Part shown: piece after piece, positions 1-64,000 of the stretch
Numbering within the stretch: the stretch's first letter is position 1
Layout of the letters: every line of letters starts with the position of its first letter
Assembly (NCBI GenBank): GCA_964016885.1
Contig: OZ024741.1
Location: 244,280,001-244,344,000, forward strand
Source of the DNA: Eledone cirrhosa
Lineage: Eukaryota
DNA: 64,000 nt
Direction of reading: 5' to 3'
Made by a program: the position numbers and the translations under genes
Notes under the pieces: generated by a model
Databases searched by the model: none
The model's input: the letters and a program-made list of their open reading frames with translations, nothing else
Told to the model about the DNA's origin: nothing

Positions 1-1480
1 CACGGGCGGCCGGCCCACGATCGAGAAAAAGGTAACTCCGCCGGCAAATAGTCATTTTTGTGATTCGTTTTCTTCGAAGCACACCATTCGCCGCCGGACT
101 TCAGCTTCCTCATTTAGCATGCGCAGCTTTTCTTGAAAATCACACCACACACAGAAAATGTGTCTCTGCACAGGTACCAGTAATTACAGATCGATCCGAC
201 CACGGGCGGCCGGCCCACGATCGAAAAGGTAACTCCGCCGGCAAATCCGCATTTTTGTGATTCGTTTCTTCGAAGCACACCATTCGCCGCCGGACTTCAG
301 CTTCCTCATTTAGCATGGGCAGCTTTTCTTGAAAATCACACCACACACAGCCAATGAGTGTCTGCACATCTACCAGTAATTACAGATCGATCCGACCACG
401 GGCGGCCGGCCCACAATCGAAAAGGTAACTCCGCCGGCAAATTCGCATTTTTGTGATTCGTTTCTTCGAAGCACACCATTCGCTGGTGGACTTCAGCTTC
501 CTCATTTAGCATGGGCAGCTTTTCTTGAAAATCACACCACACACAGATGATGTGTGTCTGCACAGGTACCAGTAATTACAGATCGATCCGACCACGGGCG
601 GCCGCCCCACGATCGAAAAGGTAACTCCGCCGGCAAATCCGCATTTTTGTGATTCGTTTCTTCGAAGCACACCATTCGCCGCCGGACTTCAGCTTCCTCA
701 TTTAGCATGGGCAGCTTTTCTTGAAAATCACACCACACACAGCAAATCTGTGTCTGCACATTTACTAGTAATTACAGATCGATCCCACCACGGGCGGCCG
801 GCCCACGATCGAAAAGGTAACTCCGCCGGCAAATCCGCATTTTTGTGATTCGTTTCTTCGAAGCACACCATTCGCCGCCGGACTTCAGCTTCCTCATTTA
901 GCATGGGCAGCTTTTCTTGAAAATCACACCACACACAGCAAATCTGTGTCTGCACATTTACTAGTAATTACAGATCGATCCCACCACGGGCGGCCGGCCC
1001 ACGATCGAAAAGGTAACTCCGCCGGCAAATCCGCATTTTTGTGATTCGTTTCTTCGAAGCACACCATTCGCCGCCGGACTTCAGCTTCCTCATTTAGCAT
1101 GGGCAGCTTTTCTTGAAAATCACACCACACACAGAAAATGTGTGTCTGCACAGGTACCAGTAATTACAGATTGATCTGACCACGGGCGGCCGGCCCACGA
1201 TCGAAAAGGTAACTCCGCCGGCAAATCCGCATTTTTGTGATTCGTTTCTTCGAAGCACACCATTCGTCGCCGGACTTCAGCTTCCTCATTTAGCATGGGC
1301 AGCTTTTCTTGAAAATCACACCACACACAGCAAATCTGTGTCTGCACATTTACCAGTAATTACAGATCGATCCGACCACGGGCGGCCGGCCCACGATCGA
1401 AAAGGTAACTCCGCCGGCAAATCCGCATTTTTGTGATTCGTTTCTTCGAAGCACACCATTCGCCGCCGGACTTCAGCTTC

Positions 1481-4400
1481 CTAATTTAGCATGGGCGGTT
1501 TTTCTTGAAAATCACACCACACACAGAAAATGTGTGTCTGCACATGGAACAGTACGTACAGATCGATCCGACCACGGGCGGCCGGCCCACATTCGAAAAG
1601 GTTACTCCGTTTGCAAATCGTCATTTTCGGATTCGTTTTCTTCGAAGCACACCATTCGCCGGCGGACTTCAGCTGCCTCATTTAACATGGGCAGTTTTTC
1701 TTGAAGATCACACCACACACAGCCAATGAGTGTTTGCACATGTACCAGTAATTACAGATCGATCCGACCGCGGGCGGCCGGCCCACGATCGAAAAAAAGG
1801 TAACTCCGCCGGCAAATAGTCATTTTTGTGATTCGTTTTCTTCGAAGCACACCATTCGCCGCCGGACTTCAGCTGCCTCATTTAACATGGGCAGTTTTTC
1901 TTGAAGATCACACCACACACAGCAAATGTGTGTCTGCACAGGTACCAGTAATTACAGATCGATCCAACCACGGGCGGCCGGGCCACGATCGAAAAGGTAA
2001 CTCCGCCGGCAAATCCGCATTTTTGTGATTCGTTTCTTCGAAGCACACCATTCGTCGCCGGACTTCACCTTCCTCATTTAGCATGGGCAGCTTTTCTTGA
2101 AAATCACACCACACACAGCAAATGTGTGTCTGCACATTTACCAGTAATTACAGATCGATCCGACCACGGGCGGCCGGCCCACGATCGAGAAAAAGGTAAC
2201 TCCGCCGGCAAATAGTCATTTTTGTGATTCGTTTTCTTCGAAGCACACCATTCGCCGCCGGACTTCAGCTTCCTCATTTAGCATGCGCAGCTTTTCTTGA
2301 AAATCACACCACACACAGAAAATGTGTCTCTGCACAGGTACCAGTAATTACAGATCGATCCGACCACGGGCGGCCGGCCCACGATCGAAAAGGTAACTCC
2401 GCCGGCAAATCCGCATTTTTGTGATTCGTTTCTTCGAAGCACACCATTCGCTGGTGGACTTCAGCTTCCTCATTTAGCATGGGCAGCTTTTCTTGAAAAT
2501 CACACCACACACAGATGATGTGTGTCTGCACAGGTACCAGTAATTACAGATCGATCCGACCACGGGCGGCCGCCCCACGATCGAAAAGGTAACTCCGCCG
2601 GCAAATCCGCATTTTTGTGATTCGTTTCTTCGAAGCACACCATTCGCCGCCGGACTTCAGCTTCCTCATTTAGCATGGGCAGCTTTTCTTGAAAATCACA
2701 CCACACACAGCAAATCTGTGTCTGCACATTTACTAGTAATTACAGATCGATCCCACCACGGGCGGCCGGCCCACGATCGAAAAGGTAACTCCGCCGGCAA
2801 ATCCGCATTTTTGTGATTCGTTTCTTCGAAGCACACCATTCGCCGCCGGACTTCAGCTTCCTCATTTAGCATGGGCAGCTTTTCTTGAAAATCACACCAC
2901 ACACAGCAAATCTGTGTCTGCACATTTACTAGTAATTACAGATCGATCCCACCACGGGCGGCCGGCCCACGATCGAAAAGGTAACTCCGCCGGCAAATCC
3001 GCATTTTTGTGATTCGTTTCTTCGAAGCACACCATTCGTCGCCGGACTTCAGCTTCCTCATTTAGCATGGGCAGCTTTTCTTGAAAATCACACCACACAC
3101 AGCAAATCTGTGTCTGCACATTTACCAGTAATTACAGATCGATCCGACCACGGGCGGCCGGCCCACGATCGAAAAGGTAACTCCGCCGGCAAATCCGCAT
3201 TTTTGTGATTCGTTTCTTCGAAGCACACCATTCGCCGCCGGACTTCAGCTTCCTAATTTAGCATGGGCGGTTTTTCTTGAAAATCACACCACACACAGAA
3301 AATGTGTGTCTGCACATGGAACAGTACGTACAGATCGATCCGACCACGGGCGGCCGGCACACATTCGAAAAGGTTACTCCGTTTGCAAATCGTCATTTTC
3401 GGATTCGTTTTCTTCGAAGCACACCATTCGCCGGCGGACTTCAGCTGCCTCATTTAACATGGGCAGTTTTTCTTGAAGATCACACCACACACAGCCAATG
3501 AGTGTTTGCACATGTACCAGTAATTACAGATCGATCCGACCGCGGGCGGCCGGCCCACGATCGAAAAAAAGGTAACTCCGCCGGCAAATAGTCATTTTTG
3601 TGATTCGTTTTCTTCGAAGCACACCATTCGCCGCCGGACTTCAGCTGCCTCATTTAACATGGGCAGTTTTTCTTGAAGATCACACCACACACAGCAAATG
3701 TGTGTCTGCACAGGTACCAGTAATTACAGATCGATCCAACCACGGGCGGCCGGGCCACGATCGAAAAGGTAACTCCGCCGGCAAATCCGCATTTTTGTGA
3801 TTCGTTTCTTCGAAGCACACCATTCGCCGGCGGACTTCAGCTTCCTCATTTAGCATGGGCAGCTTTTCTTGAAAATCACACCACACACAGCAAATGTGTG
3901 TCTGCACATTTACCAGTAATTACAGATCGATCCGACCACGGGCGGCCGGCCCACGATCGAGAAAAAGGTAACTCCGCCGGCAAATAGTCATTTTTGTGAT
4001 TCGTTTTCTTCGAAGCACACCATTCGCCGCCGGACTTCAGCTTCCTCATTTAGCATGCGCAGCTTTTCTTGAAAATCACACCACACACAGAAAATGTGTC
4101 TCTGCACAGGTACCAGTAATTACAGATCGATCCGACCACGGGCGGCCGGCCCACGGTCGAAAAGGTAACTCCGCCGGCAAATCCGCATTTTTGTGATTCG
4201 TTTCTTCGAAGCACACCATTCGCCGCCGGACTTCAGCTTCCTCATTTAGCATGGGCAGCTTTTCTTGAAAATCACACCACACACAGCCAATGAGTGTCTG
4301 CATATCTACCAGTAATTACAGATCGATCCGACCAAGGGCGGCCGGCCCACAATCGAAAAGGTAACTCCGCCGGCAAATTCGCATTTTTGTGATTCGTTTC

Positions 4401-7400
4401 TTCGAAGCACACCATTCGCTGGTGGACTTCAGCTTCCTCATTTAGCATGGGCAGCTTTTCTTGAAAATCACACCACACACAGATGATGTGTGTCTGCACA
4501 GGTACCAGTAATTACAGATCGATCCGACCACGGGCGGCCGGCCCACGATCGAAAAGGTAACTCCGCCGGCAAATCTGCATTTTTGTGATTCGTTTCTTCG
4601 AAGCACACCATTCGCCGCCGGACTTCAGCTTCCTAATTTAGCATGGGCGGTTTTTCTTGAAAATCACACCACACACAGCAAATGTGTGTTTGCACATGTA
4701 ACAGTACGTACAGATCGATCCGACCACGGGCGGCCGGCCCACATTCTAAAAGGTTACTCCGCCTGCAAATCGTCATTTTCGGATTCGTTTTCTTCGAAGC
4801 ACACCATTCGCCGGCGGACTTCAGCTGCCTCATTTAACATGGGCAGTTTTTCTTGAAGTTCACACCACACACAGCCAATGAGTGTTTGCACATGTACCAG
4901 TAATTACAGATCGATCCGACCACGGGCGGCCGGCCCACGATCGAAAAAAAGGTAACTCCGCCGGCAAATAGTCATTTTTGTGATTCGTTTTCTTCGAAGC
5001 ACACCATTCGCCGCCGGACTTCAGCTTCCTCATTTAGCATGGGCATCTTTTCTTGAAAATCACACCACACACAGGAAATGTGTGTCTGCACAGGTACCAG
5101 TAATTACAGATCGATCCGACCACGGGCGGCCGGCCCACGATCGAAAAGGTAACTCCGCCGGCAAATTCGCATTTTTGTGATTCGTTTCTTCGAAGCACAC
5201 CATTCGCTGGTGGACTTCAGCTTCCTCATTTAGCATGGGCAACTTTTCTTGAAAATCACACCACACACAGAAGATGTGTGCCTGCACAGGTACCAGTAAT
5301 TACAGATTGATCCGACCACGGGCGGCCGGCCCACGATCGAAAAGGTAACTCCGCCGGCAAATCCGCATTTTTGTGATTCGTTTCTTCGAAGCACACCATT
5401 CGCCGCCGGACTTCAGCTTCCTCATTTAGCATGGGCAGCTTTTCTTGAAAATCACACCACACACAGCAAATGTGTGTCTGCACATTTACCAGTAATTACA
5501 GATCGATCCGACCACGGGCGGCTGGCCCACGATCGAAAAGGTAACTCCGCCGGCAAATCCGCATTTTTGTGATTCGTTTCTTCGAAGCACACCATTCGCC
5601 GCCGGACTTCAGCTTCCTAATTTAGCATGGGCGGTTTTTCTTGAAAATCACACCACACACAGAAAATGTGTGTCTGCACATGGAACAGTACGTACAGATC
5701 GATCCGACCACGGGCGGCCGGCCCACATTCGAAAAGGTTACTCCGCCTGCAAATCGTCATTTTCGGATTCGTTTTCTTCGAAGCACACCATTCGCCGGCG
5801 GACTTCAGCTGCCTCATTTAACATGGGCAGTTTTTCTTGAAGATCACACCACACACAGCCAATGAGTGTTTGCACATGTACCAGTAATTACAGATCGATC
5901 CGACCGCGGGCGGCCGGCCCACGATCGAAAAAAAGGTAACTCCGCCGGCAAATAGTCATTTTTGTGATTCGTTTTCTTCGAAGCACACCATTCGCCGCCG
6001 GACTTCAGCTGCCTCATTTAACATGGGCAGTTTTTCTTGAAGATCACACCACACACAGCAAATGTGTGTCTGCACAGGTACCAGTAATTACAGATCGATC
6101 CAACCACGGGCGGCCGGGCCACGATCGAAAAGGTAACTCCGCCGGCAAATCCGCATTTTTGTGATTCGTTTCTTCGAAGCACACCATTCGCCGGCGGACT
6201 TCAGCTTCCTCATTTAGCATGGGCAGCTTTTCTTGAAAATCACACCACACACAGCAAATGTGTGTCTGCACATTTACCAGTAATTACAGATCGATCCGAC
6301 CACGGGCGGCCGGCCCACGATCGAGAAAAAGGTAACTCCGCCGGCAAATAGTCATTTTTGTGATTCGTTTTCTTCGAAGCACACCATTCGCCGCCGGACT
6401 TCAGCTTCCTCATTTAGCATGCGCAGCTTTTCTTGAAAATCACACCACACACAGATGATGTGTGTCTGCACAGGTACCAGTAATTACAGATCGATCCGAC
6501 CACGGGCGGCCGGCCCACGATCGAAAAGGTAACTCCGCCGGCAAATCTGCATTTTTGTGATTCGTTTCTTCGAAGCACACCATTCGCCGCCGGACTTCAG
6601 CTTCCTAATTTAGCATGGGCGGTTTTTCTTGAAAATCACACCACACACAGCAAATGTGTGTTTGCACATGTAACAGTACGTACAGATCGATCCGACCACG
6701 GGCGGCCGGCCCACATTCTAAAAGGTTACTCCGCCTGCAAATCGTCATTTTCGGATTCGTTTTCTTCGAAGCACACCATTCGCCGGCGGACTTCAGCTGC
6801 CTCATTTAACATGGGCAGTTTTTCTTGAAGTTCACACCACACACAGCCAATGAGTGTTTGCACATGTACCAGTAATTACAGATCGATCCGACCACGGGCG
6901 GCCGGCCCACGATCGAAAAAAAGGTAACTCCGCCGGCAAATAGTCATTTTTGTGATTCGTTTTCTTCGAAGCACACCATTCGCCGCCGGACTTCAGCTTC
7001 CTCATTTAGCATGGGCATCTTTTCTTGAAAATCACACCACACACAGGAAATGTGTGTCTGCACAGGTACCAGTAATTACAGATCGATCCGACCACGGGCG
7101 GCCGGCCCACGATCGAAAAGGTAACTCCGCCGGCAAATTCGCATTTTTGTGATTCGTTTCTTCGAAGCACACCATTCGCTGGTGGACTTCAGCTTCCTCA
7201 TTTAGCATGGGCAACTTTTCGTGAAAATCACACCACACACAGAAAATGTGTGCCTGCACAGGTACCAGTAATTACAGATTGATCCGACCACGGGCGGCCG
7301 GCCCACGATCGAAAAGGTAACTCCGCCGGCAAATCCGCATTTTTGTGATTCGTTTCTTCGAAGCACACCATTCGCCGCCGGACTTCAGCTTCCTCATTTA

Positions 7401-10400
7401 GCATGGGCAGCTTTTCTTGAAAATCACACCACACACAGCAAATGTGTGTCTGCACATTTACCAGTAATTACAGATCGATCCGACCACGGGCGGCTGGCCC
7501 ACGATCGAAAAGGTAACTCCGCCGGCAAATCCGCATTTTTGTGATTCGTTTCTTCGAAGCACACCATTCGCCGCCGGACTTCAGCTTCCTAATTTAGCAT
7601 GGGCGGTTTTTCTTGAAAATCACACCACACACAGAAAATGTGTGTCTGCACATGGAACAGTACGTACAGATCGATCCGACCACGGGCGGCCGGCCCACAT
7701 TCGAAAAGGTTACTCCGCCTGCAAATCGTCATTTTCGGATTCGTTTTCTTCGAAGCACACCATTCGCCGGCGGACTTCAGCTGCCTCATTTAACATGGGC
7801 AGTTTTTCTTGAAGATCACACCACACACAGCCAATGAGTGTTTGCACATGTACCAGTAATTACAGATCGATCCGACCGCGGGCGGCCGGCCCACGATCGA
7901 AAAAAAGGTAACTCCGCCGGCAAATAGTCATTTTTGTGATTCGTTTTCTTCGAAGCACACCATTCGCCGCCGGACTTCAGCTGCCTCATTTAACATGGGC
8001 AGTTTTTCTTGAAGATCACACCACACACAGCAAATGTGTGTTTGCACAGGTACCAGTAATTACAGATCGATCCGACCACGGGCGGCCGGGCCACGATCGA
8101 AAAGGTAACTCCGCCGGCAAATCCGCATTTTTGTGATTCGTTTCTTCGAAGCACACCATTCGCCGCCGGACTTCAGCTTCCTCATTTAGCATGGGCAGCT
8201 TTTCTTGAAAATCACACCACACACAGCAAATCTGTGTCTGCACATTTACCAATAATTACAGATCGATCCGACCACGGGCAGCCGGCCCACGATCGAGAAA
8301 AAGGTAACTCCGCCGGCAAATAGTCATTTTTGTGATTCGTTTTCTTCGAAGCACACCATTCGCCGCCGGACTTCAGCTTCCTCATTTAGCATGGGCAGCT
8401 TTTCTTGAAAATCACACCACACACAGACAATGTGTCTCTGCACAGGTACCAGTAATTACAGATCGATCCGACCACGGGCGGCCGGCCCACGGTCGAAAAG
8501 GTAACTCCGCCGGCAAATCCGCATTTTTGTGATTCGTTTCTTCGAAGCACACCATTCGCCGCCGGACTTCAGCTTCCTCATTTAGCATGGGCAGCTTTTC
8601 TTGAAAATCACACCACACACAGCCAATGAGTGTCTGCATATCTACCAGTAATTACAGATCGATCCGACCAAGGGCGGCCGGCCCACAATCGAAAAGGTAA
8701 CTCCGCCGGCAAATTCGCATTTTTGTGATTCGTTTCTTTGAAGCACACCATTCGCTGGTGGACTTCAGCTTCCTCATTTAGCATGGGCGGTTTTTCTTGA
8801 AAATCACACCACACACAGATGATGTGTGTCTGCACAGGTACCAGTAATTACAGATCGATCCGACCACGGGCGGCCGGCCCACGATCGAAAAGGTAACTCC
8901 GCCTGCAAATCTGCATTTTTGTGATTCGTTTCTTCGAAGCACACCATTCGCCGCCGGACTTCAGCTTCCTAATTTAGCATGGGCGGTTTTTCTTGAAAAT
9001 CACACCACACACAGCAAATGTGTGTTTGCACATGTAACAGTACGTACAGATCGATCCGACCACGGGCGGCCGGCCCACATTCTAAAAGGTTACTCCGCCT
9101 GCAAATCGTCATTTTCGGATTCGTTTTCTTCGAAGCACACCATTCGCCGGCGGACTTCAGCTGCCTCATTTAACATGGGCAGTTTATCTTGAAGTTCACA
9201 CCACACACAGCCAATGAGTGTTTGCACATGTACCAGTAATTACAGATCGATCCGACCACGGGCGGCCGGCCCACGATCGAAAAAAAGGTAACTCCGCCGG
9301 CAAATAGTCATTTTTGTGATTCGTTTTCTTCGAAGCACACCATTCGCCGCCGGACTTCAGCTTCCTCATTTAGCATGGGCATCTTTTCTTGAAAATCACA
9401 CCACACACAGGAAATGTGTGTCTGCACAGGTACCAGTAATTACAGATCGATCCGACCACGGGCGGCCGGCCCACGATCGAAAAGGTAACTCCGCCGGCAA
9501 ATTCGCATTTTTGTGATTCGTTTCTTCGAAGCACACCATTCGCTGGTGGACTTCAGCTTCCTCATTTAGCATGGGCAACTTTTCTTGAAAATCACACCAC
9601 ACACAGAAGATGTGTGCCTGCACAGGTACCAGTAATTACAGATTGATCCGACCACGGGCGGCCGGCCCACGATCGAAAAGGTAACTCCGCCGGCAAATCC
9701 GCATTTTTGTGATTCGTTTCTTCGAAGCATACCATTCGCCGCTGGACTTCAGCTTCCTCATTTAGCATGGGCAGCTTTTCTTGAAAATCACACCACACAC
9801 AGCAAATGTGTGTCTGCACATTTACCAGTAATTACAGATCGATCCGACCACGGGCGGCTGGCCCACGATCGAAAAGGTAACTCCGCCGGCAAATCCGCAT
9901 TTTTGTGATTCGTTTCTTCGAAGCACACCATTCGCCGCCGGACTTCAGCTTCCTAATTTAGCATGGGCGGTTTTTCTTGAAAATCACTCCACACACAGAA
10001 AATGTGTGTCTGCACATGGAACAGTACGTACAGATCGATCCGACCACGGGCGGCCGGCCCACATTCGAAAAGGTTACTCCGCCTGCAAATCGTCATTTTC
10101 GGATTCGTTTTCTTCGAAGCACACCATTCGCCGGCGGACTTCAGCTGCCTCATTTAACATGGGCAGTTTTTCTTGAAGATCACACCACACACAGCCAATG
10201 AGTGTTTGCACATGTACCAGTAATTACAGATCGATCCGACCGCGGGCGGCCGGCCCACGATCGAAAAAAAGGTAACTCCGCCGGCAAATAGTCATTTTTG
10301 TGATTCGTTTTCTTCGAAGCACACCATTCGCCGCCGGACTTCAGCTGCCTCATTTAACATGGGCAGTTTTTCTTGAAGATCACACCACACACAGCAAATG

Positions 10401-13400
10401 TGTGTTTGCACAGGTACCAGTAATTACAGATCGATCCGACCACGGGCGGCCGGGCCACGATCGAAAAGGTAACTCCGCCGGCAAATCCGCATTTTTGTGA
10501 TTCGTTTCTTCGAAGCACACCATTCGCCGCCGGACTTCAGCTTCCTCATTTAGCATGGGCAGCTTTTCTTGAAAATCACACCACACACAGCAAATCTGTG
10601 TCTGCACATTTACCAATAATTACAGATCGATCCGACCACGGGCAGCCGGCCCACGATCGAGAAAAAGGTAACTCCGCCGGCAAATAGTCATTTTTGTGAT
10701 TCGTTTTCTTCGAAGCACACCATTCGCCGCCGGACTTCAGCTTCCTCATTTAGCATGGGCAGCTTTTCTTGAAAATCACACCACACACAGACAATGTGTC
10801 TCTGCACAGGTACCAGTAATTACAGATCGATCCGACCACGGGCGGCCGGCCCACGGTTTAAAAGGTAACTCCGCCGGCAAATCCGCATTTTTGTGATTCG
10901 TTTCTTCGAAGCACACCATTCGCCGCCGGACTTCAGCTTCCTCATTTAGCATGGGCAGCTTTTCTTGAAAATCACACCACACACAGCAAATGTGTGTCTG
11001 CACATTTACCAGTAAATACAGATCGATCCGACCATGGGCGGCCGGCCCACGATTGAAAAGGTAACTCCGCCGGCAAATCCGCATTTTTGTGATTCGTTTC
11101 TTCGAAGCACACCATTCGCCGCCGGACTTCAGCTTCCTCATTTAGCATGGGCAGCTTTTCTTGAAAATCACACCACACACAGCCAATGAGTGTCTGCACA
11201 TCTACCAGTAATTACAGATCGATCCGACCACGGGCGGCCGGCCCACGGTCTAAAAGGTAACTCCGCCGGCAAATTCGCATTTTTGTGATTCGTTTCTTCG
11301 AAGCACACCATTCGCTGGTGGACTTCAGCTTCCTCATTTAGCATGGGCAGCGTTTCTTGAAAATCACACCACACACAGATGATGTGTGTCTGCACAGGTA
11401 CCAGTAATTACAGATCGATCCGACCACGGGCGGCCGGCCCACGATCGAAAAGGTAACTCCGCCGGCAAATCCGCATTTTTGTGATTCGTTTCTTCGAAGC
11501 ACACCATTCGCCGCCGGACTTCAGCTTCCTAATTTAGCATGGGCGGTTTTTCTTGAAAATCACACCACACACAGCAAATGTGTGTTTGCACATGTAACAG
11601 TACGTACAGATCGATCCGACCATGGGCGGCCGGCCCACGATTGAAAAGGTAACTCCGCCGGCAAATCCGCATTTTTGTGATTCGTTTCTTCGAAGCACAC
11701 CATTCGCCGCCGGACTTCAGCTTCCTCATTTAGCATGGGCAGCTTTTCTTGAAAATCACACCACACACAGCCAATGAGTGTCTGCACATCTACCAGTAAT
11801 TACAGATCGATCCGACCATGGGCGGCCGGCCCACGGTCTAAAAGGTAACTCCGCCGGCAAATTCGCATTTTTGTGATTCGTTTCTTCGAAGCACACCATT
11901 CGCTGGTGGACTTCAGCTTCCTCATTTAGCATGGGCAGCTTTTCTTGAAAATCACACCACACACAGATGATGTGTGTCTGCACAGGTACCAGTAATTACA
12001 GATCGATCCGACCACGGGCGGCCGGCCCACATTCTAAAAGGTTACTCCGCCTGCAAATCGTCATTTTCGGATTCGTTTTCTTCGAAGCACACCATTCGCC
12101 GGCGGACTTCAGCTGCCTCATTTAACATGGGCAGTTTTTCTTGAAGTTCACACCACACACAGCCAATGAGTGTTTGCACATGTACCAGTAATTACAGATC
12201 GATCCGACCACGGGCGGCCGGCCCACGATCGAAAAAAAGGTAACTCCGCCGGCAAATAGTCATTTTTGTGATTCGTTTTCTTCGAAGCACACCATTCGCC
12301 GCCGGACTTCAGCTTCCTCATTTAGCATGGGCATCTTTTCTTGAAAATCACACCACACACAGGAAATGTGTGTCTGCACAGGTACCAGTAATTACAGATC
12401 GATCCGACCACGGGCGGCCGGCCCACGATCGAAAAGGTAACTCCGCCGGCAAATTCGCATTTTTGTGATTCGTTTCTTCGAAGCACACCATTCGCTGGTG
12501 GACTTCAGCTTCCTCATTTAGCATGGGCAGCTTTTCTTGAAAATCACACCACACACAGCAAATGTGTGTCTGCACAGCTACCAGTAATTACAGATTGATC
12601 CGACCACGGGCGGCCGGCCCACGATCGAAAAGGTAACTCCGCCGGCAAATCCGCATTTTTGTGATTCGTTTCTTCGAAGCACACCATTCGCCGCCGGACT
12701 TCAGCTTCCTCATTTAGCATGGGCAGCTTTTCTTGAAAATCACACCACACACAGCAAATGTGTGTCTGCACATTTACCAGTAATTACAGATCGATCCGAC
12801 CACGGGCGGCTGGCCCACGATCGAAAAGGTAACTCCGCCGGCAAATCCGCATTTTTGTGATTCGTTTCTTCGAAGCACACCATTCGCCGCCGGACTTCAG
12901 CTTCCTAATTTAGCATGGGCGGTTTTTCTTGAAAATCACACCACACACAGAAAATGTGTGTCTGCACATGGAACAGTACGTACAGATCGATCCGACCACG
13001 GGCGGCCGGCCCACATTCGAAAAGGTTACTCCGCCTGCAAATCGTCATTTTCGGATTCGTTTTCTTCGAAGCACACCATTCGCCGGCGGACTTCAGCTGC
13101 CTCATTTAACATGGGCAGTTTTTCTTGAAGATCACACCACACACAGCCAATGAGTGTTTGCACATGTACCAGTAATTACAGATCGATCCGACCGCGGGCG
13201 GCCGGCCCACGATCGAAAAAAAGGTAACTCCGCCGGCAAATAGTCATTTTTGTGATTCGTTTTCTTCGAAGCACACCATTCGCCGCCGGACTTCAGCTGC
13301 CTCATTTAACATGGGCAGTTTTTCTTGAAGATCACACCACACACAGCAAATGTGTGTTTGCACAGGTACCAGTAATTACAGATCGATCCGACCACGGGCG

Positions 13401-16400
13401 GCCGGGCCACGATCGAAAAGGTAACTCCGCCGGCAAATCCGCATTTTTGTGATTCGTTTCTTCGAAGCACACCATTCGCCGCCGGACTTCAGCTTCCTCA
13501 TTTAGCATGGGCAGCTTTTCTTGAAAATCACACCACACACAGCAAATCTGTGTCTGCACATTTACCAATAATTACAGATCGATCCGACCACGGGCAGCCG
13601 GCCCACGATCGAGAAAAAGGTAACTCCGCCGGCAAATAGTCATTTTTGTGATTCGTTTTCTTCGAAGCACACCATTCGCCGCCGGACTTCAGCTTCCTCA
13701 TTTAGCATGGGCAGCTTTTCTTGAAAATCACACCACACACAGAAAATGTGTGTCTGCACAGGTACCAGTAATTACAGATCGATCCGAACACGGGCGGCCG
13801 GCCCACGGTCGAAAAGGTAACTCCGCCGGCAAATCCGCATTTTTGTGATTCGTTTCTTCGAAGCACACCATTCGCCGCCGGACTTCAGCTTCCTCATTTA
13901 GCATGGGCAGCTTTTCTTGAAAATCACACCACACACAGCAAATGTGTGTCTGCACATTTACCAGTAATTACAGATCGATCCGACCACGGGCGGCCGGCCC
14001 ACGATTGAAAAGGTAACTCCGCCGGCAAATCCGCATTTTTGTGATTCGTTTCTTCGAAGCACACCATTCGCCGCCGGACTTCAGCTTACTCATTTAGCAT
14101 GGGCAGCGTTTCTTGAAAATCACACCACACACAGCCAATGAGTGTGTGCACATCTACCAGTAATTACAGATCGATCCGACCACGGGCGGCCGGCCCACGA
14201 TCGAAAAGGTAACTCCGCCGGCAAATCCGCATTTTTGTGATTCGTTTCTTCGAAGCACACCATTCGCCGCCGGACTTCAGCTTCCTAATTTAGCATGGGC
14301 GGTTTTTCTTGAAAATCACACCACACACAGCAAATGTGTGTCTGCACATGTAACAGTACGTACAGATCGATCCGACCACGGGCGGCCGGCCCACATTCTA
14401 AAAGGTTACTCCGCCTGCAAATCGTCATTTTCGGATTCGTTTTCTTCGAAGCACACCATTCGCCGGCGGACTTCAGCTGCCTCATTTAACATGGGCAGTT
14501 TTTCTTGAAGTTCACACCACACACAGCCAATGAGTGTTTGCACATGTACCAGTAATTACAGATCGATCCGACCACGGGCGGCCGGCCCACGATCGAAAAA
14601 AAGGTAACTCCGCCGGCAAATAGTCATTTTTGTGATTCGTTTTCTTCGAAGCACACCATTCGCCGCCGGACTTCAGCTTCCTCATTTAGCATGGGCATCT
14701 TTTCTTGAAAATCACACCACACACAGGAAATGTGTGTCTGCACAGGTACCAGTAATTACAGATCGATCCGACCACGGGCGGCCGGCCCACGATCGAAAAG
14801 GTAACTCCGCCGGCAAATTCGCATTTTTGTGATTCGTTTCTTCGAAGCACACCATTCGCTGGTGGACTTCAGCTTCCTCATTTAGCATGGGCAGCTTTTC
14901 TTGAAAATCACACCACACACAGAAAATGTGTGTCTGCACAGCTACCAGTAATTACAGATTGATCCGACCACGGGCGGCCGGCCCACGATCGAAAAGGTAA
15001 CTCCGCCGGCAAACCGCATTTTTGTGATTCGTTTCTTCGAAGCACACCATTCGCCGCCGGACTTCAGCTTCCTCATTTAGCATGGGCAGCTTTTCTTGAA
15101 AATCACACCACACACAGCAAATGTGTGTATGCACATTTACCAGTAATTACAGATCGATCCGACCACGGGCGGCTGGCCCACGATCGAAAAGGTAACTCCG
15201 CCGGCAAATCCGCATTTTTGTGATTCGTTTCTTCGAAGCACACCATTCGCCGCCGGACTTCAGCTTCCTAATTTAGCATGGGCGGTTTTTCTTGAAAATC
15301 ACACCACACACAGAAAATGTGTGTCTGCACATGGAACAGTACGTACAGATCGATCCGACCACGGGCGGCCGGCCCACATTCGAAAAGGTTACTCCGCCTG
15401 CAAATCGTCATTTTCGGATTCGTTTTCTTCGAAGCACACCATTCGCCGGCGGACTTCAGCTGCCTCATTTAACATGGGCAGTTTTTCTTGAAGATCACAC
15501 CACACACAGCCAATGAGTGTTTGCACATGTACCAGTAATTACAGATCGATCCGACCGCGGGCGGCCGGCCCACGATCGAAAAAAAGGTAACTCCGCCGGC
15601 AAATAGTCATTTTTGTGATTCGTTTTCTTCGAAGCACACCATTCGCCGCCGGACTTCAGCTGCCTCATTTAACATGGGCAGTTTTTCTTGAAGATCACAC
15701 CACACACAGCAAATGTGTGTTTGCACAGGTACCAGTAATTACAGATCGATCCGACCACGGGCGGCCGGGCCACGATCGAAAAGGTAACTCCGCCGGCAAA
15801 TCCGCATTTTTGTGATTCGTTTCTTCGAAGCACACCATTCGCCGCCGGACTTCAGTTTCCTCATTTAGCATGGGCAGCTTTTCTTGAAAATCACACCACA
15901 CACAGCAAATCTGTGTCTGCACATTTACCAATAATTACAGATCGATCCGACCACGGGCAGCCGGCCCACGATCGAGAAAAAGGTAACTCCGCCGGCAAAT
16001 AGTCATTTTTGTGATTCGTTTTCTTCGAAGCACACCATTCGCCGCCGGACTTCAGCTTCCTCATTTAGCATGGGCAGCTTTTCTTGAAAATCACACCACA
16101 CACAGAAAATGTGTGTCTGCACAGGTACCAGTAATTACAGATCGATCCGACCACGGGCGGCCGGCCCACGGTCGAAAAGGTAACTCCGCCGGCAAATCCG
16201 CATTTTTGTGATTCGTTTCTTCGAAGCACACCATTCGCCGCCGGACTTCAGCTTCCTCATTTAGCATGGGCAGCTTTTCTTGAAAATCACACCACACACA
16301 GCAAATGTGTGTCTGCACATTTACCAGTAATTACAGATCGATCCGACCACGGGCGGCCGGCCCACGATTGAAAAGGTAACTCCGCCGGCAAATCCGCATT

Positions 16401-17700
16401 TTTGTGATTCGTTTCTTCGAAGCACACCATTCGCCGCCGGACTTCAGCTTCCTCATTTAGCATGGGCAGCTTTTCTTGAAAATCACACCACACACAGCCA
16501 ATGAGTGTCTGCACATCTACCAGTAATTACAGATCGATCCGACCACGAGCGGCCGGCCCACGATCGAAAAGGTAACTCCGCCGGCAAATCCGCATTTTTG
16601 TGATTCGTTTCTTCGAAGCACACCATTCGCCGCCGGACTTCAGCTTCCTAATTTAGCATGGGCGGTTTTTCTTGAAAATCACACCACACACAGCAAATGT
16701 GTGTCTGCACATGTAACAGTACGTACAGATCGATCCGACCACGGGCGGCCGGCCCACATTCTAAAAGGTTACTCCGCCTGCAAATCGTCATTTTCGGATT
16801 CGTTTTCTTCGAAGCACACCATTCGCCGGCGGACTTCAGCTGCCTCATTTAACATGGGCAGTTTTTCTTGAAGTTCACACCACACACAGCCAATGAGTGT
16901 TTGCACATGTACCAGTAATTACAGATCGATCCGACCACGGGCGGCCGGCCCACGATCGAAAAAAAGGTAACTCCGCCGGCAAATAGTCATTTTTGTGATT
17001 CGTTTTCTTCGAAGCACACCATTCGCCGCCGGACTTCAGCTTCCTCATTTAGCATGGGCATCTTTTCTTGAAAATCACACCACACACAGGAAATGTGTGT
17101 CTGCACAGGTACCAGTAATTACAGATCGATCCGACCACGGGCGGCCGGCCCACGATCGAAAAGGTAACTCCGCCGGCAAATTCGCATTTTTTGATTCGTT
17201 TCTTCGAAGCACACCATTCGCTGGTGGACTTCAGCTTCCTCATTTAGCATGGGCAGCTTTTCTTGAAAATCACACCACACACAGAAAATGTGTGTCTGCA
17301 CAGCTACCAGTAATTACAGATTGATCCGACCACGGGCGGCCGGCCCACGATCGAAAAGGTAACTCCGCCGGCAAATCCGCATTTTTGTGATTCGTTTCTT
17401 CGAAGCACACCATTCGCCGCCGGACTTCAGCTTCCTAATTTAGCATGGGCGGTTTTTCTTGAAAATCACACCACACACAGAGAATGTGTGTCTGCACATG
17501 GAACAGTACGTACAGATCGATCCGACCACGGGCGGCCGGCCCACATTCGAAAAGGTTACTCCGCCTGCAAATCGTCATTTTCGGATTCGTTTTCTTCGAA
17601 GCACACCATTCGCCGGCGGACTTCAGCTGCCTCATTTAACATGGGCAGTTTTTCTTGAAGATCACACCACACACAGCCAATGAGGGTTTGCACATGTACC
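1481..17700. repeat. Higher-order repeat domain of SatA (modal 12-mer of ~2364 bp; 9-, 10-, 11- and 15-mer variants)
   Basis: The marker CATGGAACAGTACGTACAG lies at ~1543, 3315, 5679, 7651, 10015, 12967, 15330 and 17497. Spacings are 1772, 2364, 1972, 2364, 2952, 2363 and 2167 bp. Confidence 0.9.
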
Positions 17701-20700
17701 AGTAATTACAGATCGATCCGACCGCGGGCGGCCGGCCCACGATCGAAAAAAAGGTAACTCCGCCGGCAAATAGTCATTTTTGTGATTCGTTTTCTTCGAA
17801 GCACACCATTCGCCGCCGGACTTCAGCTGCCTCATTTAACATGGGCAGTTTTTCTTGAAGATCACACCACACACAGCAAATGTGTGTCTGCACAGGTACC
17901 AGTAATTACAGATCGATCCGACCACGGGCGGCCGGGCCACGATCGAAAAGGTAACTCCGCCGGCAAATCCGCATTTTTGTGATTCGTTTCTTCGAAGCAC
18001 ACCATTCGCCGCCGGACTTCAGCTTCCTCATTTAGCATGGGCAGCTTTTCTTGAAAATCACACCACACACAGCAAATCTGTGTCTGCACATTTACCAGTA
18101 ATTACAGATCGATCCGACCACGGGCGGCCGGCCCACGATCGAAAAGGTAACTCCGCCGGCAAATCCTAATTTTTGTGATTCGTTTCTTCGAAGCACACCA
18201 TTCGCCGCCGGACTTCAGCTTCCTCATTTAGCATGGGCAGCTTTTCTCGAAGATCACACCACACACAGCCAATGAGTGTTTGCACATGTACCAGTAATTA
18301 CAGATCGATCCGACAACGGGCAGCCGGCCCACGATCGAGAAAAATGTAACTCCGCCGGCAAATAGTCATTTTTGTGATTCGTTTTCTTCGAAGCACACCA
18401 TTCGCCGCCGGACTTCAGCTGCCTCATTTAACATGGGCAGTTTTTCTTGAAGATCACACCACACACAGCCAATGAGTGTTTGCACATGTACCAGTAATTA
18501 CAGATCGATCCGACCACGGGCGGCCGGCCCACGATCGAGAAAAAGGTAACTCCGCCAGCAAATAGTCATTTTTGTGATTCGTTTTCTTCGAAGCACACCA
18601 TTCGCCGCCGGACTTCAGCTGCCTCATTTAACATGGGCAGTTTTTCTTGAAGATCACACCACACACAGCAGATGTGTGTCTGCACAGGTACCAGTAATTA
18701 CAGATCGATCCGACCACGGGCGGCCGGGCCACGATCGAAAAGGTAACTCCGCCGGCAAATCCGCATTTTTGTGATTCGTTTCTTCGAAGCACACCATTCG
18801 CCGCCGGACTTCAGCTTCCTCATTTAGCATGGGCAGCTTTTCTTGAAAATCACACCACACACAGCAAATCTGTGTCTGCACATTTACCAGTAATTACAGA
18901 TCGATCCGACCACGGGCAGCCGGCCCACGATTAAAAAGGTAACTCCGCCGGCAAATCCGCATTTTTGTGATTCGTTTTCTTCGAAGCACACCATTCGCCG
19001 CCGGACTTCAGCTGCCTCATTTAACATGGGCAGTTTTTCTTGAAGATCACACCACACACAGCCAATGAGTGTTTGCACATGTACCAGTAATTACAGATCG
19101 ATCCGACCACGGGCGGCCGGCCCACGATCGAGAAAAAGGTAACTCCGCCAGCAAATAGTCATTTTTGTGATTCGTTTTCTTCGAAGCACACCATTCGCCG
19201 CCGGACTTCAGCTTCCTCATTTAGCATGGGCAGCTTTTCTTGAAAATCACACCACACACAGCAAATTTGTCTCTGCATATGTACCAGTAATTACAGATCG
19301 ATCCGACCACGGGCGGCCGGCCCACGATCGAAAAGGTAACTCCGCCGGCAAATCCTAATTTTTGTGATTCGTTTCTTCGAAGCACACCATTCGCCGCCGG
19401 ACTTCAGCTTCCTCATTTAGCATGGGCAGCTTTTCTCGAAGATCACACCACACACAGCCAATGAGTGTTTGCACATGTACCAGTAATTACAGATCGATCC
19501 GACCACGGGCGGCCGGCCCACGATCGAGAAAAAGGTAACTCCGCCGGCAAATAGTCATTTTTGTGATTCGTTTTCTTCGAAGCACACCATTCGCCGCCGG
19601 ACTTCAGCTTCCTCATTTAGCATGGGCAGCTTTTCTTGAAAATCACACCACACACAGCAAATGTGTGTCTGCACATGTACCAGTAATTACAGATCGATCC
19701 GACCACGGGCGGCCGGCCTACGATCGAAAAGGTAACTCCGCCGGCAAATCCTAATTTTTGTGATTCGTTTCTTCGAAGCACACCATTCGCCGCCGGACTT
19801 CAGCTGCCTCATTTAGCATGGGCAGCTTTTCTTGAAAATCACACCACACACAGCAAATGTGTGTCGGCACATTTGCCAGTAATTACAGATCGATCCGACC
19901 CCGGACGGCCGGCCCACGATCGAAAAGGTAACTCCGCCGGCAAATCCGCATTTTTGTGATTCGTTTCTTCGAAGCACACCATTCGCCGCCAGACTTCAGC
20001 TTCCTCATTTAGCATGGGCAGCTTTTCTTGAAAATCACACCACACACAGCAAATGTGTGTTTGCATATGTACCAGTAATTACAGATCGATCCGACCACGG
20101 GCGGCCGGTCCACGATCGAAAATGTTACTCCGCCGGCAAATCCGCATTTTCGGATTCGTTTTCTTCGAAGCACACCATTCGCCGGCGGACTTCAGCTGCC
20201 TCATTTAGCATGGGCAGCTTTTCTTGAAAATCACACCACACACAGCAAATGTGTGTCTGCACATGTACCAGTACGTACAGATCGATCCGACCACGGGCGG
20301 CCGGCCCACATTCAAAAAGGTTACTCCGCCTGCAAATCGTCATTTTCGGATTCGTTTTCTTCGAAGCACACCATTCGCCGGCGGACTTCACCTGCCTCAT
20401 TTAGCATAGGCAGCTTTTCTTGAAAATCACACCACACACAGCAAATGTGTCTCTGCACATGTACTAGTAATTACAGATCGATCCGACCACGGGCCACCGG
20501 CCCACGATCGAAAAGGTAACTCCGGCGGCAAATTCGCATTTTTGTGATTCGTTTCTTCGAAGCACACCATTCGCTGGTGAACTTCAGCTTCCTCATTTAG
20601 CATGGGCAGCTTTTCTTGAAAATCACACCACACACAGGAAATGTGTGTCTGCATATGTACCAGTAATTACACATCGATCCGACCACGGGCGGCCGGCCCA

Positions 20701-23700
20701 GGATCGAAAAGGTAACTCCAGCGGCAAATACGCATTTTTGTGATTCGTTTCTTCGAAGCCACCATTCGCTGGTGGACTTCAGCTTCCTCATTTAGCATGG
20801 GCAGCTTTTCTTGAAAATCACACCACACTCAGCAAATGTATGTCTGCACATGTACCAGTAATGACAGATCGATCCGAGCACGGGCGGCCTGCCCACGATC
20901 GAAAAGGTAACTCCGCCGGCAAATTCGCATTTTTGTGATTCGTTTCTTCGAAGCACACCATTCGCTGGTGGACTTCAGCTTCCTCATTTAGCATGGGCAG
21001 CTTTTCTTGAAAATCACACCACACTCAGCAAATGTGTCTCTGCACATGTACCAGTACGTACAGATCGATCCGACCACGGGCGGCCGGCCCACATTCGAAA
21101 AGGTTACTCCGCCTGCAAATCGTCATTTTCGGATTCGTTTTCTTCGAAGCACACCATTCGCCGGCGGACTTCAGCTGCCTCATTTAACATGGGCAGTTTT
21201 TCTTGAAGATCACACCACACACCGCCAATGAGTGTTTGCACATGTACCAGTAATTACAGATCGATCCGACCACGGGCGGCCGGCCCACGATCGAGAAAAA
21301 GGTAACTCCGCCGGCAAATAGTCATTTTTGTGATTCGTTTTCTTCGAAGCACACCATTCGCCGCCGGACTTCAGCTTCCTCATTTAGCATGGGCATCTTT
21401 TCTTTAAAATCACACCACACACAGAAAATGTGTGTCTGCACAGGTACCAGTAATTACAGATCGATCCGACCACGGGCGGCCGGCCCACGATCGAAAAGGT
21501 AACTCCGCCGGCAAATCCGCATTTTTGTGATTCGTTTCTTCGAAGCACACCATTCGCCGCCGGACTTCAGCTTCCTCATTTAGCATGGGCAGCTTTTCTT
21601 GAAAATCACACCACACACAGCAAATGTGTGTCTGCACATGTACCAGTAATTACAGATCGATCCGACCACGGGCGGCCGGCCTACGATCGAAAAGGTAACT
21701 CCGCCGGCAAATCCTAATTTTTGTGATTCGTTTCTTCGAAGCACACCATTCGCCGCCGGACTTCAGCTGCCTCATTTAGCATGGGCAGCTTTTCTTGAAA
21801 ATCACACCACACACAGCAAATGTGTGTCGGCACATTTGCCAGTAATTACAGATCGATCCGACCCCGGACGGCCGGCCCACGATCGAAAAGGTAACTCCGC
21901 CGGCAAATCCGCATTTTTGTGATTCGTTTCTTCGAAGCACACCATTCGCCGCCAGACTTCAGCTGCCTCATTTAACATGGGCAGTTTTTCTTGAAGATCA
22001 CACCACACACAGCAAATGTGTGTTTGCACAGGTACCAGTAATTACAGATCGATCCGACCACGGGCGGCCGGGCCACGATCGAAAAGGTAACTCCGCCGGC
22101 AAATCCGCATTTTTGTGATTCGTTTCTTCGAAGCACACCATTCGCCGCCGGACTTCAGTTTCCTCATTTAGCATGGGCAGCTTTTCTTGAAAATCACACC
22201 ACACACAGCAAATCTGTGTCTGCACATTTACCAATAATTACAGATCGATCCGACCACGGGCAGCCGGCCCACGATCGAGAAAAAGGTAACTCCGCCGGCA
22301 AATAGTCATTTTTGTGATTCGTTTTCTTCGAAGCACACCATTCGCCGCCGGACTTCAGCTTCCTCATTTAGCATGGGCAGCTTTTCTTGAAAATCACACC
22401 ACACACAGAAAATGTGTGTCTGCACAGGTACCAGTAATTACAGATCGATCCGACCACGGGCGGCCGGCCCACGGTCGAAAAGGTAACTCCGCCGGCAAAT
22501 CCGCATTTTTGTGATTCGTTTCTTCGAAGCACACCATTCGCCGCCGGACTTCAGCTTCCTCATTTAGCATGGGCAGCTTTTCTTGAAAATCACACCACAC
22601 ACAGCAAATGTGTGTCTGCACATTTACCAGTAATTACAGATCGATCCGACCACGGGCGGCCGGCCCACGATTGAAAAGGTAACTCCGCCGGCAAATCCGC
22701 ATTTTTGTGATTCGTTTCTTCGAAGCACACCATTCGCCGCCGGACTTCAGCTTCCTCATTTAGCATGGGCAGCTTTTCTTGAAAATCACACCACACACAG
22801 CCAATGAGTGTCTGCACATCTACCAGTAATTACAGATCGATCCGACCACGAGCGGCCGGCCCACGATCGAAAAGGTAACTCCGCCGGCAAATCCGCATTT
22901 TTGTGATTCGTTTCTTCGAAGCACACCATTCGCCGCCGGACTTCAGCTTCCTAATTTAGCATGGGCGGTTTTTCTTGAAAATCACACCACACACAGCAAA
23001 TGTGTGTCTGCACATGTAACAGTACGTACAGATCGATCCGACCACGGGCGGCCGGCCCACATTCTAAAAGGTTACTCCGCCTGCAAATCGTCATTTTCGG
23101 ATTCGTTTTCTTCGAAGCACACCATTCGCCGGCGGACTTCAGCTGCCTCATTTAACATGGGCAGTTTTTCTTGAAGTTCACACCACACACAGCCAATGAG
23201 TGTTTGCACATGTACCAGTAATTACAGATCGATCCGACCACGGGCGGCCGGCCCACGATCGAAAAAAAGGTAACTCCGCCGGCAAATAGTCATTTTTGTG
23301 ATTCGTTTTCTTCGAAGCACACCATTCGCCGCCGGACTTCAGCTTCCTCATTTAGCATGGGCATCTTTTCTTGAAAATCACACCACACACAGGAAATGTG
23401 TGTCTGCACAGGTACCAGTAATTACAGATCGATCCGACCACGGGCGGCCGGCCCACGATCGAAAAGGTAACTCCGCCGGCAAATTCGCATTTTTTGATTC
23501 GTTTCTTCGAAGCACACCATTCGCTGGTGGACTTCAGCTTCCTCATTTAGCTTGGGCAGCTTTTCTTGAAAATCACACCACACACAGAAAATGTGTGTCT
23601 GCACAGCTACCAGTAATTACAGATTGATCCGACCACGGGCGGCCGGCCCACGATCGAAAAGGTAACTCCGCCGGCAAATCCGCATTTTTGTGATTCGTTT

Positions 23701-26700
23701 CTTCGAAGCACACCATTCGCCGCCGGACTTCAGCTTCCTAATTTAGCATGGGCGGTTTTTCTTGAAAATCACACCACACACAGAGAATGTGTGTCTGCAC
23801 ATGGAACAGTACGTACAGATCGATCCGACCACGGGCGGCCGGCCCACATTCGAAAAGGTTACTCCGCCTGCAAATCGTCATTTTCGGATTCGTTTTCTTC
23901 GAAGCACACCATTCGCCGGCGGACTTCAGCTGCCTCATTTAACATGGGCAGTTTTTCTTGAAGATCACACCACACACAGCCAATGAGGGTTTGCACATGT
24001 ACCAGTAATTACAGATCGATCCGACCGCGGGCGGCCGGCCCACGATCGAAAAAAAGGTAACTCCGCCGGCAAATAGTCATTTTTGTGATTCGTTTTCTTC
24101 GAAGCACACCATTCGCCGCCGGACTTCAGCTGCCTCATTTAACATGGGCAGTTTTTCTTGAAGATCACACCACACACAGCAAATGTGTGTCTGCACAGGT
24201 ACCAGTAATTACAGATCGATCCGACCACGGGCGGCCGGGCCACGATCGAAAAGGTAACTCCGCCGGCAAATCCGCATTTTTGTGATTCGTTTCTTCGAAG
24301 CACACCATTCGCCGCCGGACTTCAGCTTCCTCATTTAGCATGGGCAGCTTTTCTTGAAAATCACACCACACACAGCAAATCTGTGTCTGCACATTTACCA
24401 GTAATTACAGATCGATCCGACCACGGGCGGCCGGCCCACGATCGAAAAGGTAACTCCGCCGGCAAATCCTAATTTTTGTGATTCGTTTCTTCGAAGCACA
24501 CCATTCGCCGCCGGACTTCAGCTTCCTCATTTAGCATGGGCAGCTTTTCTCGAAGATCAGACCACACACAGCCAATGAGTGTTTGCACATGTACCAGTAA
24601 TTACAGATCGATCCGACAACGGGCAGCCGGCCCACGATCGAGAAAAATGTAACTCCGCCGGCAAATAGTCATTTTTGTGATTCGTTTTCTTCGAAGCACA
24701 CCATTCGCCGCCGGACTTCAGCTGCCTCATTTAACATGGGCAGTTTTTCTTGAAGATCACACCACACACAGCCAATGAGTGTTTGCACATGTACCAGTAA
24801 TTACAGATCGATCCGACCACGGGCGGCCGGCCCACGATCGAGAAAAAGGTAACTCCGCCAGCAAATAGTCATTTTTGTGATTCGTTTTCTTCGAAGCACA
24901 CCATTCGCCGCCGGACTTCAGCTGCCTCATTTAACATGGGCAGTTTTTCTTGAAGATCACACCACACACAGCAGATGTGTGTCTGCACAGGTACCAGTAA
25001 TTACAGATCGATCCGACCACGGGCGGCCGGGCCACGATCGAAAAGGTAACTCCGCCGGCAAATCCGCATTTTTGTGATTCGTTTCTTCGAAGCACACCAT
25101 TCGCCGCCGGACTTCAGCTTCCTCATTTAGCATGGGCAGCTTTTCTTGAAAATCACACCACACACAGCAAATCTGTGTCTGCACATTTACCAGTAATTAC
25201 AGATCGATCCGACCACGGGCAGCCGGCCCACGATTAAAAAGGTAACTCCGCCGGCAAATCCGCATTTTTGTGATTCGTTTTCTTCGAAGCACACCATTCG
25301 CCGCCGGACTTCAGCTGCCTCATTTAACATGGGCAGTTTTTCTTGAAGATCACACCACACACAGCCAATGAGTGTTTGCACATGTACCAGTAATTACAGA
25401 TCGATCCGACCACGGGCGGCCGGCCCACGATCGAGAAAAAGGTAACTCCGCCAGCAAATAGTCATTTTTGTGATTCGTTTTCTTCGAAGCACACCATTCG
25501 CCGCCGGACTTCAGCTTCCTCATTTAGCATGGGCAGCTTTTCTTGAAAATCACACCACACACAGCAAATTTGTCTCTGCATATGTACCAGTAATTACAGA
25601 TCGATCCGACCACGGGCGGCCGGCCCACGATCGAAAAGGTAACTCCGCCGGCAAATCCTAATTTTTGTGATTCGTTTCTTCGAAGCACACCATTCGCCGC
25701 CGGACTTCAGCTTCCTCATTTAGCATGGGCAGCTTTTCTCGAAGATCACACCACACACAGCCAATGAGTGTTTGCACATGTACCAGTAATTACAGATCGA
25801 TCCGACCACGGGCGGCCGGCCCACGATCGAGAAAAAGGTAACTCCGCCGGCAAATAGTCATTTTTGTGATTCGTTTTCTTCGAAGCACACCATTCGCCGC
25901 CGGACTTCAGCTTCCTCATTTAGCATGGGCAGCTTTTCTTGAAAATCACACCACACACAGCAAATGTGTGTCTGCACATGTACCAGTAATTACAGATCGA
26001 TCCGACCACGGGCGGCCGGCCTACGATCGAAAAGGTAACTCCGCCGGCAAATCCTAATTTTTGTGATTCGTTTCTTCGAAGCACACCATTCGCCGCCGGA
26101 CTTCAGCTGCCTCATTTAGCATGGGCAGCTTTTCTTGAAAATCACACCACACACAGCAAATGTGTGTCGGCACATTTGCCAGTAATTACAGATCGATCCG
26201 ACCCCGGACGGCCGGCCCACGATCGAAAAGGTAACTCCGCCGGCAAATCCGCATTTTTGTGATTCGTTTCTTCGAAGCACACCATTCGCCGCCAGACTTC
26301 AGCTTCCTCATTTAGCATGGGCAGCTTTTCTTGAAAATCACACCACACACAGCAAATGTGTGTTTGCATATGTACCAGTAATTACAGATCGATCCGACCA
26401 CGGGCGGCCGGTCCACGATCGAAAATGTTACTCCGCCGGCAAATCCGCATTTTCGGATTCGTTTTCTTCGAAGCACACCATTCGCCGGCGGACTTCAGCT
26501 GCCTCATTTAGCATGGGCAGCTTTTCTTGAAAATCACACCACACACAGCAAATGTGTGTCTGCACATGTACCAGTACGTACAGATCGATCCGACCACGGG
26601 CGGCCGGCCCACATTCAAAAAGGTTACTCCGCCTGCAAATCGTCATTTTCGGATTCGTTTTCTTCGAAGCACACCATTCGCCGGCGGACTTCACCTGCCT

Positions 26701-27942
26701 CATTTAGCATAGGCAGCTTTTCTTGAAAATCACACCACACACAGCAAATGTGTCTCTGCACATGTACTAGTAATTACAGATCGATCCGACCACGGGCCAC
26801 CGGCCCACGATCGAAAAGGTAACTCCGGCGGCAAATTCGCATTTTTGTGATTCGTTTCTTCGAAGCACACCATTCGCTGGTGAACTTCAGCTTCCTCATT
26901 TAGCATGGGCAGCTTTTCTTGAAAATCACACCACACACAGGAAATGTGTGTCTGCATATGTACCAGTAATTACACATCGATCCGACCACGGGCGGCCGGC
27001 CCAGGATCGAAAAGGTAACTCCAGCGGCAAATACGCATTTTTGTGATTCGTTTCTTCGAAGCCACCATTCGCTGGTGGACTTCAGCTTCCTCATTTAGCA
27101 TGGGCAGCTTTTCTTGAAAATCACACCACACTCAGCAAATGTATGTCTGCACATGTACCAGTAATGACAGATCGATCCGAGCACGGGCGGCCTGCCCACG
27201 ATCGAAAAGGTAACTCCGCCGGCAAATTCGCATTTTTGTGATTCGTTTCTTCGAAGCACACCATTCGCTGGTGGACTTCAGCTTCCTCATTTAGCATGGG
27301 CAGCTTTTCTTGAAAATCACACCACACTCAGCAAATGTGTCTCTGCACATGTACCAGTACGTACAGATCGATCCGACCACGGGCGGCCGGCCCACATTCG
27401 AAAAGGTTACTCCGCCTGCAAATCGTCATTTTCGGATTCGTTTTCTTCGAAGCACACCATTCGCCGGCGGACTTCAGCTGCCTCATTTAACATGGGCAGT
27501 TTTTCTTGAAGATCACACCACACACCGCCAATGAGTGTTTGCACATGTACCAGTAATTACAGATCGATCCGACCACGGGCGGCCGGCCCACGATCGAGAA
27601 AAAGGTAACTCCGCCGGCAAATAGTCATTTTTGTGATTCGTTTTCTTCGAAGCACACCATTCGCCGCCGGACTTCAGCTTCCTCATTTAGCATGGGCATC
27701 TTTTCTTTAAAATCACACCACACACAGAAAATGTGTGTCTGCACAGGTACCAGTAATTACAGATCGATCCGACCACGGGCGGCCGGCCCACGATCGAAAA
27801 GGTAACTCCGCCGGCAAATCCGCATTTTTGTGATTCGTTTCTTCGAAGCACACCATTCGCCGCCGGACTTCAGCTTCCTCATTTAGCATGGGCAGCTTTT
27901 CTTGAAAATCACACCACACACAGCAAATGTGTGTCTGCACAT
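15652..27942. repeat. Near-identical ~6.0-kb direct duplication with 6303-bp period (15652-21639 vs 21955-27942)
   Basis: Rare variants and ORFs recur at +6303 (15695/21998, 17049/23352, 18884/25187, 20125/26428, 21410/27713), including 1-bp indel variants. Confidence 0.93.
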
Positions 27943-30574
27943 TTACCAGTAATTACAGACCGATACGACCACGGGCGGCCGGCCCACGATCGAAAAGGTA
28001 ACTCCGCCGGCCAATCCGCATTTTTGTGATTCGTTTCTTCGAAGCACACCATTCGCCGCCGGACTTCAGCTTCCTCATTTAGCATGGGCAGCTTTTCTTG
28101 AAAATCACACCACACACAGCACATGTGTGTCTGCACATGTACCAGTACGTACAGATCGATCCGACCACGGGCGGCCGGCCCACATTCGAAAAGGTTACTC
28201 CGCCTGCAAATCGTCATTTTCGGATTCGTTTTCTTCGAAGCACACCATTCGCCGGCGGACTTCACCTGCCTCATTTAGCATGGGCAGCTTTTCTTGAAAA
28301 TCACACCACACACAGCAAATGTGTGTCTGCATATGTACCAGTAATTACAGATCGATCCGACCACGGGCGGCCGGCACAGGATCGAAAAGGTAACTCCAGC
28401 GGCAAATACGCATTTTTGTGATTCGTTTCTTCGAAGCCACCATTCGCTGGTGGACTTCAGCTTCCTCATTTAGCATGGGCAGCTTTTCTTGAAAATCACA
28501 CCACACTCAGCAAATGTATGTCTGCACATGTACCAGTAATGACAGATCGATCCGACCACGGGCGGCCTGCCCACGATCGAAAAGGTAACTCCGCCGGCAA
28601 ATTCGCATTTTTGTGATTCGTTTCTTCGAAGCACACCATTCGCTGGTGGACTTCAGCTTCCTCATTTAGCATGGGCAGCTTTTCTTGAAAATCACACCAC
28701 ACACAGCAAATGTGTGTCTGCACATGTACCAGTAATTACAGATCGATCCGACCACGGGCGGCCGGCCCACGATCGAGAAAAAGGTAACTCCGCCGGCAAA
28801 TAGTCATTTTTGTGATTCGTTTTCTTCGAAGCACACCATTCGCCGCCGGACTTCAGCTTCCTCATTTAGCATGGGCATCTTTTCTTGAAAATCACACCAC
28901 ACACGGAAAATGTGTGTCTGCACAGGTACCAGTAATTACAGATCGATCCGACCACGGGCGGCCGGCCCACGATCGAAAAGGTAACTCCGCCGGCAAATCC
29001 GCATTTTTGTGATTCGTTTCTTCGAAGCCACCATTCGCTGGTGGACTTCAGCTTCCTCATTTAGCATGGGCAGCTTTTCTTGAAAATCACACCACACACG
29101 GAAAATGTGTGTCTGCACAGGTACCAGTAATTACAGATCGATCCGACCACGGGCGGCCGGCCCACGATCGAAAAGGTAACTCCGCCGGCAAATCCGCATT
29201 TTTGTGATTCGTTTCTTCGAAGCACACCATTCGCCGCCGGACTTCAGCTTCCTCATTTAGCATGGGCAGCTTTTCTTGAAAATCACACCACACACAGCAA
29301 ATGTGTGTCTGCACATTTACCAGTAATTACAGACCGATATGACCACGGGCGGCCGGCCCACGATCGAAAAGGTAACTCCGCCGGCAAATCCGCATTTTTG
29401 TGATTCGTTTCTTCGAAGCACACCATTCGCTGGTGGACTTCAGCTTCCTCATTTAGCATGGGCAGCTTTTCTCGAGAATCACACCACACACAGCAAATGT
29501 GTGTCTGCACATGTACCAGTAATTACAGATCGATCCGACCACGGGCGGCCGGCCCACCATCGAAAAGGTAACTCCGCCGGCAAATCCTAATTTTTGTGAT
29601 TCGTTTCTTCGAAGCACACCATTCGCCGCCGGACTTCAGCTTCCTCATTTAGCATGGGCAGCTTTTCTTGAAAATCACACCAAACTCAGCAAATGTGTGT
29701 CTGCACAGGTATCAGTAATTACAGATCGATCCGCCCACGGGCGGCCGGCCCACCATCGAAAAGGTAACTCCGCCGGCAAATTCGCATTTTTGTGATTCGT
29801 TTCTTCGAAGCACACCATTCGCTGGTGGACTTCAGCTTCCTCATTTAGCATGGGCAGCTTTTCTTGAAAATCACACCACACACAGCAAATGTGTGTCTGC
29901 ATATGTACCAGTAATTACAGATCGATCCGACCACGGGCGGCCGGCCCACGATCGAAAAGGTAACTCCGCCGGCAAATCCTAATTTTTGTGATTCGTTTCT
30001 TCGAAGCACACCATTCGCCGCCGGACTTCAGCTTCCTCATTTAGCATGGGCAGCTTTTCTCGAAGATCACACCACACACAGCCAATGAGTGTTTGCACAT
30101 GTACCAGTAATTACAGATCGATCCGACCACGGGCGGCCGGCCCACGATCGAGAAAAAGGTAACTCCGCCGGCAAATAGTCATTTTTGTGATTCGTTTTCT
30201 TCGAAGCACACCATTCGCCGCCGGACTTCAGCTTCCTCATTTAGCATGGGCAGCTTTTCTTGAAAATCACACCACACACAGCAAATGTGTGTCTGCACAT
30301 GTACCAGTAATTACAGATCGATCCGACCATGGGCGGCCGGCCTACGATCGAAAAGGTAACTCCGCCGGCAAATCCTAATTTTTGTGATTCGTTTCTTCGA
30401 AGCACACCATTCGCCGCCGGACTTCAGCTTCCTCATTTAGCATGGGCAGTTTTTCTTGAAAATCACACCACACACAGGAAATGTGTGTCTGCACATGTAC
30501 CAGTACTTACAGTTCGACCCGACCACGGGCGGCCGGCCCAGGATCTAAAAGGTTACTCCGCCTGCAAATCGTCA

Positions 30575-33500
30575 TTTTTTTTTAAAATTATCTCCCCTTG
30601 GACGGCTGGAAATTATCTCCCCTTGGACGGCTAGAAATTATCTCCCCTTGTACGGCTAGAAATTACCTCTCCTTGGAGGGCTGAAAATTATCTCCCCTTG
30701 GACGGCTGGAAATTATCTCCCCTTGAATTTTTTTAAAAATTATCTCCAGCTGATTTTTTTTTACACATTATCTCCCCCTGATTTTTTTTATAAATTATCA
30801 CCCCCTGATTTTTTTTTACAAATTATCTCCCCCTGATTTTTTTTTACAAATTATCTCCCCCTGATTTTTTTACAAATTATCTCCCCTTGGCTGGCTGGAA
30901 ATTATCTCCCCTTGGAGGCTGGAATTTATCTCCCCTTGGACGGCTGGAAATTATCTCCCCTTGGACAGCTAGAAATTATCTCCCCTTGGACGGCTGCAAA
31001 TTATCTCCCCTTGGACGGCTGGAAATTATCGCCCCCTGATTTGTTTTAACAAATCTCCGCCTGATTTTTTTTTTAAATTATCTTCCTTGGACGGCTATAA
31101 ATTATCTCTCCTTCGACGGCTGGAAATTATCTCCCCTTGATTTTTTTACAAATTATATGCACCGGATTTTTTTTAACAAATTATCTACCCCTGATTTTTT
31201 TACAAATTATCTCCCCCTGATTTTTTTTTACAAATTATCTCCCCCTGATTTTTTTTTTTACAAATTATCTCCGCCTGATTTTTTTAAAATTATCTCGCCT
31301 TGGCTGGATGGAAATTATCTCCCCTTGGACGGCTGGAAATTATCTCCCCTTGGAAGGATGGAAATTATCTCCCCTTGGACGGCTGGAAATTATCTCCCCT
31401 TGCACGGCTGGAAATTATCTCCCCTTGGACGGCTAGAAATTACCTCTCCTTGGACGGCTGAAAATTATCTCCCCTTGGACGGCTGGAAATTATCTTCCCC
31501 TGATTTTTTTTACAAATTATCTCCCCTTGCACGGCTGGAAATTATCTCCCCTTGGACGGCTGGAAATTATCAGCCCTTGATTTTGTTTTTACAAATTATC
31601 TCCCCCTGATTTTTTTTAAAATTATCTCCTGATTTTTGAAAAAATTATCTCCCCTTCGACGGCTGGAAATTATCTCCCGTTTGCTGGAAATTATCTCCCC
31701 TTGGACGCTGGAAATTATAGCCCCTTGGAGGGCTGGAAATTATCTTCCCTTGGACGGCTGGAAATTATCTCCCCTTGATTTTTGTTACATATTATCTCCC
31801 CCTGATTTTTTTTTACAAATTATCTCCCCGATTTTTTTCTACAAATTATCTCCCCCTGATTTTTTTTTTACAAATTATCTCCGCCTGATTTTTTTAAAAA
31901 AATCTATCCTTGGACGGCTGGAAATTATCTCCCCTTGGACGGCTGGAAATTAACTCCCCTTGGACGGCTAGAAATTACCTCTCCTTGGACGGCTGAAAAT
32001 TATCTCCCCTTGGACGGCTGGAAATTATCTCCCCTTGATTTTTTTTACAAATTATCTCCCTCTGATTTTTTTTTACAAATTATCTCCCCCTGATTTTTTT
32101 TTTACAAATTATCTCCGCCTGATTTTTTAAAAAAAATTATCTCCCCTTGGACGGCTGGAAATTATCTCCCCTTGGACGGCTGGAAATTAACTCCCCTTGG
32201 ACGGCTAGAAATTACCTCTCCTTGGACGGCTGAAAATTATCTCCCCATGGCTGGCTGGAAATTATCTCCCCTTGGAGGCTGGAATTTATCTCCCCTTGGA
32301 CGGCTGGAAATTATCTCCCCTTGGACGGCTAGAAATTACCTCTCCTTGGACGGCTGGAAATTATCTCCCCTTGAACGGCTGGAAATTATCTCCCCTTGGA
32401 CGGCTGGAAATTATCTCCCCTTGGACGGCTGGAAATTATCTCCCCTTGGACGGCTAGAAATTACCTCTCCTTGGACGGCTGGAAATTATCTCCCCTTGGA
32501 CGGCTGGAAATTATCTCCCCTTGGACGGCTGGAAATTATTTCCCCTTGATTTTTTTTTACAAATTATCTACCCCTGATTTTTTTTTACAAATTATCTCCC
32601 CCTGATTTTTTTTACAAATTATCTCCCCCTGATTTTTTTTTTAAAAATTATCTCCCCCTGATTTTTTTACAAATTATCTCCCCCTGATTTTTTTTACAAA
32701 TTATCTCCGCCTGATTTTTTTAAATATTATCTTCCCTTGGCTGGCGGGAAATTATCTCCCCTTGGACGGCTGGAAATTATCTCCCTTTGGAAGGATGGAA
32801 ATTATCTCCCCTTGGACGGCTGGAAATTATCTCCCCTTGCACTGCTGGAAATTATCTCCCCTTGGACGGCTGGAAATTATCTGCCCTTGATTTTGTTTTT
32901 ACAAATTATCTTCCCCTGATTTTTTTTACAAATTATCTCCACCTGATTTTTTTAAAAATTATCTCCCCTTGGACGGCTGGAAATTATCTCCCCTTGGCTG
33001 GAAATTATCTCCCCTTGGACGGCTAGAAATTATCTCTCTTTGGACGGCTGGAAATTATCTCCCGTTGATTTTTTTTACAAATTATCTCCCCCTGATTTTT
33101 TTTTACAAATTATCTCCCCCTGATTTTTTTTTGCAACTTATCTCCGCCTGATTATTTTTTAAAAATTATCTCACCTTGGACGGCTGGAAATTATCTCCCA
33201 TTGATTTTTTTTTACAAATTATCTCCCCTTGGCTGGCTGGAAATTATCTCCCCTTGGCTGGCTGGAAATTATCTCCCCCTGATATTGTTTTACAAATTAG
33301 CTCCCCCTGTTTTTTTTTACAAATTATCTCCCCCTGATTTTTTTCACAAATTATCTCCCCCTGATTTTTTTTACAAATTATCTCCCCTGATTTAAAAAAA
33401 AATTATCTCCCCTTGGACGGCTGGAAATTATCGCCCCCTGATTTTTTTTAACAAATTATCTCCACCTGATTTTTTTTTAAAAATCATCTCCGCCTGATTT

Positions 33501-36500
33501 TTTTTTAAATTATCTCCCTTGGCTTGCTGGAAATTATCTCCCCTTGGACGGCTATAAATGATCTCTCCTTCGACGGCTGGAAATTATCTCCCCTTGATTT
33601 TTTTACAAATTATCTCCCCGTGATTTTTTTTTACCAATCTACCCCTGATTTAAAAAAAAAAATTGTCTCCCCTTCGCTGGCTGGAAATTATCTCCCCTTG
33701 GACGGCTGGAAATTATCTCCCCTTGATTTTTTTTACAAATTATCTACCCCTGATTTTTTTACAAATTATCTCCCCCTGATTTTTTTTTACAAATTATCTC
33801 CCCTGATTTTTGTTTTTACAAATTATCTCCGCCTGATTTTTTTAAAATTATCTCCCCTTGGCTGGATGGAAATTATCTCCCTTGGACGGCTGGAAATTAT
33901 CTCCCCTTGGAAGGATGGAAATTATCTCCCCTTGGACGGCTGGAAATTATCTCCCCTTGCACGGCTGGAAATTATCTCCCCTTGGACGGCTAGAAATTAC
34001 CTCTCCTTGGACGGCTGGAAATTATCTCCCCTTGGACGGCTGGAAATTATCTCCCCCTGATTTTTTTTACAAATTATCTCCCCTTCCACGGCTGGAAATT
34101 ATCTCCCCTTGGACGGCTGGAAATTATCTGCCCTTGATTTTGTTTTTACAAATTATCTCCCCCTGATTTTTTTTACAAATTATCTCCTGATTTTTGAAAA
34201 AATTATCTCCCCTTGGACGGCTGGAAATTATCTCCCGTTGGCTGGAAATTATCTCCCCTTGGACGGCTAGAAATTATCTCTCTTTGGACGGCTGGAAATT
34301 ATCTCCCCTTGATTTTTTTTACAAATTATCTCCCCCTGATTTTTTTTACAAATCTCCCAGTGATTTTTTAAAAAAATTATCTCCATTTCGCTGGCTGGAA
34401 ATTATCTCCCCTTGGACGGCTGGAAATTATCTCCCATTGGACGGCTGGAAATTATCTCCCCTTGGACGGCTAGAAATTACCTCTCCTTGGACGGCTGAAA
34501 ATTATCTCCCCTTGGACGGCTGGAAATTATCTCCCCTTGATTTTTTTTACAAATTATCTCCCTCTGATTTTTTTTTACAAATTATCTCCCCCTGATTTTT
34601 TTTTACAAATTATCTCCCCTTGAACGGCTGGAAATTATCTCCCCTTGGACGGCTGGAAATTATCTCCCCTTGGACGGCTGGAAATTATCTCCCCTTGGAC
34701 GGCTAGAAATTACCTCTCCTTGGAGGGCTGGAAATTATCTCCCCTTGGACGGCTGTAAATTATCTCCCCTTGGACGGCTGGAAATTATTTCACCTTGATT
34801 TTTTTTACAAATTATCTCCCCCTGATTTTTTTTACAAATCTCCCCCTAATTTAAAAAAAAATTATCTCCCCTTCGCTGGCTGGAAATTATCTCCCTTTGG
34901 ACGGCTGGAAATTATAGCTGCTTGTAGGGCTGGAAATTATCTCCCCTTGGACGGCTGGAAATTATCTCCCCTTGATTTTTTTTACTAATTATCTCCCCCT
35001 GATTTTTTTTTACAAATTATCTCCGCCTGATTTTTTTTTTTAAATTATCTCCCCTTGGCTGGATGGAAATTTTCTCCCCTTGGACGGCTGGAAATTATCT
35101 CCCCTTTATGTCTTCTACAAATTAACTACCCCTGATTTTTTTTTACAAATTATCTCTCCCTGATTTTTTTTACAAATATCTCCCCTTGGCTGGCTGGAAA
35201 TTATCTGCCCTTGGCTGGCTGGAAATTATCTCCCCTTGGACGGCTGGAAATTATCTCCCCTTGGACGCCTAGAAATTACCTCTCCTTGGACAGCTGTAAA
35301 TTATCTCCCCTTGGACCGCTGGAAATTATCTCCCCTTGGACGGCTGGAAATTATCTCCCCTTGCACGGCTGGAAATTATCTCCCCTTGGACGGCTAGAAA
35401 TTACCTCTCCTTGGACGGCTGGAAATTATCTCCCCTTGGACGGCTGGAAATTATCTCCCCCTGATTTTTTTTACAAATTATCTCCCCTTCCACGGCTGGA
35501 AATTATCTCCCCTTGGACGGCTGGAAATTATCTGCCCTTGATTTTGTTTTTACAAATTATCTCCCCCTGATTTTTTTTACAAATTATCTCCTGATTTTTG
35601 AAAAAATTATCTCCCCTTGGACGGCTGGAAATTATCTCCCGTTGGCTGGAAATTATCTCCCCTTGGACGGCTAGAAATTATCTCTCTTTGGACGGCTGGA
35701 AATTATCTCCCCTTGATTTTTTTTACAAATTATCTCCCCCTGATTTTTTTTACAAATCTCCCAGTGATTTTTTAAAAAAATTATCTCCATTTCGCTGGCT
35801 GGAAATTATCTCCCCTTGGACGGCTGGAAATTATCTCCCATTGGACGGCTGGAAATTATCTCCCCTTGGACGGCTAGAAATTACCTCTCCTTGGACGGCT
35901 GAAAATTATCTCCCCTTGGACGGCTGGAAATTATCTCCCCTTGATTTTTTTTACAAATTATCTCCCTCTGATTTTTTTTTACAAATTATCTCCCCCTGAT
36001 TTTTTTTACAAATTATCTCCCCTTGAACGGCTGGAAATTATCTCCCCTTGGACGGCTGGAAATTATCTCCCCTTGGACGGCTGGAAATTATCTCCCCTTG
36101 GACGGCTAGAAATTACCTCTCCTTGGAGGGCTGGAAATTATCTCCCCTTGGACGGCTGTAAATTATCTCCCCTTGGACGGCTGGAAATTATTTCCCCTTG
36201 ATTTTTTTTACAAATTATCTCCCCCTGATTTTTTTTACAAATCTCCCCCTAATTTAAAAAAAAATTATCTCCCCTTCGCTGGCTGGAAATTATCTCCCTT
36301 TGGACGGCTGGAAATTATAGCTGCTTGTAGGGCTGGAAATTATCTCCCCTTGGACGGCTGGAAATTATCTCCCCTTGATTTTTTTTACTAATTATCTCCC
36401 CCTGATTTTTTTTTACAAATTATCTCCGCCTGATTTTTTTTTTAAAATTATCTCCCCTTGGCTGGATGGAAATTTTCTCCCCTTGGACGGCTGGAAATTA

Positions 36501-39500
36501 TCTCCCCTTTATGTCTTCTACAAATTAACTACCCCTGATTTTTTTTTACAAATTATCTCTCCCTGATTTTTTTTACAAATATCTCCCCTTGGCTGGCTGG
36601 AAATTATCTGCCCTTGGCTGGCTGGAAATTATCTCCCCTTGGACGGCTGGAAATTATCTCCCCTTGGACGCCTAGAAATTACCTCTCCTTGGACAGCTGT
36701 AAATTATCTCCCCTTGGACCGCTGGAAATTATCTCGCCTTGGACGGCTGGAAATTATCTCCCCTTGATTTTGTATACAAATTATCTCCCCCTGATTTTTT
36801 TTTACAAATTATCTGCCCCTGATTATTTTTTTACAAATTAGCTCCGCCCGATTATTTTTTAAAATTATCTCCCCTTGGACGGCTGGAAATTATCTCCCCT
36901 TGGACGGCTGGAAATTATCTCCCCTTGAACGGCTAGAAATTACCTCTCCTTGGACGGCTGAAAATTATCTCCCCTTGGACGGCTGGAAATTATCTCCCCT
37001 TGATTTTTTGACAAATTATCTCCGCCTGATTTTTTTAAATATTATCTTCCCTTGGCTGGCGGGAAATTATCTCCCCCTGGACGGCTGGAAATTATCTCCC
37101 CTTGGAAGGATGGAAATTATCTCCCCTTGGACGGCTGGAAATTATCTCCCCTTGCACTGCTGGAAATTATCTCCCCTTGGACGGCTGGAAATTATCTGCC
37201 CTTGATTTTGTTGTTACAAATTATCTTCCCCTGATTTTTTTTACAAATTATCTCCACCTGATTTTTTAAAAAATTATCTCCCCTTGGACGGCTGGAAATT
37301 ATCTCCCCTTGGCTGGAAATTATCTTCCCTTGGACGGCTAGAAATTACCTCTCCTTGGACGGCTGAAAATTATCTCCCCTTGGACGGCTGGAAATTATCT
37401 CCCCTTGATTTTTTTCTACAAATTATCTCCCCCTGATTTTTTTTTTTACAAATTATCTCCGCCTGATTTTTTTTTAAAAATTATCTCCCCTTGGCTGGCT
37501 GGAAATTATCTCCCCTTGGAGGCTGGAATTTATCTCCCCTTGGACGGCTAGAAATTACCTCTCCTTGGACGGCTGGAAATTATGTCTCCTTGGACGGCTG
37601 GAAATTATCTCCCCTTGGACGGCTGGAAATTATCTCCCCTTGGACGGCTAGATATTACCTCTCCTTGGTCGGCTGGAAATTATCTGCCCTTGGACGGCTG
37701 GAAATTATCTCCCCTTGGACGGCTGGAAATTAATTCCCCTTGATTTTTTTTACAAATTATCTCCCCCTGATTTTTTTTTACAAATCTCCCCCTAATTTAA
37801 AAAAAAATTATCTCCCCTTCGCTGGCTGGAAATTATCTTCCTTTGGACGGCTGGAAATTATAGCCGCTTGTAGGGCTGGAAATGATCTCCCCTTGGACGG
37901 CTGGAAATTATCTCCCCTTGATTTTTTTTTCTAATTATCTCACCCTGATTTTTTTTACAAATTATCTCCGCCTGATTTTTTAAAAAAAATTATCTCCCCT
38001 TCGCTGGCTGGAAATTATCTCCCCTTGGACGCTGAAAATTATAGCCCCTTGGAGGCTGGAAATTATCTTCCCTTGGACGACTGGAAATTATCTCCCCTTG
38101 ATTTTTTTACAAATTATCTCCCCCTGATTTTTTTTTACAAATTATCTCCCCTTGGCTGGCTGGAAATTATCTCCCCTTGGCTGGCTGGAAATTATCTCCC
38201 ACTGATATTTTTTTACAAATTAGCTCCCCCTGATTTTTTTTTACAAATTATCTCCCCTTGGACGGCTGGAAATTATCTCCCCTTGGACGGCTGGAAATTA
38301 TCGCCCCCTGATTTTTTTTAACAAATTATCTCCACCTGATTTTTTTTACAAATCATCTCCGCCTGATTTTTTTTAAAAATTATCTCCCTTGGCTTGCTGG
38401 AAATTATCTCCCCTTGGACGGCTATAAATTATCTCTCCTTCGACGGCTGGAAATTATCTCCCCTTGATTTTTTTACAAATTATCTCCCCCTGATTTTTTT
38501 TTACCAATCTACCCCTGATTTTAAAAAAAAATTATCTCCCCTTCGCTGGCTGGAAATTATCTCCCCTTGGACGGCTGGAAATTATCTCCCCTTGATTTTT
38601 TTTACAAATTATCTACCCCTGATTTTTTTACAAATTATCTCCCCCTGATTTTTTTTTACAAATTATCTCCCCCTGATTTTTTTTTTTACAAATTATCTAC
38701 CCCTGATTTTTTTAAAATTATCTCCCCTTGGCTGGATGGAAATTATCTCCCCTTGGACGGCTGGAAATTATCTCCCCTTGCACGGCTGGAAATTATCTTC
38801 CCTTGGACGGCTAGAAATTACCTCTCCTTAGACGGCTGAAAATTATCTCGCCTTGGACGGCTGGAAATTATCTCCCCCTGATTTTTTTACAAATTATCTC
38901 CCCTTGCACGGCTGGAAATTATCTCCCCTTGGACGGCTGGAAATTATCTACCCTTGGACGGCTAGAAATTATCTCTCTTTGGACGGCTGGAAATTATCTC
39001 CCCTTGATTCTTTTTACAAATTATCTCCCCCTGATTTTTTTTACAAATCTCCCAGTGATTTTTTAAAAAAAATTATCTCCCCTTCGCTGGCTGGAAATTA
39101 TCTCCCCTTGGACGCTGGAAATTATAGCCCCTTGGAGGCTGGAAATTATCTTCCCTTGGACGGCTGGAAATTATCTCCCCTTGATTTTTTTACAAATTAT
39201 CTCCCCCTGATTTTTTTTTACAAATTATCTCCCCCTGATTTTTTTTTTACAAATTATCTCCGCCTGATTTTTTTAAAAAAATGATCTCCCCTTGGACGGC
39301 TTGAAATTATCTCCCCTTGGACGGCTAGAAATTACCTCTCCTTGGACGGCTGAAAATTATCTCCCCTTGATTTTATTTTACATATTATCTACCCCTGATT
39401 TTTTTTTACAAATTATCTCCACCTGATCTTTTTTACAAATTATCTCCCCCTGATTTTTTTTTACAAATTATCTCCCCCTGATTTTTTTACAAATTATCTC

Positions 39501-40917
39501 CCCCTAATTTATTTTACAAATTATCTCCGCCTGATTTTTTTAAATATTATCTTCCCTTGGCTGGCGGGAAATAATCTCCCCTTGGACGGCTGGAAATTAT
39601 CTCCCCTTGGAAGGATGGAAATTATCTCCCCTTGGACGGCTGGAAATTATCTCCCCTTGCACGGCTGGAAATTATCTCCCCTTGGACGGCTGGAAATTAT
39701 CTCCCCTTGGCTGGAAATTATCTCCCCTTGGACAGCTAGAAATTATCTCTCTTTGGACGGCTGGAAATTATCTCCCCTTGATTTTTTTTACAAATTATCT
39801 CCCCCTGATTTTTTTTACAAATCTCCCAGTGATTTTTAAAAAAAAATTATCTCCCTTTCGCTGGCTGGAAATTATCCTCCCTTGGACGCTGGAAATTATA
39901 GCCCCTTGGAGGGCTGGAAATTATCTTCCCTTGGACGGCTGGAAATTATCTCCCCTTGATTTTTTTTACATATTATCTCCCCCTGATTTTTTTTTACAAA
40001 TTATCTCCCCGATTTTTTTACACAAATTATCTCCCCCTGATTTTTTTTTTACAAATTATCTCCGCCTGATTTTTTTTAAAAAATTATCTCCCCTTGGACG
40101 GCTGGAAATTATCTCCCCTTGATTTTTTTTACAAATTATCTCCCCCTGATTTTTTTTTACAAATTATCTCCCCCTGATTTTTTTTACAAATTATCTCTCC
40201 CTGATTTTTTTACAAATTATCTCCCCTTGGCTGGCTGGAAATTATCTCCCCTTGGAGGCTGGAATTTATCTCCCCTTGGACGGCTGGAAATTATCTCCCC
40301 TTGGACGGCTAGAAATTACCTCTCCTTGGACGGCTGGAAATTATCTCCTTTTGAACGGCTGGAAATTATCTCCCCTTGGACGGCTGGAAATTATCTCCCC
40401 TTGGACGGCTGGAAATTATCTCCCCTTGGACGGCTGGAAATTATTTCCCCTTGATTTTTTTTACAAATTATCTCCACCTGATTTTTTTTACAAATCTCCC
40501 CCTAATTTAAAAAAAAATTATCTCCCCTTCGCTGGCTGGAAATTATCTCCCTTTGGACGGCTGGAAATTATAGCTGCTTGTAGGGCTGGAAATTATCTCC
40601 CCTTGGACGGCTGGAAATTATCTCCCCTTGATTTTTTTTACTAATTATCTCCCCCTGATTTTTTTATAAATATCTCCCCTTGGCTGCCTGGAAATTATCT
40701 CCCCTTGGCAGGCTGGAAATGATCTCCCCTTGGACGGCTGGAAATTATCTCCCCTTGGACGCCTAGAAATTACCTCTCCTTGGACAGCTGTAAATTATCT
40801 CCCCTTGGACGGCTGGAAATTATCTCGCCTTGGACGGCTGGAAATTATCTCCCCTTGATTTTGTATACAAATTATCTCCCCCTGATTTTTTTTTACCAAT
40901 CTACCCCTGATTTAAAA
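30575..40917. repeat. SatB minisatellite block 1: ~25-28 bp units with constant core AAATTATCTCCCC plus a GC tail (TTGGACGGCTGG) or a T tail (CTGATTTTTTTTAC)
   Basis: Continuous runs of GGAAATTATCTCCCCTTGGACGGCT (25 bp) are interspersed with ACAAATTATCTCCCCCTGAT(n) over ~10.3 kb, roughly 400 units. Confidence 0.97.
33916..36735. repeat. ~1403-bp tandem duplication inside SatB block 1
   Basis: The same order of variant units recurs at +1403/1404 (ORFs 34194/35598, 34770/36173, 35211/36614; TTTATGTCTTCTACAAATTAACTACC at ~35105 and ~36508). Confidence 0.9.
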
Positions 40918-43619
40918 AATTACAGATCGATCCAACCACGGGCGGCCGGCCCACGATCGAAAAGGTAACTCCGCCGCCAAATCCTAATTTTTGTGATTCG
41001 TTTCTTCGAAGCACACCATTCGCCGCCGGACTTCAGCTTCCTCATTTAGCATGGGCAGCTTTTCTTGAAAATCACACCACACTCAGCAAATGTGTGTCTG
41101 CACAGGTATCAGTAATTACAGATCAATCCGCCAACGGGCCGCCGGCCCACCATCGAAAAGGTAACTCCGCCGGCAAATTCGCATTTTTGTGATTCGTTTC
41201 TTCGAAGCACACCATTCGCTGGTGGACTTCAGCTTCCTCATTTAGCATAGGCAGCTTTTCTTGAAAATCAAACCACACACAGCAAATGTGTGTCTGCACA
41301 TGTACCAGTAATTACAGATCGATCCGACCACGGGCGGCCGGCCCACGATCGAAAAGGTACCTCCGCCGGCAAATCCTAATTTTTGTGATTCGTTTCTTCG
41401 AAGCACACCATTCGCCGCCGGACTTCAGCTTCCTCATTTAGCATGGGCAGCTTTTCTTGAAAATCACACCACACACAGGAAATGTGTGTCTGCACATGTA
41501 CCAGTACGTACAGATCGATCCCACCACGGGCGGCCGGCCCACGATCGAAAAGGTTACTCCGCCTGCAAATCGTCATTTTCGGATTCGTTTTCTTCGAAGC
41601 ACACCATTCGCCGGCGGACTTCAGCTGCCTCATTTAACATGGGCAGTTTTTCTTGAAGATCACACCACACACAGCCAATGAGTGTTTGCACATGTACCAG
41701 TAATTACAGATCGATCCGACCACGGGCAGCCGGCCCACGATCGAGAAAAAGGTAACTCCGCCGGCAAATAGTCATTTTTGTGATTCGTTTTCTTCGAAGC
41801 ACACCATTCGCCGCCGGACTTCAGCTGCCTCATTTAACATGGGCAGTTTTTCTTGAAGATCACACCACACACAGCCAATGAGTGTTTGCACATGTATCAG
41901 TAATTACAGATCGATCCGACCACGGGCGGCCGGCCCACGATCGAGAAAAAGGTAACTCCGCCGGCAAATAGTCATTTTTGTGATTCGTTTTCTTCGAAGC
42001 ACACCATTCGCCGCCGGACTTCAGCTTCCTCATTTAGCATGGGCAGCTTTTCTTGAAAATCACACCACACACAGCAAATGTGTGTCTGCACAGGTACCAG
42101 TAATTACAGATCGATCCGACCACGGGCGGCCGGCCTACGATCGAAAAGGTAACTCCGCCGGCAAATCCTAATTTTTGTGATTCGTTTCTTCGAAGCACAC
42201 CATTCGCCGCCGGACTTCAGCTTCCTCATTTAACATGGGCAGCTTTTCTTGAAAATCACACCACACACAGCAAATGTGTGTCGGCACATTTACCAGTAAT
42301 TACAGATCCATCCGACCCCGGGCGGCCGGCCCACGATCGAAAAGGTAACTCCGCCGGCATATCCGCATTTTTGTGATTCGTTTCTTCGAAGCACACCATT
42401 CGCCGCCGGACTTCAGCTTCCTCATTTAGCATGGGCAGCTTTTCTTGAAAATCACACCACACACAGCAAATGTGTGTCTGCACATGTACCAGTAATTACA
42501 GATCGATCCGACCACGGGCGGCCGGCCCACGATCGAAAATGTAACTCCGCCGGCAAATTCGCATTTTTGTGATTCGTTTCTTCGAAGCACACCATTCGCC
42601 GCCGGACTTCAGCTTCCTCATTTAGCATGGGCAGCTTTTCTTGAAAATCACACCACACACAGCAAATGTGTGTCTGCACAGGTACCCGTAATTACAGATC
42701 GATCCGACCACGGGCGGCCGGCCTACGATCGAAAAGGTAACTCCGCCGGCAAATCCTAATTTTTGTGATTCGTTTCTTCGAAGCACACCATTCGCCGCCG
42801 GACTTCAGCTTCCTCATTTAACATGGGCAGCTTTTCTTGAAAATCACACCACACACAGCAAATGTGTGTCGGCACATTTACCAGTAATTACAGATCGATC
42901 CGACCCCGGGCGGCCGGCCCACGATCGAAAAGGTAACTCCGCCGGCATATCCGCATTTTTGTGATTCGTTTCTTCGAAGCACACCATTCGCCGCCGGACT
43001 TCAGCTTCCTCATTTAGCATGGGCAGCTTTTCTTGAAAATCACACCACACACAGCAAATGTGTGTCTGCACATGTACCAGTAATTACAGATCGATCCGAC
43101 CACGGGCGGCCGGCCCACGATCGAAAATGTAACTCCGCCGGCAAATTCGCATTTTTGTGATTCGTTTCTTCGAAGCACACCATTCGCCGCCGGACTTCAG
43201 CTTCCTCATTTAGCATGGGCAGCTTTTCTTAAAAATCACACCACACACAGCAAATGTGTGTCTGCACAGGTATCAGTAATTACAGATCAATCCGCCCACG
43301 GGCGGCCGGCCCACCATCGAAAAGGTAACTCCGCCGGCAAATTCGCATTTTTGTGATTCGTTTTCTTCGAAGCACACCATTCGCCGCCGGACTTCAGCTT
43401 CCTCATTTAGCATGGGCAGCTTTTCTTGAAAATCACACCACACACAGCAAATGTGTGTCTGCACATGTACCAGTAATTACAGATCGATCCAACCACGGGC
43501 GGCCGGCCCACGATCGAAAAGGTAACTCCGCCGGCAAATCCTAATTTTTGTGATTCGTTTCTTCGAAGCACACCATTCGCCGCCGGACTTCAGCTTCCTC
43601 ATTTAGCATGGGCAGCTTT

Positions 43620-46600
43620 TCTTGAAAATCACACCACACACAGCAAATGTGTGTCTGCACATGTACCAGTACGTACAGATCGATCCGACCACGGGCGGCC
43701 GGCCCACATTCGAAAAGGTTACTCCGCCTGCAAATCGTCATTTTCGGATTCGTTTTCTTCGAAGCACACCATTCGCTGGTGAACTTCAGCTTCCTCATTT
43801 AGCATGGGCAACTTTTCTTGAAAATCACATCACACACAGCAAATGTGTGTCTGCACATGTACCAGTAATTACAGATCGATCCCACCACGGGCGGCCGGCC
43901 CGCGATTGAAAAGGTAACTCCGCCGGCAAATCGTCATTTTTGGATTCGTTTTCTTCGAAGCACACCATTCGCCGGCGGACTTTGTTGACGTTTAACACGG
44001 TTTGGTTCCACAGCCACAACTATTGATTTTACGGAGATATCTTGCTGAAATTCACGCCACACATAGCCAATGAGTGTCTGCACATGTACCAGTAATTACA
44101 GATCGATCCCACCACGGGCGGCCGGCCCACGATCGAAAAGGTAACTCCGCTGGCAAATCGTCATTTTTGTGATTCGTTTTCTTCGAAGCACACCATTCGG
44201 CGGCGGACTTTGTTGACGTTTAACACGGTTTGGTTCCACAGCCACAACTATTGATTTTACGGAGATATCTTGCTGAAATTCACGCCACACACAGCCAATG
44301 AGTGTCTGCACATGTACCAGTAATTACAGATCGATCCGACCACGGGCGGCCGGCCCGCGATTGAAAAGGTAACTCCGCCGGCAAATCGTCATTTTTGTGA
44401 TTCGTTTTCTTCGAAGCACATTATTCGCCGGCGGACTTCAGCTTCCTCATTTAGCATGGGCAGTTTTTCTTGAAGATCACACCACACACAGCCAATGAAT
44501 GTTTGCACAGGTACCAGTAATTACAGATCGATCCGACCACGGGCGGCCGGCCCACGATCGAAAAGGTAACTCCGCTGGCAAATCCGCATTTTTGTGATTC
44601 GTTTCTTCGAAGCACACCATTCGCCGCCGGACTTCAGCTGCCTCATTTAGCATGGGCAGTTTTTTTTGAAAATCACACCACACACAACCAATGTGTGTCT
44701 GCACATGTACCAGTAATTACAGATCGATCCCACCACGAGTTCAATGTAAACAAACTTACGCTCAACGACTTTGTTGACGTTTAACACGGTTTGGTTCCAC
44801 AGCCACAACTATTGATTTTACGGAGATATCTTGCTGAAAGCCAATGAGTGTCTGCACATGTACCAGTAATTACAGATCGATCCGACCACGGGCGGTCGGC
44901 CCGCGATTGAAAAGGTAACTCCGCCGGCAAATCCGCATTTTTGTGATTCGTTTCTTCGAAGCACACCATTCGCCGGCGGACTTCAGCTTCCTCATTTAGC
45001 ATGGGCAGTTTTTCTTAAAAATCACACCACACACAGGAAATGTGTGTCTGCACAGGTACCAGTAATTACAGATCGATCCGACCACGGGCGGCCGGCCTAC
45101 GATCGAAAAGGTAACTCCGCCGGCAAATCCTAATTTTTGTGATTCGTTTCTTCGAAGCACACCATTCGCCGCCGGACTTCAGCTTCCTCATTTAACATGG
45201 GCAGCTTTTCTTGAAAATCACACCACACACAGCAAATGTGTGTCGGCACATTTACCAGTAATTACAGATCGATCCGACCCCGGGCGGCCGGCCCACGATC
45301 GAAAAGGTAACTCCGCCGGCATATCCGCATTTTTGTGATTCGTTTCTTCGAAGCACACCATTCGCCGCCGGACTTCAGCTTCCTCATTTAGCATGGGCAG
45401 CTTTTCTTGAAAATCACACCACACACAGCAAATGTGTGTCTGCACATGTACCAGTAATTACAGATCGATCCGACCACGGGCGGCCGGCCCACGATCGAAA
45501 ATGTAACTCCGCCGGCAAATTCGCATTTTTGTGATTCGTTTCTTCGAAGCACACCATTCGCCGCCGGACTTCAGCTTCCTCATTTAGCATGGGCAGCTTT
45601 TCTTGAAAATCACACCACACACAGCAAATGTGTGTCTGCACATGTACCAGTACGTACAGATCGATCCGACCACGGGCGGCCGGCCCACATTCGAAAAGGT
45701 TACTCCGCCTGCAAATCGTCATTTTCGGATTCGTTTTCTTCGAAGCACACCATTCGCTGGTGAACTTCAGCTTCCTCATTTAGCATGGGCAACTTTTCTT
45801 GAAAATCACATCACACACAGCAAATGTGTGTCTGCACATGTACCAGTAATTACAGATCGATCCCACCACGGGCGGCCGGCCCGCGATTGAAAAGGTAACT
45901 CCGCCGGCAAATCGTCATTTTTGGATTCGTTTTCTTCGAAGCACACCATTCGCCGGCGGACTTTGTTGACGTTTAACACGGTTTGGTTCCACAGCCACAA
46001 CTATTGATTTTACGGAGATATCTTGCTGAAATTCACGCCACACATAGCCAATGAGTGTCTGCACATGTACCAGTAATTACAGATCGATCCCACCACGGGC
46101 GGCCGGCCCACGATCGAAAAGGTAACTCCGCTGGCAAATCGTCATTTTTGTGATTCGTTTTCTTCGAAGCACACCATTCGGCGGCGGACTTTGTTGACGT
46201 TTAACACGGTTTGGTTCCACAGCCACAACTATTGATTTTACGGAGATATCTTGCTGAAATTCACGCCACACACAGCCAATGAGTGTCTGCACATGTACCA
46301 GTAATTACAGATCGATCCGACCACGGGCGGCCGGCCCGCGATTGAAAAGGTAACTCCGCCGGCAAATCGTCATTTTTGTGATTCGTTTTCTTCGAAGCAC
46401 ATTATTCGCCGGCGGACTTCAGCTTCCTCATTTAGCATGGGCAGTTTTTCTTGAAGATCACACCACACACAGCCAATGAATGTTTGCACAGGTACCAGTA
46501 ATTACAGATCGATCCGACCACGGGCGGCCGGCCCACGATCGAAAAGGTAACTCCGCTGGCAAATCCGCATTTTTGTGATTCGTTTCTTCGAAGCACACCA

Positions 46601-49600
46601 TTCGCCGCCGGACTTCAGCTGCCTCATTTAGCATGGGCAGTTTTTTTTGAAAATCACACCACACACAACCAATGTGTGTCTGCACATGTACCAGTAATTA
46701 CAGATCGATCCCACCACGAGTTCAATGTAAACAAACTTACGCTCAACGACTTTGTTGACGTTTAACACGGTTTGGTTCCACAGCCACAACTATTGATTTT
46801 ACGGAGATATCTTGCTGAAAGCCAATGAGTGTCTGCACATGTACCAGTAATTACAGATCGATCCGACCACGGGCGGTCGGCCCGCGATTGAAAAGGTAAC
46901 TCCGCCGGCAAATCCGCATTTTTGTGATTCGTTTCTTCGAAGCACACCATTCGCCGGCGGACTTCAGCTTCCTCATTTAGCATGGGCAGTTTTTCTTAAA
47001 AATCACACCACACACAGGAAATGTGTGTCGGCACATTTACCAGTAATTACAGATCGATCCGACCCCGGGCGGCCGGCCCACGATCGAAAAGGTAACTCCG
47101 CCGGCATATCCGCATTTTTGTGATTCGTTTCTTCGAAGCACACCATTCGCCGCCGGACTTCAGCTTCCTCATTTAGCATGGGCAGCTTTTCTTGAAAATC
47201 ACACCACACACAGCAAATGTGTGTCTGCACATGTACCAGTAATTACAGATCGATCCGACCACGGGCGGCCGGCCCACGATCGAAAATGTAACTCCGCCGG
47301 CAAATTCGCATTTTTGTGATTCGTTTCTTCGAAGCACACCATTCGCCGCCGGACTTCAGCTTCCTCATTTAGCATGGGCAGCTTTTCTTGAAAATCACAC
47401 CACACACAGCAAATGTGTGTCTGCACAGGTACCCGTAATTACAGATCGATCCGACCACGGGCGGCCGGCCTACGATCGAAAAGGTAACTCCGCCGGCAAA
47501 TCCTAATTTTTGTGATTCGTTTCTTCGAAGCACACCATTCGCCGCCGGACTTCAGCTTCCTCATTTAACATGGGCAGCTTTTCTTGAAAATCACACCACA
47601 CACAGCAAATGTGTGTCGGCACATTTACCAGTAATTACAGATCGATCCGACCCCGGGCGGCCGGCCCACGATCGAAAAGGTAACTCCGCCGGCATATCCG
47701 CATTTTTGTGATTCGTTTCTTCGAAGCACACCATTCGCCGCCGGACTTCAGCTTCCTCATTTAGCATGGGCAGCTTTTCTTGAAAATCACACCACACACA
47801 GCAAATGTGTGTCTGCACATGTACCAGTAATTACAGATCGATCCGACCACGGGCGGCCGGCCCACGATCGAAAATGTAACTCCGCCGGCAAATTCGCATT
47901 TTTGTGATTCGTTTCTTCGAAGCACACCATTCGCCGCCGGACTTCAGCTTCCTCATTTAGCATGGGCAGCTTTTCTTGAAAATCACACCACACACAGCAA
48001 ATGTGTGTCTGCACATGTACCAGTACGTACAGATCGATCCGACCACGGGCGGCCGGCCCACATTCGAAAAGGTTACTCCGCCTGCAAATCGTCATTTTCG
48101 GATTCGTTTTCTTCGAAGCACACCATTCGCTGGTGAACTTCAGCTTCCTCATTTAGCATGGGCAACTTTTCTTGAAAATCACATCACACACAGCAAATGT
48201 GTGTCTGCACATGTACCAGTAATTACAGATCGATCCCACCACGGGCGGCCGGCCCGCGATTGAAAAGGTAACTCCGCCGGCAAATCGTCATTTTTGGATT
48301 CGTTTTCTTCGAAGCACACCATTCGCCGGCGGACTTTGTTGACGTTTAACACGGTTTGGTTCCACAGCCACAACTATTGATTTTACGGAGATATCTTGCT
48401 GAAATTCACGCCACACATAGCCAATGAGTGTCTGCACATGTACCAGTAATTACAGATCGATCCCACCACGGGCGGCCGGCCCACGATCGAAAAGGTAACT
48501 CCGCTGGCAAATCGTCATTTTTGTGATTCGTTTTCTTCGAAGCACACCATTCGGCGGCGGACTTTGTTGACGTTTAACACGGTTTGGTTCCACAGCCACA
48601 ACTATTGATTTTACGGAGATATCTTGCTGAAATTCACGCCACACACAGCCAATGAGTGTCTGCACATGTACCAGTAATTACAGATCGATCCGACCACGGG
48701 CGGCCGGCCCGCGATTGAAAAGGTAACTCCGCCGGCAAATCGTCATTTTTGTGATTCGTTTTCTTCGAAGCACATTATTCGCCGGCGGACTTCAGCTTCC
48801 TCATTTAGCATGGGCAGTTTTTCTTGAAGATCACACCACACACAGCCAATGAATGTTTGCACAGGTACCAGTAATTACAGATCGATCCGACCACGGGCGG
48901 CCGGCCCACGATCGAAAAGGTAACTCCGCTGGCAAATCCGCATTTTTGTGATTCGTTTCTTCGAAGCACACCATTCGCCGCCGGACTTCAGCTGCCTCAT
49001 TTAGCATGGGCAGTTTTTTTTGAAAATCACACCACACACAACCAATGTGTGTCTGCACATGTACCAGTAATTACAGATCGATCCCACCACGAGTTCAATG
49101 TAAACAAACTTACGCTCAACGACTTTGTTGACGTTTAACACGGTTTGGTTCCACAGCCACAACTATTGATTTTACGGAGATATCTTGCTGAAAGCCAATG
49201 AGTGTCTGCACATGTACCAGTAATTACAGATCGATCCGACCACGGGCGGTCGGCCCGCGATTGAAAAGGTAACTCCGCCGGCAAATCCGCATTTTTGTGA
49301 TTCGTTTCTTCGAAGCACACCATTCGCCGGCGGACTTCAGCTTCCTCATTTAGCATGGGCAGTTTTTCTTAAAAATCACACCACACACAGGAAATGTGTG
49401 TCTGCACAGGTACCAGTAATTACAGATCGATCCGACCACGGGCGGCCGGCCTACGATCGAAAAGGTAACTCCGCCGGCAAATCCTAATTTTTGTGATTCG
49501 TTTCTTCGAAGCACACCATTCGCCGCCGGACTTCAGCTTCCTCATTTAACATGGGCAGCTTTTCTTGAAAATCACACCACACACAGCAAATGTGTGTCGG

Positions 49601-52400
49601 CACATTTACCAGTAATTACAGATCGATCCGACCCCGGGCGGCCGGCCCACGATCGAAAAGGTAACTCCGCCGGCATATCCGCATTTTTGTGATTCGTTTC
49701 TTCGAAGCACACCATTCGCCGCCGGACTTCAGCTTCCTCATTTAGCATGGGCAGCTTTTCTTGAAAATCACACCACACACAGCAAATGTGTGTCTGCACA
49801 TGTACCAGTAATTACAGATCGATCCAACCACGGGCGGCCGGCCCACGATCGAAAAGGTAACTCCGCCGGCAAATCCTAATTTTTGTGATTCGTTTCTTCG
49901 AAGCACACCATTCGCCGCCGGACTTCAGCTTCCTCATTTAGCATGGGCAGCTTTTCTTGAAAATCACACCACACACAGCAAATGTGTGTCTGCACATGTA
50001 CCAGTACGTACAGATCGATCCGACCACGGGCGGCCGGCCCACATTCGAAAAGGTTACTCCGCCTGCAAATCGTCATTTTCGGATTCGTTTTCTTCGAAGC
50101 ACACCATTCGCTGGTGAACTTCAGCTTCCTCATTTAGCATGGGCAACTTTTCTTGAAAATCACATCACACACAGCAAATGTGTGTCTGCACATGTACCAG
50201 TAATTACAGATCGATCCCACCACGGGCGGCCGGCCCGCGATTGAAAAAGTAACTCCGCCGGCAAATCGTCATTTTTGGATTCGTTTTCTTCGAAGCACAC
50301 CATTCGCCGGCGGACTTTGTTGACGTTTAACACGGTTTGGTTCCACAGCCACAACTATTGATTTTACGGAGATATCTTGCTGAAATTCACGCCACACATA
50401 GCCAATGAGTGTCTGCACATGTACCAGTAATTACAGATCGATCCCACCACGGGCGGCCGGCCCACGATCGAAAAGGTAACTCCGCCGGCAAATCCTAATT
50501 TTTGTGATTCGTTTCTTCGAAGCACACCATTCGCCGCCGGACTTCAGCTTCCTCATTTAGCATGGGCAGCTTTTCTTAAAAATCACACCACACTCAGCAA
50601 ATGTGTGTCTGCACAGGTATCAGTAATTACAGATCAATCCGCCCACGGGCGGCCGGCCCACCATCGAAAAGGTAACTCCGCCGGCAAATTCGCATTTTTG
50701 TGATTCGTTTTCTTCGAAGCACACCATTCGCCGCCGGACTTCAGCTTCCTCATTTAGCATGGGCAGCTTTTCTTGAAAATCACACCACACACAGCAAATG
50801 TGTGTCTGCACATGTACCAGTAATTACAGATCGATCCAACCACGGGCGGCCGGCCCACGATCGAAAAGGTAACTCCGCCGGCAAATCCTAATTTTTGTGA
50901 TTCGTTTCTTCGAAGCACACCATTCGCCGCCGGACTTCAGCTTCCTCATTTAGCATGGGCAGCTTTTCTTGAAAATCACACCACACACAGCAAATGTGTG
51001 TCTGCACATGTACCAGTACGTACAGATCGATCCGACCACGGGCGGCCGGCCCACATTCGAAAAGGTTACTCCGCCTGCAAATCGTCATTTTCGGATTCGT
51101 TTTCTTCGAAGCACACCATTCGCTGGTGAACTTCAGCTTCCTCATTTAGCATGGGCAACTTTTCTTGAAAATCACATCACACACAGCAAATGTGTGTCTG
51201 CACATGTACCAGTAATTACAGATCGATCCCACCACGGGCGGCCGGCCCGCGATTGAAAAAGTAACTCCGCCGGCAAATCGTCATTTTTGGATTCGTTTTC
51301 TTCGAAGCACACCATTCGCCGGCGGACTTTGTTGACGTTTAACACGGTTTGGTTCCACAGCCACAACTATTGATTTTACGGAGATATCTTGCTGAAATTC
51401 ACGCCACACATAGCCAATGAGTGTCTGCACATGTACCAGTAATTACAGATCGATCCCACCACGGGCGGCCGGCCCACGATCGAAAAGGTAACTCCGCTGG
51501 CAAATCGTCATTTTTGTGATTCGTTTTCTTCGAAGCACACCATTCGGCGGCGGACTTTGTTGACGTTTAACACGGTTTGGTTCCACAGCCACAACTATTG
51601 ATTTTACGGAGATATCTTGCTGAAATTCACGCCACACACAGCCAATGAGTGTCTGCACATGTACCAGTAATTACAGATCGATCCGACCACGGGCGGCCGG
51701 CCCGCGATTGAAAAGGTAACTCCGCCGGCAAATCGTCATTTTTGTGATTCGTTTTCTTCGAAGCACATTATTCGCCGGCGGACTTCAGCTTCCTCATTTA
51801 GCATGGGCAGTTTTTCTTGAAGATCACACCACACACAGCCAATGAATGTTTGCACAGGTACCAGTAATTACAGATCGATCCGACCACGGGCGGCCGGCCC
51901 ACGATCGAAAAGGTAACTCCGCTGGCAAATCCGCATTTTTGTGATTCGTTTCTTCGAAGCACACCATTCGCCGCCGGACTTCAGCTGCCTCATTTAGCAT
52001 GGGCAGTTTTTTTTGAAAATCACACCACACACAACCAATGTGTGTCTGCACATGTACCAGTAATTACAGATCGATCCCACCACGAGTTCAATGTAAACAA
52101 ACTTACGCTCAACGACTTTGTTGACGTTTAACACGGTTTGGTTCCACAGCCACAACTATTGATTTTACGGAGATATCTTGCTGAAAGCCAATGAGTGTCT
52201 GCACATGTACCAGTAATTACAGATCGATCCGACCACGGGCGGTCGGCCCGCGATTGAAAAGGTAACTCCGCCGGCAAATCCGCATTTTTGTGATTCGTTT
52301 CTTCGAAGCACACCATTCGCCGGCGGACTTCAGCTTCCTCATTTAGCATGGGCAGTTTTTCTTAAAAATCACACCACACACAGGAAATGTGTGTCTGCAC
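43620..52400. repeat. Higher-order repeat of SatA array 2 (4 copies; periods 1981, 2373 and 2993 bp) marked by cassette-bearing monomers
   Basis: The marker GAGTTCAATGTAAACAAAC lies at 44737, 46718, 49091 and 52084. Each is preceded by the same ordered set of variant monomers. Confidence 0.92.
44738..44838. other. 101-bp non-SatA cassette embedded in a SatA monomer (long form; also at ~46719, ~49092 and ~52085)
   Basis: AGTTCAATGTAAACAAACTTACGCTCAACGACTTTGTTGACGTTTAACACGGTTTGGTTCCACAGCCACAACTATTGATTTTACGGAGATATCTTGCTGAA replaces most of a monomer, giving a 153-bp unit. Its 3' ~70 bp also occurs in nine 227/228-bp monomers. Confidence 0.9.
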
Positions 52401-52480
52401 ATGTACCAGTACTTACAGTTCGACCCGACCACGGGCGGCCGGCCCAGGATCTAAAAGGTTACTCCGCCTGCAAATCGTCA

Positions 52481-55341
52481 TTTTTTTTTAAATTATCTCC
52501 CCTTGGACGGCTGGAAATTATCTCCCCTTGGACGGCTAGAAATTATCTCCCCTTGTACGGCTAGAAATTACCTCTCCTTGGACGGCTGAAAATTATCTCC
52601 CCTTGGACGGCTGGAAATTATCTCCCCTTGAATTTTTTTAAAAATTATCTCCCGCTGATTTTTTTTTACACATTATCTCCCCCTGATTTTTTTCACAAAT
52701 TATCACCCCCTGATTTTTTTTTACAAATTATCTCCCCCTGATTATTTTTTACAAATTATCTCCCCCTGATTTTTTTACAAATTATCTCCCCTTGGCTGGC
52801 TGGAAATTATCTCCCCTTGGAGGCTGGAATTTATCTCCCCTTGGACGGCTGGAAATTATCTCCCCTTGGACAGCTAGAAATTATCTCCCCTTGGACGCTG
52901 GAAATTATAGCCCCTTGGAGGGCTAGAAATTATCTTCCCTTGGACGGCTGGAAATTATCTCCCCTTGATTTTTTTTACAAATTATCTCCCAGTGATTTTT
53001 TTTAAAAAATTATCTCCCCTTCGCTGGCTGGAAATTATCTCCCCTTGGACGCTGGAAATTATAGCCCCTTGGAGGGCTGGAAATTATCTTCCCTTGGACG
53101 GCTGGAAATTATCTCCCCTTAATTTTTTTTACAAATTATCTCCCCCTGATTTTTTTTTACAAATTATCTCCCCCTGATTTTTTTTTAACAAATTATCTCC
53201 CCTTGGACGACTGGAATTTATCTCCCCTTGGACGGCTGGAAATTATCTCCCCTTGGACGGCTAGAAATTACCTGTCCTTGGACGGCTGGAAATTATCTCC
53301 CCTTGAACGGCTGGAAATTATCTCCCCTTGGACGGCTGGAAATTATCTCCCCTTGGACGGCTGGAAATTATCTCCCCTTGGACGGCTAGAAATTACCTCT
53401 CCTTGGACGGCTGGAAATTATCTCCCCTTGGACGGCTGGAAATTATTTCCCCTTGATTTTTTTTACAAATTATCTCCCCCTGATTTTTTTTACAAATCTC
53501 CCCCTAATTTAAAAAAAAATTATCTCTCCTTCGCTGGCTGGAAATTATCTCCCTTTGGACGGCTGGAAATTATAGCCGCTTGTAGGGCTGGATATTATCT
53601 CCCCTTGGACGGCTGGAAATTATCTCCCCTTGATTTTTTTTACTAATTATCTACGCCTGATTTTTTTAAAAAATTATCTCCCCTTGGCTGGATGGAAATT
53701 TTCTCCCCTTGGACGGCTGGAAATTATCTCCCCTTGATGTCTTCTACAAATTATCTACCCCTGATTTTATTTTCACAAATATCTCCCCTTGGCTGGCTGG
53801 AAATTATCTCCCCTTGGCTGGCTGGAAATTATCTCCCCTTGGACGGCTGGAAATTATCTCCCCTTGGCAGCCTAGAAATTACCTCTCCTTGGACAGCTGT
53901 AAATTATCTCCCCTTGGACGGCTGGAAACTATCTCGCCTTGGACGGCTGGAAATTATCTCCCCTTGATTTTGTATACAAATTATCTCCCACTGATTTTTT
54001 TTTACAAATTATCTCCCCCTGATTTTTTTTTTACAAATTATCTCCGCCTGATTTTTTTTTTAAATTATCTCCCCTTGGACGGCTGGAAATTATCTCCCCT
54101 TGATTTTTTTTACAAATTATCTCCCCCTGATTTTTTTTTACAAATTATCTCCCCCTGATTTTTTTTACAAATTATCACCCCGTGATTTTTTTTTACAAAT
54201 TATCTCCCCCTGATTTTTTTTTACAAATTTTCTCCCCCTGATTTTTTTACAAATTATCTCCCCTTGGCTGGCTGGAAATTATCTCCCCTTGGACGCCTGG
54301 AAATTATCTCCCCTTGGACAGCTAGAAATTACCTCTCCTTGGACGGCTGGAAATTATCTCCCCTTGGACGGCTAGAAATTACCTCTCCTTGGACGGCTGA
54401 AAATTATCTCCCCTTGGACGGCTGCAAATTATCTCCCCTTGATTTTTTTTACAAATTATCTCCCCCTGATTTTTTTTTACAAATTATCTACCCTTGATTT
54501 TTTTACAAATTATCTCCCCCTGATTTTTTTTTACAAATTATCTACCCCTGATTTTTTTTACAAATTATCTCCCCCTGATTTATTTTTACAAATTATCTCC
54601 CCCTGATTTTATTTTACAAATTATCTCCCCCTGATTTTTTTTACAATCTCCGCCTGATTTTTTTAAAAATTATCTTCCCTTTGGCTGGCGGGAAATTATC
54701 TCCCCTTGGACGGCTGGAAATTATCTCCCCTTGGAAGGATGGAAATTATCTCCCCTTGGACGGCTGGAAATTATCTCCCCTTGCACGGCTGGAAATTATC
54801 TCCCCTTGGACGGCTAGAAATTACCTCTCCTTGGACGGCTGAAAATTATCTCCCCTTGGAAGGATGGAAATTATCTCCCCTTGGACAGCTGGAAATTATC
54901 TACCCTTGATTTTGTTTTTACAAATTATCTCCCCCTGATTTTTTTTACAAATTATCTCCACCTGATTTTTTAAAAAATTATCTCCCCTTGGACGGCTGGA
55001 AATTATCTCCCCTTGGCTGGAAATTATCTCCCCTTGGACGGCTAGAAATTATCTCTCTTTGGACGGCTGGAAATTATCTCCCTTTGATTTTTTTTACAAA
55101 TTATCTCCCTCTGATTTTTTTTACAAATCTCCCCCTGATTTTTTTTTAAAAATTATCTCCCCTTTGCTGGCTGGAAATTATCTCCCCTTGGACACTGGAA
55201 ATTATAGCCCCTTGGAGGGCTGGAAATTATCTTCTCTTGGACGGCTGGAAATTATCTCCCCTTGGTTTTTTTTACAAATTATCTCCCCCTGATTTTTTTT
55301 TACAAATTATCTCCCCCTGATTTTTTTTTTACAAATTATCT
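52481..55341. repeat. SatB minisatellite block 2 (truncated by the assembly gap)
   Basis: It has the same core, tails, orientation and rare variants as block 1. Confidence 0.97.
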
Positions 55342-55541
55342 NNNNNNNNNNNNNNNNNNNNNNNNNNNNNNNNNNNNNNNNNNNNNNNNNNNNNNNNNNN
55401 NNNNNNNNNNNNNNNNNNNNNNNNNNNNNNNNNNNNNNNNNNNNNNNNNNNNNNNNNNNNNNNNNNNNNNNNNNNNNNNNNNNNNNNNNNNNNNNNNNNN
55501 NNNNNNNNNNNNNNNNNNNNNNNNNNNNNNNNNNNNNNNNN
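55342..55541. other. Assembly gap (200 N; probably a fixed-length scaffolding spacer of unknown true size)
   Basis: A run of exactly 200 N, with a different repeat family on each side. Confidence 0.97.
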
Positions 55542-58500
55542 TATTTGGGTGCCCCGTTTTTTATTTGGGTACCCCGTTTTTTATTTGGGTGCCCCGTTTT
55601 TTATTTGGGTACCCCGTTTTTTTATGGGGGGGTCCGTTTTTTATTTGGGTGCCCCGTTTTTCTATGGGGGGTCCGTTTTTTATCTGGGTACCCCGTTTTT
55701 TATTTGGGTACCCCGTTTTTTATTTGGGTGCCCCGTTTTTTTATGGGGGGGGTCCGTTTTTTATTTGGGTGCCCCGTTTTTTATTTGGGTGTCCCGTTTT
55801 TTTATGGGGGGGGGTCCGTTTTTTATTTGGATACCCCGTTTTTTATTTGGGTGCCCCGTTTTATTATGGGGGGGTCCGTTTTTTATTTGGATACCCCGTT
55901 TTTTATTTGGGTGCTCCGTTCTTTTATGGGGGGGTCCGTTTTTTATTTGGGTGCCCCGTTTTTTTATGGGGGGGGGTCCGTTTTTTATTTCGGTGCCCCG
56001 TTTTTTTATAGGGGGGTCCGTTTTTTATTTGGGTGCCCCGTTTTTTATTTGGGTGCCCCGTTTTTTTATGGGGGGGGGTCCGTTTTTTATTTGGGTACCC
56101 CGTTTTTTATTTGGGTGCCCCGTTTTTTTATGGGGGGGTCCGTTTTTTATTTGGGTGCCCCGTTTTTTTATGGGGGGGTCCGTTTTTTATTTGGGTGCCC
56201 CGTTTTTTTATGGGGGGGGTCCGTTTTTTATTTGGGTACCCCGTTTTTTATTTGCGTGCCCCGTTTTTTTATGGGGGGGTCCGTTTTTTATTTGGGTGCC
56301 CCGTTTTTTTATGGGGGGGTCCGTTTTTTATCTGGGTACCCCGTTTTTTATTTGGGTACCCCGTTTTTTATTTGGGTGCCCCGTTTTTTTATGGGGGGGG
56401 TCCGTTTTTTATTTGGGTGCCCCGTTTTTTATTTGGGTGTCCCGTTTTTTTATGGGGGGGCCGTTTTTTATTTGGGTACCCCGTTTTTTTATGGGGGGGC
56501 CGTTTTTTATTTGGGTACCCCGTTTTTTATTTGGGTGCCCCGTTTTTTTATGGGGGGGGTCCGTTTTTTATTTGGGTGCCCCGTTTTTTTATGGGGGGGA
56601 TCCGTTTTTTATTTGGGTGCCCCGTTTTATATTTGGGTGCCCCGTTTTTTATTTGGGTGCCCCGTTTTTTTATGGGGGGGGTCCGTTTTTTATCTGGGTA
56701 CCCCGTTTCTTATTTGGGTACCCCGTTTTTTATTTGGGTGCCCCGTTTTTTTATGGGGGGGGTCCGTTTTTTATTTGGGTGCCCCGTTTTTTTTATGGGG
56801 GGGTCCGTTTTTTATTTGGGGACCCCGTTTTTTATTTGGGTGCCCCGTTTTTTTATGGGGGGGGTCCGTTTTTTATCTGGGTACCCCGTTTTTTATTTGG
56901 GTACCCCGTTTTCTATTTGGGTGCCCCGTTTTTTTATGGGGGGGGGGTCCGTTTTTTATTTGGGTGCCCCGTTTTTTTTATGGGGAGGTCCGTTTTTTAT
57001 TTGGGTACCCCGTTTTTTATTTGGGTGCCCCGTTTTTTATGGGGGGGTACCGTTTTTTATTTGGGTGCCCCGTTTTTTTATGGGGGGGTCCGTTTTTTAT
57101 CTGGGTACCCCGTTTTTTATTTGGGTACCCCGTTTTCTATTTGGGTGCCCCGTTTTTTTATGGGGGGGGTCCGTTTTTTATTTGGGTGCCCCGTTTTTTT
57201 TATGGGGAGGTCCGTTTTTTATTTGGGTACCCCGTTTTTTATCTGGGTACCCCGTTTTTTATTTGGGCACGCCGTTTTTTATTTGGGTGCCCCGTTTTTT
57301 TATGTGGGGGGTCCGTTTTTTATTTGGGGGGGTCCGTTTTTTATTTGGGTGCCCCGTTTTTTATTTGGGTACCCCGTTTTTTATTTGGGTGCCCCGTTTT
57401 TTATTTGGGTACCCCGTTTTTTTATGGGGGGGTCCGTTTTTTATTTGGGTGCCCCGTTTTTCTATGGGGGGTCCGTTTTTTATCTGGGTACCCCGTTTTT
57501 TATTTGGGTACCCCGTTTTTTATTTGGGTGCCCCGTTTTTTTATGGGGGGGGGTCCGTTTTTTATTTGGGTGCCCCGTTTTTTATTTGGGTGTCCCGTTT
57601 TTTTATGGGGGGGGGTCCGTTTTTTATTTGGATACCCCGTTTTTTATTTGGGTGCCCCGTTTTATTATGGGGGGTCCGTTTTTTATTTGGATACCCCGTT
57701 TTTTATTTGGGTGCTCCGTTCTTTTATGGGGGGGTCCGTTTTTTATTTGGGTGCCCCGTTTTTTTATGGGGGGGGGGTCCGTTTTTTATTTGGATACCCC
57801 GTTTTTTATTTGGGTGCCCCGTTTTATTATGGGGGGGTCCGTTTTTTATTTGGATACCCCGTTTTTTATTTGGGTGCTCCGTTCTTTTATGGGGGGTCCG
57901 TTTTTTATTCGGGTGCCTCGTTTTTTTATGGGGGGGGCTCCGTTTTTTATTTGGGTGCCCCGTTTTTTTATGGGGGGGGTCCGTTATTTATTTGGATACC
58001 CCGTTTTTTATTTGGGTGCCCCGTTTTTTTATGGGGGGGTCCGTTTTTTATTTGGGTGCCCCGTTTTTTTATGGGGGGGTCCGTTTTTTATTTGGGTACC
58101 CCGTTTTTTATTTGGGTGCCCCGTTTTTTTATGGGGGGGGGGTCCGTTTTTTATTTGGGTGCCCCGTTTTTTTATGGGGGGGGTCCGTTTTTTATTTGGG
58201 TGCCCCGTTTTTTATTTGGGTACCCCGTTTTTTATTTGGGTGCCCCGTTTTTTATTTGGGTGCCCCGTTTTTTTATGGGGGGTCCGTTTTTTATTTGGGT
58301 GCCCCGTTATTTATTTGGGTACCCCGTTTTTTATTTGGGTGCCCCGTTTTTTTATGGGGGGGGGTCCGTTTTTTATTTGGGTGCCCCGTTTTTTTATGGG
58401 GGGGTCCCGTTTTTTATTTGGGTGCCCCGTTTTTTTATCGGGGGGTCCGTTTTTTATTTGGGTACCCCGTTTTTTATTTGGGTGCCCCGTTTTTTATGGG

Positions 58501-61500
58501 GGGGGTCCGTTTTTTATTTGGGTGCCCCGTTTTTTTATGGGGGGGGTCCGTTTTTTATTTGGGTGCCCCGTTTTTTATTTGGGTGCCCCGTTTTTTTATG
58601 GGGGGGATCCGTTTTTTATTTGGGTGCCCCGTTTTTTTATGGGGGGGTCCCGTTTTTTATTTGGGTGCCCCGTTTTTTTATGGGGGGGTCCGTTTTTTAT
58701 TTGGGTACCCCGTTTTTTATTTGTGTGCCCCGTTTTTTTATGGGGGGGTCCGTTTTTTATTTGGGTGCCCGGTTTTTTTATGGGGGGGGTCCGTTTTTTA
58801 TTTGGGTGCCCCGTTTTTTTATGGGGGGGTCCCGTTTTTTTATGGGGGGGTCCGTTTTTTATCTGGGTACCCCGTTTTTTATTTGGGTACCCCGTTTTTT
58901 ATTTGGGTGCCCCGTTTTTTTATGGGGGGGGGTCCGTTTTTTATTTGGGTGCCCCGTTTTTTATTTGGGTGTCCCGTTTTTTTATGGGGGGGGGTCCGTT
59001 TTTTATTTGGATACCCCGTTTTTTATTTGGGTGCCCCGTTTTATTATGGGGGGTCCGTTTTTTATTTGGATACCCCGTTTTTTATTTGGGTGCTCCGTTC
59101 TTTTATGGGGGGGTCCGTTTTTTATTTGGGTGCCCCGTTTTTTTATGGGGGGGGGTCCGTTTTTTATTTGGATACCCCGTTTTTTATTTGGGTGCCCCGT
59201 TTTATTATGGGGGGGTCCGTTTTTTATTTGGATACCCCGTTTTTTATTTGGGTGCTCCGTTCTTTTATGGGGGGTCCGTTTTTTATTCGGGTGCCTCGTT
59301 TTTTTATGGGGGGGGCTCCGTTTTTTATTTGGGTGCCCCGTTTTTTTATGGGGGGGGTCCGTTATTTATTTGGATACCCCGTTTTTTATTTGGGTGCCCC
59401 GTTTTTTTATGGGGGGGTCCGTTTTTTATTTGGGTGCCCCGTTTTTTTATGGGGGGGTCCGTTTTTTATTTGGGTACCCCGTTTTTTATTTGGGTGCCCC
59501 GTTTTTTTATGGGGGGGGGTCCGTTTTTTATTTGGGTGCCCCGTTTTTTTATGGGGGGGGTCCGTTTTTTATTTGGGTGCCCCGTTTTTTATTTGGGTAC
59601 CCCGTTTTTTATTTGGGTGCCCCGTTTTTTATTTGGGTGCCCCGTTTTTTTATGGGGGGTCCGTTTTTTATTTGGGTGCCCCGTTATTTATTTGGGTACC
59701 CCGTTTTTTATTTGGGTGCCCCGTTTTTTTATGGGGGGGGGTCCGTTTTTTATTTGGGTGCCCCGTTTTTTTATGGGGGGGTCCCGTTTTTTATTTGGGT
59801 GCCCCGTTTTTTTATGGGGGGGTCCGTTTTTTATTTGGGTACCCCGTTTTTTATTTGGGTGCCCCGTTTTTTTATGGGGGGGGTCCGTTTTTTATTTGGG
59901 TGCCCCGTTTTTTTATGGGGGGGGTCCGTTTTTTATTTGGGTGCCCCGTTTTTTATTTGGGTGCCCCGTTTTTTTATGGGGGGGATCCGTTTTTTATTTG
60001 GGTGCCCCGTTTTTTTATGGGGGGGTCCCGTTTTTTATTTGGGTGCCCCGTTTTTTTATGGGGGGGTCCGTTTTTTATTTGGGTACCCCGTTTTTTATTT
60101 GTGTGCCCCGTTTTTTTATGGGGGGGTCCGTTTTTTATTTGGGTGCCCGGTTTTTTTATGGGGGGGGTCCGTTTTTTATTTGGGTGCCCCGTTTTTTTAT
60201 GGGGGGGTCCCGTTTTTTTATGGGGGGGTCCGTTTTTTATCTGGGTACCCCGTTTTTTATTTGGGTACCCCGTTTTTTATTTGGTGCCCCGTTTTTTTAT
60301 GGGGGGGGGTCCGTTTTTTATTTGGGTGCCCCGTTTTTTTTATGGGGGGGGTCCGTTTTTTATTTGGGTGCCCCGTTTTTTATTTGGGTGCCCCGTTTTT
60401 TTATGGGGGGTCCGTTTTTTATTTGGGTGCCCCGTTTTTTATTTGGGTACCCCGTTTTTTATTTGGGTGCCCCGTTGTTTTATGGGGGGGTCCGTTTTTT
60501 ATTTGGGTGCCCCGTTTTTTTATGGGGGGGCCGTTTTTTATTTGCGTAGTCCGTTTTTTATTTGGGTGCCCCGTTTTTTTATGGGGGGTCCCGTTTTTTA
60601 TTTGGGTGCCTCGTTTTTTTATGGGGGGGGTCCGTTTTTTATTTGGGTACCCCGTTTTTTATTTGGGTGCCCCGTTTTTTTATGGGGGGGTACGTTTTTT
60701 ATTTGGGTGCCCCGTTTTTTTATGGGGGGGTCCGTTTTTTATTTGGGTGCCCCGTTTTTTTATGGGGGGTCCCGTTTTTTATTTGGGTGCCCCGTTTTTT
60801 ATGGGGGGGGTCCGTTTTTTATTTGGGTACCCCGTTTTTTATTTGGGTGCCCCGTTTTTTTATGGGGGGGTCCGTTTTTTATTTGGGTGCCCCGTTTTTT
60901 TATGGGGGGGGTCCGTTTTTTATTTGGGTACCCCGTTTTTTATTTGGGTGCCCCGTTTTTTTATGGGGGGGTCCGTTTTTTATTTGGGTGCCCCGTTTTT
61001 TTATGGGGGGGTCCGTTTTTTATTTGGGTGCCCCGTTTTTTTATGGGGGGTCCCGTTTTTTATTTGGGTGCCCCGTTTTTTATGGGGGGGGGTCCGTTTT
61101 TTATTTGGGTACCCCGTTTTTTATTTGGGTGCCCCGTTTTTTTATGGGGGGGTCCGTTTTTTATTTGGGTGCCCCGTTTTTTTATGGGGGGGGTCCGTTT
61201 TTTATTTGGGTGCCCCGTTTTTTATTTGGGTGCCCCGTTTTTTTATGGGGGGGATCCGTTTTTTATTTGGGTGCCCCGTTTTATATTTGGGTGCCCCGTT
61301 TTTTATTTGGGTGCCCCGTTTTTTTATGGGGGGGTCCGTTTTTTATCTGGGTAACCCGCTTTTTATTTGGGTACCCCGTTTTTTATTTGGGTGCCCCGTT
61401 TTTTTAGGGGGGGGGGTCCGTTTTTTATTTGGGTGCTCCGTTTTTTTTATGGGGGGGGTCCGTTTTTTATTTGGGTACCCCGTTTTTTATTTGGGTGCCC

Positions 61501-64000
61501 CGTTTTTTTATGGGGGGGTCCGTTTTTTATTTGGGTGCCCCGTTTTTTTATGGGGGGACCGTTTTTTATCTGGGTACCCCGTTTTTTATTTGGGTACCCC
61601 GTTTTTTTATGGGGGGGTCCTTTTTTTATTTGGGTGCCCCGTTTTTTTATGGCGGGGTCCCGTTTTTTATTTGGGTGCCCCGTTTTTTTATGGGGGGGTC
61701 CCGTTTTTTATTTGGGTGCCCCGTTTTTTTATGGGGGGGTCCGTTTTTTATTTGGGTACCCCGTTTTTTATTTGGGTGCCCCGTTTTTTTATGGGGGGGG
61801 TCCGTTTTTTATTTGGGTGCCCCGTTTTTTTATGGGGGGGGTCCGTTTTTTATTTGGGTGCCCCGTTTTTTTATGGGGGGGTCCCGTTTTTTATTTGGGT
61901 GCCCCGTTTTTTTATGGGGGGGGGTCCGTTTTTTATTTGGGTGCCCCGTTTTTTATTTGGGTACCCCGTTTTTTATTTGGGTGCCCCGTTTTTTTATGGG
62001 GGGGTCCTGTTTTTTATTTGGGTGCCCCGTTTTTTTTATGGGGGGGGCCGTTTTTTATTTGGGTGCCCCGTTTTTTATTTGGGTACCCCGTTTTTTATTT
62101 GGGTGCCCCGTTTTTTTATGGGGGGGTCCGTTTTCTATTTGGGTGCCCCGTTTTTTTATGGGGGGGGCCGTTTTTTATTTGGGTACCCCGTTTTTTATTT
62201 GGGTGCCCCGTTTTTCTATGGGGGGGTCCGTTTTTTATTTGGGTGCCCCGTTTTTTTATGGGGGGGTCCGTTTTTTATTTGGGTGCCCCGTTTTTTTATG
62301 GGGGGGGTCCGTTTTTTATTTGGGTGCCCCGTTTTTTATTTGGGTGCCCCGTTTTTTTATGGGGGGTCCCGTTTTTTATTTGGGTGCCCCGTTTTTTATG
62401 GGGGGGTCCGTTTTTTATTTGGGTACCCCGTTTTTTATTTGGGTGCCCCGTTTTTTTATGGGGGGGTCCGTTTTTTATTTGGGTGCCCCGTTTTTTTATG
62501 GGGGGGGTCCGTTTTTTATTTGGGTGCCCCGTTTTTTTATGGGGGGTCCCGTTTTTTATTTGGGTGCCCCGTTTTTTATGGGGGGGGTCCGTTTTTTATT
62601 TGGGTACCCCGTTTTTTATTTGGGTGCCCCGTTTTTTTATGGGGGGGTCCGTTTTTTATTTGGGTGCCCCGTTTTTTTATGGGGGGGTCCGTTTTTTATT
62701 TGGGTGCCCCGTTTTTTATTTGGGTGCCCCGTTTTTTTATGGGGGGGATCCGTTTTTTATTTGGGTGCCCCGTTTTATATTTGGGTGCCCCGTTTTTTAT
62801 TTGGGTGCCCCGTTTTTTTATGGGGGGGTCCGTTTTTTATCTGGGTAACCCGCTTTTTATTTGGGTACCCCGTTTTTTATTTGGGGTGCCCCGTTTTTTT
62901 AGGGGGGGGGTCCGTTTTTTATTTGGGTGCTCCGTTTTTTTATGGGGGGGGGTCCGTTTTTTATTTGGGTACCCCGTTTTTTATTTGGGTGCCCCGTTTT
63001 TTTATGGGGGGGTCCGTTTTTTATTTGGGTGCCCCGTTTTTTTATGGGGGGACCGTTTTTTATCTGGGTACCCCGTTTTTTATTTGGGTACCCCGTTTTT
63101 TTATGGGGGGGTCCTTTTTTTATTTGGGTGCCCCGTTTTTTTATGGCGGGGTCCCGTTTTTTATTTGGGTGCCCCGTTTTTTTATGGGGGGGTCCCGTTT
63201 TTTATTTGGGTGCCCCGTTTTTTTATGGGGGGGGTCCGTTTTTTATTTGGGTACCCCGTTTTTTATTTGGGTGCCCCGTTTTTTTATGGGGGGGGTCCGT
63301 TTTTTATTTGGGTGCCCCGTTTTTTTATGGGGGGGGGTCCGTTTTTTATTTGGGTGCCCCGTTTTTTTATGGGGGGGTCCCGTTTTTTATTTGGGTGCCC
63401 CGTTTTTTTATGGGGGGGTCCGTTTTTGATTTGGGTGCCCCGTTTTTTATTTGGGTACCCCGTTTTTTATTTGGGTGCCCCGTTTTTTTATGGGGGGGTC
63501 CTGTTTTTTATTTGGGTGCCCCGTTTTTTTTATGGGGGGGGCCGTTTTTTATTTGGGTGCCCCGTTTTTTATTTGGGTACCCCGTTTTTTATTTGGGTGC
63601 CCCGTTTTTTTATGGGGGGGATCCGTTTTTTATTTGGGTGCCCCGTTTTATATTTGGGTGCCCCGTTTTTTATTTGGGTGCCCCGTTTTTTTATGGGGGG
63701 GTCCGTTTTTTATCTGGGTAACCCGCTTTTTATTTGGGTAGCCCGTTTTTTATTTGGGTGCCCCGTTTTTTTAGGGGGGGGGTCCGTTTTTTATTTGGGT
63801 GCCCCGTTTTTTTTATGGGGGGGGGTCCGTTTTTTATTTGGGTACCCCGTTTTTTATTTGGGTGCCCCGTTTTTTTATGGGGGGGTCCGTTTTTTATTTG
63901 GGTGCCCCGTTTTTTTATGGGGGGACCGTTTTTTATTTGGGTAGTCCGTTTTTTATTTGGGTGCCCCGTTTTTTTATGGGGGGTCCCGTTTTTTATTTGG
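55542..64000. repeat. SatC ~20-bp satellite with units TTTTTTATTTGGGTGCCCCG, TTTTTTATTTGGGTACCCCG and TTTTTTTATG(6-10)TCCG, running off the right edge
   Basis: A continuous ~20-bp period with invariant CCGTTTTTT(T)AT over 8.46 kb, roughly 420 units. The + strand is strongly T/G-rich and A-poor. Confidence 0.97.

What the first reader, a model, noticed from the sequence alone, without database searches (positions are those of the whole stretch)
30465..52897. The same SatA->SatB junction occurs twice, 21.9 kb apart: two unrelated satellites may be amplified as one composite macro-repeat
Seen: both SatA arrays end in the same monomer, which I found nowhere else in the window (CAGTACTTACAGTTCGACCCGACC...CCCAGGATCTAAAAGGTTACTCCGCCTGCAAATCGTCA-T9). 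Each is followed by the same ordered ~400 bp of SatB variants (TTGTACGG, TTGAATTTT, TACACATTATC, TATCACCCCC, GGAGGCTGGAATTTATC, GGACAGCTAG). The two copies are ~30465-30992 and ~52370-52897, offset 21,906 bp. They differ at several substitutions (GGAGGGCTG/GGACGGCTG, CCAGCTG/CCCGCTG, TTATAAA/TCACAAA), which argues against a simple assembly double. Outside this ~530-bp segment the flanking arrays are ordered differently. Inference: one fusion event created an [SatA]n-[SatB]m super-unit that was duplicated (unequal exchange or rolling-circle amplification). The interiors then turned over independently while the junction stayed conserved.
Basis: partly seen in the sequence, partly recalled or inferred. 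Interest (0 to 1): 0.75.

Follow-up and report, generated by a model that had tools for sequence, protein, structure and literature searches.

The report
Three-copy satellite junction, one tandem duplication
Two unrelated repeated-DNA families are joined by the same junction at three places in this genome assembly (twice here, once on another scaffold), which likely reflects one old fusion that was copied between two repeat arrays and then duplicated once locally, an ordinary kind of repeat shuffling and not a giant composite repeat.

Summary
In detail: both SatA arrays end in the same 528-bp SatA|SatB block (6 differences). The macro-repeat reading fails. Four genome-wide pattern searches found only 4 direct SatA/SatB contacts: one A->B breakpoint in 3 copies (J1 and J2 here, J3 on scaffold C4) and one unique B->A joint, K. 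J2 is colinear with J3 for 1.3 kb into SatA. A diagnostic SatA variant occurs only beside J2 (4 of 48 hits) and in the C4 array holding J3 (44 of 48). The first monomers after K copy a site 1 kb before J1, best of about 3,365 monomers, and the monomer before J1 is a recombinant. Both joints sit on 5-bp microhomologies. Best model: one fusion, one copy between arrays, one tandem duplication, then local turnover that built a 2-3 kb hybrid higher-order repeat. Unproven: that the two loci lie on different chromosomes (this contig is satellite-only for the 1.1 Mb read) and read support for K. Interspersed unrelated satellites are a known kind. Interest 0.3.

The parts
1..30574 (+). A1: end of a gapless 670-kb SatA array (196/200-bp monomers, no insert-type monomers, no SatB)
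29521..29910 (+). Likely source of the right side of joint K: best match to the first two monomers of A2; 29521-29525 is the AATTA microhomology
   Evidence: 10 differences in 388 bp, next best 15, among about 3,365 monomers; a 36-bp run occurs once in A1, at 29692
30307..30502 (+). Recombinant monomer before J1: 5' part A1-type, 3' part like the monomer before J2; crossover within 30417-30449
30465..30992 (+). J1: shared junction block (about 110 bp SatA, identical in all three copies, plus 418 bp SatB)
30574..30578 (+). A->B breakpoint: 5-bp microhomology ATTTT
   Evidence: table 7 (A-only contigs leave after 30578, B-only contigs enter at 30574); (0.6% of 200,000 random joins reach 5 bp)
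30575..40917 (+). B1: 10.3-kb SatB block with one internal 1,403-bp duplication; closest sampled relative is the C4 array beside J3
40918..40922 (+). K: the only B->A joint found in the assembly; 5-bp microhomology AATTA
40918..52480 (+). A2: 11.6-kb hybrid SatA block; A1-type monomers alternate with C4-type insert blocks in units spaced 1,981, 2,373 and 2,993 bp
43865..45061 (+). Insert-type block (227, 228, 197, 196, 153, 196 bp), first of four full copies (also from 45846, 48219, 51212; partial at 50200)
51181..52480 (+). SatA stretch colinear with the DNA before J3 on C4 (1,261 matches, 31 mismatches, whole-monomer indels and one 15-bp deletion)
52371..52897 (+). J2: second copy of the junction block; breakpoint at 52480-52484
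52481..55341 (+). B2: SatB cut by the contig end; its bases 1790-2509 match C4 SatB 342-1059 at 98.6%
55342..55541 (.). 200-N assembly gap; what follows B2 is unknown
55542..64000 (+). SatC (20 bp), another contig; runs about 11 kb and joins SatA directly; not part of the duplication

Best explanation
One SatA-to-SatB junction stands in three copies (J1 and J2 here, J3 on scaffold C4) beside one unique reverse joint (K), and these likely record a single microhomology-mediated fusion, one copy between two SatA arrays and one local tandem duplication, not an amplified super-repeat. Steps: (1) SatA fused to SatB once at ATTTT (breakpoint shown, mechanism inferred). (2) A segment of at least 1.3 kb insert-type SatA + junction + SatB came to lie at two loci, likely by ectopic recombination between SatA arrays (shared descent shown; direction unresolved; different chromosomes rests on scaffolding). 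(3) At this locus a template switch or end-joining at AATTA likely went from about 10 kb inside SatB back to the SatA site now at 29521, giving A1-J1-B1-K-A2-J2-B2 (copy signature shown, mechanism inferred). (4) Unequal exchange likely removed the insert block in front of J1 (recombinant monomer shown) and multiplied the plain+insert unit inside the fenced-off A2 into a hybrid higher-order repeat. The 0.5-kb block likely persists because array edges are seldom exchanged, not because it has a function.
For: Census: 3 A->B loci, all one breakpoint; 1 B->A locus; 0 inverted contacts. Shared descent with C4: variant 21-mer, 4 of 48 hits in A2 and 44 of 48 in C4:247.41-247.53 Mb; J2/J3 colinear over 1.3 kb of SatA; 61-mer share of the A2 insert block 0.37-0.50 with four stretches of that C4 array against 0.11-0.20 for three insert-type stretches on C2; B1's top 5 and B2's top 2 of 25 sampled SatB stretches (101-mers) are from the C4 array. 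Duplication signature: A2's first two monomers match best 1 kb before J1 among about 3,365 monomers; their divergence (13/704) fits that of J1/J2 (6/528; Fisher p 0.36). J1 and J2 share two rare SatB variants that J3 lacks (4 and 1 occurrences in 267 kb). Microhomology of 5 bp or more arises in 0.6% of 200,000 random joins per direction. No A2 monomer is identical to an A1 monomer (0 of 54 against the 80 kb then held).
Against: In fixed register A2's first 1.27 kb ranks only 17th of 387 against the end of A1, so two later deletions are needed in copy 1. B1 and B2 are not colinear beyond 418 bp and share few long words (101-mer share 0.022 and 0.077), so heavy turnover must be assumed. The lead of C4 over other SatB arrays is modest (0.168 vs 0.095 for B1; 0.150 vs 0.108 for B2) and the 19 other stretches were picked from hit lists. 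C4:211.64 matches the insert block about as well (0.40), and insert-type SatA also occurs on C2 at 169.46, 244.6 and 244.8 Mb. The junction monomer is nearer to A1-type (6-8 differences) than to C4 monomers (9), which argues against simple import from C4. The contig was not anchored to unique C2 DNA.
Confidence: 0.6

Rival explanations
1. Templated insertion instead of tandem duplication: a break in A1 was repaired by one end invading the monomer before J2, copying junction plus SatB, and rejoining the other end at AATTA. A2's start would be the old continuation of A1.
For: Explains in one step why A1-type monomers run up to a crossover just before J1 and why A1 has no insert block. The source site lies five monomers before the crossover, and A1 has many local repeats at multiples of about 984 bp.
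Against: Needs an earlier local duplication to explain the 36-bp run found once in A1, and its divergence matches that of J1/J2, as one event predicts.
Confidence: 0.2
2. J3 is not on another chromosome: this contig is mis-scaffolded and belongs at the C4 gap, or J2 and J3 are the two haplotypes of one locus. This can hold together with the local duplication.
For: Both contigs end inside related SatB at 200-N gaps. The 1.125 Mb read of this contig is all satellite, which is hard to place.
Against: The SatA sides differ wholly: 670 kb plain SatA after a TTAGGG array here; 170 kb insert-type SatA running without a gap into 127 kb of non-satellite DNA on C4. A1 shares more 41-mers with SatA right of the gap on C2 (0.12-0.23) than with C4 (0.07-0.10).
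Confidence: 0.2
3. One reading: a composite [SatA]n-[SatB]m macro-repeat, amplified many times and collapsed at the gap.
For: One breakpoint in all three copies; the contig stops 2.9 kb after J2, so more units could be hidden.
Against: 3 + 1 contacts in 3.0 Gb including unplaced contigs; no K-like joint near J3; junction stretch at depth 27 in X17 while a SatB variant with 177 assembled copies lay at 492-4,063; B1 and B2 not colinear.
Confidence: 0.06
4. Assembly artefact: the 14.4 kb from K to the contig end is one chimeric read or a false duplicate.
For: The length is about one long read; no listed public contig bridged K.
Against: J1 and J2 differ at 6 sites; A2 shares no identical monomer with A1; K has a 5-bp microhomology and its right side copies a site 11 kb away in the same contig, which a random chimera would not do.
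Confidence: 0.04

Closest known systems
Interspersed non-homologous satellites pBuM / DBC-150 and pBuM / CDSTR130 in cactophilic Drosophila (Kuhn et al. 2009, not held, known only through citing passages; PMC5555486, passages)
   Same: Long arrays of unrelated satellites abut with abrupt switches and alternate within a contig; illegitimate recombination is proposed (PMC3694981 passages; PMC4877019 passages).
   Different: There a variety of junctions is reported. Here every A->B contact found is one breakpoint copied three times, on two scaffolds.
Complex higher-order repeats of divergent satellites in Meloidogyne chitwoodi and M. fallax (PMC3694981, passages)
   Same: Junctions fall in short shared motifs, one made of homopolymer tracts; mixed units get amplified.
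   Different: There the composite unit is of monomer scale, with motifs of about 20 bp. Here the A|B unit is tens of kb, not amplified, with 5-bp microhomology; the amplified hybrid is between two SatA subfamilies.
Array-end effect in concerted evolution (review PMC12692304, passages; Rsp and 1.688 loci, PMC5411766, passages)
   Same: Homogenisation is weaker at array ends; the junction monomer is at least 6 changes from any other sampled monomer yet identical in its three copies.
   Different: The edge is another satellite, and it was itself duplicated.

Membership tests
Composite macro-repeat (macrosatellite) | Many head-to-tail copies of the unit | tested here: not met
   2 local A->B junctions and 1 B->A joint; 3 + 1 in the assembly; the gap itself is untested
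Composite macro-repeat (macrosatellite) | Units colinear along their length | tested here: not met
   B1/B2 colinear for 418 bp only; A1 lacks the insert blocks of A2
Composite macro-repeat (macrosatellite) | High junction copy number in raw reads | tested here: inconclusive
   Depth 27 in X17 points low, but it is summed contig depth and the record was not listed
Interspersed non-homologous satellites | The two families are unrelated | tested here: met
   203 and 193 of 300 shuffles reach the real score
Interspersed non-homologous satellites | Abrupt junctions with no spacer, alternating long arrays | tested here: met
Interspersed non-homologous satellites | Interspersion seen on DNA fibres | not testable with these tools
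   needs fibre-FISH or long reads
Microhomology-mediated tandem duplication | One novel joint with short microhomology | tested here: met
   K unique, 5 bp; 0.6% by chance
Microhomology-mediated tandem duplication | DNA after the joint copies DNA upstream of the first copy | tested here: met
   best of about 3,365 monomers at 29523
Microhomology-mediated tandem duplication | The two copies are colinear throughout | tested here: not met
   rank 17 of 387 in fixed register; B1/B2 differ; later turnover must be assumed, so this is filed as likely origin, not as an intact duplication
Interchromosomal segmental duplication | Over 1 kb and over 90% identity at two loci (usual definition, recalled) | tested here: met
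   1.3 kb SatA at 97.6% plus SatB matches at 98.3-98.6%
Interchromosomal segmental duplication | Both loci anchored to unique DNA of different chromosomes | tested here: inconclusive
   J3 runs gap-free into non-satellite C4 DNA; J1/J2 not anchored within 1.125 Mb
Centromeric satellite | CENP-A/CenH3 binding | not testable with these tools
   no chromatin data

The most novel reading that the evidence does not exclude
A rare base-level fossil of satellite traffic between non-homologous chromosomes: SatA-SatA ectopic recombination carried a SatA|SatB junction with kilobases of both flanks from one chromosome to another, one template switch doubled it, and the SatA stretch fenced in by SatB bred a new 2-3 kb higher-order repeat that is half resident and half incoming subfamily. 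It would be the first step toward a composite repeat, caught at two units.
Probability: 0.5. Interest if true: 0.45.

Novelty: new member of a known kind. Interest (0 to 1): 0.3.

Why it matters
No function is indicated. Its value is as a marker. Satellite arrays erase their history, but this junction and the 48-copy variant tie two arrays on different scaffolds together and order four events. If the chromosome placement holds, it is a clean case of spread between chromosomes followed by birth of a hybrid higher-order repeat. It also gives unique sequence tags (J, K) to check scaffolding and to type individuals.

Tried and rejected
(B->A pattern, gap 0-30) missed its own positive control (true gap 36) and was replaced. 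(inverted contacts) have no positive control. One search scored only 40 of 1,477 candidates and is not used as a census. Laying runs on K: no listed contig spans it; the X18 record over 40866-40919 is a SatB-only variant that stops before SatA; contigs drop rare variants, so no verdict. RAD reads of X21 mostly break near AATT sites with unrelated flanks, read as library chimeras, not dispersed satellite pieces (inference). The X19 record at depth 40 has 3 differences in 66 bases and is not the junction. My early idea that insert-type SatA is absent from C2 outside A2 was wrong; my idea that one SatB 27-mer marks the C4 array was wrong (177 hits on several arrays). A2 start as an exact in-register copy of the A1 end was rejected. 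The exact SatB donor of the junction was not found in 267 kb. Rfam: 0 matches in 29000-58000. Anchoring the contig to unique C2 DNA failed within the fetch cap. Earlier-findings look-ups returned nothing. Six paper searches gave no paper that I could tie to these satellites; they search words, not sequence, and no repeat library was available. PMC13553610 and PMC13192020 were seen as passages and added nothing on junction copying. No supplements were read; junction sequences in Kuhn et al. 2009 could not be seen.
Full report
Setting. The window is G000:C2:244,280,001-244,344,000 in a 3.0-Gb assembly of 1,796 contigs. It holds SatA (196 bp), SatB (25/28 bp), SatA, SatB, a 200-N gap and SatC (20 bp). 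Names used: A1 (to 30574), J1, B1, K (40918-40922), A2, J2 (52480), B2. Rfam gave 0 matches in 29000-58000. SatA and SatB are unrelated: 203 and 193 of 300 shuffles reached the real alignment score.

Observation. Confirmed. The blocks 30465-30992 and 52371-52897 differ at 6 of 528 bases. The terminal monomer's motifs occur only twice in the window. The first 418 bp of SatB after J2 match at most 95.0% at non-junction places in 25 sampled 10-kb stretches.

Census. The exact junction pattern has 3 hits: J1, J2 and J3 at C4:247,409,581, minus strand. A phase-free pattern (SatA 12-mer, up to 230 bases, SatB 13-mer) found the same 3 loci and no other. The reverse order found 1 locus, K. Two inverted patterns found 0 (no positive control). 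Limits: both motifs must be exact and close, one haplotype is assembled, and gaps are unseen. Upstream, A1 is a gapless 670-kb array with no SatB and no insert-type monomer, preceded by a TTAGGG array; there is no gap in 243.21-244.335 Mb. On C4 the order is non-satellite DNA, gap, 60 kb SatB, J3, 77 kb SatA, an inversion, 92 kb SatA, then 127 kb of non-satellite DNA without a gap. So there is no alternating series in the assembly.

Reads. In public contigs of run X17 the junction-specific stretch 30518-30541 has depth 27, against about 3e5 for common SatA and 6e6 for SatB; that record was not listed, so I cannot say it is exact. A SatB variant with 177 assembled copies lay at depths of 492 to 4,063 in three runs. 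The tool warns that such depth is no copy number, so this is weak support for a handful of copies. No listed contig bridged K: no verdict. Two other organisms (X1, X2) hold SatB but nothing at 95% likeness over 30470-30571.

Kinship with C4. The three copies are identical over the last 110 bp of SatA; pairwise differences over the block are 6 (J1/J2), 9 (J1/J3) and 7 (J2/J3). J1 and J2 share two rare SatB variants absent from J3. The 1.3 kb before J2 aligns to the DNA before J3 with 1,261 matches and 31 mismatches, apart from whole-monomer indels and a 15-bp deletion. One SatA 21-mer has 48 hits in the assembly: 4 in A2 and 44 in C4:247.41-247.53 Mb. B1 and B2 are closest to the C4 array among 25 sampled stretches, with matches of 1,028 bp at 98.5% and 720 bp at 98.6%, but the lead is modest and the sample was picked from hit lists. 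Against a simple import from C4: insert-type SatA also occurs elsewhere on C2 and C1, C4:211.64 fits the insert block about as well, and the junction monomer is nearer to A1-type monomers (6-8 differences) than to C4 ones (9). Direction is unresolved.

Local history. A2 alternates about 1 kb of A1-type monomers with about 1 kb of C4-type insert monomers, four full blocks and one partial. Its first two monomers match best at window 29523, 1 kb before J1, with 10 differences in 388 bp against 15 for the next of about 3,365 monomers; a 36-bp run occurs once in A1, at 29692. The monomer before J1 switches from A1-type to pre-J2-type within 30417-30449. Both joints lie on 5-bp microhomologies (ATTTT, AATTA), reached by 0.6% of 200,000 random joins. 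Divergence of the SatA copies (13/704) is compatible with that of J1/J2 (6/528; p 0.36). Against: in fixed register the end of A1 ranks 17th of 387, and B1 and B2 part after 418 bp, so later deletions and turnover are assumed.

Model (0.6). One fusion; one copy between SatA arrays, likely by ectopic recombination; one tandem duplication, likely by a template switch from SatB back to SatA; then unequal exchange that removed the insert block before J1 and multiplied the hybrid unit in A2. That the structure is low-copy and not a macro-repeat I put at about 0.9. Rivals: templated insertion (0.2), mis-scaffolding or two haplotypes (0.2; compatible with the local duplication), hidden macro-repeat (0.06), artefact (0.04).

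Known systems. Alternating arrays of unrelated satellites are described in cactophilic Drosophila (PMC5555486, passages), with illegitimate recombination proposed by Kuhn et al. 2009 (not held; seen through PMC3694981 and PMC4877019 passages). Motif-based junctions and mixed higher-order repeats occur in Meloidogyne. Weak homogenisation at array ends is stated in PMC12692304 and PMC5411766 (passages). Template-switch and end-joining mechanisms are recalled knowledge, not tested. Six word searches found nothing I could tie to these satellites.

Verdict. Real, well resolved, of a known kind; not the composite macro-repeat proposed. Interest 0.3; 0.45 if the two-chromosome placement is shown.

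Noticed in passing
G000:C2 about 242.0-243.64 Mb (L048-L053, L080, L093, L099, L161-L200): Degenerate TTAGGG array inside the scaffold: continuous over 243.21-243.64 Mb and present in samples at 242.0, 242.5 and 243.0 Mb; it abuts SatA and holds a 1.4-kb SatA island at 243,631,6xx.
   Followed up: partly
L022 (G000:C3:184,746,3xx-184,750,4xx): Three short SatA pieces, one with an inverted fragment, among TTAGGG repeats.
   Followed up: no
G000:C4:247,530,894-247,578,396: 47-kb array of the 227-bp SatA insert variant with 99% matches between copies, likely a very recent expansion at the array's outer edge.
   Followed up: no
G000:C4 about 247,486,450 (L047): Abrupt strand inversion inside SatA with no gap.
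   Followed up: no
L011 (C2 about 244,346,700) and L023/L024 (C1 about 279,700,100): Direct SatC->SatA junction on C2, and a different junction from SatA into a SatC-like repeat on C1; SatA fuses readily with several satellites.
   Followed up: partly
window 44713-44865 and copies; L021, L024, L028: About 85-bp foreign insert that replaces part of the SatA monomer (153/168/227/228-bp variants); its head 24-mer has 385 hits, of which the 100 listed lie on C1-C4. Origin unknown.
   Followed up: partly
   Followed up: no
L027 (C4:211.625 Mb) and L056 (C2:245.2 Mb): Two further short-period tandem repeats next to SatA or SatB domains.
   Followed up: no
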